The notes under the pieces were generated by a model. That model worked only from the letters and a program-made list of their open reading frames with translations, made no database searches and was not told the DNA's origin. From Macrostomum hystrix (lineage: Eukaryota > Animalia > Platyhelminthes): DNA of 64,000 nt. The stretch covers positions 1,302,001-1,366,000 of the forward strand of contig CATNEN010000005.1 in NCBI GenBank assembly GCA_950097015.1, given 5' to 3'. Positions 1 to 64,000 of the stretch are shown here, in pieces (position 1 is the stretch's first letter; each line of letters opens with the position of its first letter). Made by a program: the position numbers and the translations under genes.

Positions 1-190
1 GCGGCTGCGCCCCAAATAAAATTGGCCTCGCCGTGGGCAATTTAGGCTAAGTTCAAATGTGGCGAGGCCACATTTATTAGTTTTTTGTGTTTCAGAGGCG
101 CAATGCATTTCTAGGCACATAAAACGGCATGGTCTAAAAGCTAATAAGAATTCCCAACCCCAACAACCGAATTCCCAAATCCCCGCCCAG

Positions 191-443
191 ACCGGATGCG
201 CCAGCAGCTGCTCAACAGTTGCCAGCCTACGGCTACCTGGCCAGCGAATGCGTCGCCCAAGTTGGCCAGTACCTGCTGCACCTGCCCCAGCAGTTGGGGC
301 CGTTCTTGTCCGCGGACACGCCCGGACTACGGTCCGCGATCGCTCATTCTGGATTGGCTCAGCTGCTGGCTCAGCATCAGCACAGGCCGGGTCAGCAGCA
401 GGCTGCTGCACCGACTGAGCCAGATCATTCTGTGGCTGATCAG
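191..443 (+). CDS. COG7: COG7 (conserved oligomeric Golgi subunit 7), penultimate exon; gene begins upstream of window
   Basis: Frame LPAYGYLASECVAQVGQYLLHLPQQLGPF resembles the COG7 C-terminal LPxFSxxPxEYIxxIGQYxxxLPxxLEPF segment; acceptor ccccgcccag at 181-190, donor CAG|gtgcga at 443/444, phase 0. Confidence 0.8.
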
Positions 444-481
444 GTGCGATAAGGATCTTATCCTCTTTCTGATCCTCTTAG

Positions 482-1125
482 TTATCCTCAAGTCGGGATG
501 ATATTCCCAATTATCCTCAAGTCGGGATGATATTCCCAATTATCCTCAAGTCGGGATGATATTCCCAAATATCCTCAAGTCGGGATGATATTCCCAATTA
601 TCCTCAAGTCGGGATGATATTCCCAATTATCCTCAATTCGGGATGATATTCCCAATTATCCTCAATTCGGGATGATATTCCCAATTATCCTCAATTCGGG
701 ATGATATTCCCAATTATCCTCAATTCGGGATGATATTCCCAATTATCCTCAATTCGGGATGATATTCCCAATTATCCTCAAGTCGGGATGATATTCCCAA
801 TTATCCTCAAGTCGGGATGATATTCCCAATTATCCTCAAGTCGGGATGATATTCCCAATTATCCTCAAGTCGGGATGATATTCCCAATTATCCTCAAGTC
901 GGGATGATATTCCCAATTATCCTCAAGTCGGGATGATATTCCCAATTATCCTCAAGTCGGGATGATATTCCCAATTATCCTCAATTCGGGATGATATTCC
1001 CAATTATCCTCAAGTCGGGATGATATTCCCAATTATCCTCAAGTCGGGATGATATTCCCAATTATCCTCAAGTCAAGATGATATTCCCAATTATCCTCAA
1101 GTCGGGATGTTTTTCCCAATTCCTC
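482..1125. repeat. 29-bp minisatellite (ttatcctcaagtcgggatgatattcccaa), about 22 copies, in COG7 intron
   Basis: Period 29 seen directly (482, 511, 540...). Confidence 0.95.
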
Positions 1126-1133
1126 ATCTGCAG

Positions 1134-1457
1134 CAGCCGCAATCCCCAGCTGGCATCGAGCTGTGGATCGAATGCGTAGCCGCCCACGCAATGGATCGCT
1201 TCGTTGAGCGAGCCCTGGAGATTCCTAGGCTAGTCCCCCAATCGGCAGTTCAGCAGCTCATCACTGATGCCAACTATCTGGCCAGCTGTCTGGACGATCT
1301 CGGCGTTGCTCCCAGTGACCGGTTGCAGGCGATGCGCGATTTAATAGCTGCGCCTGACGCTACGGCATTTCACCTGCGGGCCGCGGAGGGCGCGCCTAGG
1401 CGAATCACCGCTGCCGTAGCCAAAATGCGGGACTTCTCTGGCGACACGGGCCGCTGA
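1134..1457 (+). CDS. COG7: COG7 last exon
   Basis: WIECVAAHAMDRFVERALEIPRL...QQLITDANYLASCLDDLGVAPSDRL...PRRITAAVAKMR matches the COG7 C-terminus pattern; tandem cagcag acceptor at 1131-1136; stop at 1455-1457. Confidence 0.85.
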   Translation, partial: QPQSPAGIELWIECVAAHAMDRFVERALEIPRLVPQSAVQQLITDANYLASCLDDLGVAPSDRLQAMRDLIAAPDATAFHLRAAEGAPRRITAAVAKMRDFSGDTGR

Positions 1458-1535
1458 TATTTGCACATCTGGTTTATTGCCTACAAGCGATGGGCATGAG
1501 GGTTGGTTAACTTCGGCCTGCTAAGCTCCTGACCC

Positions 1536-1990
1536 TTGTCTCATCTCCCCTGTCTCATCTCTTTTGCCTTCAAAGTCTCATCTCCCCTGTCTCATCTCTC
1601 CTGTCTCATCTCTCCCCTGTGTCATATATCCCCTGTGTCATCTCTCCAATGTCTGATCTCTCCCCTGTGTCATCTCTCCAATGTCTCATCTCTCCCCTGT
1701 CTCATCTCTCCCCTGTGTCATATCTCCCCTGTCTCATCTCTCCCCTGTCTCATCTCTCCCCAGTGTCATCTCTCCCCTGTCTCATCTCTCCAATGTCTCA
1801 TCTCTCCCCTGTCTCATCTCTCCCCTGTCTCATCTCTCTAATGTCTCATCTCTGCCCCGTGTCATCTCTCCTGTCTTATCTCCCTGTGTCATCTCTCCAG
1901 TGTCTTATCTCTCCCCTGTGTCATCTCTCCAATGTCTCATCTCTCTCAAGTCTCATCTCTTCCCATGTGCCATCTCTCCCCTCTCTCAAA
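1536..1990. repeat. Degenerate 16-bp minisatellite (ctgtctcatctctccc)
   Basis: Repeated tctcatctctcccctg units; related arrays at about 5.0, 49.2 and 59.1 kb. Confidence 0.9.
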
Positions 1991-2547
1991 CTCTTCAGTC
2001 TTCACTCTCAATCAGCCAGCCAGCCAGCTGTTGTTCATTAGACTCTATTATTTGATGAGTTTGGCCGAGGTGAGTTAGGTGTGAGATAATTGCTGTTGTT
2101 ATTCGCATCTGGAGTCTCAAAGGTTCACCTTAGGTTGAATTGTTTATTTTGCTAGTTGCTAAATGTATTTGCTGTGACCGTGTTAACGGCATTCATTTAG
2201 TATTTGGCCTTATCTCGTGTCGTTTCTCATGCAACATTCCAATGCCTTTTATGAAAAAATCTACAAATGAATTCTAGATATTCGCGCTTATAAAATGGCA
2301 TACGTTTAGCTCGTAAAAGATAATATATTGGCAAGCAGGAAAACGTTTGTTCACATAAACAACTCTAGAATATCATGGCTCGTATAGAAAAAAAATTTGC
2401 AATCTTTTAGTACCACTAAATGCTGTCCTGGCTGTATCCTTGACATACGAGCGAATATAGTCGCTTTATTTGGCAGTTAATTTAACTTAATTTAATATTC
2501 TTTTTTACTTTTTTTACTCTAACACGCAGTTGAAAAAAAGAGGCTTT

Positions 2548-3062
2548 CACAATATCCATTTCAGCTCCCACAATATCCATTTCAGCTACCACAATATCCA
2601 TTTCAGCTACCACAATATCCATTTCAGCTCCCACAATATCCATTTCAGCTCCCACAATATCCATTTCAGCTCCCACAATATCCATTTCAGCTCCTACAAT
2701 ATCCATTTCAGCCCCTCACAATATCCATTTCAGCTATCACAATATCAATTTCAGCCCCTCACAATATCCATTTCAGCTACCACAATATCCATTTCAGCTC
2801 CCACAATATCCATTTCAGCTATCACAATATCCATTTTAGCCCCTCACAATATCCATTTCAGCTATCACAATGTCCATTTCAGCCCCTCACAATATCCATT
2901 TCAGCCCCTCACAATATCCATTTCAGCTATCACAATATCCATTTCAGCCCCTCACAATGTCCATTTCAGCCCCTCACAATATCCATTTCATCTATCACAA
3001 TATCCATTTCAGCCCCTCACAATATCCATTTTAGCTCCCACAATATCCATTTCAGCTCCCAC
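2548..3062. repeat. 21-bp minisatellite (cacaatatccatttcagctcc), about 24 copies
   Basis: Direct tandem units visible. Confidence 0.95.
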
Positions 3063-3200
3063 AGACATTTCAGCCTATCTTTTGCAATTATCAGACAACA
3101 GTTTTATCAGTGAAGCCGTAGTTGTAACCACGGAGATTAGCAATTAAAATTCCGCATCGATCGCACTTTTTCCAGATATATCTTATTTGAAATCCGCGCC

Positions 3201-4361
3201 ATGGACAATCGATTCGCGACCTCATCTTCGGCTGCAGCTTCGGCGGCTGCGGCCGACAAGCTGGCAGCCAAGCGTCAGCAGGCGGAGAAGGCCGCCCTTC
3301 GACGCATTCGCAAGTGCATGCAGCCGCGCGAATGTTTGAAACACGTCGCCGTATTGTTGGACGACCGTCTGGCCAATGATTCGCGCCTCGGCCCGTCCAT
3401 CATCGGCTGTCTGAACGGACAGCAGATTGTCCGGCTAGATGACCGGCCGCCGCTGCCGTCCATTCGCTGGCGCCGAAACGTCCACGCTTTAGACCCCGCC
3501 GCAATGGCCGACCTGGCACACGACGCACTTCGGTCTGCCGCCGTTGAATTCGAAGAACTCGAACCAGACTGTCTCCTAGTGATGGACGGTCGTCAACTTG
3601 TTGAACTAATTCAACAGAAGCGTCAGGATCAGTTGGACTCTTTGGTCTTTCCGTTTGAATTAAATTCTAACAGTGGCGATGGCACCGCAGCGTCTTGGGC
3701 TCCGACCCTGATTGTGTACGACCTCGATCGTCACGTGACTCAGCCTAGTCGGGCTGCCGAGGGCAACGCCCTGCGCGCCATGATGCAGCCCGCAGCTGCT
3801 GGTAAGCCGCTTACTGCTGGTAAGCGATGCAAGACAGCCTCCTGTGACTCGATAGTCGTGACCCGCCTGCAGTGCGAGGAACTGTTTGTCGATCTGCAGC
3901 TTAGTCGCGGCGTCACGGTGCGAGTGCTGGAGGACCCTGTACAGATTGGCAAATTAGTTTATTGCCTAACAAAAGCCGTAGCCGAACGGCCGTTCAAGGC
4001 TGCCCGCCTGGAGTCGGCCTTCTCGTTTCACGTTGGCGGAGTTGGCGCCGGCTGTCGCTTGGAAGACAATCAGGACGGCTTGCCAACGGGCATGGACGAC
4101 CTGTGGCGCTGCCAGCTGCAGTGCTTTCCACTGGTCACTGCTGAGGTCGCGCGGGCCATCATGCGGGCTTATCCATCGCCCGGACACCTGCTGAAAGCGT
4201 ACGCCGCTTGTGGCAGCGCTGACGAGGCTGTGAAACTCATAGCCGATCTTCAGGTGTGCAAAGGCACGGGCCCGCTCAGCACAGCCAGGCGGCTGGGCCC
4301 GGAGCTGGGGAAGAGAATATTCGCATTCTATTCATCTCGTGATCCAAATCAAGTTCTATAA
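3201..4361 (+). CDS. EME1: Crossover junction endonuclease subunit EME1 (inactive ERCC4 fold + HhH), intronless, 386 aa
   Basis: QPRECLKHVAVLLD near the N-terminus and LQCFPLVTAEVARAIMRAYPSPGHLLKAY...LIADLQV...STARRLGPELGKRIF at the C-terminus match EME1 motifs. Confidence 0.88.
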   Translation: MDNRFATSSSAAASAAAADKLAAKRQQAEKAALRRIRKCMQPRECLKHVAVLLDDRLANDSRLGPSIIGCLNGQQIVRLDDRPPLPSIRWRRNVHALDPAAMADLAHDALRSAAVEFEELEPDCLLVMDGRQLVELIQQKRQDQLDSLVFPFELNSNSGDGTAASWAPTLIVYDLDRHVTQPSRAAEGNALRAMMQPAAAGKPLTAGKRCKTASCDSIVVTRLQCEELFVDLQLSRGVTVRVLEDPVQIGKLVYCLTKAVAERPFKAARLESAFSFHVGGVGAGCRLEDNQDGLPTGMDDLWRCQLQCFPLVTAEVARAIMRAYPSPGHLLKAYAACGSADEAVKLIADLQVCKGTGPLSTARRLGPELGKRIFAFYSSRDPNQVL

Positions 4362-4499
4362 CTAACGCTGTTCCAAATAATTCTTTCTAGGTTCTGTACC
4401 GTTCCTTCAGTGCTTACATAAATCAAAAAGTGCATTTCAAATTAATGCATCATTGCAATTCTATTTATTGCTCTTTACAAACTGTATTTTTGGGTCTAT

Positions 4500-4565
4500 G
4501 AGAATTTCCCGCAGGTATTTTTTCCGCCGAGCTTTCCCCGCACGAGTTTTTCCCGCACGAGATTT
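4500..4565. repeat. Short dispersed repeat, inverted relative to the copy at about 7100-7240
   Basis: gagaatttcccgcaggtattttttccgccgagctttccccgcacgag is the near reverse complement of ctcgtgcggggaaagctcggcgggaaaaatacctgcgggaaaatctc near 7180-7225. Confidence 0.75.
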
Positions 4566-4897
4566 TCTTTATAATTTCTTTCTTAATTCGAAGCCTCTGA
4601 ATTAAACAAAACGACCCAGTCAAGGCCTTTGTACTTTTTGCGTCACCAATTTGGCACGCACTAGAGTGGTAATTCAATGTTTACTAAACTCAGTAAAAAC
4701 AAAAACAAGTAATCAGTTTTAATGAGCTCAGTTTTAATGTCTACTCGAGGCATATCAGAAGCATTTAAGCAGAACCAGACACTAAAAACAAAGGCCCAAG
4801 ACATTTACGTTGTTATTGCAAAACACTTAATCGGAGACGGGGAGCAGTTCTTCTTTCGTGCACTTTGAGCGAGTAAACATGTATCGAAACTTTAGGA

Positions 4898-5568
<671 letters not shown>

Positions 5569-6092
5569 CTTTAGGAGAACGTACCCTCAGTGCGCTTAGA
5601 CTTTTTACAGAAAAGCAGAAGAACAAATCACTTTTTTGAGGAAGCACTTAATCAGCAGGAGAAACTAGGCGTAAAACAGCATTTCGTCAATCCAATCCAT
5701 AGTAGAATCCTAATTAGAATCCCAGTTAGACTCCTTAACTTATATTTTTCCCAGGTTGTTAAAGAACAATTTTCTTTAAGCAAAGCTATCAAAAGGGATA
5801 GAAAAAATGCAACTAATCCATCATCAGCTGCATAACGCCATGCATTCGATTCGAGTTTCTTATAATTTTGAAGTCTATCTGAGTCGTACGCTCGTATATC
5901 TTATATATCTTAAATCATGCTCTGAATGTACTAATATATTATTTTACACATTGTGGGAACTCTATAGTTTCGCCGTATGCCATGTTTCATAGAGACAGAC
6001 AGCCAGACAGGCACTGAATAAAGAAATAACTTTAAAAAAGGAAAGCCATTAGCAGAGACGCGATTTTTTTTGATAAATTCGACACAGGTAGC

Positions 6093-6097
6093 CAGCC

Positions 6098-6140
<43 letters not shown>

Positions 6141-6188
6141 ACCGTAGTCAGACAGACAGACTGACTGACTGACTGACTGACTGACAGG
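6093..6188. repeat. (GACA)n/(GACT)n microsatellite
   Basis: Seen directly. Confidence 0.9.
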
Positions 6189-7052
6189 TAGGGATGCCAA
6201 CCGGTTTTTAAACCGGTTTAAAAACGGTTTTTAGCAGGAAAACCGGTTCTAAAAAACCCGGTTTTTTTGTCCGGTTTTTTGACGGTTTTTAATGGGTTTT
6301 CAATTTTAATTATGTCTCACAGAGTCACAATTTTTGCACATTTAAGACAAAATAACTGGTAACAAAATTTGCTTCGTGGTGGCAGCGCTACTAAGTCCTT
6401 TCAAATTGAACATTAAACTTAAAATTAAATCTAAGTTGAACTTGAAGTATAAATCTAAATTGGGGCCTAATCTAAAACTATCTAAGTCTAAACCTAAAAA
6501 CATCAAGGGTTCGCCGTTTCTAATCTAACCATCCCAGGGTACCGCCATTTCGAGACTGTGACCAGTTTGCCTTGGCCAAAATTATCAAATTAATCAATCA
6601 TTGCTACCAGTGCATCATTAAGTTTAAAGTAATCTAATTATTCAGCAAAATTAAGAGTTCGCGAATTAGTTACGAACTGATCCGAACTAAATCTCAATTT
6701 ATATTAAGTTCGCATTGGGTCTTTATTTTAGTTCGCATTTAGTTCGCATTGGCTACGGAACGATTCCGAAGAAAGTCCACGGAAAATTTGAATTGGCACG
6801 ATATTCAATTTCCGCGAAACCTAACTATAACAAATTTAAAATTAATAATTCCAAGAAACTTTTATTATTATTAATCGGCACGCACACCTTTAACAAATTC
6901 ACGATTGTATATAAGTTCTATCTTCTATGCTTATTTAGTGCTTTTTAAAAACTTGGCACACAAACCGGTTTTTAAAGCCCGGTTTTCTTATAAAAGGCGG
7001 TTTTCAAACCGTTTAACCGGTTCTCAAAAAGGGCCGGTTTTTGGCATCTCTA
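6189..7052. mobile_element. Non-autonomous hAT element
   Basis: TIR tagggatgccaa / ttggcatctcta (1 mismatch); 8-bp TSD ctgacagg at 6181-6188 and 7053-7060; many subterminal accggt motifs at both ends. Confidence 0.9.
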
Positions 7053-7099
7053 CTGACAGGTAGGAAGGTAAACAAACCAGAAATTTCTTGCGGTAAAAT

Positions 7100-7240
7100 C
7101 TTTCTGCGGGAAAAAGTCTGCGGGGAAAATTCGTGCGGGAAACTCTCGCTACGGTAAAAACTCGCTGCGAGAGAATCTCGTGCGGGGAAAGCTCGGCGGG
7201 AAAAATACCTGCGGGAAAATCTCGTGCTCCCGTATTTTTG
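7100..7240. repeat. Degenerate cgggaaaa-type short repeats; inverted partner of 4500-4565
   Basis: tgcggggaaaa / tgcgggaaaa units; reverse-complement match to 4500-4565. Confidence 0.7.
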
Positions 7241-7338
7241 CGTAAGTGTCACGGTGTCATTGTTAAAATACAAATAGAAGAGATCAAGAAACAAGTTTTC
7301 TGTTCACATATTATGCAAAATATTTTGATACGTATCAT

Positions 7339-8615
7339 TTATATTACGCATCGACTCATTGGTACAATTTTACCAAGGCTTAAAATACCAGAGTTTGCAT
7401 TCTGATTCCTGTAGCTGAGGTGCAAGAACCTGTGCACCATGTACGACGTGTTCGGCAGCTGCTTCGTCTTGAAGCCGTCGGCTGCCAGCAGCCGGCAGTG
7501 TCGCAGCTGCAGCTCGGTGAGCTTGCGCGGGTTGGCGCAGTTGTACTTCTTCATCCTGCTCGGGGAGTACCAGTGGTCACACAGCGGCTGGAAGGCGTCC
7601 GCCTCGGCCAGCATGTTGCCGCACCAGTCTGCAGGTCTCTCACTCAGAGCCAGTGCGGTGTACTTGTCGTAGAATGACTGCAGCATCATGGGTCCTGTCA
7701 CGAAGACCGCATCGCTGGGAACTCTTTTAGTTTTCTTGGCCCAGTGCTGCTCAAACCAGGCAGGCCAGTGCTCAAGAACGAAGCTCAGGAAGCTGTGGTT
7801 CGCTCGACTCATCATCACCGCATTCGAAATCATCGAGCTGATGTTGAAGATGAAAGCGGCATGCTCGGGTGGCTCCTGGCTCCACACAGCTGACTGGCAG
7901 CTGAAGTTGGCTGACAGTCCGGCTCCCCGCAGTCCCGACGGTCTCAGCAGCGGCGAAGGGTCTCGGAGCAGCTCAACATCCGTGTCCACGTACAGGCCGC
8001 CGACATGATGCAGCACGACCAGACGACCGATGTCCGATCGCTCCAGTCCGTTGACCAGCTTGCTGTAGGTGCGGCTCAGCTTCGGGTAGTGCTTGGAGAT
8101 GAGCTCGGAGATCTGATTGTCGTCCCAGTGCATGAACTGCCACCGTTGCTGGGCATCGCTTTCGTTGCTGCTGCTGCTGCTGTCCAGCAATCGCTTCCAA
8201 GAGCGCACAATGGGGCTCAGCTTCTGATGCAAGCGGCCGTCTTTCGTAGTCCAGTGCACAATGGGCGGTATCGATTCAGGGAAGCGATTGTGCAGCGAGC
8301 TGCAAGGCAGTCCGTCCGTCAGTGGCTCAGCTTCCCAAGGCGAAATGTTTGCGGTGCCGCCTTCCAACTCCAGACTGTGTTGTGCCGTCTGGCGTCGGAC
8401 AGTCAGGTGTACCAGCTGGTAGGTTAAAGTTACCACCAGGATGATGAGCAGCAGTTTTTCTTGGATCTCTGAAAGTGAAAAATGCACAATTAGCAAGAAT
8501 TTAAACTTAGCACCGAAATCCTTTTATTTGCACCGGAGTCAGTATTCAAATCGTGTCGCTTGTTTAGATTGAACTCACTTGGAATGCAACGGCGCAAAAA
8601 TATTTTGCTGATCAT
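7339..8615 (-). CDS. GT32/DXD glycosyltransferase paralog 1 (type II membrane); exons 8615-8579 and 8468-7339
   Basis: IPPIVHWT...SW...WQFMHWDD...ERSDIGRLVVLHHVGGLYVDTDV (DxD)...SNAVMMS...TGP are Gly_transf_sug/OCH1-like motifs; a 37-nt ATG exon (MISKIFLRRCIP, donor gtgagt) splices in phase 1 to a tttcag acceptor; hydrophobic anchor LLLIILVVTLTY. Confidence 0.85.
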
Positions 8616-9726
8616 CTCGTCCGACAGAAAAAAACAAATGGCCTAATATTAATACTTTAATATTCAAATGGACTTCAATTTAATTACAATCGGGTTTAAG
8701 TTTTAGCAAATTCCACAGTTATGGTTGAGGTCCTGTTAGTTTTTCGTTGATAACGTCTCTTTCCTTTGTCTGTTAGAAAAAAATTGAATTAATATAACGA
8801 AGAGACTTGCCGCTATAATACTGTGTAAAATCACGTTATTTGAACCGTCAGAACAAAAGATATAATCAAAAGTAACACTACTTTTGGGACAGCCCTCGTA
8901 ATTAAGCTCTGAGTCTAGGATAAAAGTAACAAAAAATCCCGACTAAACCGAGTTAGGAGTTAGGAGTTCGAGTTTGGAGTTGATATGACTTTGCAAGATC
9001 TACGCTCGTATTTTATTGGCTGCAATTGTGCAGAGGACTGATTTCATATCAGCCTTCCGCCAAGCCTACCGCTTGGTCTGCTCTGTGCCAGAGGCTTCTA
9101 GAAATAACAACTGGACCCGCAAGGCACAGCGATGACTAATGTTTTCCCTGCAAGTTGAGGCCGGCATTTTTAGGGGCAGAGCAGAGTTGTTATTTCTAGA
9201 AGTCTCTGCTCTGTGCGTGTGGGGCTGGGGTGGGGGCTGCCTATTCTGGGTGCCACCTGCCCTCCCCACCTGCGTGCCGCTCCGTCGCTTGTGCGACAAG
9301 TGCCCCGGCCCCCCTGCAAATAGATAGATAGATTGTGCAGAGGGTCGAGCTTTGTGCATATTCGCGTATTTGATGAGTGATGACTATACTGTCTATGTAC
9401 GAGTGAGGGTGAGACCGTTTCAAACTGCAGGGGTCAATTCTCAATTGGTGTAGAGCATTAGCCTTCAGTATACCCAGGCATTGAAGATTAAACACGGGGT
9501 ATTAAGAAGACTTGCTAGCAGTTTTAAGCTAGTTTTCTTACCAGTCCAAAGCTTTTGCAGTGTCCAAGAAAAATGTGAAGATTTGACTTCTTCAGCTAAA
9601 CCTAAAGCTGAACACGTCACATAATCCCGCTAATCCAGAATCGGATTTTTTTCTAATATATCACCCTTCTTTGCTCCACTATGACAGAAATTCATTTTTT
9701 GTTTTTATATCGAAATTGGGGTCTAT

Positions 9727-10338
9727 GAAATTTGCTTGCCGAAGTTTGCTTGCCGAGCTTTGCTTGCGGAGGTCTTCTTGCCGAAGTTTGCTTGCCGAAG
9801 TTTGCTTGCCGAGCTTTGCTTGCGGAGGTCTTCTTGCCGAAGTTTGCTTGCCGAAGTTTGCTTGCCGAGCTTTGCTTGCGGAGGTCTTCTTGCCGAAGTT
9901 TGCTTGCCGAAGTTTGCTTGCCGAGCTTTGCTTGCGGAGGTCTTCTTGCCGAAGTTTGCTTGCCGAAGTTTGCTTGCCGAGCTTTGCTTGTGGTCTTCTT
10001 GACGAAGTTTGCTTGCGGATGTCTTCTTGCCGAAGTTTGCTTGCGGATGTCTTCTTGCCGAAGTTTTCTTGCGGATGTCTTCTTGCCGAAGTTTTCTTGC
10101 GGATGTCTTCTTGCCGAAGTTTTCTTGCGGATGTCTTCTTGCTAAAGTTTGCTTGCGGAGGTCTTCTTGCCGAAGTTTTCTTGCGGATGTCTTCTTGCCG
10201 AAGTTTGCTTGCGGATGTCTTCTTGCCGAAGTTTGCTTGCGGATGTCTTCTTGCCGAAGTTTGCTTGTGGAGGTCTTCTTGCCGAAGTTTGCTTGCGGAT
10301 GTCTTCTTGCCGAAGTTTGCTTGCCGAGCTTTGCTTGC
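9727..10338. repeat. 14-bp-subunit higher-order minisatellite (gaagtttgcttgcc / gagctttgcttgcg / gaggtcttcttgcc)
   Basis: Seen directly; explains the overlapping ORFs in several frames. Confidence 0.93.
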
Positions 10339-11087
10339 TGAACCTTAACTAAGCCTCTCGTTGTGCTCATATATATATTTGTAGTTAATACTCGTACATC
10401 TAGACGAATTCGTCTTGTAGTTAGCTCATAGCTCTGCCTGTTATTACCACCACTATCATATTCGCTAATCGCTATCGTGCTGAAATCAGGAACTGCTACA
10501 ATTTATGCTGCTATTATCCTTCTATTATACTAAATCCTTCGTGTACAAATCCCAAGGCTAGTTCGAAAGCTTACTGTGAGTGAGTTTAATGTGAGCTTAT
10601 AGGCTAACATTAGCTTAAAGCTTGCTGTGAGCTCGGTGGAAAATTGTACTGTCCCACCGAGGTACCTGAGCTCGAATCCGCGACGAAGCCGCATAAATTT
10701 GGGGCGCAGCCACGTTGAGAAGGCTTTAAAGCTTTTCGTGTAATTTGCGTCCATAATGAATAACCCCAAGGCACAGCGACAGTGCACACTGATTGACAAT
10801 GAGAAAATCAGTGGCTGGAAAAATGTACACATGTGTGAGTGTGTGCCTAGTTGAGCCACCGTGGTACTAGTTAGCTGCTTGGAAACTGCGTGGAAGCACA
10901 TATTTTAGCGGCATTCGACCTGCAGCCAGCGAGGAGGCAATTGTGTTATATCGCTGCTCCAGACACACAGATACGCTGCACAGGTGCGCACTCACACAAG
11001 TGTGTACATCTACCCTGACTTTCTCATCGTCAGGCAGTGTACAGTCTCACTGTGCCTTAGGGTTGGCCCAATTTAACGAAAAGCCTA

Positions 11088-12095
11088 GCTGTCCTGTCCT
11101 AGCTCTCCTGTCCTTAGTCTCCTGTCCTTAGTCACCTGTCCTTACTCTCCTGTCCTAGCTGTCCTGTCCTAGCTCTCCTGTCCTAAGTCTCCTGTCCTAG
11201 CTGTCCTGTCCTAGCTCTCCTGTCCTAAGTCTCCTGTCCTAGCTGTCCTGTCCTAGCTCTCCTGTCCTAAGTCTCCTGTCCTAGCTGTCCTGTCCTAGCT
11301 CTCCTGTCCTAGTTGTGTTGTCCTAGCTCTCCTGTCCTAGCTCTCCTGTCCTAGCTGTGTTGTCCTAGCTCTCCTGTCCTAGCTGTGTTGTCCTAGCTCT
11401 CCTGTCCTAGCTCTCCTGTCCTAGCTCTCCTGTCCTAAGTCTCCTGTCCTAGCTGTCCTGTCCTAGCTCTCCTGTCCTAAGTCTCCTGTCCTAGCTGTCC
11501 TGTCCTAGCTCCCTGTCCTAGCTGTGTTGTCCTAGCTCTCCTGTCCTAGCTCTCCTGTCCTAGCTGTGTTGTCCTAGCTCTCCTGTCCTAGCTCTCCTGT
11601 CCTTAGTCTCCTGTCCTAGCTATCCTGTCCTAAGTCTCCTGTCCTAGCTGTCCTGTCCTAGCTCTCCTGTCCTAACTGTGTTTTCCTAGCTCTCCTGTCC
11701 TAGCTCTTTTGTCCTTAGTCTCCTGTCCTAAGTCTCCTGTCCTTGCTGTCCTGTCCTCGCTCTTCTGTCCTCGCTCTCCTGTCCTAGCTCTCCTGTCCTT
11801 AGTCTCCTGTCCTAAGTCTCCTGTCCTAGCTGTCCTGTCCTCGCTCTTCTGTCCTCGCTCTCCTGTCCTTAGTCTCCTGTCCTTAGTCACCTGTCCTTAG
11901 TCTCCTGTCCTAGCTGTCCTATCCTAGCTGTCCTGTCCTCGCCCTCCTGCCCTAGCTGTCCTGTCCTAGCTTTCCTGTCCTAGCTTTCCTGTCCTAGTTG
12001 TCCTGTCCTAAGTCTCCTGTCCTAGCTGTCTTGTCCTCGCTCTCCTGTCCTAGCTATCCTAGCTGTCCTAGCCCTCCTGCCGTAGCTCTTCTGTC
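11088..12095. repeat. 14-bp minisatellite (gtcctagctctcct and variants)
   Basis: Seen directly. Confidence 0.93.
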
Positions 12096-12489
12096 CTATC
12101 TGTAGCAGAAGAAATTGTTGCTTAGATTGGAATTTTTATATATAATCTCTTGTCTCATATCTCTCCTATATCAATATTGTTCATGCGAATTGTGCGCAGG
12201 TATTCTAGTATTGTTCTGAAGTGACAGTTTGTGAGCTGTGTCTAAACTAACAAACGTGTGAACTAAAACCACATACGACTCGTAGATTTATAAAAGCATA
12301 TTAGCAGTCTGAGGCTAGATTTTAGCTAGTTTTCCAACAATGCGTTTTTTGTGTACGCAATTTTTTGTTTCCACGTCTTTCATTAAACTCTTTATCGCTT
12401 GCTTCAATAGTCTTCTTATTTTTAATGATTACTCATTATAGGATTCTACTGCTATAAGATCAGTTCCCTCCTAGATACACAGGGTGGGA

Positions 12490-13220
12490 TCATCTCCTTC
12501 GCAGATCCTCAGGTTAAGATAATCTCCCCCCAGATCCTCAGGTTGAGATAATCTCCCTCCAAGATCCTCAGGTTGAGATAATCTCCCCCCCAGATCCTCA
12601 GGTTGAGATAATCTCCCTCTCAGATCCTCAGCTTGAGATAATCTCCCTCCCAGATCCTCAGGTTGAGATAATCTCCCTCTCAGATCCTCAGCTTGAGATA
12701 ATCTCCCTCCCAGATCCTCAGGTTAAGATAATCTCCCTCCCAGATCCTCAGGTTGAGATAATCTCCCTCCCAGATCCTCAGGTTGAGATAATCCCCCCAG
12801 ATCCTCAGGTTGAGATAATCTCCCTCTCAGATCCTCAGCTTGAGATAATCTCCCTCCCAGATCCTCAGGTTGAGATAATCTCCCTCCCAGATCCTCAGGT
12901 TGAGATAATCCCCCAGATCCTCAGGTTGAGATAATCTCCCTCTCAGATCCTCAGCTTGAGATAATCTCCCTCCCAGATCCTCAGGTTAAGATAATCTCCC
13001 TCCCAGATCCTCAGGTTGAGATAATCTCCCCCCCAGATCCTCAGGTTGAGATAATCTCCCTCTCAGATCCTCAGCTTGAGATAATCTCCCTCCCAGATCC
13101 TCAGGTTAAGTTAATCTCCCCCCGGATCCTCAGGTTGAGATAATCTCCCTGCCAGATCCTCATGTTGAGATAATCTCCCTCCCAGATCATAAGTTTGAGA
13201 TCATGTCCTTCTCAGATCCT
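12490..13220. repeat. 30-bp minisatellite (cagatcctcaggttgagataatctccctcc), about 24 copies
   Basis: Seen directly; internal dyads gagat-a-atctc and ctca-ggt-tgag. Confidence 0.95.
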
Positions 13221-13520
13221 CCATTTCGAATTGGTTCTTCTGTCCTCTCTTCAGAATGCTGAATTTCAGAATTAAAAATGTACATTCTGCTCATTTGTCA
13301 ATACTCAAATTGAATGAGGTTTTACTTTTTTTAAACAGTAGAAATACTAGTAAATTTGTAGGCAATTCATGTTGATTGACAGCCGTGAGTACATTAAAAC
13401 TAGTTGACTCTACATAAATACGACTTGTACAAGTATAAATTTGTGTACTCTGCCAAAAAATAACGAGTAGCTTTTAAGATGTAATGATACGAAAAGTGAT
13501 TGACGAGAAGACAAAAAGGA

Positions 13521-14336
13521 TTAAACACGGCAATTTAAAATAGGCAGAATGGTGAAAATGCTCTCCTTCACCAGCATATTATGCGTGTAGCTTAAGTGCA
13601 TGAAGTGGTGCACAGTGTACGAACTGTTTGGCAGCTGCTTTGTCTCAAACTTTGTGCCAGCCAACCGTCTGCAGTGCAACTGCTGCAATAGTGACAGCTT
13701 TTGTGGATTATGGCACACTTTCTTAAGTTTGCTAGGTACGTTCGCAATGTCCCACAGCGGCTGGAAGGCGTCCGCCTCGGCCAGCATGTTGCCGCACCAG
13801 TCCGCAGGCCTCTCGCTGGGCGCCAGTGCGGTGTACTTGTCGTAGAATGACTGCAGCATCACGGGTCCTGTCACGAACACTGCATCATTGTGAACTCTTC
13901 CAGTTTTCTTGGCCCAGTGCTGCTCAAACCAGGGAGGCCAGTGCTCAAGAACGAAGCTGAGGAAGCTGTGGTTCGCTCGACTCATCATCAACGCATTCGA
14001 AACCAAAAAAGGCAAATTAAATGGAAAAGCGGCTTGCTCCAATGGTTCCTGGCTCCACACGGCTTCCTGGCAGCTGAAGTTTGCTGACAGTCCGGCTCCC
14101 CGCAGTCCCGACGGTCTCAGCAGCGGCGAAGGGTCTCGGAGCAGCTCAACATCCGTGTCCACGTACAGTCCGCCGACGTGATGCAGCACGACCAGACGAC
14201 CGATGTCCGATCGCTCCAGCCCGTTGACCAGCTTGCTGTAGGTGCGGCTCAGCTTCGGGTAGTGCTTGGAGATGAGCTCGGAGATCTGATTGTCGTCCCA
14301 GTGCATGAAGTGCCACCGTTGCTGGGCATTGCTTTC

Positions 14337-14380
<44 letters not shown>

Positions 14381-14872
14381 CCAGCAATCGCTTCCAAGAG
14401 CGCACAATGGGGCTCAGCTTCTGATGCAAGCGGCCGTCTTTCGTAGTCCAGTGCACAATGGGCGGTATCGATTCAGGGAAGCGATTGTGCAGCGAGCTGC
14501 AAGGCAGTCCGTCCGTCAGTGGCTCAGCTTCCCAAGGCGAAATGGTTGCGGTGCCGCCTTCCAACTCCAGACTGTGCTGTGCCGTCTGGCGTCGGACAGT
14601 CCGGTGTACCAGCTTGTAGGCTAAAGTTATTACCAGGATGATCAGCAGAAATGCTCGGCATTCTGAAAGTGATAACATATGTATGTGACCACGTACACTC
14701 GTTTTTGTAATTTATATTGTTTATTTTGGAAGTCTTGTCTGTAATAACTTTGGCATTGGCAGATTGTTAATTATCCGTCGTTCTGGTGGTAATTATAAGC
14801 TCGAATATATCGTGAATGGAATCTGTATTGATTAGGAATAGACTCACTTATAGAGTGCACGCGTGGCAGCAT
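13521..14872 (-). CDS. GT32/DXD glycosyltransferase paralog 2; exons 14872-14848 and 14662-13521
   Basis: Same motifs as paralog 1; a 25-nt ATG exon (MLPRVHSI, donor gtgagt) splices in phase 1 to tttcag; TM FLLIILVITLAY; poly-Ser encoded by an agc repeat. Confidence 0.85.
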
Positions 14873-15963
14873 TTTAAATGTGAGACGATCAACGGTGAAT
14901 CAAAGTGACGCTCATTTCCTTATGACTTTAGGAGGGTGTTCACTTTTTGTTGAGTGGTCTGTTTGGTCAGCGCGTGCTGGGCCAATCGCACGGCCGCAGC
15001 CGTGTTTAAGTTGAATGGGCTTTGAAAAGTCGTTAAGTACGTTATTGCTATTGCAGTGTGTGAACAACATTGACATATAACCAAGTGTGCGTAAACATCT
15101 CAAGCTCGTGTATAGTTTATGGCCCAAAGGCCATCAAAGAAATAGATTGAAGTGTGCAGTAAATTCCGCAACTGTGCGGTAAATGATACTCCACTTGATC
15201 TCCGTGCCATCCCTCTTCTGAGCTACAATGCAGTAAATCCCAGACGGGTATTGTCTATGGGCCGAAGGAGATGGTCTTGCGCACACACACTTGGTCATAA
15301 ATCAATGCACTTATGCTAGGCTTCCGAGTGCGTAAATCTACCATTTACACGAATGACAGCTTAATCGGTCGCAAATCATGGCAGGTCGTAGTATTACTAG
15401 AACTGTACCCACTACCCACTGCTCTCACTATTTTACCAGATCCGTTTTGCCCAGTATACATCTTGGCAGATCTTCCAGCCACTGCATACGATCTTGCTAG
15501 ATATATTCAGTTAAGCAAGTTGCCTGTAAACATCATATCCAAGTAAATTGTATATATTTTTAACCTTTTAAATATAATTTCAGTAGATCGGGCCTAAAAG
15601 CTACTTATTATTAGTATTATTATTATTATACATTTATTTTGTTTATCTGATGTTTAAGTCTGAACAATTCGATTTTTTTAAAAAGGCGATAGAAAAACAG
15701 TAGCATGCATACGATAAATGTTAGGTGAATAAAATATTTGAAATAAACAAAGGCATTAAAACAAAAAATGAAATGTAGAAATTTAAAGAGATAATTAAGC
15801 TGCGCTCGAATCCCAGTGTGTGTGTGTGTGTGTGATGATGTGCTCACACACCTGTATTTGTTACACTATTTTAGTGCTTTTGATTTATCTGCATTTCGAG
15901 GCCATCAGCTAATTAACATATATTACTGCATGAAGAAGAACTGTACGCAGATTTAATCAAATG

Positions 15964-16283
15964 AATAATAATAGTTAATAATAATTGATTACACCTGACC
16001 CAATTGGGCCAGATGTGGAGCCAAAAGCACAACCGAAGTTATTGCGCGACGCATCAGAAGGCTGCGTACGTGGCTGTTCAGTCCATGGACTGGGGGGACG
16101 CCACACCCACCTTCAATTATCCCAGCTAATGCTGGTACCCATTTAAGAGCTGGGTGATCTGAACCAATGCAGAGTGAAGTGTCTTGCTAAAGGACACAAA
16201 TTGTTCCAGTGGAGTCGGGAATCGAACCCCCGACCTTCAAGCCGTGAGTCTGATGCTCTAACCACTAGGCTACAACCTCCTAC
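15964..16283 (-). mobile_element. tRNA-derived SINE, copy A
   Basis: Reverse complement starts gtaggaggttgtagcctagtggtt (A box) and has ggttcgattcc (B box), a CORE-like gtgtcctttagcaagacac and an (att)n tail; homologous to 40958-41284. Confidence 0.85.
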
Positions 16284-17049
16284 AGCCCTCAAACGGAGCA
16301 GAAGCAAAAGAAGCAAACGACATTACCTGAATATGATGTCGTTTCGTTTCTGTTAACGCTCGTACCTTATTAGATCTTTACTCTTATAGTGTTTGTTTAC
16401 CTGGGTGTACCTTAGGAAATTCGTTTTGTCTATGCGAGCTGCTGTTCAATGAATATTTAGTCCGAGCAATATTAGCAGGAAATCAGTGAAATCAGTGAGC
16501 TTAAAAAACTTCCCAAAAGCAAAAGCCTATAATCAAATGCTTAAAACAAGTTCTCGGTTGAGTCTTATAGACCTAAACAAACGAGCGAGACAATCGAAGG
16601 CTGCTTTGTTAATGCGGGCCTAACAGTGATCAGTTGTTTCAGCTAAAAAACTTAAAATTAACTAGACGTGCCCTGTGTTTGATAATACGTGCGTGCCTCA
16701 CATGTCCGTGCCTGAGACACTGCTGAATGGTGCAGCAAAGCTAATAAGAGCGGCAGTTAAATTGAACACGTGTTCGATATCGACTTTGCTTCAAAGTACC
16801 TCTAGCCTATCCGTTAATTTCCAACAACTTATTTTAATAATTCAAGTTTTATATCAGGCGCCTCATCCTGCACCTCGATGTACGTTTCGCAGAAAGTGCC
16901 TTCACGTATAACAACCCGACAGATTTTCCGATGTACAGCGACGTCAATGGCAAACAGGAACTTCTTATAGCGAGACATGTTGAATTATAGCGTCCAAAAG
17001 AGCGACGGGTTGTTCGAGTTGCGCATGCAATTCAGCTAAAACTTATATT

Positions 17050-17913
17050 TGTTGTAATTCCTCGGTATGGTCGGCAGTTCGCCAACGCGGTAGTAGGGGT
17101 TCGGGTACGGACCGCCCAAAGCTTGCCGGGGGTGGAGGGAGGGGAAGCAGCGACCCTCGAGGCGTCCAGACACTCCGAGGAGAGACGGGGTGGACTTGGA
17201 GCGTACCGACACTCGCTAAGCCCGGACTGAAGACTTTGACTGCGAGCGGGTAGCCACTCGACAGCACCAGAGAGAGGTGGATGATGGTCTGGAGGCGTAC
17301 CGACACTTCGCAGACTCGAGGGAAGACTCTGGAGGAGAAGGATGATGATGAGCTTCTGACACTAGCAGAGGTCGGGCAGAGGAACAAGGTTTGAGCACGG
17401 ACAAATAAATAACTCGTGAATGCTTTCTTACCGGGAGGGATTGAACGCTGCACTCATGGCAAGTATTGTAGTTCAGGCTGCGTAGTTTATTATTGATCGT
17501 TCGCTTCTTACTCTTAAGTTCGCTCTAACTGAGGGCAACGTTCTCGCAATAGTACTCGGGATCGGCGCGGGGCTGGCCACGGGCAGCGCGCGCTAATAAA
17601 TAACAGCGTGGGGTGGGGGCGAGGGCATAGGGCTGGACGGGGTAGGGCTAAGCCACGCAGGGCTGGGGGGGCAAACACACAAGGCTGAGAGCAGAGAGAG
17701 AAGGAGACCGGCTAGCCAATCAGAAGTCTCCTTGGCGAGAGGCCTGATTGGACTAGCGAGGACGGCGCATGGGGCAGCCAATGGGCGAACGACAACCAAC
17801 GAAAAAGGAGGGTGGCCTAAGCCGGGGCCGGCCAGAACTGGTTTGAGCAGGTGGCCGGGGTGGAAGGGTTAGAGACGCAGGGGCAAGGTCATTGTGAGAC
17901 GCAGCTCACAACA
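17050..17913 (-). mobile_element. Solo LTR (Gypsy-like)
   Basis: Termini tgttgt...acaaca; 4-bp TSD tatt at 17046-17049 and 17914-17917; three CCAAT boxes at about 17710-17785; minus-strand aataaa near 17490 suggests the orientation. Confidence 0.75.
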
Positions 17914-18472
17914 TATTGCCTATACTTATGTAACGTTCGATGACCTAACATCCATTTAATTTCGGATTCTTTGTTTATATAAAGACTTAAATCGAATGCA
18001 TCTATATCTGCTAGGTCATATTTCACTTATTTCGTCATTTTCTATCTTTCTCTAGAATAGTTGACAGAACCGAAATAAAAATTTAAACAGAGTCAACTTA
18101 GCTCGTATATTTCTAAGCATATGAAAGTGATAGAGACTTTGAATAGTAGTCAGGTACGGCAAAAAATTCACATAAGTTGTTTACGTTACAATTGTTCCTC
18201 TGCAGTCGCTTTTGATGTAAAAAGACAACAACTTATTCTGTTTCTGGAAGTCCGTTGTATATAGTCAACATGGAATATATTCAGCAGGAGATCCTAACAC
18301 AATCCCAACACAATAACTTATTGTGTCTAATTAAATCTAACACAATATGGATTATACTCGAGATTTTTTTCCTAGTAAATACCAGAGACCAGTCGGAAAA
18401 ACATGCAGCTTTTACATCGACTTTGAAATATCCACGCGCTGTAGATACGTCGGATGCGTTGTAAAATCTCAC

Positions 18473-18533
18473 GAGCATCGCCTCTTCGTGGCGACCCGGA
18501 TGGTCGGGGCAACCCGGCCGCACCAAGATGCTC
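18473..18533 (+). ncRNA. HDV-like ribozyme core (P1 5' strand not found)
   Basis: P2 gagcatc(18473-79)/gatgctc(18527-33); P3 gcc/ggc closing L3 tcttcgt; gaccc-gg; P4 ggtcggg-gcaa-cccggcc; J4/2 ccaa. Confidence 0.65.
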
Positions 18534-18695
18534 AACTCTAGGCAACCAACCTACCCGGCACGCGCCCCAGTCGCGGCCGCGGAGCGGGTTGGATGTCAGC
18601 GACATCAGTCTCGTTTTTGTTCTTTCACTCAGCTCTTCTTCTGCCTGGCCATCCTCCTGATGCGTGCGGGGGACGTGGAAGTCAACCCTGGCCCC
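18528..18695 (+). CDS. Leader peptide ending in a 2A-like StopGo motif (…LFFCLAILLMRAGDVEVNPGP)
   Basis: ATG at 18528; gac gtg gaa gtc aac cct ggc ccc at 18672-18695; one extra C in the following C-run would fuse it to the PHD-APE frame. Confidence 0.8.
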
Positions 18696-21458
18696 CCCCA
18701 CCGGTAGGCTGTAGACGGTCATTCAGGAGCGACATCGTGCCTCTCAAGTGCGCGGTGGAAAATTGCGCGCACTCCTGCCATAAGCAGGAGTCGTGCAGTG
18801 GCTTTCGCCGGTACCAGGACCATGGCACCTGGCGCTGTCAAGATCACCTGGCAGCAGGGGCAAGGGCGGATCGCCCGACGCCTGCCAACGCCGACAGAGA
18901 GCGACGGCCTGGGGACCCGGCGGTCTGCCGCACCTGTGCTAGGGCCATCCGCCAAGGCACGCTCCCCCTCAAATGCGACCAAGATAATTGCGACGCCTGG
19001 TGTCATCGGACCATCGGACCATCATCCCGCGCTACAGGGGGTGCCCGCGCTGGCTGTGCCCCGAGCATGGCAGCCTCCCTGGTCGGACGCCCCACTGGTG
19101 CCAACCAGAACGGCAATCGCCAAGGCTCCCCGGCCGCGCCACGCTGCTGTGGTGGATGCGGCCGTCGGGTGGCGACCAACATCAACCCGATTCACTGCAG
19201 CACGTGCCAGGCTGCGTATCACAAGTCCTGCTCTGGTCTCCCGCGCAAGGCCGCCGAGTTTGCGCTGGCCCGCCAAGCCTGGCAGTGCGGCAAGTGCGTT
19301 ATGGGGCCTGGCCAAGACACTGAGCCTGCGGCGGACGAGATGGCGCCCTGTATCCGCCTCTCCACCACTGGCCGTATCAGCGCCCTCAACATTCTGCAGT
19401 GGAACGCTGACGGGCTCCTCGCCAAGGTACCGGAGCTGCTCGACCGCATCAACACGTGCAGGGCTGATGTAGTGGCGATTCAGGAAACCAAGCTGCGCTC
19501 TCAAGATATTGCGCCTCGTTTCCCGGGATATGCTGTTGTCCGGGCGGACCGTACCGAGGCGGATGGAGGTGGAGGCCTGCTCACGCTGGTGCACGAGCGT
19601 CTGGCCTTTAAGCAGGTCCCTTCCAAGCTTGCCAGCGCGATCGAGATGCTGCGGGTGCGAATTTACCTGGGCCCCAAGAAGACCCTGGACCTGGACAATT
19701 TGTACGCCCCGCCAAACCGCAATGGTGGAGAGGATGCGGACGCTCTCTGGCAGACTATCCCGGCGGGGGCTGACGTCATCTGCGGCGACTTCAACGCTCA
19801 TGCTCTCCCCTCTGGGACACTGAGCAGCCCACGGATGCTAGAGGGGACGCTCTCATGGACTGGGCCACTGGCCGGGCGCTCGCGGTGCTCAACGACGGCG
19901 ACCCGACCAGGGTCAATCGCGGTACCGGTGGCCTCAGCTCCCCCGATGTCACGCTGTGCCGTGCAGACTGGCACGACAAGGCTGAATGGAGCGTGCAGGA
20001 CGACCTTGGCTCGGATCACCTCCCTATCTTTGTCCGGCTCCGCTGCGCCGCCGCCACTATCGCCCGACGCGCTTGGCGCAAGAACGGAGTCAACTGGCAA
20101 GCTTTCACGGAGGATGCCGAGAATCAGGTGGCTGACTTCAGGAGCTCGGGGGTCTCTCTGACACAGCGGGTGCAGCGCCTGACCAAGGCTATCATCGACG
20201 CCGCATATCGTCATGTTGGGAAAACGACCTACAAACGCCCAGCGCGGCCCTGGCTGTCACATCAGGCGCGTGCAGCCATCCGCCGCCGCAATCGCCTCCG
20301 CCGGTTGGTTGGCAGTCACCGAGACGAATGGTTACAGGCGTCTGCGGAAGCGGCGCTCCTCATTAAAGAAGGCAAAGAACGATGCGGGCAGGATTTTCTC
20401 GCGGATGCGGACTTGACGCCCCCAAGGCTTGGCGGCTCATCAGGAGCCTCAGCGGGACACCCGATGACAACCAAGCTAACGAAGCTCTGGTGCACCAGGG
20501 CAAGGTCCTCTGCGATAACCGCGCCAAGGCGGAGCTATTTGCTAAGCACTACGCAGCGGTCAACCGGCTGACGTTCAGCAAGGCCGATCGTGAGCTCAAC
20601 CGTAGTGCCAAGGAGCCCACACGCAACTGTGGCGGCGACGATGACAGCTGCAGCGACATCACCATGGTGGAACTTGAGGCGGCCATTGAACACCAGCGGG
20701 CTAATGGAGCCTGCGGCCCGGACGACATCTCGCTACGCTTCCTCAAGGCCCTTGGACCTTTGGCAAGGCGCGAGCTGCTGGAAATCTTCAACCGTTCCTT
20801 CAAGACTGGGCAATGTGTGCAAGCCTGGAGGAGGGCGACCATCATCCCACTCCACAAACGTGGCAAACGAGTGAGTGACATGGCATCCTTTCGCCCAGTC
20901 AGCCTGACCTCTTGCATGGTAAAGCTCATGGAGCGCATCATCACCGCTCGGTTGTACTACATGGTCGAATCCCGGGGCTGGCTGGCTCCGCAGCAGGCAG
21001 GCTTTCGGCGATTCCACAGTTGCGAAGATCAGGTGCTCAACGTGGTGCAGGGCATCAGCGATGGATTCCAAAGCTCCCCGATGCTGCACTCCGTCATGGC
21101 TTTCTTGGACTACAGCAAGGCCTATGACAAACTCTGGCGTGAGAGGCTGCTGATCACTTTGATTGAGAAGGGCGTCCCAGGCACCTACGTCCGCGGGATT
21201 CATTCCTTCCTGCAGAATCGCGAGGCCAGGGTGTGCCTCCAAGGCGAGGTCAGTCGGTTCCACAGGCTGCGCCAGGGGCTACCACAGGCTCAGTGATCGC
21301 CCCCCTCCTCTTCATCCTGTTCCTCGATCCGGTCGTGCAGACCATCCCACCAGAGGTTCGTGTCTCCTTGTACGCCGACGACATTGCCGTGCGCAGCCAG
21401 CACCACTCTAAAATCACGGCGGCGGCCCAGGTTCAGGAAGCCGTCACCCGCATTGCGA
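18692..21458 (+). pseudogene. LINE polyprotein: PHD-like fingers, APE endonuclease, reverse transcriptase (several frameshifts)
   Basis: CxxC...HCSTCQAAYHKSC...WQCGKC; LNILQWNADG...IQETK...GDFNAH...GSDHLPI; GPDDI...FRPVSLTSCMVKLMERII...QQAGFRR...FLDYSKAYD...GLPQ/GSVIAP...YADD, split over ORFs 18593, 19855, 20382 and 21233. Confidence 0.9.
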
Positions 21459-21486
21459 ACCTTTTTGCCCGGCGGGCACTTAATCC

Positions 21487-23659
21487 CACAGATTCTATAT
21501 TATCTAGATGCGCCACTGCAGCAATTTCTAATGCATTCAGTTGCCGCTTTCAATGCCTCTGCGAAAAACCCAGGGTTTATGCCACAGACATTTTACGCTG
21601 CTGCAGTCAAGCGGCAGCCATGATCACAGATTCTATATTATATTATATTAGCCATGATCGTCTCTCACTTGCAAGCAGAGCTGCAGATTTTAAGGTTGGC
21701 ACAGCGCAATCCTCCACAACTGATTACGAACACCAACCAGTGATGAGCGGGCATCGCTGCTGCGCTGCTGCTTGTGATTCGAGGGAGAACACGCCAGTTT
21801 CACAACACGGCTTCGCTGTGCACCTGCATCAGTTTCCGAGCGATGATGAGGTGGCAGCGCAATGGATTCGAGTGCTAGAGCTCCAGAATATGGATGTGCA
21901 GACTGCGCGAAGCCGTAGGCTGAAGGTTTGCAGCCTGCACTTTAAGGACTCGGACTACCCCATCGCACCACGTGACAGGCGCTCGGCTCGGTTGAGGAAA
22001 GACGCCGTTCCATGGCCTGCAACTTTCCCTCCGCGATTGCAGCGCATGGACTGGGAGCCTGAGCCACTGCCGGATGACATCGCTGACAACATCTATCCAC
22101 CGGTCCTGCATCGCATAGATTCACCTGACGGCTCAGAAACCTCGTTTTCTGCTCAATCTGAGGCGCCAGCCTGTGATTCGCCAGCTCTGTCGACACGTGC
22201 GATTGCAGAATTACGACTGAAAGTGAAGAGGATGAGAGACAGAATTCGGAGCAAGGATCGTGCTATCAAGCGACTGCAGCGGAAGGATTTAAAATCTGGC
22301 AAACCCAGCCACAATTGTGATCTGCGTGTGCGCCAGACATCAATTGCCGCACGAGCCACCATCCGCAACCGCGGCGTTCGCTGGAGTCGTGAGCATATTC
22401 GAAACGCCATATCAATTCACCATCTTAGCCCTGCAGCCTACAAATACCTGCGACAACAGCCCGACGCTGCGCTGCCATCGCTCACTGCGCTCAAGCGAAG
22501 GACTCGATTGTTCTTTGCGGAGCCTGGGCCCTGCAGGTTCACCATCGCCGAGCTCAAGAGATCAATCGCAGAACGACCCACGCACGAGAGGATCGCTACA
22601 CTCAGCTTGGATGGAATGCGGATCTCACCCTCGATTCGATACGATGCGGCACGAGATGTCATCGTGGGAATCACTCCGAGCTCCGCATCCTTGGAAACAG
22701 CGAAGCCGATCAACCAAGCGGTGGTGGCGCACCTGCGAGCTGTGGCTGCGCCATGGAAGCAGCCTATCGCATGCTACTTCGTCAACCACAATCAGAGCCA
22801 GGTGCAGTTCCAGGCCAGCATCGAGGACTGCCTGCTTGCGGCGGACCAGGCAGGAGTGCGCGTGAAGGCACTCGTCTGCGACCAGGAGCCAACTCAATGG
22901 GCACATATTAAGAAGACTGTGACCAGCTCTCAGCCCAGCTTCGCCCATCCAACAACTGGAGAAGCAGTCTTCGTCGTTGTGGATGTTCCTCACTGTTTGA
23001 AGAACACGCAACTGCCTTCTTAAGTAAGCATAGGGCCTTCGCGGACGCCAAGTTCGGCCTCACGCAGCCAACAGAAGAATGCGCAGCTGCTTTGGGTCAA
23101 ATGGAGCAGCTGTTCCGGCAAGTGATGGCAGCCGCTTCATCCCCTGATGGCGTCCTCGCATCGATTGTACACCGATTTGAGCAAGAGGATGTTACTCTGC
23201 CTTTCTGCCAAGAGCATTTGCGCGATGGCAACGCGCGAGCTAGGCGACTCTTCGTCAGAACTCGCCTGCATCACTGGTGCAGGCAGAGAATGAGGGCGAT
23301 CCGGAGGGAGCGGGATTGCGTTGCAGCTAAGCGCAAGTTGAGCAAGTTGCAGTGACTTGCTGTGAGTTCTGTATCGATTTTGCTGAGAATTAAAGCTTAA
23401 TCAATCGTCAAATTAGATTATATGTTGCACTCCGCCCTTTGATATTTTGTTTTTTTGCATTGTTCGTCCCTGATTATGGGCTCACTGTATCTATCAGGTC
23501 CAATATATCGTGAAAAAATCAGATAGTAATAAAAGCAAGCATTTAATTGCTGATCGCTTGCTCCATAGGCACTTACTTGTCTGTGGTCAAAATTCCTGGG
23601 TTTTCGCGCAGCGGCCAGCTGGGGTATGAGTGACGCATCTAGGTAATATAGAATCTGTG
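21487..23659 (+). mobile_element. P-superfamily (THAP) DNA transposon, internally deleted
   Basis: TIR cacagattctatattatctagatgcg / cgcatctaggtaatatagaatctgtg; 8-bp TSD cttaatcc at 21479-21486 and 23660-23667; inverted subterminal motif gcgaaaaacccaggg...ccacagaca. Confidence 0.93.
21743..23355 (+). pseudogene. THAP/P-element transposase: N-terminal half (21743-23023) joined out of frame to a C-terminal remnant (to 23355)
   Basis: THAP motif CCAAAC...FP...W...VCSLHF...LRKDAVP; coiled coil; LSLDGM, LVCDQ, DVPHCLKN; then an abrupt frame switch to FGLTQPT...C-terminal segment; central domain missing. Confidence 0.85.
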
Positions 23660-23691
23660 CTTAATCCTGCCCGATAATATCATAGACTACA

Positions 23692-24711
23692 TTAAAGCCC
23701 GCTTTCAATAAATATGCGTCGAACCAAGACCTCCTTCCTGCAGAACCAGTCACCGCCAGTCCAGTTGGCCCTCGGTCTTGGGAACAGGTTCGGGTTGTCG
23801 CTAGGAAGCTTCTCTAGGTAGAGAGTGAATGCCTCAACGGGGCATACGGCCTTGCCCTTATCGCTCACCGGAAAGATACCGATTTCCTTCCTGGTGCTGG
23901 CACTCTTGGCGGAAACATTCTTCTCCTTCTTCTCCTTCACTAAATCGACATATTCGACATGTCCGTCGCGTCGCTTCACTATAACGTCATTTTTCATCAA
24001 AGCTCGGATCCACTCCCGACCTCTAAATCCAAAGTGGAACACGATGAGAAACAGCACCTCATACTGGAGCCTCTTTGCATCTGCTCTGGTGAAGTACACG
24101 TGCAGCTTAGACATGTCCTCGCTGTCTATTGCTGGATATTCGGCCTTACCGCCAACAACAGACGTCGGTTGCTTCAGCGAGTACGTTACGGCAGCTTTGA
24201 AGGTCTTATCCAGCTCAAAAAAATCCGGATTTCCAATGAGAGGCATACCTCGCTTTTCCAGTAGGAAACGATGAATTGCAGCCCTTATGCACACAAGTGT
24301 GCTACAACTGTAAGCAGTGCCATCGGGCTTCTTGAGAGTAGAGAAAAACAAACGGAGATAGTGACACACGTATCTTGGCGGCATGCTCTCGAGGTCAGTT
24401 GACAAACCTCGCTCAGCTAGAAAGGCCTTCACCTTCTCAGAGTAGATCCTGGTCTGCTTCTCGGTAGATCGCACAGCGCAATCATTCTCCAATTTCGAAA
24501 TCTCTTGTACGTCGCTCTCGCTTAACTCCGAATAATCTGACAATCCCAGCATAAACTGCTCGACGAAGCTTGCGTCGAGAGTCACGAGTCCGGTGAATTG
24601 AGATATCGCAGTATCTCCGGAGCGGTTGACCGATTCATCAGTGACGAAGCGCAATTCATCAGTGGACAAGCCTACAATCTCGCCTTCCACTATTCCGTCG
24701 TAGTTGATCAT
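23692..24711 (-). CDS. DUF3504/KCTD1-like tyrosine recombinase (Crypton type), C-terminally truncated
   Basis: YLRLFFSTLKKPDGTAYSCSTLVCIRAAIHRFL; FHFGFRGREW (catalytic R); CPVEAFTLYLEKLP...LFPRP...WF; stops before the expected HxxR and Tyr residues. Confidence 0.8.
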   Translation of the reverse strand: MINYDGIVEGEIVGLSTDELRFVTDESVNRSGDTAISQFTGLVTLDASFVEQFMLGLSDYSELSESDVQEISKLENDCAVRSTEKQTRIYSEKVKAFLAERGLSTDLESMPPRYVCHYLRLFFSTLKKPDGTAYSCSTLVCIRAAIHRFLLEKRGMPLIGNPDFFELDKTFKAAVTYSLKQPTSVVGGKAEYPAIDSEDMSKLHVYFTRADAKRLQYEVLFLIVFHFGFRGREWIRALMKNDVIVKRRDGHVEYVDLVKEKKEKNVSAKSASTRKEIGIFPVSDKGKAVCPVEAFTLYLEKLPSDNPNLFPRPRANWTGGDWFCRKEVLVRRIFIESGL

Positions 24712-25714
24712 GGCTCAGTGGAGATTTGAAGGAAAGAAATTTCTGAGCTAGCCTTAGTTTTCCTTTCCCTCATCAACTTGTTCAGACTTCGTGCAGTTTT
24801 AGTCTATGGCATAGCTTATCACGCACCCAGAGGGAGAGAAAGAAATGAGAGAGAGATACTGTAGATAGAATAAAGGTCCGCTGAGTGGTGAAAAGGAGAG
24901 AGAAACAAGGCTCAGCGTACGATTTGACTTTCTAGTAAAATAGTCTATGGTAGTGGGTGGGGGCTTCGCCCCCACACCCCGAAGTGGGGGCTCTGCCCTC
25001 ACACCCCTGTATCTGACTCTGAAAGTATAGCTTGGGCAAAAACGTCTATGGTACAATAAGTATAAGTGATCACCCACTTTTTTTATTTATTTTGGCCCGG
25101 AACGGCTGAGGACTCGTTTATTGGACGAGGCGAAGCCTCGGCCAAGAAACGATTTCCGAAGACGTTTTCGGCCATAGATAAGTCAAACAAGTGGGTGATA
25201 TATAATGTATTTATTCCACAGTTGAAGCCAGACAATTGTCACCGGACCAGATAAATGTTTATCTGTCCCGGCCAGATAAATTTCAACGGCCAAATAAATA
25301 CGTTTATCTGGTCTTATGGACCAATCCAACTGGGGAATAAATACATAGAATTAATAGCCAATAGGCCGGGCCAAGCTGCACTGGGGATTAATGAAAAATC
25401 TGAAAAAGCCGATCTACTTGAATGTAACTTTGAAAATTGTTCTGTTTTTGCTTGCTTTTATTTTTTCTGCAAACAAAAACCAAAAAAATCGTTCAAGCTT
25501 CTACATGTATTCTGGCTCATCTAGCATGACAAATTGAGTTGTCTATGCATGGCTTACTTTCTTGTGCGAATTCAAGCGCTTGGCACTAGAATTCCATTAG
25601 CCAATCCGTTTGCATGTCCACCACTGTTCCACATAGCGCGACAAAAGCAATAGGGCACTAGGCCGAAGTAACATAGACTATGCTATAGCATGTTTGGATA
25701 ATATAGATATTGTA

Positions 25715-25767
25715 CCAAAGACCTTTTTGCCCTCTGGGCACTAATCCTGCACGATAATACCATAGAC
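25715..25767. mobile_element. Second Crypton-type terminus
   Basis: ccaaagacctttttgccctctgggcactaatcctgcacgataataccatagac matches the reconstructed end at 21459-21486 plus 23668-23687. Confidence 0.55.
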
Positions 25768-26360
25768 AATACCAATAAATATAAATCGAAGTCAACTCTC
25801 CATAGTGCAAACATCATTAACAGCCCACAAATTGCGGGTGGATAATATAATTATCTGCCAGATTTTTCCAGACAGAAATCGTGATACAATAGTGCATTGT
25901 AAAGCAGGCAGCTTTGGAGTTCAACAACGATAGACATTTAGGCGTTCAACGATAACAATTACGAACAAGCGTAGTACTTTAACCAATCGGTAAATCAAAG
26001 CCGTCAATGTCGCAGTCATGGCTCAAAGCACGTTACAAGATAGAACTTTCCAAATAGGAAATACGAGCGTAGAAAGGGCTACCGAACTTCGGACCACATT
26101 GCTACTCTTTTGACCCTAATCCACAGCAAAAAGCGTAGGAAAAAGGCCATATCTATTCGTATTTTTTATTTTAAGAGTGCGTTTTTGGTCCATCACCCCA
26201 CACTGTTCTAAAGACTTTGGGGTTTAAACGTCAGCCCAGATCGCATTGCAGCGTACAAAAGCACATTATGCATGTACTCAGGAGCTAAATTTCAGTTAAA
26301 GGTCTCAGATGGCAAGCAACTCAGGCAAGCAGAAAAACAAATTGATAAAGGCAAGGCTGT

Positions 26361-27463
26361 CCACTTTCCCCTCTACTCTTCTTACTATATATCGATCCTT
26401 TAAGCGCTACGCTATTATTTGTTGTAGGGTTCTTTCTTTTGTAGTAAATTTCATTTCGCCCACTGCAATATGCTTATAATTATTAATCAATCAATTACTT
26501 TCTGTATTATATTTTACCAATCAGCTTTCGCCTTGATAACCAAATCACTGACACAAACACAGTAAATTAAACGAAACACGTTTTAAACTGCATACTGGTT
26601 CAAATTCCGACTTGCGGACCGTTGGTTTTCGGAAAGTAAAAGCAAATAAATAAATACTATAGATAGAGTGGGTTGGCATGATGAAAAGCAACATTTACAG
26701 CGCATTTAAACAAATAGAAAATCTCCGCTTCTTTTATTGCGTTTCTAAGAAAATAACATTCGGAAACAATTTGTCGGTCACAAAGATATTCGCTATTAAT
26801 TCAGTTGAATACAACAAAAAATTGCCCAATTATATATCCAACATCCAAAAGAGAAGCATATATCATACTGGGCCTCCATAACAAGCCGCCCAGAATCCAT
26901 TGTTTCCAAACTATTTATGCTAAACTGCAGTGCAGGGATTTGTCCTGCAAAAGCAATTGAAAAGCACACAGTGCAGATTTCGTGGCCCAGTTCAATACCT
27001 ACTGGAGGCATAGAACAGAGAACTCGAGCCAACTGAGTCACTTCTGAGCCTATTCATATAAACAATATTATTCAGCCGATAAATATCTACAAAAAATCTG
27101 CAATCCAGAGTTGGGACGTACTCTTAGAGATCTCCTCTTTTAGACTAGGAAACCAAAAATTGCGATCTGTAAGACAGATAATTCCATATGAGAATATGGA
27201 ATTGTGCAGTAGGAGCCAAATAGAAGTTGACAAGGAGTTCCAATTCTTATTGAAGTTTAGTTGGAATAAGGTATGGCCTGCCCATTCAAATTTTGAAAAG
27301 AAAATCTCAGAAAAGACTCCTGATTTCGTGTATTAACCCAGAAGATAAATCAAACTATACTTCATGGCACAAGACCACGGAGAAACCACTGAAGCCCTAG
27401 CAAAGAATATTGTAGAGATATCCATAATAAGACAACAGCTGCCCCGAGGCTTCATGCAAGAAA
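26361..27463 (+). repeat. 1.1-kb direct duplication, copy 1
   Basis: Nearly identical to 32573-33720. Confidence 0.93.
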
Positions 27464-27971
27464 GGCTAATTGTGTCAAGTTTCGTCTGGACCACAAACGA
27501 TTGCGTCGACGGAAATTGTGAAATATGTAAATTTTTGCGCGCCTTTCGGGCATCGAAACAGGAATGCAACATATTGCTTATCTGCAATTAGTTTATGGTC
27601 AAGCCGCCCCCATCTTTGGATTCCCAACGGGTTATATTCATGGAGGAAAGAGTTCTATTCTTTACTCCATGGTTATATTTTGATTTTAAGAAGAACCCAG
27701 AAAACACGCGGTCTACAACTAGACCATGCACTGGCTAAGCGTGTCTACTATGTAGACTAAAAGAAACTGCCAGGAGAAGCCAATTCTGGAATGTCATCAC
27801 AGATTGACATTCTCCTTCAATAGAAACTGACGAGCGGTTTGTGGAAAAGCAAATGGACGAGCGTCAGGTGGAGCAACCATCAAATTGTTGTTAAAGTTTT
27901 ACCAGATATCAATTATCTGCACGTTTTTTATTATCAGCACGCTTTTTTAATAGATTGACTATAGGATTTTA

Positions 27972-28187
27972 CCATAGACATGGCGTTATCTGCACGCTTG
28001 AGCGTTGTACAAGTGAGCCCTGAGATGGCTCCATCAGGAAACTGAGCAAAATCAATATAGCGAACTCTCTTTGCAGGGCTATCTTCTTCCGACATATTTA
28101 TTCTTTGGGGAGTGTCTAATGTGATAAGTACACAGGCTTATATAAGCCCCACAGGCTTGAGCGTGCATTTAACGCAAGTGTCTATGG
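27972..28187. mobile_element. MITE with CCATAGAC...GTCTATGG ends, no obvious TSD
   Basis: About 32-bp imperfect inverted ends ccatagacatggcgttatctgcacgcttgagc / gcttgagcgtgcatttaacgcaagtgtctatgg. Confidence 0.6.
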
Positions 28188-28203
28188 CCCAGCTTGCATA
28201 TTA

Positions 28204-28304
28204 CAATGGTAGATTTATGCTAGGCTTCCTAGTGCGTAAATAGTCTATGGCACTCGTGCCAAGACTATTTACGCACTCGGAAGCCTAGCATAAATCTACC
28301 ATTG
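28204..28304. repeat. Near-perfect palindrome, about 50-bp arms, 2-nt loop
   Basis: caatggtagatttatgctaggcttcc...ggcac-tc-gtgcc...ggaagcctagcataaatctaccattg. Confidence 0.9.
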
Positions 28305-28399
28305 ACATATAACCAAGTGTGCGTAATTGAAATTGAAATTGAAATTGACTTCAACACTCATAATACAAACAAATAGTAAGTTAATATGTAAAGCAGTAT

Positions 28400-29788
28400 C
28401 TAAATACTGCAGGAAATGATCGGCAAGATAGAGGAAATTCTACAGGAACCAACCATGTCCATCTTTTTGTAGCTCAAATGCATGTACTTGTGCAAAGCGT
28501 ACGAGCTATTAGGGACTTGCTTCTCTTGAAACATTTTCATATTAATTGTGCCGCAGTGCCTCTTTTGCAGCTCCGACAGCTTTGAAGGCTCCGCGCAAGC
28601 CTTGGCTATAATATAAGGCAGATTCGCAACGTCCCACAGCGGCTGGAAGGCGTCCGCCTCGGCCAGGATGTTGCCGCACCAGTCTGCAGGTCTCTCGCTG
28701 GGCGCCAGTGCGGTGTACTTGTCGTAGAATGACTGCAGCATCACGGGTCCTGTCACGAACACTGCGTCATTGTGAACTCTTCCAGTTTTCTTGGCCCAGT
28801 GCTGCTCAAACCAGGGAGGCCAGTGCTCAAGAACGAAGCTGAGGAAGCTGTGGTTCGCTCGACTCATCATCACAGCATTGGACAGAAGTGTCTGCCGGTT
28901 GAAGGGAAAAGCTGCATGCTCTGGCAACTCCTGGCTCCACACGGCTGACTGGCAGCTGAAGTTGGCTGACAGTCCGGCTCCCCGCAGTCCCGACGGTCTC
29001 AGCAGCGGCGAAGGGTCTCGGAGCAGCTCAACATCCGTGTCCACGTACAGGCCGCCGACATGATGCAGCACGACCAGACGACCGATGTCCGATCGCTCCA
29101 GCCCGTTGACCAGCTTGCTGTAGGTGCGGCTCAGCTTCGGGTAGTGCTTGGAGATGAGCTCGGAGATCTGATTGTCGTCCCAGTGCATGAAGTGCCATCT
29201 GTCTGGCCGCAGGTGAACGGCAGCGCTAGCATCTGCGTTGCTGCTGGCTTGTTGAGTCTCGCCAGGAACGGATATTAATCGGACATCTGAGGGTTGCGTG
29301 AATCAACGCATTTTGTAGTGCAGTTAGTCACACTGATTAATTCACTCTATAATTATTTTTATTATTTTTAAAGTCCGTTCTATCTACACAATACTAGTAT
29401 CTATAGAATTTTTGGTCCCATGAGTGTCTCTAATGGCTTAATATTTATTAAAACTGCTTCAGCTATTTTCCAGTCCCACAACCAGCATCCATACCTGGAG
29501 GATTAGTGCTAGCGTCAGTATAGCCGCTGATATTGACGTGAAGCAGAAGTGTCCAAGTTTGAACTAGTTTAACGAGTTTAGAGTGTATTTTACCATCCTT
29601 GCTAGTCCAATGCACAATTGGCGGTATTGAGTCTAATGACATTAAGTCACTCAATATGTTGGCGCATGGCAGCTTGGTAGATTCTTCTATCTTCAATTTG
29701 TTATATTGCAGATTGTTGCTTAGCAAGTTTAATATAAAACAAGAAGTGCAGGACACGGCCAGTAATAGCAGAATTTTATTTTTTAAAC
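28400..29788 (-). CDS. GT32/DXD glycosyltransferase paralog 3; exons 29788-29495 and 29286-28400; ATG exon not located
   Basis: Upstream exon carries a TM (KILLLLAVSCTSCFILNLL) and IPPIVHWTSKDG; donor CCAG|gtatgg and acceptor cctcag join in phase 1 to the core exon. Confidence 0.78.
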
Positions 29789-32572
29789 CTGTATTGTTTT
29801 AATGAGAAATGGTTTGTTAGGTTAATTATGTAATGGAAGCATGTACAGATGTACTAGTTCATAGTTTACATATAATTAAGAATCATGGTGGCCACATGAA
29901 ATTCCCAAAACTGAATGCAGTTATCTAGAGGTAGCCAAGGTGTGGGGCAGACACAAGTTCAATGCCATAATTTCTGCATTGGACTGCATCAGCCATCATT
30001 GTTTTTTACTTACAGACAAACAGACATTTGTGACACCATCAATCCAGCCCATCAGCTTTTAAGTGGCGCATCAGTGTGCCAGTTGAGCCAACCTTACTAT
30101 TGATGAAGACACTCAAAATGAGCCATTGGCTACTTTGCTCTAGACACAAGCAACCCCCATATGCAACAGAGCTGACAAAGTTTCTGAGCTCATGCCACTG
30201 TCATTAAAGAAGGCAGAGTTTATTGCCTTTCCAGTGACTTTCGCGCATGTGGTATAGTCAACCAGTGTGTCATCAAATGCAAGACTATAAGTGTTCAACA
30301 GGAAGCTTCTGATTAAATACACTTAACATTTGATTCCTTGGTATTGCTACAGCAGGTTCTAGAAGCTGCATAAGAACTACAGCTGAGTCCAATTGACACC
30401 AATTATGGCCCAAGATAATCATTTAAATCATTATTATTCAGGCAAGTAAAGCAAGAGAATATTTTCTAAATTATTTACTAAGGTAGGCCCCTACCTCTAA
30501 ATATTTGGGATATCTCAAATTGAAAAGCATAGAATATATATCTGTGATGTTAATTTCTCACTTAATTTAATTTATAAGCTTATTTATTTATAAAATTGTT
30601 CAGCAGAGCCAAAAAATGGTGTAGTGAATTGCTAGGTGTATTTACTAGGTAAGCTAGTAAACGTTGAAAACAAACTTATGAAATCTCTTGCTAAAAGCTT
30701 TCGACATTGTGAAGTTTTGAGCTTTTGAAGTTTCAACCTAGTGAAGGTAGGCCTAGCTACTATTTTAGTTTTTGACGTTGTGAAGTTTAGACCTTGTGAA
30801 AATTCGAGCTTATGCAGTCCCTTGCTTGAGTTTTTGATTTTATGAAGTTTCAATCTAGTGAAGTTTTGACCTAGTGAAGGTAGCAGCTATTTTAGTTTTT
30901 GATGTTGTGAAATTTCAACCTTGTGAACTTTTGACCTTGTGAAGAAATGTGCTTTTGACATTGTGAAATTTCAAGTTTGTGAAACCCCCCATCTTACAGT
31001 AGCCTAACATTTATGTCACTTAGCTAAGCCCTATCCTTTGTTAAATAATAGTTGAATAGGCCTAATCCTATAGTCATAAGCTTGAACTAGCTAGCTTCAA
31101 AATTAGTGTCCTAAACTTAATTTATAAGCTTATTTATTAAAAAAATGTATTACAGAGCCAAAAAATAATGGTGTAGTGAATTGCTTGGTGTATTTACTAG
31201 GTATGCATATGGTGGCTACTCCTTGTGAAGATATAAATAGGCCTAGGGCCTAGTTAATAAAATAACTGCATTACTTGTGCTGTAATGTATACAATAAGTA
31301 TAGTGTTTACTGTTTGCTAAATTTGTCTGTTTTGTTAGTTTTTAACTGACAAAAGGTCCAGTTAGCTAAGTGAGTTCAAATTTATGTCCACCAACTTCTG
31401 TCTTACCTACTGTGGAACGAAAACACTTGTGGAATGCTGAAATTCTGAAATGCATGTTTCCTTGGATTATGGTAGCATAAAGTGGCAGTGTCGCAAGCAG
31501 GGTGCATTAACTAGAAGCAAGACAGGACAGCAGATACAAATTGTGAATACTGTAGACGTAAGTTAATGACGAAATTAAATTAAATTAAATTGAATGCCGA
31601 GTCAAGAGGCGTAGCGGTCTTGAACGTGTAGCGGTTAATAACTAGCAGGATTTTACTTGTATAAATTATGTACCATTGCCAGCAGCCCTGCTGCAATCAT
31701 TATTATTATTATTTGTATTATTTTTATGACTCATGACTTATGACTTATGAATTCATGACTCTTAATATTAGATCAGAAAGTAGGCTGGCTAAGGAGAGCG
31801 CTGAAGCGGCACCGAACCAGAAAGTTACCATTTAACCCGATTTAAAATAATAGGAAACGCAGTTTCTAAATATGATGTATTAAAACAAAATAAATAACCC
31901 ATAAAGGGAACCACACTAAGCGACACCGTCACAGGTTTCCCGAGCGATATTCTGATTGATATTCAAAGATTAACAACAGCACACTTCATAGTCATCGAAT
32001 CTACTCAAAACTCAATAAATAACTTTTCACCCATTAGAACTGCAACGCAGAAAAATTTTATGCAGTTCTCTCGTGGATTTAGAACACAATTATCAATAAA
32101 TTGATGCTCGCCTATCTCCACAATTTATTTTAAAATATCCTTATTTTGGGTACTTTCACTCGACCAAATTAGCTGAAAATTGACTGGAAGCAATTATTCA
32201 CCCAGCCACCACAAAAATGAGATTGCAAAAGAAATCAGCACGATTGGATGATCCAGAGAGGCGGCCAAACGCAACAACAGTTTCAAGAATTTTTAGGCCA
32301 CCTATAGCACATCGCTACCATCAAATGGACCCTACCGGAAACATGCTGGGGTAATTTTTATGGATGGCCCAAACGATCGAGATCCATCATCGCGACATGC
32401 AGAATTACGACACGAATCCTACCCCCGTATACACCATTTCTAAACCCGACCGAATTTGCTAACCCTGCGTTTAAGTAAGATCTCAAGTCAACGTCAAAGA
32501 ATAGTTGAGGATGAAGTTTTATATTATTATGCTTCAATTTTTGACTTGATTGAAAAATCTGATCTATATATA

Positions 32573-33720
32573 CCACTTTCCCCTCTATACTCTTCTTACT
32601 ATATATCGATCCTTTAAGCGCTACGCTAATATTTGTTGTAGGGTTCTTTCTTTTATGGTAAATTTCATTTCGCCCACTGCAATACGCTTATAATTATTAA
32701 TCAATCAATTACTTTCTGTATTATATTTTACCAATCAGCTTTCGCCTTGATAACCAAATCACTGACACAAACACAGTAAATTAAACGAAACACGTTTTAA
32801 ACTGCATACTGGTTCAAATTCCCACTTGCCGACCGTTGGTTTTCGGAAAGTAAAAGCAAATAAATAATACTAGATAGAGTGGGTTGGCATGATGAAAAAC
32901 AACATTTACAGCGCATTTAAACAAATAGAAAATCTCCGCTTCTTTTATTGCGTTTCTAAGAAAATAACATTCGGAAACAATTTGTCGGTCACAAAGATAT
33001 TCGCTATTAATTCAGTTGAATACAACAAAAAATTGCCCTATTATATATCCAACATCCAAAAGAGAAGCATATATCATACTGGGCCTCCATAACAAGCCGC
33101 CCAGAATCCATTGTTTCCAAACTATTAGGGGATTCAACATACAACAATGCAGTTGCAAAGCCAAAATTTATGCTAAACTGCAGTGCAGGGATTTGTCCTG
33201 CAAAAGCAATTGAAAAGCATACAGTGCAGATTTCGTGGCCCAGTTCAATACCTACTGCATGGAGGCATAGAACAGAGAACTCGAGCCAACTGAGTCACTT
33301 CTGAGCCTATTCATATAAACAATATTATTCAGCCGATAAATATCTACAAGAAATCTGCAATCCAGAGTTGGGACGTACTCTTAGAGATCTCCTCTTTTAG
33401 ACTAGGAAACCAAAAATTGCGATCTGTAAGACAGACAATTCCATATGAGAATATGGAATTGTGCAGTAGGAGCCAAATAGAAGTTGACAAGGAGTTCCAA
33501 TTCTTATTGAAGTTTAGTTGGAATAAGGTATGGCCTGCCCATTCAAATTTTGAAAAGAAAATCTCAGAAAAGACTCCTGATTTCGTGTATTAACCCAGAA
33601 GATAAATCAAACTATACTTCATGGCACAAGACCACGGAGAAACCACTGAAGCCCTAGCAAAGAATATTGTAGAGATATCCATAATAAGACAACAGCTGCC
33701 CCGAGGCTTCATGCAAGAAA
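32573..33720 (+). repeat. 1.1-kb direct duplication, copy 2
   Basis: Matches 26361-27463 with an extra segment of about 40 bp near 33125-33170. Confidence 0.93.
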
Positions 33721-34239
33721 CTCGTATTGCCAATATATACGCTCGCATTAAAAAAGTTGCTGATTTCTCTCCTCACAATTTATTCAAACAAACATGATAC
33801 TCATACTGTCGATATCATTTATACTAGTGTTAAGATACTGTGCATGATATATCGTAGCTGTTCCAATTAAAAGCATTGACCAACTACGAGTAATTAGTTG
33901 ATCTCTGCACACACACGCGTCAAAAAAAAATATTCCGATTTGTACATTCTTCCGGAAATCAATCGACACAACGCTAAACTAAACAAAGTTTTCTTTCCGT
34001 TACGTGCCAATGTGAAAATATATTCTGCTGCTTAAAATTCTGCCTGTCTTTGGTGAGTTTGTCATACCTGACAAAACCATGACTGGAAACTTGACAGACA
34101 GATACCAGAATGCAGATATATAGATATGCCGTTGGACAAAACGAATCGGCAATTCAACTACCAAACATCTATTTGAAGCGATCAATGGGGTCACAGAAAT
34201 ATTTGCAACAACACATAATTATACGTAGCTGTGCGTATC

Positions 34240-35414
34240 CTACAATTTGCATGTTAAAATAGGCAATATTGTTTGAATTTGTGATGAACCATACATCAGC
34301 ATACCCTTGTAGCTCAGGTGCATGTACTTATGCACAGTGTAAGAACTCTTGGGAATCTTCTTTGTTTGAAACATCGAGAACTTCATGCCCTGGCAGAGAC
34401 CTCTCTGCAGTGCAGAAAGCTTCAGGGGCTTTGAGCAGGCCTTCTTCATGTTGGTGGGAAAATAAACCATGTCCCACAGCGGCTGGAAGGCGTCCGCCTC
34501 GGCCAGCATGTTGCCGCACCAGTCTGCAGATCTCTCGCTGGGCGCCAGTGCGGTGTACTTGTCGTAGAATGACTGCAGCATCACGGGTCCTGTCACGAAC
34601 ACTGCGTCATTGTGAACTCTTTTAGTTTTCTTGGCCCAGTGCTGCTCAAACCAGGGAGGCCAGTGCTCAAGAACGAAGCTGAGGAAGCTGTGGTTCGCTC
34701 GACTCATCATCACAGCATTGGACAGAAGTGTCTGCCGGTTGAAGGGAAAAGCTGCATGCTCGGATTGCTCCTGGCTCCACACGGCTGACTGGCAGCTGAA
34801 GTTGGCTGACAGTCCGGCTCCCCGCAGTCCCGACGGTCTCAGCAGCGGCGAAGGGTCTCGGAGCAGCTCAACATCCGTGTCCACGTACAGGCCGCCGACA
34901 TGATGCAGCACGACCAGACGACCGATGTCCGATCGCTCCAGTCCGTTGACCAGCTTGCTGTAGGTGCGGCTCAGCTTCGGGTAGTGCTTGGAGATGAGCT
35001 CGGAGATCTGATTGTCGTCCCAGTGCATGAACTGCCACCTATCCCGGTGGAAGCCGTCGCTGTTTGTGTTGTTTAGCACTGCGCGGCTCCTGTTGAACCT
35101 GACCTCTAGCAGCAATCTCCAAGACCGTACTATCGGAATCAGCTGTGATGCCATCCGCCCATCCTTGCTAGTCCAGTGCACAATTGGTGTTATTGAGTCC
35201 ACGAACATTTTTTGGAATGAGGAACATACTGCTGGTCGATAGTCAGCTTTAGAGATGTTAATCCTTAGTACTCCTGGTCGATAGTCAGCTTTAGAAATGT
35301 TAATCTTCAGTACTCCTGGTCGATAGTCAGCTTTAGAAATGTTAATCTTCAGTATTCCGTTGACCAGATAAAGCAATGTAGCGAAGAGCGCGATTGAAAA
35401 GATATGTTTGAATA
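34240..35414 (-). CDS. GT32/DXD glycosyltransferase paralog 4 (main exon); ATG exon not located
   Basis: Phase-1 acceptor tttcag at 35415-35417; TM HIFSIALFATLLYLV; three 42-bp stem repeats; full core motifs. Confidence 0.82.
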
Positions 35415-36894
35415 CTGAAACTTGCAGGATGTATAGTTAAATATTATAAAGGAAAGCCTGAAGAAGGATTTGAGATTATGTGATTTATCCAAGGACTTCT
35501 AGATAATAGCATCTATGCTATATAATGCTATTTTGCTACTATATAGATTCTATTGTATAGAAGTCCTTGGGTTTATCGAATTCGGTTCGACTAAGGTTTT
35601 AACTGTTGTTCTAGTGTATTGCCAAGTCGGCCCTAGTTGTCCTTGTGTAATGCATGTATAAAAACCGCATACAAGTAAATGATGCATATATAGAAGCTGC
35701 AAGTTGGTGTGACGTTAATATGGCACAAATATGACATTCGTACCTTTTAAAAAGCGAAAACGTTCTAGCAATGGCCAGCAGATTTCCGTTTTGATGAAAT
35801 TTAATATTATCATTTAAGCTGCAGATTCAGGTGAGGTTATCCTCTGGGCTTAATTTAACAGTAGATACTAATTGTATACCTCAAGCTGCACTTCACTCTG
35901 CTGGATTATACAATTTTGGCTTTAGAGAGGTGAGAGACTGTATATAGTGTATAAAATATAATCTTCTTAGCTTTAGAAATGATGGCTAAGTATTCGGCTG
36001 AATATTTTTATATTTAAATGCACATCGAATGATAGTGGTGTTGTGTGCACAATAAACAGTGGAAGAAGAAAGGCATTTTTGTTAACTCTAAATATAGGTA
36101 CGAAATTATAATGTACATATACTGCATAGCGCAATAAAATACAGAGACTGTGTGTATAAGTATTTCGGGTTGCGAGCATGGCGCATGTTATATTTGGCTA
36201 TATCGGTAGCCACTCATGTGAATTAATTCATGTCGCTTGGAGGGGGGATGGTAGCGTATGTTGTGACAAGCCTCGGCCAGCGGGCTAATTCAATCGAGAG
36301 ACAACTGGGGGGTGCTCTGGTCGGTTCTGCTGGCTGCTATCGAATCTATTTGAGCTTTTCCATTGCCTGTTGCTGCATAATTTTCTAGAGGCAACAGGGT
36401 AGGGCGTGCGACTCATTATTTGTCCAGACCTCTGCATCGGATTGAGTGGAAAATTTCTGCCTGCAGTGAGTCACGCCTAATGCTCCTCACAAAGCATTGG
36501 AGGCATGTAGTGAAGACGCGTGATTGGCGCGTAAGTGATAGTGTTGCAGGGCTATTCTATAATATTTAATATCCCACCGTTGCCACCAAAGTTGTTATAG
36601 GCCTCTTTTATTATTTCTCACTTAACTCAAAATTCCAATAATACCAATCCCACTGCTTGTACCAACAAAGTTGTTGCAGGTGGAAATTAACTATCCCACA
36701 AATGCCACCAAAGTTGTACCAGGCGTGCTTAAACAATACTGGCTCAATCGAATAGATATTTAACTGGCGGTCCTTAAATGGGCCGTTTTAGCTTCTCAAT
36801 TATGGTAGCGTATATGTTTGCACGAGCGGTAATTAGGCAACTGTATGCGTTTCCAGTCAATTAGGCGTCCCCGAGATCAGAGTTTAGCAGTTTC

Positions 36895-37025
36895 CCTTCT
36901 GTAATATTCTTGGTATAATTCTGAGTATAATTCTTAGTATAATTCTGAGGATGGTTCTGAGTATGGTTCTGAGTTTGGTTCTGAGTATGGTTCTGAGTAT
37001 GGTTCTGAGTATGGTTCTGAGTATA
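36895..37025. repeat. 12-bp minisatellite (gagtatggttct)
   Basis: Seen directly. Confidence 0.9.
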
Positions 37026-37509
37026 TTTCCCTCTTAAAATTGAATAACACAATGCAACACTTCAAACTTCAAACTTTAGCTTCAAAACTTTGTCTTTAAA
37101 ACACCTCGAGACACTAGGAACACGCTTAAAAACACGCTTAAAACGCTTTAGACAAACTATACACGACTTCATCACACTCAACCAAAACTTTATTTTTCTG
37201 GTCACAAGTTGCGGCTATATATACACAGCAAAATTTTACATTTCTTTAAATGGCAACATTTTACAGAATAATATTTATACGGTAGAAAATAAAACAAAAT
37301 ATTTATATACAGCATTATTTTTATTACGGGAAAAAGTAAAACAAAAGATTTATTTTTGGCGCGTTTTTTATTTTTTAAACTTATTTTTTATATAATGTAA
37401 GCAAGAAATGAAAAAGCATAAACGTATATACAAAAATGAAAACCTTTTCTAAAACACCCTGCCACAATAGTAAAACATTTAAAAAGGCGAGACTCAACAT
37501 TTAACGTTT

Positions 37510-37548
37510 AACGACGCGTTTCGCACAGAATCGTGCATCTTCAGGTTT
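37510..37548 (-). ncRNA. Minimal type I hammerhead ribozyme (Penelope pLTR), minus copy
   Basis: Exact reverse complement of 38778-38816. Confidence 0.75.
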
Positions 37549-37746
37549 ATTAAAACGAACAGAGCAAGTAGAAAAGCGAATAAATATGTGATTCTTTGGG
37601 TGTAACATTAATCAATATTTTTTAATCAATAATTAAAATATTTCTCGAGTACATATTTGACACTCCGTAAGTCAAGAGGCAAGTCCAGGGGCGGATTGTT
37701 AGCATTGCAGCCAGCAGTGCAGAAAGTACAGCCAGTGCCCCCTCCC

Positions 37747-38082
37747 TCAGAACACACGGAGAACATGGCCCGCGCCACTGTGTTGGAGTTGGGTGTTGAG
37801 GTTGGGGGAATGAGCTTTAATGTACAACGCTTCAAGTATCTGCAGTTTGGAGTCAAATGAGCATTGGTCAATGACTTGGAAGCGCTCTTCGGGTTTGCAG
37901 CTGGAGCAGCTATTACATTCTAAGAGATGGTTTTGAATAGCCGACGGTTTCAGCCAGTGCTCCCTGATTCTAGTGTGCAGGTGCCTTTTAGTCTTCCCCA
38001 CGTAGGAGACGCTCTGGTCATCAGAGCAGTTGAATTGGTAAACAACACCAGCACGAAGAGCACAGGGAACACGTGACTTCAA
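37747..38082 (-). pseudogene. GIY-YIG endonuclease domain of Penelope (RT C-terminal remnant at 38105-38341)
   Basis: GVVYQFNC...SYVGKTKRHLHTRIREH...ILEALYIK...PNLN. Confidence 0.9.
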
Positions 38083-38777
38083 CCGACCGACAAAGTTGCC
38101 AACTTTAGCAGAACGAAAGATGAGTCACGCGGATCTCGCAATTAAGGAAGTTGCGAAATAATTTGCAGATTCTAATTTTTGAAGAATTGAGAAGGATAGC
38201 CAAAGAAAGGGAGGACAAGAATTGGTTCGTTGAGGTCAATGAGATCAGTTTAGCGCTAGGCTGATTGGCAATTTTCTCAGAGACGAATTTATGAATGTGA
38301 GTGTGGATAAACGCACGAGGGTAACCATTTTGTTGAAACATTTCAACTGCACACTAGAATCAGGGAGCACTGGCTGAAACCGTCGGCTATTCAAAACCAT
38401 CTCTTAGAATGTAATAGCTGCTCCAGCTGCAAACCCGAAGAGCGCTTCAAAGTCATTGACCAATGCTCATTTGACTCCAAACTGCAGATACTTGAAGCGT
38501 TGTACATTAAAGCTCATTCCCCCAACGTCAACACTCAACTCCAACACAGTGGCGCGGGCCATGTTCTCCGTGTGTTCTGAGGGAGGGGGCACTGGCTGTA
38601 CTTTCTGCACTGCTGGCTGCAATGCTAACAATCCGCCCCTGGACTTGCCTCTTGACTTACGGAGTGTCAAATATGTACTCGAGAAATATTTAAATTATTG
38701 ATTAAAAATATTGATTAATGTTACACCCAAAGAATCACATATTTATTCGCTTTTCTACTTGCTCTGTTCGTTTTAAT

Positions 38778-38816
38778 AAACCTGAAGATGCACGATTCTG
38801 TGCGAAACGCGTCGTT
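38778..38816 (+). ncRNA. Minimal type I hammerhead ribozyme (Penelope pLTR), plus copy
   Basis: aac-CTGAAGA-t-gcac gattct gtgc-GAAA-cgc-GTC-gtt; palindromic stem III acgcgt; predicted cut after C38813. Confidence 0.75.
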
Positions 38817-39367
38817 AAACGTTAAATGTTGAGTCTCGCCTTTTTATTCATCTTGTTTGCCAAGCGAGCAACTTTACCTGAGTAAAACATTTATTTGTAA
38901 CTGGTTGTTGTGGAAATTGTTCATTTATTAACTTTTGCATTTTTTACAGATACATGTAAAAAGTCTCTTTATTATCTTCGCTACCTATCTCAAAAGAATT
39001 TACTGATTGGATCAATTTTTCTTAATTAAAAGCGTAATGGCAAGACTCATTTCGGCAACGGTTAGACCAAAAGAAAGTTAATTTTAGTTCAAATCATAAT
39101 TTGAAATAAGCTGACTTTATGACAGAATATATTTAATAATGTAACTTGACGCTCTTTAGCTTTTGTTGTTATTGAAGCAAATAAAGTAAAAAATCAAAGA
39201 AGAGACAAAGAAATCATATTTTCAAGTGACTATAGAGTTGCTTCACAATTTTTCAATATGTCGTCAAAAAGGGCACCGTTATTAAAAAACCATCCACAAA
39301 AACTGTGGTGACAATTGCTGTTCCGAAGCACTTTTGACATGTACTCCATTGCGCAATGCAAATTGAT

Positions 39368-40461
39368 TTACATCGTACATTTTAGAATAGGAAGAATAGA
39401 AGAGATTTTCGAAGCGCCGAACATGCGCATGTTGTTCGTGTAGCTTAGGTGAAGAAACTTGTGCACAGTGTACGAGCCTTTTGGAATTTGCTTTGCTTTG
39501 AATTTCTCATCTGAAAGCCTCTTGCAATGCTGCTTTTGTAGTTCGGATAGCTTTCGAGAATTGCTGCACATGCTTCTCATCCTACTGGGTCCATAGTAGG
39601 AGTCCCTCAGGGGCTGGAAGGCGTCCGCCTCGGCCAGCATGTTGCCGCACCAGTCCGCTGGCCTGTCGCTCGGCTGCAGCGCGGTGTACTTTTCGTAAAA
39701 GGACTGAAGCATGATGGGTCCCGTGACGTAAACGGCTTCATAGAAGCTTCTGTGACGACTTTTGACCCACCTGTTCTCAAACCAGGCCGGCCATTGCTCA
39801 AGAACGTAGCTCAGGAAGCTGTGGTTCGCTCGACTCATCATCACCGCATTCGAAATCATCGAGCTGATGTTGAAGATGAAGGCGGCATGCTCGGGTGGCT
39901 CCTGGCTCCACACGGCTTCCTGACAGCTGAAGTTAGATGACAGTCCGGCTCCCCGCAGTCCCGACGGTCTCAGCAGCGGCGAAGGGTCTCGGAGCAGCTC
40001 AACATCCGTGTCCACGTACAGTCCGCCGACGTGATGCAGCACGACCAGACGACCGATGTCCGATCGCTCCAGTCCGTTGTCCAGCTTGCTGTAGGTGCGG
40101 CTCAGCTTCGGGTAGTGCTTGGAGATGAGCTCGGAGATCTGATTGTCGTCCCAGTGCATGAACTGCCACCTATCCAGGTGGAAGCCGTCGCTGTTTGTGT
40201 TGTTTAGCACTGCGCGGCTCCTGTTGAACCGAACGCTCATTAGCTGTCTCCAGGATTTCAGAATTGATGTCTGTCTCATAGAAAGCCGGTTATCCTTGCT
40301 AGTCCAGTGTACGATGGGTGGTATGGACTCCGGGAATAACGCCGCCAGCGAGCTGCAGGGTGGCGCGTTGGCTGCTTCGAACAGCGACCAAATCGAACAG
40401 CGGAGAAGAAACAGCAGCGCAGAAGCCAGCAGGAGTACGATTAGAGGTTTTCGCCTCAGGG
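39368..40461 (-). CDS. GT32/DXD glycosyltransferase paralog 5 (main exon); ATG exon not located
   Basis: Frame stays open upstream of the listed ORF through LRRKPLIVLLLASALLFLL (TM) to a phase-1 acceptor ttttcag at 40462-40468; full core motifs. Confidence 0.82.
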
Positions 40462-40957
40462 CTGAAAATCAGTTATAGGTGCTTTGCGTTCACATGGTGT
40501 CTTCTCAGGTGTGGTTAGAAAAAACTGTACTTAGTGACTGTTTAATAGTAAATTTATTTATAGCTTCATCGAATGACTCAAACTAATTATTTGTCGCAAC
40601 GTGCCCCCTGCCTAAAGATGCATTAGGCTTCTGAAGCAGCAGAACCACTTTAATCGAGAATAAATTGAACATTTACTATCTTCGTGTTACAGTTTTTCGG
40701 CAAAAACCTTGCTTCTAAACATTTTCTTAGAGACTTCTTTCTTTTGCTCCTTCTGCTCCTGGTATTGCTCCTCGGGTCGGCCGTGATATCGTTACTTTCC
40801 TCTATGCGGCGCTTCCAAGTGTTGTCAACAGCTGTCCAGTCCGTGGACTGCATCAATTATGTAGCTAGAGTAGGTAAAACGAAGCGCTATGTAATTAGGA
40901 GTCTAAAAGGAGGGCCACAAATCGTTTCCCCGAGTTTAACTTTCATCAGAGGATGGG

Positions 40958-41284
40958 GTAGGGGGTTGTAGCCTAGTGGTTAGGGCGTTGGACTCACAAC
41001 TTAAAGGTCGGGGGTTCGATTTCCGACTCCACTGGAACAATTTGTGCCATTTAGCAAGACACATTAACTCTGCTTTGATTCAGTTCACCCAGCTGTTATA
41101 TGGGTACCAGTATTAGCTGAGATAATTGAAGGTGGGTATGGCGTCCCCCCAGTCCATGGACTGAACAGCTGTACGCAGCCTTCAGATGCGCCGCGCAACA
41201 GCTGCGGCTGTGCTCCGGGTTGCACATCTGGCCCTATTGGGGCAGGTGTAATCAATTATTATTAACATAATTAACATAATTAAT
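40958..41284 (+). mobile_element. tRNA-derived SINE, copy B
   Basis: gtagggggttgtagcctagtggtt (A box)...ggttcgatttcc (B box), CORE-like segment, shared gtccatggactgaacag body and AT-rich tail. Confidence 0.85.
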
Positions 41285-42384
41285 TTCAAACTCCGAACAG
41301 CTCCATAGAGAATCCGAAGCAATAGCCAAGCTAGGCTACAATGTCCGATGTCATGATAGACTCAGCATGCATAGAAGACGAACAAGACACTTGATTATAT
41401 CAGTTAATAATATGCTTTTATATAAAACACAAAATTAGAAAAACAGAACTAACCGAAAATAGTTTTCAAGCAGAATTGTAACATTCTGAGCAGCATCATC
41501 CTGAAACTGATTTGGCCGTCGGATGTAAATATAGGTAAAAGTCGACGCTGTTTTAGTTCTCAAATCACTATTTGCAGCCTTGATGCTTCGTTTCAAAATC
41601 CGATTTAGTGCGCACTACTTATTAGTTTGTTTAGCTACAAGCAAGTCAGCAGTTTTTATTGCTCTCACATGCACATTAAGCTAACAATGCTGGGACTATA
41701 TATACAGCTTGGATTGTGCAGCTTCTGTACATTGGTGAAACATTGGTCAGTTGTACGCGCATTTCATTCTTTCTGCAACTGACCGCGGAATGCGCTGTGT
41801 GACTTGATGCATGCACATTCAGAAAATACTGCACAGATAGTTTTCAAGTTTTCGAGTCTCCATACGTGTTCTGGCCAAAGCTAGAATGCCTAATAATAAA
41901 ACTATATGCAACTATTCAAGATGGTGTCGACATAGTTCTGACGTACTTTTTAGACGTCAGCGCATGGTTTTCCAATAATTTAGTCTCGCACGCCATTGTA
42001 AACCGATTTATTTAATTTAATTGAAAAGCTCGCTTGAACTTTTTGATTTGCGTTTCGCATACTGATCGATAACCAACATCTTTTTTACATTCATTATCAA
42101 CTTTACTCTTTTATGATATTTGGTTTCAATTATGGCATTGAAACCATTTTGAAACCATTCGGCAGTACCGAGAGCTACTGCCGCCAGCCCGCCCAGGACG
42201 TCCTGCTGCTCACCCTGCAGGGCAGTTCAGGCGCGGCCAGGCTCGGACCCGCCGCTACGTCGACTGCCTGCTGAGCGACGCCGGGGCGCCCGACACTTGC
42301 CACCGGCGCGGACCATGTTCGCGCGCTGGCTCTGCGGCGCACCATCTGATGCTGCAGCTCCCTGACTTTTGGGGCTAGCGTATT

Positions 42385-42434
<50 letters not shown>

Positions 42435-42436
42435 GC

Positions 42437-42492
<56 letters not shown>
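42385..42492. repeat. (TTG)36 microsatellite with one CTG interruption
   Basis: Seen directly. Confidence 0.95.
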
Positions 42493-42493
<1 letters not shown>

Positions 42494-44959
42494 GGGATCC
42501 TTTCTAGTGGGGGTGCCCTAGAAACATAATTATTGCCTCCGCTGACCGCAGGTTGAATTTCGTCAATTGATTCGTCATTGCAAATAAGCTGCCTTACCAT
42601 TTTAAATTTTCACAATTTTGATCTGAGATGAGCTGCATGTTTGTATAGCTAGGATAGCTCTTAGGTGCATATAATATAAATTTGAGAACTGTGTAATTGC
42701 TGTAATTGCTGTAATTGCTGTGTAAATCGCTAGCTATCACTTTTTTTTAATGCCAATCTATTATTTCTTTGCATTTTCCCATCAATTAACTATAGCTTTA
42801 AATCATAGAACTTGTTGTAATCTGACCTTCCCGTAAAAATTAACAGTAGGACTACCAAGCCATTTTGCCGCCCGTTTTTATACCAAGAGAGAGCTGCCCC
42901 CTTTGGCAGCGCCCAAATGCTTACAGCGTTGGGTGGTGACTGATTGGTTGACATACTAAGGCGAGGGTGCCCTGTGGTTGAGCTGAGCTGAGCCACGTGG
43001 TTGGGCAATATTGAGGCTTTGACCGTTTGAAATTGGAGAAATACGCGTCAGGGTGTCCAAAGTGGCCTAGTTCCACATGTTGTAGCCCTTGAAGGTCCAG
43101 TTCATCTAGACTCAGTGATCACCGAAGACGGAGATAATGCAGGCACGTTCGGTAACATGCTGATAAATTTTGAAGGTCTGGCAAAAGCCGCACTGAGGCG
43201 CAGTGATAATTCGTGTATTGGGGTATATTACACTAGCGCTTAATGGGAAAAATCCGACTTTTGGCCAGAACCATGCATTGAATATCTCGACGGTCTGCCA
43301 GCTTGCGACTTGCATGATTCTTGTTTTAGAAGATGCGCTAGAAAAAGTTGGCCCGTGTGCTTGAGTTTCATGTGCTTGCATATTGGTATCTTCGAGTGCA
43401 TAAAAATTGTCAGGGTGGGAATTCCCTTCTCCCAGCTAGGTATCTGTACTGGTTAACCGCAAATGCCGCGAATACCAATAAAAACCTAACTTATAATAGC
43501 AAACAATAAGTATTATATATCTATGAATTTCCACACATCTGGTTTATAAAAAGTCTGATAATTAGCTGCGCTCGCTACACGTATTTATGCTACAATTTGC
43601 TGCTGCAACAGCATTGCTGCATGCGCTGATATGCTGATAATTGACGGCTGTTATTTTATACATTAAAGCAGTTTATGATGCAATCTGCTCACTGATAAAC
43701 TCAGGGACAGAAATAAATGATCACGACTTTAATATTTGTTCTTAATGTTTATTACTTATCACCAATATTTTTGCATTTGTTTGACTGAACGCAGTTTCTT
43801 GGTAAAAAGTTTCGAATTTCCCGATTGTGCAACTGTCAAGCACTTTTATTGATAATAATGCATTCTTTATATTATAGTTTATCCCTTATCGATTCTTAAA
43901 GGGTCATAGAAAAACATTTTTACTTGCCGTGATAATTTTTCTCACACAACAACATTTTTATAGCTCTTGAAGTATTAGCCTAATTTAAATGTATACCTAT
44001 AATTTTTTTGTTTATGAAAAATGAGGTAAAATGTTTGTTGCTGGCAGTGGCTCAAAAGCAAAACATCATGTGTAATTAGTCAAATAATAAACTGAAGATG
44101 TTTAATTTTTTAATTGTTTAACATTGTATATATTTGTAACTCTATTGTTCTACTTTATGTTTTGCATTAGATTTCAATACTTTCATCTAACAAAATTATG
44201 GTAACTTAATAAAAAAAGCTATTGTAGCCTAGGTGTGGCCAAGCAAATTGGTAACTAGCTTTATCTTGAATTAATTAGAATATATGAAGCCATGTCTGTA
44301 TATGAACTTTTTGTATAGCTAAAGCCCCTTGGGCCATTCAATATATTTAATACATTCAAGCCAATTAAGTTTCACTTAGCTATAACAAATTAAATCAAGC
44401 TTGAATAAATAGCAATCTTAGCTAGTTGTTAGAATATTGCTTTATAGTTATCAAGCTATTTAATCACAAAATAATATTTTAAAAGAGCTGTATTCTATAG
44501 CTAACCCACAAAGTCACAACTGATATATATTAAGTAGCTATTAAACTACTTAAAATATCATTGTTATTGTTTAGAAAGCATTGGTAGTCTTAAATTAAGC
44601 TTAAATAATGGTATAATACTATATAAGAGTTGAAATTTTTATTATGAGGTGACAGAAATAAGAGCAGACAAAATAGGTATCAGAAGAACAGACTAGGCCT
44701 AGTGTAAAGAAAATAGACAAATATTGACAACAGTATTAAGCAGTCTTGGAAGAATGGTGCACTGTAAATACATAGAAATAATGGATATATCCAGAACGAT
44801 TTAAGTTAGGAAAAGGTGGTATGAAGGTAAAAAGAAAAAACTGAATTCCATTGGTGAGAAAAGAGTGGACAGGTGAGAAGGCAGTAGACAAGTTGGAAAG
44901 AAATAGACAGGTGGAAAAGAAATAGACAAGAAGAAAAATGGTAGACCAGAGAAAAGGGA

Positions 44960-46225
44960 GTAGATAAGAAAGGAAGGGAGTAGACAGGTAGGAAGGGAGT
45001 AGACAGGTAGGAAGGGAGTAGACAGGTAGGAAGGGAGTAGACAGGTAGGAAGGGAGTAGACAGGTAGGAAGGGAGTAGACAGGTAGGAAGGGAGTAGACA
45101 GGTAGGAAGGGAGTAGACAGGTAGGAAGGGAGTAGACAGGTAGGAAGGGAGTAGACAGGTAGGAAGGGAGTAGAAAAGAGGGAAGGGAGTAGACAAGAGG
45201 GAAGGGAGTAGACAAGAGGGAAGGGAGTAGACAAGCGGGAAGGGAGTAGACAAGAAAGGAAGGAAGTAGACAGGTAGGAAGGGAGTAGACAAGAGGGAAG
45301 GGAGTAGACAATAGGGAAGGGAGTAGACAATAGGGAAGGGAGTAGACAAGAGGGAAGGGCGTAGACAAGAAAGGAAGGGAGTAGACAAGAGGGAAGGGCG
45401 TAGACAAGAAAGGAAGGGAGTAGACAGGTAGGAAGGGAGTAGACAAGCGGGAAGGGAGTAGACAAGAAAGGAAGGGAGTAGACAGGTAGGAAGGGAGTAG
45501 ACAAGAGGGAAGGGAGTAGACAATAGGGAAGGGAGTAGACAATAGGGAAGGGAGTAGACAAGAGGGAAGGGCGTAGACAAGAAAGGAAGGGAGTAGACAA
45601 GAGGGAAGGGCGTAGACAAGAAAGGAAGGGAGTAGACAGGTAGGAAGGGAGTAGACAAGAGGGAAGGGAGTAGACAAGAGGGAAGAGAGTAGACAAGAGG
45701 GAAGGGAGTAGATAAGAAAGGAAGGGAGTAGACAGGTAGGAAGGGAGTAGACAAGAGGGAAGGGAGTAGACAAGGGGGAAGGGAGTAGACAGGTCTGAAA
45801 GGAGGAAATGGAGTAGACTGGAAAAAGAGGAGTAGACAGATCTGACAGGAGGAAAAGGAGTAGACAGGCCTGACAGGAGGAAAAGGAGTAGACAGGCCTG
45901 ACAGGAGGAAAAGGAGTAGACAGATCCGACAGGAGGAAAAGGAGTAGACAGATCCGACAGGAGGAAAAGGAGTAGACAGATCCGACAGGAGGAAAAGGAG
46001 TAGACAGGTCTGACAGGAGGAAAAGGAGTAGACAGGTCTGACAGGAGGAAAAGGAGTAGACAGGTCTGACAGGAGGAAAAGGAGTAGACAGGTCTGAAAG
46101 GAGGAAATGGAGTAGACTGGAAAAAGGGGAGTAGACAGGTCTGACAGGAGAAAAAGGAGTAGACAGGTCTGACAGGAGGAAAAGGAGTAGACAGGTCTGA
46201 CAGGAGAAAAAGGAGTCTATAAGGA
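44960..46225. repeat. Purine-rich compound minisatellite: 19-bp (gaagggagtagacaggtag) to about 45790, then 28-bp (gacaggaggaaaaggagtagacaggtct)
   Basis: Seen directly; both units share ggagtagaca. Confidence 0.93.
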
Positions 46226-46390
46226 GTAGACAGGCGGGCGCGTCGAAGGAGTAGAAACGTTGATCGGAATAGACAGGTGGTAGAGATAGTTAATTAGATT
46301 TGAAGGTTCTAAGGGGTATATTTAGTATCTAGAATGAATTACTCATAGAAAGTTTCCTATGTGTTTTTTTCAGTCCAAAGCGTACTAGCA

Positions 46391-46867
46391 ATGCAGGCAG
46401 CTGTAGCAGAAACAAATTTAGCATTGGCAGCTAATATTGGCACAGCATTGACCCAATCTGACGAAGAGTCAGAGCCAGACAATGATGACTATGTAGAAGA
46501 CGACGACGATATTAGCGACGACGCAGAGCTCGAACGTTTAAGCGGCTTTGCTGACTCGCTTGACTGGCTGCACTGTCGCGGCGTTGGCGGCGGTGGCAGC
46601 AGTCAACAACAGCCGCAGGCTAAACTTCTCGATCAGCATCAGCGCCTGGTGGATCTGGGCGATCGTCTAGTAAAAACAGACAGAAGAACCAGAGACAAAG
46701 CCGACAGAGCCACCACTGATAATTGCTTGGATCAGCGGAGCCTGCGAGTTATGTTTAAACTGTTGCAACAGGGAGTGCTAACTGGCATTGAAGGCTGCAT
46801 TAGTACCGGCAAAGAGGCCAATGTTTATTATGCGTCTAGTCCCGAGCACGGCCATTTGGCTATCAAG
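46391..46867 (+). CDS. RIOK1: RIO kinase 1, exon 1
   Basis: DKADRATTDNCLD...GCISTGKEANVYYA...LAIK; donor AAG|gtaaga. Confidence 0.9.
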
Positions 46868-46931
46868 GTAAGAATCACATATCTATTGTTTATCTAAATG
46901 TGTGGCTAGGCCGCAACACGCATGAAAGGAC

Positions 46932-48630
46932 AGATGAGTAGGATTGACTCAGATAAGGGTTCTGGAGATGAGTAGGAATGACTCAGATAAGGGTTCTGGA
47001 GATGAGTAGGAATGACTCAGATAAGGGTTCTGGAGATGAGTAGGATTGACTCAGATAAGGGTTCTGGAGATGATTAGGAATGACTCAGATAAGGGTTCTG
47101 GAGATGAGTAGGAATGGCTCAGATAAGGGTTCTGGAGATGAGTAGGAATGACTCAGATAAGGGTTCTGGAGATGAGTAGGAATGACTCAGATAAGGGTTC
47201 TGGAGATGAATAGGAATGGCTCAGATAAGGGTTCTGGAGATGAGTAGGAATGGCTCAGATAAGGGTTCTGGAGATGAGTAGGAATGAATCAGATAAGGGT
47301 TCTGGAGATGAGTAGGAATGACTCAGATAAGGGTTCTGGAGATGAGTAGGAATGACTCAGATAAGGGTTCTGGAGATGAGTAGGAATGACTCAGATAAGG
47401 GTTCTGGAGATGAGTAGGAATGAATCAGATAAGGGTTCTGGAGATGAGTAGGAATGACTCAGATAAGGGTTCTGGAGATGAGTAGGAATGACTCAGATAA
47501 GGGTTCTGGAGATGAGTAGGATTGACTCAGATAAGGGTTCTGGAGATGATTAGGAATGACTCAGATAAGGGTTCTGGAGATGAGTAGGAATGGCTCAGAT
47601 AAGGGTTCTGGAGATGAGTAGGAATGAATCAGATAAGGGTTCTGGAGATGAGTAGGAATGAATCAGATAAGGGTTCTGGAAATGAGTAGGAATGACTCAG
47701 ATAAGGGTTCTGGAGATGAGTAGGAATGGCTCAGATAAGGTTTCTGGAAATAAGTAGGAATGACTCAGATAAGGGTTCTGGAGATGAGTTGAAATGAATC
47801 AGATAAGGGTTCTAGATATGAGTAGGAATGACTCAGATAAGGTTTCTGGAAATAAGTAGGAATGACTCAGATAAGGGTTCTGGAGATGAGTTGAAATGAA
47901 TCAGATAAGGGTTCTAGAGATGAGTAGGAATGACTCAGATAAGGGTTCTGGAAATGAGTAGGAATGACTCAGATAAGGGTTCTGGAAATGAGTAGGAATG
48001 AATCAGATAAGGGTTCTGGAGATGAGTAGGAATGGCTCAGATAAGGGTTCTGGAGATGAGTAGGAATGACTCAGATAAGGGTTCTGGAGATGAGTAGGAA
48101 TGACTCAGATAAGGGTTCTGGAGATGAGTAGGAATGACTCAGATAAGGGTTCTGGAAATGAGTAGGAATGACTCAGATAAGGGTTCTGGAAATGAGTAGG
48201 AATGACTCAGATAAGGGTTCTGGAAATGAGTAGGAATGAATCAGATAAGGGTTCTGGAGATGAGTAGGAATGGCTCAGATAAGGGTTCTGGAGATGAGTA
48301 GGAATGACTCAGATAAGGGTTCTGGAGATGAGTAGGAATGACTCAGATAAGGGTTCTGGAGATGAGTAGGAATGACTCAGATAAGGGTTCTGGAGATGAG
48401 TAGGATTGACTCAGATAAGGATTCTGGAGATGAGTAGGAATGACTCAAATAAGGGTTCTGGAGATGAGTAGGAATGACTCAGATAAGGGTTCTGGAGATG
48501 AGTAGGAATGACTCAGATAAGGGTTCTGGAGATGAGTAGGAATGACTCAGATAAGGGTTCTGGAGATGAGTAGGATTGACTCAGATAAGGATTCTGGAGA
48601 TGAGTAGGAATGACTCAAATAAGGGTTCTG
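46932..48630. repeat. 34-bp minisatellite (gagatgagtaggaatgactcagataagggttctg), about 50 copies, RIOK1 intron 1
   Basis: Period 34 seen directly. Confidence 0.96.
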
Positions 48631-48694
48631 GCTCTTCTGAGTAGGTACGGTTAAAATAAGCTCCAAAGGAACAAAACTTTGCACCTGTTCCCAG

Positions 48695-48988
48695 GTTTAC
48701 ATGACATCCGTAATGCCGTTCAAAAATCGCGACAAGTACATGACCGGCGATCGTCGTCTTCGTCACGGCGTCGGCAAACGATCGTGGAAGAAGGTTAGCA
48801 AATGGGCCGAGAAGGAGTTTCGCAATCTGCTTCGAGTAGCTCAGGCTGGCATACCAGCTCCAAGACCAATCAAACTCAAGGGTGTCGTACTGCTCATGTC
48901 GCTAATCGGGGACCAAGACGACGCGGCGCCAAAGTTGAAGGATTTGAATAGCGACGATCCGGAACTGTGGCACAAGCTGTATTGGCAG
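48695..48988 (+). CDS. RIOK1: RIOK1 exon 2
   Basis: VYMTSVMPFKNRDKYMTGD...WAEKEFRNLLR...LLMSLIG...APKLKD; phase 0 at both ends. Confidence 0.92.
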
Positions 48989-49209
48989 GTAATGACGCTT
49001 GTTTTCAATAATAATCTATTTACTCTGCTTACCTGCTCACTCTATAATGCATTTATAACGAGTTTGGTTATGATTTATGCTTTTCCACTACTTAAAATAG
49101 TTGTTTAGGTTCTAAATCTCTATTTAGTACTTTAGAAGCCACTGTCTAGCACAGGTCTCGTAAACCTGTAGCTTAGATACAAAGGAGGAAATGCCAAATA
49201 CGGAAGCCG

Positions 49210-50398
49210 CGACACGAGAGAAATGAGACTTCAGAGAGATGAGACACAAGAGAGATAAGACATGAAAGAGATAAGACCTGAGAGAGATGGGGCACGAGAG
49301 AGATAAGACCTAAGAGAGATAATACCTGAGAGAAATGAGGCACGAGAGAGATAATACCTGAGAGAGATGAGGCACGAGAGAGATAAGACCTGAGAGAGAT
49401 GAGGCACGTGAGAGATAAGACCTGAGAGAGATGAGGCACGTGAGAGATAAGACCTGAGAGAGATGAGGCACGAGAGAGATGAGACATGAGAGAGATAAGA
49501 CCTGAGAAAGATGAGACACGAGAGAGATAAGACCTGAGAGAGATGAGGCACGAGAGAGATAAGACCTGAGAGAGATGAGGCACGAGAGAGATAAGACCTG
49601 AGAGAGATGAGGCAAGAGAGAGATAATACCTGAGAGAGATGAGGCAAGAGAGAGATAAGACATGAGAGAGATGAGGCACGAGAGAGATAAGACCTGAGAG
49701 AGATGAGGCACGAGAGAGATAAGACCTGAGAGAGATGAGGCACGAGAGAGATAAGACCTGAGAGAGATGAGGCACGAGAGAGATAAGACCTGAGAGAGAT
49801 AATACCTGAGAGAGATGAGGCACGAGAGAGATAAGACCTGAGAGAGATGAGGCACGAGAGAGATAAGACCTGAGAGAGATGAGGCACGAGAGAGATAAGA
49901 CCTGAGAGAGATGAGGCACGATAGTGGACAGATGAGACACAGGATAAAGGAGACAGTGGACAGATGAGACAGTGGACAGATGAGACACAGGATAAATGAG
50001 ACAGTGGACAGATGAGACAGTGGACAGATGAGACAGTGGACAGATGAGACAGTGGTCAGATGAGACAGTGGACAGATGAGACACAGGATAAATAAGACAG
50101 TGGACAGATGAGACACAGGATAAATGAGACAGTGGACAGATGAGACACAGGATAAATGAGACAGTGGACAGATGAGACACAGGATAAATGAGACAGTGGA
50201 CAGATGAGACACAGGATAAATGAGACAGTGGACAGATGAGACACAGGATAAATGAGACAGTGGACAGATGAGACACAGGATAAATGAGACAGTGGACAGA
50301 TGAGACACAGGATAAATGAGACAGTGGACAGATGAGACACAGGATAAATGAGACAGTGGACAGATGAGACACAGGATAAATGAGACAGTGGACAGAAC
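49210..50398. repeat. Two adjacent 32-bp (2x16) minisatellites in RIOK1 intron 2, switching at about 49920
   Basis: gagagagataagacctgagagagatgaggcac, then gagacagtggacagatgagacacaggataaat. Confidence 0.93.
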
Positions 50399-50440
50399 AC
50401 GTGAACTAAATTTCCGTCCAAATTCTTGCCCCCAAACAAG

Positions 50441-50782
50441 GTGGTTGACAATATGCGCACACTGTATCAGCAGTGCCGTCTGGTTCACGGAGATCTAAGC
50501 GAATATAATCTATTGTACAACGCCGGCCAAATAGTGTGGATTGATTTCTCCCAGTCTGTTGAACACGAGCATCCCCAGACTTTTTCTTTTCTCAGAGCAG
50601 ACTGTCGCAATGTGAACGCATTCTTCTGTCGCCAGCCTGTGAAGATCCTATCCGATCAGGAACTATTCGAGTTTGTTATTGATCCTACTATTACTATGGA
50701 GAACTGTGCCAAATGCTTAGAAGCTTTGCAAGCTGTGGCCGAGGCCAGAAACCAACCGCCTGATGTTGATGGCGCCTTCCAG
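50441..50782 (+). CDS. RIOK1: RIOK1 exon 3
   Basis: LVHGDLSEYNLLY (catalytic loop), IDFSQSVEHEHP (metal-binding loop). Confidence 0.93.
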
Positions 50783-50884
50783 GTTAGTTATGTTTTAAAA
50801 CTTCACCTCCTATAGTTCATGATATTTTGCTAATGTCGAGATTTAGTTGAGCCATCTCTAGAGTAAGGTTAATTAATAGCCTCA

Positions 50885-51835
50885 GGTGAGATTAGAGATC
50901 CAGTATCTCATATAGGTGAGATTTGAGATCCAGTGTCTCATGGGTGAGATTTGAGATCCAGTATCTCATATAGGTGAGATTTGAGATCCAGTATCTCATA
51001 TAAGTGAGATTTGAGATCCAGTATCTCATATAGGTGAGATTTGAGATCCAGTATCTCATATAAGTGAGATTTGAGATCCAGTATCTCATATAGGTGAGAT
51101 TTGAGATCCAGTATCTCATATAAGTGAGATTTGAGATCCAGTATCTCATATAGGTGAGATTTGAGATCCAGTGTCTCATGGGTGAGATTTGAGATCCAGT
51201 ATCTCATATAAGTGAGATTTGAGATCCAGTATCTCATATAGGTGAGATTTGAGATCCAGTGTCTCATGGGTGAGATTTGAGATCCATTATCTCATATAAG
51301 TGAGATTTGAGATCCAGTGTCTCATGGGTGAGATTTGAGATCCAGTATCTCATATAAGTGAGATTTGAGATCCAGTATCTCATATAGGTGAGATTTGAGA
51401 TCCAGTGTCTCATATAGGTGAGATTTGAGATCCAGTGTCTCATGGGTGAGATTTGAGATCCAGTATCTCATATAGGTGAGATTTGAGATCCAGTGTCTCA
51501 TGGGTGAGATTTGAGATCCAGTGTCTCATGGGTGAGATTTGAGATCCAGTATCTCATATAGGTGAGATTTGAGATCCAGTGTCTCATGGGTGAGATTTGA
51601 GATCCAGTATCTCATATAGGTGAGATTTGAGATCCAGTGTCTCATGGGTGAGATTGAGATTCAGTGTCTCATGGGTGAGATTTGAGATCCAGAATCTCCT
51701 AGGTGGGATTTGAGATCCAGTATCTCATATACGTGAGATTTGAGATCCAGTATCTAATATGTGAGATTTGAGATCCAGTATCTAATATGTGAGATTTGAG
51801 ATCCAGTATCTAATATGTGAGATTTGAGATTTAGT
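50885..51835. repeat. 30/28-bp minisatellite (gagatttgagatccagtatctcatataggt), RIOK1 intron 3
   Basis: Seen directly; internal dyad tgagat-ccagt-atctca. Confidence 0.95.
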
Positions 51836-51919
51836 GTCTCTTACTTATAATTTAAAGATCCAGGTAAACAGTTACTCAGACCAAATATCCCCAAAATTGT
51901 TGCAATCCCATTTTCCTAG

Positions 51920-52363
51920 GGTGTCCACATACCTCGCCGCCTAGAGGAGGTATTGCACTACGAGCGCAATGCTCTGCTTTTGCGTCAGGGCAAGCTGAAC
52001 CAGCACGACCTGTTGTTTGCCACAGTGTCTGGCATGAGTCACGATCTCACCGGGCCAAAGAAGACTCCGGGCTTGCTTGCCAATCAGCCTGAAGTCGATG
52101 AAGGAACTGCAGAGAGACAGGCGTCAGATTCTGAATCTTCTTCATCATCTACAGTTGGGTCAGAGAGCGATCAGGAGGAATTAAACGATGGTCAGCAGTC
52201 GGGTGCTGAGACTGTCAGAGTACAACAGAAACGGCCTGCGAATGAGACCACGGAAGAGAGGAAAGTGCGCAAGCAGGCGCTCAAACTGGAGCGCAGAGAG
52301 AAGCAGAAGACCAAAGTGCCGAAGCACGAGAAGAAGAGGCAGACTAAAACGAAAAAGAAGTAG
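51920..52363 (+). CDS. RIOK1: RIOK1 exon 4 (last)
   Basis: GVHIPRRLEEV...; basic C-terminus ERREKQKTKVPKHEKKR; aataaa near 52427; exons total 518 aa. Confidence 0.88.
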   Translation, partial: GVHIPRRLEEVLHYERNALLLRQGKLNQHDLLFATVSGMSHDLTGPKKTPGLLANQPEVDEGTAERQASDSESSSSSTVGSESDQEELNDGQQSGAETVRVQQKRPANETTEERKVRKQALKLERREKQKTKVPKHEKKRQTKTKKK

Positions 52364-52532
52364 AATTTCTTTGGTTAACTTGCTCAGTTGCTAATTTTGA
52401 TCATGCGACTAAATTTATTGGTTTGAATAAAAAAATTGAGTCCGGTAGAGACGCATTTTTCTTGCTATTGTTGAATTTTGCTTGAAGTTTTACTTTTTTT
52501 TAACTCACTTAATGAAGCTTTAAAGAAACACT

Positions 52533-53130
52533 GACTGCCAACCAATCAAATCCCTTTCACACTCAGCTACCCCTAGACTGCCAGCCAATCAAATCCCTTT
52601 CACACTCAACCACCCCTAGTCTGCAAGCCAATCAAATCCCTTTCACACGCAGCCAGCCTAGACTGCAAGCCAATAAAATCCCCTTCACACTCAACCACCC
52701 CTAGACTGTAAGCCAATAAAATCCCCTTCACACTCAACCACCCCTAGACTGTAAGCCAATCAAATCCTTTCACACTCAGCTACCCCTAGACTGTAAGCCA
52801 ATCAAATCCTTTCACACTCAGCTACCCCTAGACTGTAAGCCAATCAAATCCCTTTCACACTCAGCCACCCCTAGACTGTAAGCCAATCAAATCCTTTCAC
52901 ACTCAGCTACCCCTAGACTGTAAGCCAATCAAATCCTTTCACACTCAGCTACCCCTAGACTGTAAGCCAATCAAATCCTTTCACACTCAGCTACCCCTAG
53001 ACTGTAAGCCAACCAAATCCTTTCACACTCAGCTACCCCTAGACTGTAAGCCAATCAAATCCTTTCACACTCAGCTACCCCTAGACTGTAAGCCAATCAA
53101 ATCCCTTTCACACTCAGCCACCCCTAGACT
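52533..53130. repeat. 42/43-bp minisatellite with one CCAAT box per unit, about 14 copies, between RIOK1 and ASCC3
   Basis: ccctagactgtaagccaatcaaatcctttcacactcagctac. Confidence 0.95.
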
Positions 53131-53255
53131 ACAAACGAATCGACTTATTCTCACGCTCCGCAAACCTATCCTGAGCCTTAGATAGGCGCAATGATTCGAA
53201 TGATTTCAATTTCAGTCAGCTGGCAAGCTTGTTCAACTGCCATCAAAATCCCAGC

Positions 53256-54260
53256 ATGCCGCATTCCAACACGGCTGCTGCTGCTGCTGCTGTTAGCGCA
53301 GTACAAATTCTGCCCCGTTTCACAACTGCACTGCGCGTGTTCTCAGACGAGCGCAATACGGTCACAGATGTGCCAACAATAGACGCCGATCTAGACTCTA
53401 AGCGTCGTTGGAGATTCGAACGAGCTCAACGCAATGCTCTAACATGGCCAAAAATTTTGTCCAGATTAAAAAGTTGTTCTAATAGTTCTTCAAATCCTGG
53501 CCTTACTAAACTAGCTGACGAAGCTGATAATCTATTGCGCAGCACCGTAGGCACAGATTCGCCAGATTGGCGCAACACTTGCGCAGAGTTTTTTCTTAGC
53601 GCCAGTAGACCTTTGGAGTCTACTCTGAGATTGCGCGATCAATTGCGACGGACTACGGGTTGCTCGGATGCCGCCCTTCTAGATCGTTGCATTGCCGCTT
53701 GTCGCCGACTAGTTGAAGTTGTCGGTCCAGACTGGCAGGATCTTCTAGATAAGGATGATGTTGACCTTGGCGACGATAGATTAGCGTCGACTGAGCTGAT
53801 GTTTGGCAGTTTGGTGAAGTTCAATGATTCTCTGGCTATAGAAGAAACTTCGACTAGCACTTCAACAACTGATCGACGTAGAAAGATGATGGAAGATCTG
53901 GACGACTACGATGAAGCATTCTTTGCTGCTAAGGACAGCGGTGACAAAGTCCCGTCCTATATTCGCGATTTCTCTCTTGCTTACCGGCCTCAGAAGCAGC
54001 AGCAGCAGCCGCAACAGTCGGTGCATGCTACCAAACAGTCAACGCGTTACAACATGACTTGGCTAATTGGTATTGTCGGCTCGGAGCTTGCCGAAGCAAC
54101 CGCGGCTGTGCTTGACTCGCCCGGTAGCGATGACGCTATTCAGAATGAACTTCTTGAACTGCTGGGCCTGGATAGAGTGGAAGCTATTGAGCAACTGCTG
54201 GAAGCCCGGGTGAAGTTTCTACAGCAGAGAAATTCACCGGATGAAACCAGGGAAGAGAAG
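53256..54260 (+). CDS. ASCC3: ASCC3 (Ski2-like helicase, ASC-1 complex subunit 3), exon 1
   Basis: LPRFTTALRVFS resembles the ASCC3 N-terminal LPRLTGALRSFS; IQNELLELLGLDRVEAIEQLL; donor AAG|gtgagt. Confidence 0.8.
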
Positions 54261-54284
54261 GTGAGTTAGTGCCGTCTTTCCTGT

Positions 54285-55058
54285 TCTGACAGTCAGACCT
54301 GATTTTGTCAGATCCGTTTCCGTCAGCCTCAGAACTGTCCGATCTGTTTCTGTCAGTTTTAGAACTGCCAGATCCGTTACCGTCAGTGTCAGAACTGTCA
54401 GATTTGTTTCTGTCAGTGTCAGAACTGTCAGATCCGTTACCGTCAGTGTCAGAACTGTCAGATCCGTTACCGTCAGTGTCAGAACTGTCAGATTTGTTTC
54501 TGTCAGTGTCAGAACTGTCAGATCCGTTACCGTCAGTGTCAGAACTGTCAGATCCGTTACCGTCAGTGTCAGAACTGTCAGATTTGTTTCTGTCAGTGTC
54601 AGAACTGTCAGATCCGTTTCCGTCAGTGTCAGAACTGTCAGATCCGTTACCGTCAGTGTCAGAACTGTCAGATCCGTTACCGTCAGTGTCAGAACTGTCA
54701 GATCCGTTACCGTTCGTGTCAGAACTGTCAAATCTGTTTCTGTCCGTGTCAGAACTGTCAAATCTGTTTCTGTCCGTGTCAGAACTGTCGAATATGTTTC
54801 TGTCCGTGTCAGAACTGTCAAATCTGTTTCTGTCCGTGTCAGAACTGTCAAATCCGTTTCTGTTCGTGTCAGAACTGTCAAATCTGTTTCTGTCAGTATC
54901 GGAAGTAAACTAATCTTGTTTATCTCTAATGTGCTTGTGTCACTATCCGTATCTGTCAAATTAGTTATCTAAAAATATATCTGTCAAATTAGTTATCTAA
55001 AAATATATCTGTCAAATTAGTTATCTAAAAATATATCTGTCAAATTAGTTATCTAAAA
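54285..55058. repeat. 30-bp minisatellite (tcagtgtcagaactgtcagatccgttaccg) to about 54900, then four 28-bp units (54951-55058), ASCC3 intron 1
   Basis: Seen directly. Confidence 0.93.
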
Positions 55059-55089
55059 CGTCTTGATATCTCCATGGCCCCCATCCCAG

Positions 55090-56142
55090 CGTGACAACCT
55101 GTCAGCGGAGGATCAGCTAATCGAGGGCCTAATAGCTAGCCAGCAGGCTCACGCTCGCAGCTACGCGGAAGGTCCAAAACTGCCAACTGGGCCGGGCCGT
55201 CTAGCCGGCAGCAATGTTCGCTATCCGTTTGTATTTGACGAATTGGCCGACGCTTTGCGTCGCTCCGCCTACATCGCGGGCGCCTCCGTCATGCTGCCGT
55301 CCACCGCTACTCAGCGTAGTACGCCGAAATTCGACGAAGTCACACTGCCGCCTAGTGTATCCAGGCCTACTCACGTTGGCGCTAATCGTGTTCCCCTAGC
55401 CGAACTGGATGAGTTAACTAGGCGAGCCTTTCCCGGCACCACACATTTGAATGCCATCCAGACTGTAGTGTTCGATTCCGCTTATAAGACTAACGAGAAT
55501 CTATTGATTTGTGCCCCAACTGGCGCCGGTAAAACTAACATTGCAATGCTAACTGTTCTGCACGAGATTAAACAAAATATTGGCCCAGGCGGTGTTATAA
55601 ATCGTGACGACTTCAAAATAGTCTACGTCTGTCCAATGAAAGCTTTGGCAGCTGAAATGACTGCCAATTTTGGCAAACGTCTGTCTCCTCTGGGCCTATC
55701 GGTGCGCGAGTGTACGGGCGATATGCAGCTCACTAAAGCTGAGATTGCTCAAACCCAGATGCTGTTAGTTACGCCAGAGAAATGGGACGTTTTAACTAGG
55801 AAATCAATTGGCGACGTTGGCCTAACCCAGCTAGTTAAACTGCTCATTATTGACGAAGTGCATCTGTTGCACGACGAACGCGGCGCCGTAATTGAGTCCA
55901 TTGTTGCTCGCACACTGCGACAGGTGGAGACTTCGCAGAAGATGATTAGAATTGTCGGCCTATCCGCTACACTGCCCAACTATCTGGATGTGGCACAATT
56001 CTTGCGAGTGAATCCCTACAAGGGATTATTCTTCTTCGATGCCAGGTTTAGGCCTGTGCCATTGGGAACTAGCTTTGTTGGAATCAAGAGTACCAATATT
56101 ATACAGCAGCAGCAGGATTTTATAGACGTCTGCTTTGATAAG
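55090..56142 (+). CDS. ASCC3: ASCC3 exon 2 (first helicase cassette RecA1)
   Basis: LNAIQ...APTGAGKTN...PMKALAAEM...DEVHLL...RIVGLSATLPN. Confidence 0.93.
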
Positions 56143-56256
56143 GTGCGTTTCTGACTTTTCTGTTGTTAAATAACTCAGGTGGGACGTCTAGTTCAATAGG
56201 ATACCGACAATCTGATCATTTTGTTCCAAAACATTTCGTCTAGCTTAAAATGATTA

Positions 56257-56552
56257 AATAATAATAATTAATTACACCTGCCCCAATCGGGGAGGATGTT
56301 TCGACAGCAAAGTCGCAGCTTTGGCCGGCCTGTTCAGTCCATGGACTGGGGAGACACCACACACCCTATATATTACCATAACTAACTGTAGTATCCATTC
56401 AACTGTTCAACACCTGGTTAAACTGAAATATAGTATAAGTTTAGTATCTAGCTAAATGGCACAATTATTTCAGTGGAGTCGGGAACCGAAACTCCGATAT
56501 TCAAGTCGTGAGTCCTACCTACGCTCTAATCACAAGGCTACAGCCCCCCTAC
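56257..56552 (-). mobile_element. tRNA-derived SINE, copy C (diverged), ASCC3 intron 2
   Basis: Shares attacacctgccccaat, gttcagtccatggactgggg, cagtggagtcgggaa and aggctacagccccctac with copies A and B. Confidence 0.75.
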
Positions 56553-56555
56553 TGA

Positions 56556-57770
56556 GTTACAACCCCTTACTAAGCTGCAACCCCCTACTAGGCTACTACC
56601 CCCTACTAGTCTACAACCCCCTACAAGGCTACAACCCCCTACAAGGCTACAACCCCCTACTAGGCTACTACCCCCTACAAGGCTACAACCCCCTACAAGG
56701 CTACAACCCCCTACTAGGCTACTACCCCCTACTAGGCTACAACCCCCTACTAGTCTACAACCCCCTACAAGGCTACAACCCCCTACTAGTCTACAACCCC
56801 CTACTAGTCTACAACCCCCTACAAGGCTACAACCCCCTACAAGGCTACAACCCCCTACTAGGCTACTACCCCCTACTAGGCTACAACCCCCTACTAGTCT
56901 ACAACCCCCTACAAGGCTACAACCCCCTACAAGGCTACTACCCCCTACTAGGCTACTACCCCCTACTAGGCTACAACCCCCTACTAGGCTACTACCCCCT
57001 ACTAGGCTACTACCCCCTACTAGGCTACAACCCCCTACTAGGCTACTACCCCCTACTAGGCTACTACCCCCTACTAGGCTACAACCCCCTACAAGGCTAC
57101 TACCCCCTACTAGGCTACTACCCCCTACTAGGCTACTACCCCCTACTAGGCTACAACCCCCTACAAGGCTACAACCCCCTACTAGGCTACTACCCCCTAC
57201 TAGGCTACAACCCCCTACTAGGCTACTACCCCCTACTAGGCTACAACCCCCTACTAGGCTACTACCCCCTACTAGGCTACAACCCCCTACTAGGCTACTA
57301 TCCCCTACTAGGCTACTACCCCCTACTAGGCTACAACCCCCTACTAGGCTACAACCCCCTACTAGGCTACTACCCCCTACTAGGCTACTACCCCCTACTA
57401 GGCTACAACCCCCTACAAGGCTACAACCCCCTACTAGGCTACTACCCCCTACTAGTCTACAACCCCCTACAAGGCTACAACCCCCTACAAGGCTACAACC
57501 CCCTACTAGGCTACTACCCCCTACAAGGCTACAACCCCCTACTAGGCTACTACCCCCTACTAGGCTACAACCCCCTACTAGGCTACTACCCCCTACTAGG
57601 CTACTACCCCCTACTAGGCTACTACCCCCTACTAGGCTACTACCCCCTACTAGGCTACTACCCCCTACTAGGCTACTACCCCCTACTAGGCTACAACCCC
57701 CTACTAGGCTACTACCCCCTACTAGGCTACAACCCCTTACTAGGCTACCACCTTCTACAAGGCTACACCC
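56556..57770. repeat. 18-bp minisatellite (ctactaggctacaacccc), about 67 copies
   Basis: Seen directly; unit equals the reverse complement of the SINE 5' head. Confidence 0.96.
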
Positions 57771-57929
57771 TCCAACATATGCTGATTAAGTTAAGGTATA
57801 AAACATGCAAGTTAATTCGTGCTCTTAAAAGTAGGATCTTGTTCAAGGGTCTTATTAAGTAGTATTATATTCCGGGGGGAAGTTATGCTTAAGTAACAAA
57901 AATGCTCGCATTTATTCCCAAATCGCCAG

Positions 57930-58979
57930 GTGGTAGAGCAGGTGCGTCAGGGCGAACAGGTGATGGTATTTGTACACTCTCGCCCTGAGACACGCAAGAC
58001 TGCTATTAAGTTGCGCGAAATGGCCAGAGAGACTGGCGCCATCAAATACTTCCTGCCAGCCGATCCGAATTCGTCAGACTACGGCCGAGCTCTGAAGGAA
58101 GTTAGCCGATCGCACAATCAGGCATTTAAAGAATTATTTGCCGACGGTTTCACTATACACAATGCCGGCATGCTTAGATCTGATCGTAATCTGGCCGAGA
58201 AATACTTTGCCCACGGCCTAATTCGATGCTTAGTTTGCACAGCCACCTTAGCCTGGGGTGTTAACCTACCGGCTCACGCTGTTATTATAAAAGGCACTCA
58301 AATATACAATGCCGAGAAATCTACCTTTGTTGATCTGGGGATTCTGGATGTTCAACAGATCTTTGGCCGAGCGGGTAGGCCGCAGTTTGACAAAGTCGGC
58401 TTTGGTACTATCATCACTACTCACGACAAGCTGAGTCGCTATCTGACTCTAATGTGCAGTAGGAATCCAATTGAAAGCAGTTTCATGGTTGGCCTAGCAG
58501 ATAATTTGAATGCTGAAATTGCTCTCGGCACTGTCACCAACACTGAAGAAGCTGTTAGATGGCTGAGTTACACTTATCTTCACGTGCGCATGAAACTGAA
58601 TCCTCTTGTGTACGGAATTAGTCCGAATCAGTTGGCTACGGATCCGAATTTGGAAAATCATCGATTGACTCTGATCACACTGGCCGCTAGAAAGTTGGAC
58701 AGCGCTCGAATGATTCGATTCGACGAACGAACCGGTTATTTAGCTAGCACGGATCTAGGCAGAATTGCTAGTCATTTCTACATCAAATTCAACACTGTTG
58801 AAGTCTGGAACGATGAATTATCCGCTCTGTTGCCTAATGAGAAGGTGTTAACCGTGGTGTCCAAATCTAAAGAGTTTGAACAGGTCAAAGTTAGGGAGGA
58901 CGAATTGCCTGAGTTGGATTCGGCCGTGAATAATTCCTGCCACTTTGCCACTGGCGGTGTTGAGAACAGCGAAGGAAAG
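57930..58979 (+). CDS. ASCC3: ASCC3 exon 3
   Basis: MVFVHSR...HNAGMLRSDR...CTATLAWGVNLPAH...QIFGRAGRPQFD; winged helix and start of Sec63. Confidence 0.93.
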
Positions 58980-59051
58980 GTGAGTGATTTATTTAGAGTA
59001 CTCTGAATGGATAATACAGGCTTTGTCGAAATTTTATGCCTAGAGCAAACT

Positions 59052-59392
59052 AGATGGGACACGGGGAATAAGGGACGGGGCAGATGAGACAAGAAAGAGA
59101 TAAGGGATGGGGGAGATAATACACGGGAGAGATAAGGGACGGGGAAGATGAGACACGAAGGGACGGGGGAGATGAGACACGAAAGAGATAAGGGACGGGG
59201 GAGATGAGACACGAAAGAGATAAGGGACGGGGGGAGATGAGACACGAAAGAGATAAGGGACGGGGAAGATGAGACACGAAGGGACGGGTAAGATAAGACA
59301 CGAAGGGACGGGGAAGATGAGACACGAAGGGACGGGTAAGATAAGACACGAAGGGACGGGGAAGATGAGACACGAAGGGACGAAGAGAGACG
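59052..59392. repeat. Degenerate gagatgagacacg / gagataagggacgggg minisatellite, ASCC3 intron 3
   Basis: Seen directly. Confidence 0.85.
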
Positions 59393-59646
59393 TACCACGA
59401 GAAAGATGAGAAATGGTAGAGATGATAGATGAGATAGATAAGGCTCGAGAGACAATGAAAGATATATAGATAAAACATGTAAGCGATTAGACTCACTTAT
59501 AACCTGAGGACAAGTCTAATAAGACACGGCAGAGATTGTAGATGTCTTGAGACTCGAGAGCGATGAGACATGATTTATTATAGGTGGGTCGGAAGTTTAC
59601 CTACCCCTGGCATAATTGATATTAAATCTTGGACACATCTCATTAG

Positions 59647-60135
59647 GTAAGCGCCTTACTCCAAGTGTACATCGATCGGCAATCAATAGAAACGGCCTCC
59701 CTAGTCTCGGATCAGGCCTACGTAGTGCAGAACTGTTCCAGAGTAGTTCAGGCCCTATTTGAATTGTGCATGCGCAAAGGCTGGCCCCAGGCTGCTAGCA
59801 GTCTGCTAACCTGGTCCAAGTGCATCAATCGGCGTCTGTGGCCTGACTGTCATCCGATGCGACAATTCGACGGTTTTTTACGCGCCGACATTCTAGATAA
59901 ACTCGAACGAGCCGGAGCGGTTGCTAGCCGTATTGAGGCGCTACGCGAAATGCCTAGAGCCGAACTAGACGAAATTATTCGTCTGAGAGGCTACTCAGAC
60001 GAAGTGAAACGCCTTGCCAGATGCTTTCCTCTAGTTGAACTAGACGCCGCTTTTCAGCCTATTACGCGCACTATTCTGCGAGTGCGTCTAGAAGTGCGAC
60101 CCAATTTTCATTGGGACGATCGAGTTCATGGAAAG
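59647..60135 (+). CDS. ASCC3: ASCC3 exon 4 (Sec63 domain)
   Basis: VSALLQVYIDR...SLVSDQAYVVQN...ALFE...QPITRTILRV...FHWDDRVHG; phase 0. Confidence 0.9.
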
Positions 60136-60626
60136 GTGCGTTCTGTAGTTTGCCAATCGATGATGTAACTTTTTAGCAGTTTTTGTCTAGTTAAATGATC
60201 TTTTTTATTTCCATACCTACTTAAAGTAGACGAAATCGCAAACTGGATTTAAGCAGTTGCGCTAATTCAATTAATTTTTTATCGATTAGATTTACAAGAA
60301 TCTAAATATCGAAATCTTTTTAGTATCCAATCGAAATAAATTTCCTTACTGGCCTGCTTAAATTATGCAATATTTGACGCACAAAATCTCACTTAAGACT
60401 GTTTTAGTAGCGACTCTTTAACAACTTCCGCAATTTACACTAAGTTCGAGTCTTCTTGTCTAATCTTGGAAAGAATCTCTTTCTAGCTCGCCAGATAGTT
60501 TTTTGTTTGAAAAAATTGTTGTGTCATATTTTAGATAACCTGATAAATTTTATTGACAATATTCTCTACTTGTCTACTTGCAGTAGAGTATCTCGGCGAG
60601 AATTTTCATTTTCTCCGTCCGTCCAG

Positions 60627-61187
60627 GTTGGCGAAACCTTCTGGGTTTGGGTGGAGGACACCGAAAATCAGCACGTCTATCACAGCGATCAGATTCAATT
60701 GTCGCGCAAAGCTGTTCAACGCAATGAGCCAGCAGTTCTAGCCTTCACTATACCAATATTTGAGCCGCTACCTTCGCACTACGTGATCAGATGCGAAAGC
60801 GAGCGCTGGCTAGCAGCTGGTGATACCTACGTTCTGAGCTTCAAAAACCTTCGCCTACCGCAGAGCCATCCGCCTCATACGGAACTGCTAGACCTGAATC
60901 CGTTGCCAGTTGGCACTCTGAAATCGCCTCAGTTTGAAGCCATGTGCTCATTCACGCACATGAATCCGGTGCAGACTCAGATCTTTCACGCGGCCTATCA
61001 CAGCGACTGCAATCTGCTGGTTGGCGCGCCAACTGGCAGCGGAAAGACTTTCGTTGCCGAATTGGCCATCTTTCGCGTGTTCAACACTAAGCCGGGATTG
61101 AAGTGCGTCTATATTGCCCCGCTCAAGGCTCTGGTTAGGGAGAGAATGAACGACTGGCGCAAGAAACTCGAGCCTATCAATAAGAAG
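60627..61187 (+). CDS. ASCC3: ASCC3 exon 5
   Basis: FWVWVED...PPHTELLDLNPLP...NPVQTQIFH...APTGSGKT...APLKALVRER. Confidence 0.92.
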
Positions 61188-61269
61188 GTGAGATCTGTCT
61201 GCTTCTCTATCTCCTCCTGATTGCAACTTCTACTTCAGTTTAGTTTCTTCCCCGTCTGTCAACTTTCCG

Positions 61270-61812
61270 GTCTTCTTCCCCTCTCAGTCTAATTTCCCCT
61301 CTGCCTTCTTCCCCTCTGTCTTCTTCCCCTCTCTGTCTTCTTCCCCTCTGTCTTCTTCCCCCCTCTGTCTTCTTCCCCTCTCTGTCTTCTTCCCCTCTGC
61401 CTTCTTCCCCTCTCTATCTTCTTCCCCTCTCTGTCTTCTTCCCCTCTCTGTCTTCTTCCCCTCTGTCTAATTTCCCCTGTCTTCTTCCCCTCGGTCTAAT
61501 TTCCCCTCTGTCTTCTTCCCCTCTGTCTTCTTCCCCTCTGTCTTCTTCCCCTCTGTCTTCTTCCCCTGTCTTCTTCCCCTCTGTCTTCTTCCCCTCTGTC
61601 TTCTTCCCTTGTCTTCTTCCCCTCTGTCTTCTTCTTCGTCTGCCTAATTTCCCCTCTGTCTTCTTCCGCTCTCTGTCTTCTTCCCCTCTGTCTTCTTCCC
61701 CCCTCTGTCTTCTCCCCTCTTTCTTCTTCCCCTCTGTCTTCTTCCCCTTTGTCTTCTTCCCATCTGTCTTCTCCCCCTCTGTCTTCTTCCCCTCTCTGTC
61801 TTCTTCCCCTTC
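61270..61812. repeat. Pyrimidine-rich 15-17-bp minisatellite (ctctgtcttcttcccc), ASCC3 intron 5
   Basis: Seen directly. Confidence 0.93.
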
Positions 61813-61897
61813 TATCCACCTATCTGTCACTATCTACTTCTCTATCTCTATCCACTTATTTCTCATCGCTCTCCTCTCGCCTCTCCCCACGCCGCAG

Positions 61898-62333
61898 GTA
61901 GTTGAGCTCACAGGTGACATTGCGCCAGACATGAAAGCGGTAGCCGCAGCCGACCTGATTGTCACCACGCCAGAGAAGTGGGACGGCTGCTCTCGCAGTT
62001 GGCAGCAGCGCCAGTACGTCCAGAAAGTCGCCTTGCTAGTCATTGACGAGATTCACCTCCTAGGCGAGGACCGAGGCCCGGTACTAGAAGTGATCGTGTC
62101 AAGAACTAATTTCATCTGTTCTCACACTAAGCGACCAGTTCGAGTTGTCGGCCTGAGCACAGCACTGGCCAATGCTCAAGATCTTGCTGATTGGCTAGGC
62201 ATCAAAGAGTCCCTGGGCATGTACAATTTCAGGCCCAGTGTACGTCCGGTGCCACTGGAAGTGCACATCCAGGGCTATCCGGGTAGGCACTACTGCCCCA
62301 GAATGGCGTCTATGAATAAGCCCGCGTTTCAAG
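61898..62333 (+). CDS. ASCC3: ASCC3 exon 6
   Basis: VVELTGD...TTPEKWDG...DEIHLLG...GLSTALANA...[16 protein letters not shown]. Confidence 0.93.
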
Positions 62334-62409
62334 GTTGGTTCTTGTCCTGCTGATTTCCTGCTTCTAGTGTACTATGGAGTGCCGGGGTGACGATAGCTTT
62401 ATCCAAGCG

Positions 62410-62697
62410 ATCATGCAGTCACTTAGTCAGTCATGCAGTCATTTAGTCAATCATGTACAGTTATTAAGTCGGTGATACAGTTATTTAGTTGGTCATACAG
62501 TCATTTAGTCGGTCATACAGTCATTTAGTCGGTCATATAGTCATTTAGTCGGTCATGCAATCATTCAGTCGGTCATACAGTCATTTAGTCGGTCATATAG
62601 TCATTTAGTCGGTCATATAGTCATTTAGTCGGTCATACAGTCATTTAGTCGGTCATACAGTCATTTAGTCGGTCATATAGTTATTTAGTCGGTCATA
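62410..62697. repeat. 20-bp minisatellite (cagtcatttagtcggtcata), ASCC3 intron 6
   Basis: Seen directly. Confidence 0.9.
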
Positions 62698-62816
62698 AAT
62701 CAAACCTATAATTATTTTGAGCCACAGTAAGTTCATAGTTGAAGAATCTGAGCCACAATCTACTCACACAAGTAGTGTATTACTAATATTCAATCGCATG
62801 ACACTCCCATAAACAG

Positions 62817-63097
62817 CCATTCGTCAGCATTCGCCTGCCAAGCCGGTGCTAATCTTCGTATCTAGCCGGCGGCAGACACGCCTGACAGCCCTGGATCTCA
62901 TCGCCTACCTAGCCGGTGAAGACGACCCTAAACAGTGGCTGCACATGGAGGAGGCGGAATCGGCCCTGCTAATAGACATGGCCAGAGATCCCAATCTGAA
63001 GCTGACTCTGGCCTTCGGCATCGGTCTGCATCACGCTGGCTTGCACGAACGCGATAGGCGAATCGTTGAGGAACTGTACGCCTGCCAGAAGATTCAG
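62817..63097 (+). CDS. ASCC3: ASCC3 exon 7; gene continues beyond the window
   Basis: AIRQHSPAKPVLIFVSSRRQTRLTALDL...FGIGLHHAGL...KIQ; donor CAG|gtcggt. Confidence 0.92.
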
Positions 63098-63145
63098 GTC
63101 GGTGTAAAATCAGAAATTTGTGTGTCTTATTGATCTTCAAGTGCT

Positions 63146-63250
63146 CAGATCCCATTATTACCTGTATTTCAGATCACATTACTAACTATATTTCAGATCC
63201 CATTATTACCTGTATTTCAGATCCCAATATTACCTGTTTTCAGATCCCAA
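63146..63250. repeat. 24-bp minisatellite (tttcagatcccattattacctgta), about 4-5 copies
   Basis: Seen directly; interrupted on the right by the LTR element. Confidence 0.85.
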
Positions 63251-64000
63251 TAAGGCAGAGAGACTGCGACTTAGAGTTGACGAAGATTTACAGCGATTTA
63301 TTTATTGACTCACGAGTTAAATAGCAATCAGTGCCAAGGTGTAAAAGTGAGAGAGAAAGGCATGCACGCGGTTGATGTACATTAGACACCCAGAGAAGTG
63401 AACGCATATGTACGATGCATTGCCACACACTACAATCCTCCCACGCAAAGAAAAGAGAAGACTCGAAGGAAATAAATAAATTCAAAAAGAATAAAAACGC
63501 AGCAAGTGATTGGTGCAACTTAAGCAATATTAAGACAGTCAATGAATGAGTTCAGCGCAGCCATTTAATCAAAAGTTCAACCCGGCACATATCGATCAAC
63601 CGGCATCCGCCTCCGCACCGGGTAGCGCCTCTGGGGCAGCTCGTCCGCAGCGTCTCCGCCGCCGTGCAGCTCGTGCGCGAAGGGCGGCTGCTCGAAACGC
63701 TCGACGTCGGGTGCCGGCAGGAACAGCGGCCGAACGCGGTTTACGTTCACTCTGCGCGTCTTGCCATTCTTGCCGATCTCGACCACCAGATTGCGCTGGG
63801 ACAGCACCCGCCAGCCGGGGTCCCAATACGGCGCCAGCTTGGAGCCCCTCAGCTCGATGCGCAGCAGCACCTCGTCGCCCTGGCCGAATCTGCGCAGCTG
63901 CCCGGCTGACCTGTTGTAGTCGCTCTGCTGCTCGCCAGCCGCCTGCACCAGGTGCTCCTCGACAAGGGTCACGCCCGGTGAAGACCTTCAGCGGTGGCAG
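63251..64000 (-). mobile_element. Ty3/Gypsy 3' end: integrase C-terminus (63577-64000), putative PPT and short LTR (about 63251-63434), antisense in ASCC3 intron 7
   Basis: FGQGDEVLLR...KLAPYW...RRVNVNRVRP is the GPY/F-like tail; minus-strand gtgggaggat precedes tgtagtg; aataaa inside; LTR end does not read CA, so the boundary is uncertain. Confidence 0.7.

What the first reader, a model, noticed from the sequence alone, without database searches (positions are those of the whole stretch)
7339..40461. Five-gene GT32 glycosyltransferase array with a homogenised catalytic core and freely diverging flanks
Seen: five minus-strand paralogs. Long stretches are identical at the nucleotide level in all five, including third codon positions: cagcttgctgtaggtgcgg...cccagtgcatgaa, the DxD segment gacagtccggctcccc...gtccacgtacag, and the FQPL island ggctggaaggcgtccgcctcggccag. 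Identity ends abruptly after FQPL. The last ~80 aa keep only the Cys spacing and HxF/YxHLSY, and the TM/stem regions of paralogs 3, 4 and 5 differ. The core is GC-rich and the tails more AT-rich. Known: GT32 (OCH1/SUR1/A4GalT-like) enzymes are Golgi type II retaining glycosyltransferases. Inference: recurrent gene conversion keeps the donor-binding core constant while acceptor-side regions diversify. This could generate variable surface, mucus or glycolipid glycans, making it the best candidate here for an undescribed system.
Basis: partly seen in the sequence, partly recalled or inferred. Interest (0 to 1): 0.78.

Follow-up and report, generated by a model that had tools for sequence, protein, structure and literature searches.

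The report
Gene-converted core in flatworm glycosyltransferase array
Five neighbouring glycosyltransferase genes of the flatworm Macrostomum hystrix keep a 564-base catalytic core almost identical by copying it among themselves, while their much older C-terminal parts stay different; this is a clear new example of a well-known evolutionary process, not a new kind of system.

Summary
Five minus-strand PF04488/GT32 genes lie at 7339-40468. A 564-nt core (RWxFMHWDD to AFQPL) is 87-98% identical between copies, with synonymous distance (dS) 0.04-0.34. The next 77-80 codons, up to the stop, are saturated (pS 0.63-0.87). The switch happens within about 5 nt in every pair (Fisher p 1e-8 to 1e-24).

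Gene conversion is well supported:
- Nothing outside the core is shared by all five copies.
- Sites inside the core show incompatible splits.
- Other paralogs in the same genome (L006; the tandem pair L008/L009) have core pS 0.6-0.74, so synonymous sites are free to change.
- Core trees group genes by species (M. hystrix versus M. lignano), while tail trees group across species. AU tests reject the opposite topologies (p 0.003 and 0.001).

A second array of seven genes on the same contig is homogenised everywhere except a 36-codon patch right after FQP.

The structure model matches GT32 Och1 (Z 17.2). It places that patch in a two-cysteine helix hairpin just before a conserved histidine.

The idea that the variable part sets acceptor specificity is plausible but untested. 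Positive selection was not shown.

Verdict: a new member of a known kind (region-limited concerted evolution), of moderate interest.

The parts
7339..8523 (-). Paralog c1, an open frame with no in-frame ATG before the TM segment. Tail 7339-7581, core 7582-8145, stem and TM 8146-8523.
13521..14678 (-). Paralog c2, a complete ATG-to-stop ORF of 385 aa. Tail 13521-13754, core 13755-14318, stem and TM 14319-14678.
28400..29286 (-). Paralog c3, exon 2. Tail 28400-28636, core 28637-29200.
29287..29494 (-). Predicted 208-nt GT..AG phase-1 intron, found only in c3, about 85 nt upstream of the core. It is predicted from sequence alone, without RNA evidence.
29495..29798 (-). Paralog c3, exon 1 (open frame). 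It encodes a hydrophobic segment and the SIPPIVHWTSKDG motif.
34240..35436 (-). Paralog c4, an open frame. Tail 34240-34476, core 34477-35040. A 14-aa tandem repeat lies in the upstream part of the frame.
39368..40468 (-). Paralog c5, an open frame. Tail 39368-39607, core 39608-40171. The TM segment is in frame but has no ATG.
26361..27472 (.). Second high-identity tract shared only by c3 and c4; its partner is 32573-33729. It is 98% identical in ungapped blocks. It lies 0.9 kb (c3) and 0.5 kb (c4) downstream of the stop codons. Its 3' half is an old dispersed repeat.
32573..33729 (.). Partner of the c3 downstream tract, located downstream of c4.
18593..23023 (+). Transposon insertions that widen the c2-c3 spacer. 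A LINE (endonuclease plus reverse transcriptase) is interrupted by a THAP/TNP-like transposase ORF. These are not part of the gene family.

Best explanation
These are five tandem type-II-membrane GT32 (GT-A fold, DxD) glycosyltransferase genes of Macrostomum hystrix. The duplicates are old, older than the split from the M. lignano lineage.

Their 564-nt catalytic core is kept 87-98% identical by repeated short (0.1-0.9 kb) non-crossover gene conversion between array members up to 32 kb apart. Tracts stop where homology ends, at the FQPL junction, so the C-terminal 77-80 codons remain ancient and distinct. In most copies the stem and TM region also remains distinct.

Shown: the step in synonymous divergence, mosaic tracts, conflict between core and tail trees, and free synonymous change in paralogs that were not converted.

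Inferred: the recombination mechanism, GC-biased conversion raising core GC3, and that selection for distinct substrate-side surfaces keeps the post-FQP hairpin from being overwritten.
For: Divergence step:
- Core dS is 0.04-0.34 and tail dS is 1.3 to incalculable, within one continuous ORF.
- The sliding profile shows pS 0.00-0.10 over the first 80 core codons, rising to 0.8 within 10-20 codons after FQPL.
- Fisher p is 2e-8 to 1e-24.

Tracts are internal:
- Only the core is shared among all five copies. Spacers and promoter-side DNA do not align.
- The c1-c2 identity begins about codon 11 of the coding sequence, not in the upstream DNA. This argues against unequal crossover or a recent whole-gene duplication.

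Mosaicism inside the core:
- Splits c1+c5|c2+c3+c4, c1+c3+c4|c2+c5, c1+c4+c5|c2+c3 and c1+c2+c5|c3+c4 are mutually incompatible.
- Neighbouring sites are more compatible than in all but 21 of 2000 permutations.
- Concordant runs for c1-c5, c2-c3 and c2-c4 were reached in 0 of 2000 permutations.

Controls within the same genome:
- L006 (contig C1), whose tail is the closest relative of c4's tail, has core pS 0.61-0.66 to every array copy.
- The tandem pair L008/L009 has core pS 0.74.
- So the core's synonymous sites are not intrinsically constrained.

Comparison across species:
- Core amino-acid identity is 84-96% within M. hystrix, 80-84% among M. lignano P0001-3 and 73-79% between the species.
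- Tail identity is 37-51% within the species. The best tail partners are c5-P0002 at 57%, c2-P0001 at 53% and c4-L006 at 60%.
- The core tree groups by species. The tail tree places c5 with P0002/P0004 (95/88) and c4 with L006 (95/82).
- AU tests reject a c1-c5 clade on tail data (p 0.0026) and a c5+P0002+P0004 clade on core data (p 0.0011).

Other support:
- GC3 of the most homogenised stretch is 0.81. It is 0.49-0.71 in five non-array paralogs (0.75 in a sixth, L019).
- Family and fold.
Against: - The cross-species test is therefore at protein level only.
- The AU groupings were chosen after the trees had been seen.
- With five sequences the breakpoint tests are simple home-made permutations, not GENECONV or GARD.
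- The assembly was built from PacBio reads and polished with short reads (PMC10468722). Polishing across paralogs could exaggerate the perfect-identity runs.
- Tail dS is saturated, so neither its age nor its selection regime can be quantified.
- No dN/dS above 1 was found anywhere.
Confidence: 0.86

Rival explanations
1. Recent whole-gene tandem duplication, followed by very fast divergence of the tail and flanks through local hypermutation or relaxed constraint.
For: The tail has lower GC, and its pN (0.29-0.42) is higher than the core's.
Against: - Tail synonymous sites are saturated while the core's are not.
- Spacers do not align.
- The tails of c5 and c4 have closer relatives in M. lignano and on another contig than within the array.
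- Tail pN/pS of about 0.4-0.5 indicates purifying selection, not decay.
- The mosaic inside the core needs exchange between copies.
Confidence: 0.03
2. Nucleotide-level purifying selection on the core, for example from an RNA structure, an antisense ORF or codon bias, keeps it identical without any exchange between copies.
For: - Core GC3 is high (0.74-0.78, and 0.9 in places).
- Plus-strand ORFs overlap the cores.
Against: - The same core in the non-array paralogs L006, L008 and L009 has pS 0.6-0.74.
- Paralogs share species-specific amino-acid states in each species.
- Incompatible site patterns require recombination.
Confidence: 0.03
3. Assembly or polishing artefact: reads from one paralog were used to correct the others, which created the shared core.
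For: - The assembly used noisy long reads plus Illumina polishing (PMC10468722).
- Perfectly identical runs are 82-84 nt long, shorter than a typical short read.
Against: - The cores still differ by 2-13%, in structured haplotype-like blocks.
- All five frames stay open.
- M. lignano proteins from an independent assembly show the same pattern of conserved core and diverged tail.
- Array 2 shows the same pattern with different boundaries.
- Polishing cannot turn saturated sequence into 90% or more identity over 564 nt.
Confidence: 0.05
4. Unequal crossing-over (birth and death with chimeric genes), rather than non-crossover conversion, produced the shared segments.
For: The genes form a same-strand tandem array with about 5-6 kb periodicity. 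c1 and c2 share the whole 5' two-thirds of the gene.
Against: Every shared tract is internal and flanked on both sides by unalignable DNA. A crossover would also leave one flank identical. Some crossover history cannot be excluded.
Confidence: 0.05

Closest known systems
Region-limited concerted evolution (interlocus gene conversion) in tandem gene arrays. Examples are the trypanosomatid UDP-glycosyltransferase families and T. brucei tandem arrays (PMC5853035, PMC1855330). From my own memory, the mammalian FUT1/FUT2/Sec1 genes are another case.
   Same: Paralogs cluster by species in part of the gene. Recombination breakpoints lie inside the coding sequence. Homogenised and non-homogenised segments sit side by side.
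   Different: This case is in a free-living flatworm GT32 family. The boundary is unusually sharp and common to all copies. The same small hairpin-coding patch is spared in two independent arrays.
Saccharomyces cerevisiae Och1 (GT32, PDB 9N3S; PMC12312940)
   Same: - GT-A fold, Z 17.2 over 224 residues.
- The profile hit covers the N-terminal sugar-binding region up to the DxD motif (E 1e-6).
- Type II membrane layout.
- A C-terminal conserved His: model residue about 357 aligns near Och1 H463.
   Different: - Only 16% identity.
- DTD rather than DMD at the DxD motif.
- A Cys-containing helix hairpin and a C-terminal Cys.
- Donor and acceptor are unknown.
Animal GT32 enzymes A4GALT and A4GNT (Pfam PF04488 plus PF04572)
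   Same: They share the PF04488 sugar-binding region. UniRef names two of the M. lignano homologues alpha-1,4-N-acetylglucosaminyltransferase.
   Different: No PF04572 (Gb3 synthase C-terminal) hit at E<=0.01 in any of the five copies. The A4GNT name appears to be an automatic label (my reading). Orthology was not tested further.
Variable-exon clusters with shared constant exons, such as UGT1 and GCNT2 (PMC1885805)
   Same: The functional logic is the same: one constant catalytic portion combined with several variable portions in a tandem cluster.
   Different: In those clusters the constant part is physically shared through splicing. Here each gene has its own copy, kept alike by conversion.

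Membership tests
CAZy GT32 / Pfam PF04488 (Gly_transf_sug) | Match to the PF04488 model above its gathering score | tested here: met
   All five copies score 46-50 bits against a cut-off of 23.
CAZy GT32 / Pfam PF04488 (Gly_transf_sug) | DxD motif following the SDxxR...GGxYxD context | tested here: met
   ERSDIGRLVVLHHVGGLYVDTDVE is identical in all five copies. D174 and D176 are invariant across 27 family members. The x position is Thr here and Leu in array 2. The Och1 paper describes a hydrophobic x as typical of retaining enzymes.
CAZy GT32 / Pfam PF04488 (Gly_transf_sug) | GT-A fold closest to a solved GT32 structure | tested here: met
   The AF2 model has mean pLDDT 75, with the core at 88-97. 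The best match is Och1 9n3s: Foldseek E 2e-8, VIA Z 17.2, rmsd 3.6 over 224 residues.
CAZy GT32 / Pfam PF04488 (Gly_transf_sug) | Type II membrane topology (N-terminal signal anchor) | tested here: inconclusive
   c2 has an ATG followed by a hydrophobic helix, modelled as a helix over residues 4-41. c1, c3, c4 and c5 have hydrophobic segments in frame but no ATG. No topology predictor was run.
CAZy GT32 / Pfam PF04488 (Gly_transf_sug) | Retaining transferase activity with a defined donor and acceptor | not testable with these tools
   This needs an enzyme assay.
A4GALT/A4GNT subfamily | C-terminal PF04572 (Gb3_synth) domain | tested here: not met
   Only PF04488 was reported at E<=0.01.
Concerted evolution by interlocus gene conversion | Synonymous divergence changes stepwise along the gene | tested here: met
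Concerted evolution by interlocus gene conversion | Segments give conflicting trees: the converted segment groups by species and the unconverted segment by orthology | tested here: met
   Protein trees and AU tests, p 0.0026 and 0.0011. Nucleotide data from the second species were unavailable.
Concerted evolution by interlocus gene conversion | Mosaic tracts (four-gamete violations, runs of concordant sites) | tested here: met
Concerted evolution by interlocus gene conversion | Tracts are internal, with flanks not shared (this excludes simple duplication or crossover) | tested here: met
Concerted evolution by interlocus gene conversion | Conversion events seen segregating in populations or pedigrees | not testable with these tools
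   This needs resequencing data.

The most novel reading that the evidence does not exclude
The family may use a two-part design. A catalytic scaffold is kept constant by conversion. A roughly 36-residue, two-cysteine helix hairpin immediately after the FQP strand is actively protected from conversion because it sets acceptor specificity. A mid-core loop patch with three haplotypes may play the same role. If so, each array would be a panel of enzymes with the same chemistry aimed at different glycan or protein acceptors.

The support is that the same patch is the only unhomogenised island in a second seven-gene array. In addition, c3 and c4 have converted tracts on both sides of their tails.
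Probability: 0.3. Interest if true: 0.62.

Novelty: new member of a known kind. Interest (0 to 1): 0.45.

Why it matters
This is an unusually clean natural example of gene conversion and functional divergence dividing up a single exon. The boundary falls at the same codon in all copies, and a second array in the same genome and a second species show the same pattern.

It points to one small structural element, the post-FQP helix hairpin, as the likely specificity determinant of an uncharacterised, apparently Macrostomum-expanded GT32 subfamily. That gives a concrete target for swap experiments.

It also carries a practical warning. Orthology calls and dN/dS scans on these genes in Macrostomum comparative work will be misleading unless the core and the tail are analysed separately.

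Tried and rejected
M. lignano array DNA could not be fetched, so no cross-species dS or nucleotide trees were made.
- A sequence search of the PDB with a single protein gave nothing useful. The family profile found Och1.
- Literature searches for Macrostomum plus GT32, and for the M. lignano gene identifiers, found nothing. A flatworm duplication preprint mentions other GT families but not GT32.
- Positive selection: pN/pS stays below 1 in the array-1 tail and the array-2 patch. With saturation, no claim can be made.
- Start codons: a spliced-leader AUG was considered for the four copies without an ATG. An in-frame AG after a pyrimidine run exists in c1, but none was found in c5, so the 5' ends remain unresolved.
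- The c3 exons were never joined for any search, and the spliced model is only described.
- The large representative-protein search was not run, because no claim here rests on the absence of relatives.
Full report
**Source of the window**

The window is G000:C5:1302001-1366000 of a genome with 220,453,370 bases in 42 contigs. These figures are exactly the total length and contig number published for the Macrostomum hystrix assembly (PMC10468722, Table 1). The nearest public proteins are M. lignano proteins at 53-67% identity. I therefore treat the organism as the free-living flatworm M. hystrix.

**The observation**

Five minus-strand open frames carry the Pfam domain PF04488 (GT32 sugar-binding region with DxD), at E 6e-13 to 7e-12:
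- c1: 7339-8523
- c2: 13521-14678
- c3: 28400-29286, plus an upstream exon at 29495-29798
- c4: 34240-35436
- c5: 39368-40468

A protein-guided codon alignment shows a 188-codon core, from RWxFMHWDD to AFQPL, that is 84-96% identical in protein. It is followed by a 77-80-codon tail at 37-51% identity.

At nucleotide level, runs of 82, 41, 84, 31 and 26 nt are identical in all five copies. The first 234 nt of the core have five variable sites.

**Divergence profile**

Nei-Gojobori estimates by segment:
- Core dS is 0.04 (c3-c4) to 0.34 (c3-c5).
- Tail pS is 0.63-0.87, which is saturated.
- In the stem, c1-c2 have dS 0, while all other pairs are saturated or close to it (c4-c5 dS 0.88).

A sliding window shows pS 0.00-0.10 over the first 80 core codons. 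There is a bump to 0.6 in a mid-core patch (QEPPEHAAFIFNISSMISNA). Values in the rest of the core are low to moderate (0.09-0.36). pS rises to 0.8 within 10-20 codons after FQPL. Third-position differences in core versus tail give Fisher p from 2e-8 to 1e-24 for all ten pairs.

**The shared tracts are internal**

A self-comparison of the window finds only the roughly 570-bp core shared by all five copies. Spacers, promoter-side DNA and the DNA just downstream of the stop codons do not align.

The c1-c2 identity starts near codon 11 of the coding sequence and runs to FQPL. c4 and c5 share about 60 nt more upstream of the core.

c3 and c4 share a second 1.1-kb tract (26361-27472 and 32573-33729, 98% identical in ungapped blocks). 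It lies 0.5-0.9 kb beyond their stop codons. The tail and the proximal 3' flank between the two tracts are unalignable or saturated. The 3' half of that tract is an old dispersed repeat, about 73% identical to many loci. The 98% identity is therefore specific to the c3-c4 pair.

Internal tracts bounded on both sides by non-homologous DNA fit non-crossover conversion. They do not fit a recent duplication or a simple unequal crossover.

**Mosaicism**

Within the core, 27 biallelic informative sites support four mutually incompatible splits: c1+c5|c2+c3+c4, c1+c3+c4|c2+c5, c1+c4+c5|c2+c3 and c1+c2+c5|c3+c4. Neighbouring sites are more compatible than in all but 21 of 2000 permutations. Runs of concordant polymorphic sites for c1-c5, c2-c3 and c2-c4 were reached in 0 of 2000 permutations.

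c1 and c5 are the most distant copies, 32 kb apart, yet they share the mid-core haplotype. These are simple home-made versions of the PHI and GENECONV tests, not the published programs.

**Controls in the same genome**

A six-frame search of the genome found further family members:
- a dispersed copy on contig C1 (L006)
- a tandem pair (L008, L009)
- a seven-gene array at C5:3266506-3300685 (L010-L016)
- several others

L006 has the tail closest to c4's (60% amino-acid identity; 95/82 support in the tail tree). Its core has pS 0.61-0.66 to every array copy, and 77% nucleotide identity against 87-98% inside the array. The tandem neighbours L008 and L009 have core pS 0.74. Synonymous sites of this core are therefore free to change, which excludes nucleotide-level constraint as the cause of the identity.

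**Cross-species test**

The M. lignano homologues P0001-P0003 share their own core states, such as DDK, YLVQSYRK and TPNFDCES. All five M. hystrix copies have DDN, KLSRTYSK and SANFSCQ at the same positions.

In the core tree, c1-c5 (with L006) form one group (89/97) and P0001-3 form another (88/81). In the tail tree, c5 joins P0002/P0004 (95/88) and c4 joins L006.

AU tests reject a c1-c5 clade on tail data (p 0.0026). They also reject a c5+P0002+P0004 clade on core data (p 0.0011). The groups were named after the trees had been seen, and the data are proteins only. Within those limits, the pattern is the classic signature of concerted evolution of the core over older tail lineages.

**A second array behaves the same way, with different boundaries**

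In the seven-gene array, pS is 0.02-0.36 through the stem, the core and the last 40 codons. It reaches 0.46-0.76 between haplotype groups in a 36-codon patch that begins right after FQP. Gene pairs with the same patch type (L012, L013, L014) have patch pS 0.00-0.09.

The same small region is thus the one island spared by homogenisation in an independent array. Patch pN/pS is about 0.5-0.7, higher than the 0.3 seen elsewhere but below 1. Positive selection is not demonstrated.

**GC content**

GC3 of the most homogenised core stretch is 0.81 in this array and 0.76-0.81 in array 2. It is 0.49-0.71 in five non-array paralogs and 0.75 in one other. This fits GC-biased conversion, but the sample is small.

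**What the proteins are**

The evidence for family and fold is:
- a PF04488 hit in every copy
- a family profile hit to yeast Och1, covering the N-terminal sugar-binding region up to the DxD motif, E 1e-6
- an AlphaFold2 model of c2, mean pLDDT 75 with the core at 88-97
- a best fold match to Och1, a GT32 enzyme: Foldseek E 2e-8, VIA Z 17.2, rmsd 3.6 Å over 224 residues, model residues 67-358 aligned to Och1 92-464

Next in the fold ranking come bacterial retaining GT-A enzymes of the clostridial-toxin type. That match reflects the shared fold only.

In the model, FQPL is a strand (305-308). It is followed by two helices (314-323 and 330-341) carrying the nearly invariant C322 and C336, and then by a strand (355-358) bearing the nearly invariant H357. 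The end of the alignment puts H357 beside Och1 H463, a residue the Och1 authors propose binds the donor. They propose S443-Q448 and M464 as acceptor contacts (PMC12312940).

The variable patch is therefore a helix hairpin packed just before a catalytic-site element. That is compatible with a role in acceptor choice, but it remains an inference. I could not measure distances, and hairpin pLDDT is only 60-77. No PF04572 domain was found, so membership of the A4GALT/A4GNT subfamily is not supported.

**Gene models**

c2 has its own ATG. c1, c3, c4 and c5 have hydrophobic anchor segments in frame but no ATG.

The Macrostomum spliced leader ends in ATG and is thought to supply start codons (PMC8629364, PMC10468722). 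c1 has an in-frame AG after a pyrimidine run, but c5 has none, so the 5' ends remain open.

c3 has a predicted 208-nt GT..AG phase-1 intron (29287-29494) that restores the frame between its stem exon and the core.

**Verdict**

The phenomenon belongs to a known kind, as seen in trypanosomatid glycosyltransferase arrays (PMC5853035, PMC1855330). The functional claims about acceptor diversification and surface or mucus glycans are untested.

The most interesting extension is that the same two-cysteine hairpin patch is spared from homogenisation in two arrays.

Noticed in passing
G000:C5:3266506-3300685 (loci L010-L016): A second tandem array of seven same-family genes on the plus strand. It is homogenised over stem, core and C-terminus (pS 0.02-0.36), except for a 36-codon patch right after FQP (pS 0.46-0.76 between patch types).
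   Followed up: partly
window 18593-23023 (+): A LINE (endonuclease PF03372 plus reverse transcriptase PF00078) is interrupted by an ORF with THAP and TNP-like RNase H domains, which looks like a P-element-like transposase. This insertion lengthens the c2-c3 spacer.
   Followed up: partly
window 23692-24711 (-): A 339-aa ATG ORF with no Pfam match lies between the transposons and c3. Its nature is unknown.
   Followed up: no
window 9671-10370, 11084-12103, 12455-13221, 4993-5502: Several minisatellite arrays lie in the c1-c2 spacer and upstream of it. The first one generates long spurious ORFs on both strands.
   Followed up: no
window 8466-8523, 29690-29798, 35346-35436, 40400-40468: Four of the five genes lack an in-frame ATG before the membrane anchor. 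A spliced-leader AUG could serve c1, but no in-frame acceptor was seen for c5.
   Followed up: partly
window 37480-37983 and 38344-38846: A 504-bp inverted repeat at 98.8% identity lies in the c4-c5 spacer.
   Followed up: no
window 35250-35376 (-): A 14-aa unit (LKINISKADYRPGV) is repeated three times in the upstream part of the c4 open frame. It may be a coding stem repeat or intronic sequence.
   Followed up: no
window 15966-16283 and 40958-41273: A 319-bp inverted match at 88% identity lies upstream of c2 and of c5. It may be a dispersed repeat.
   Followed up: no
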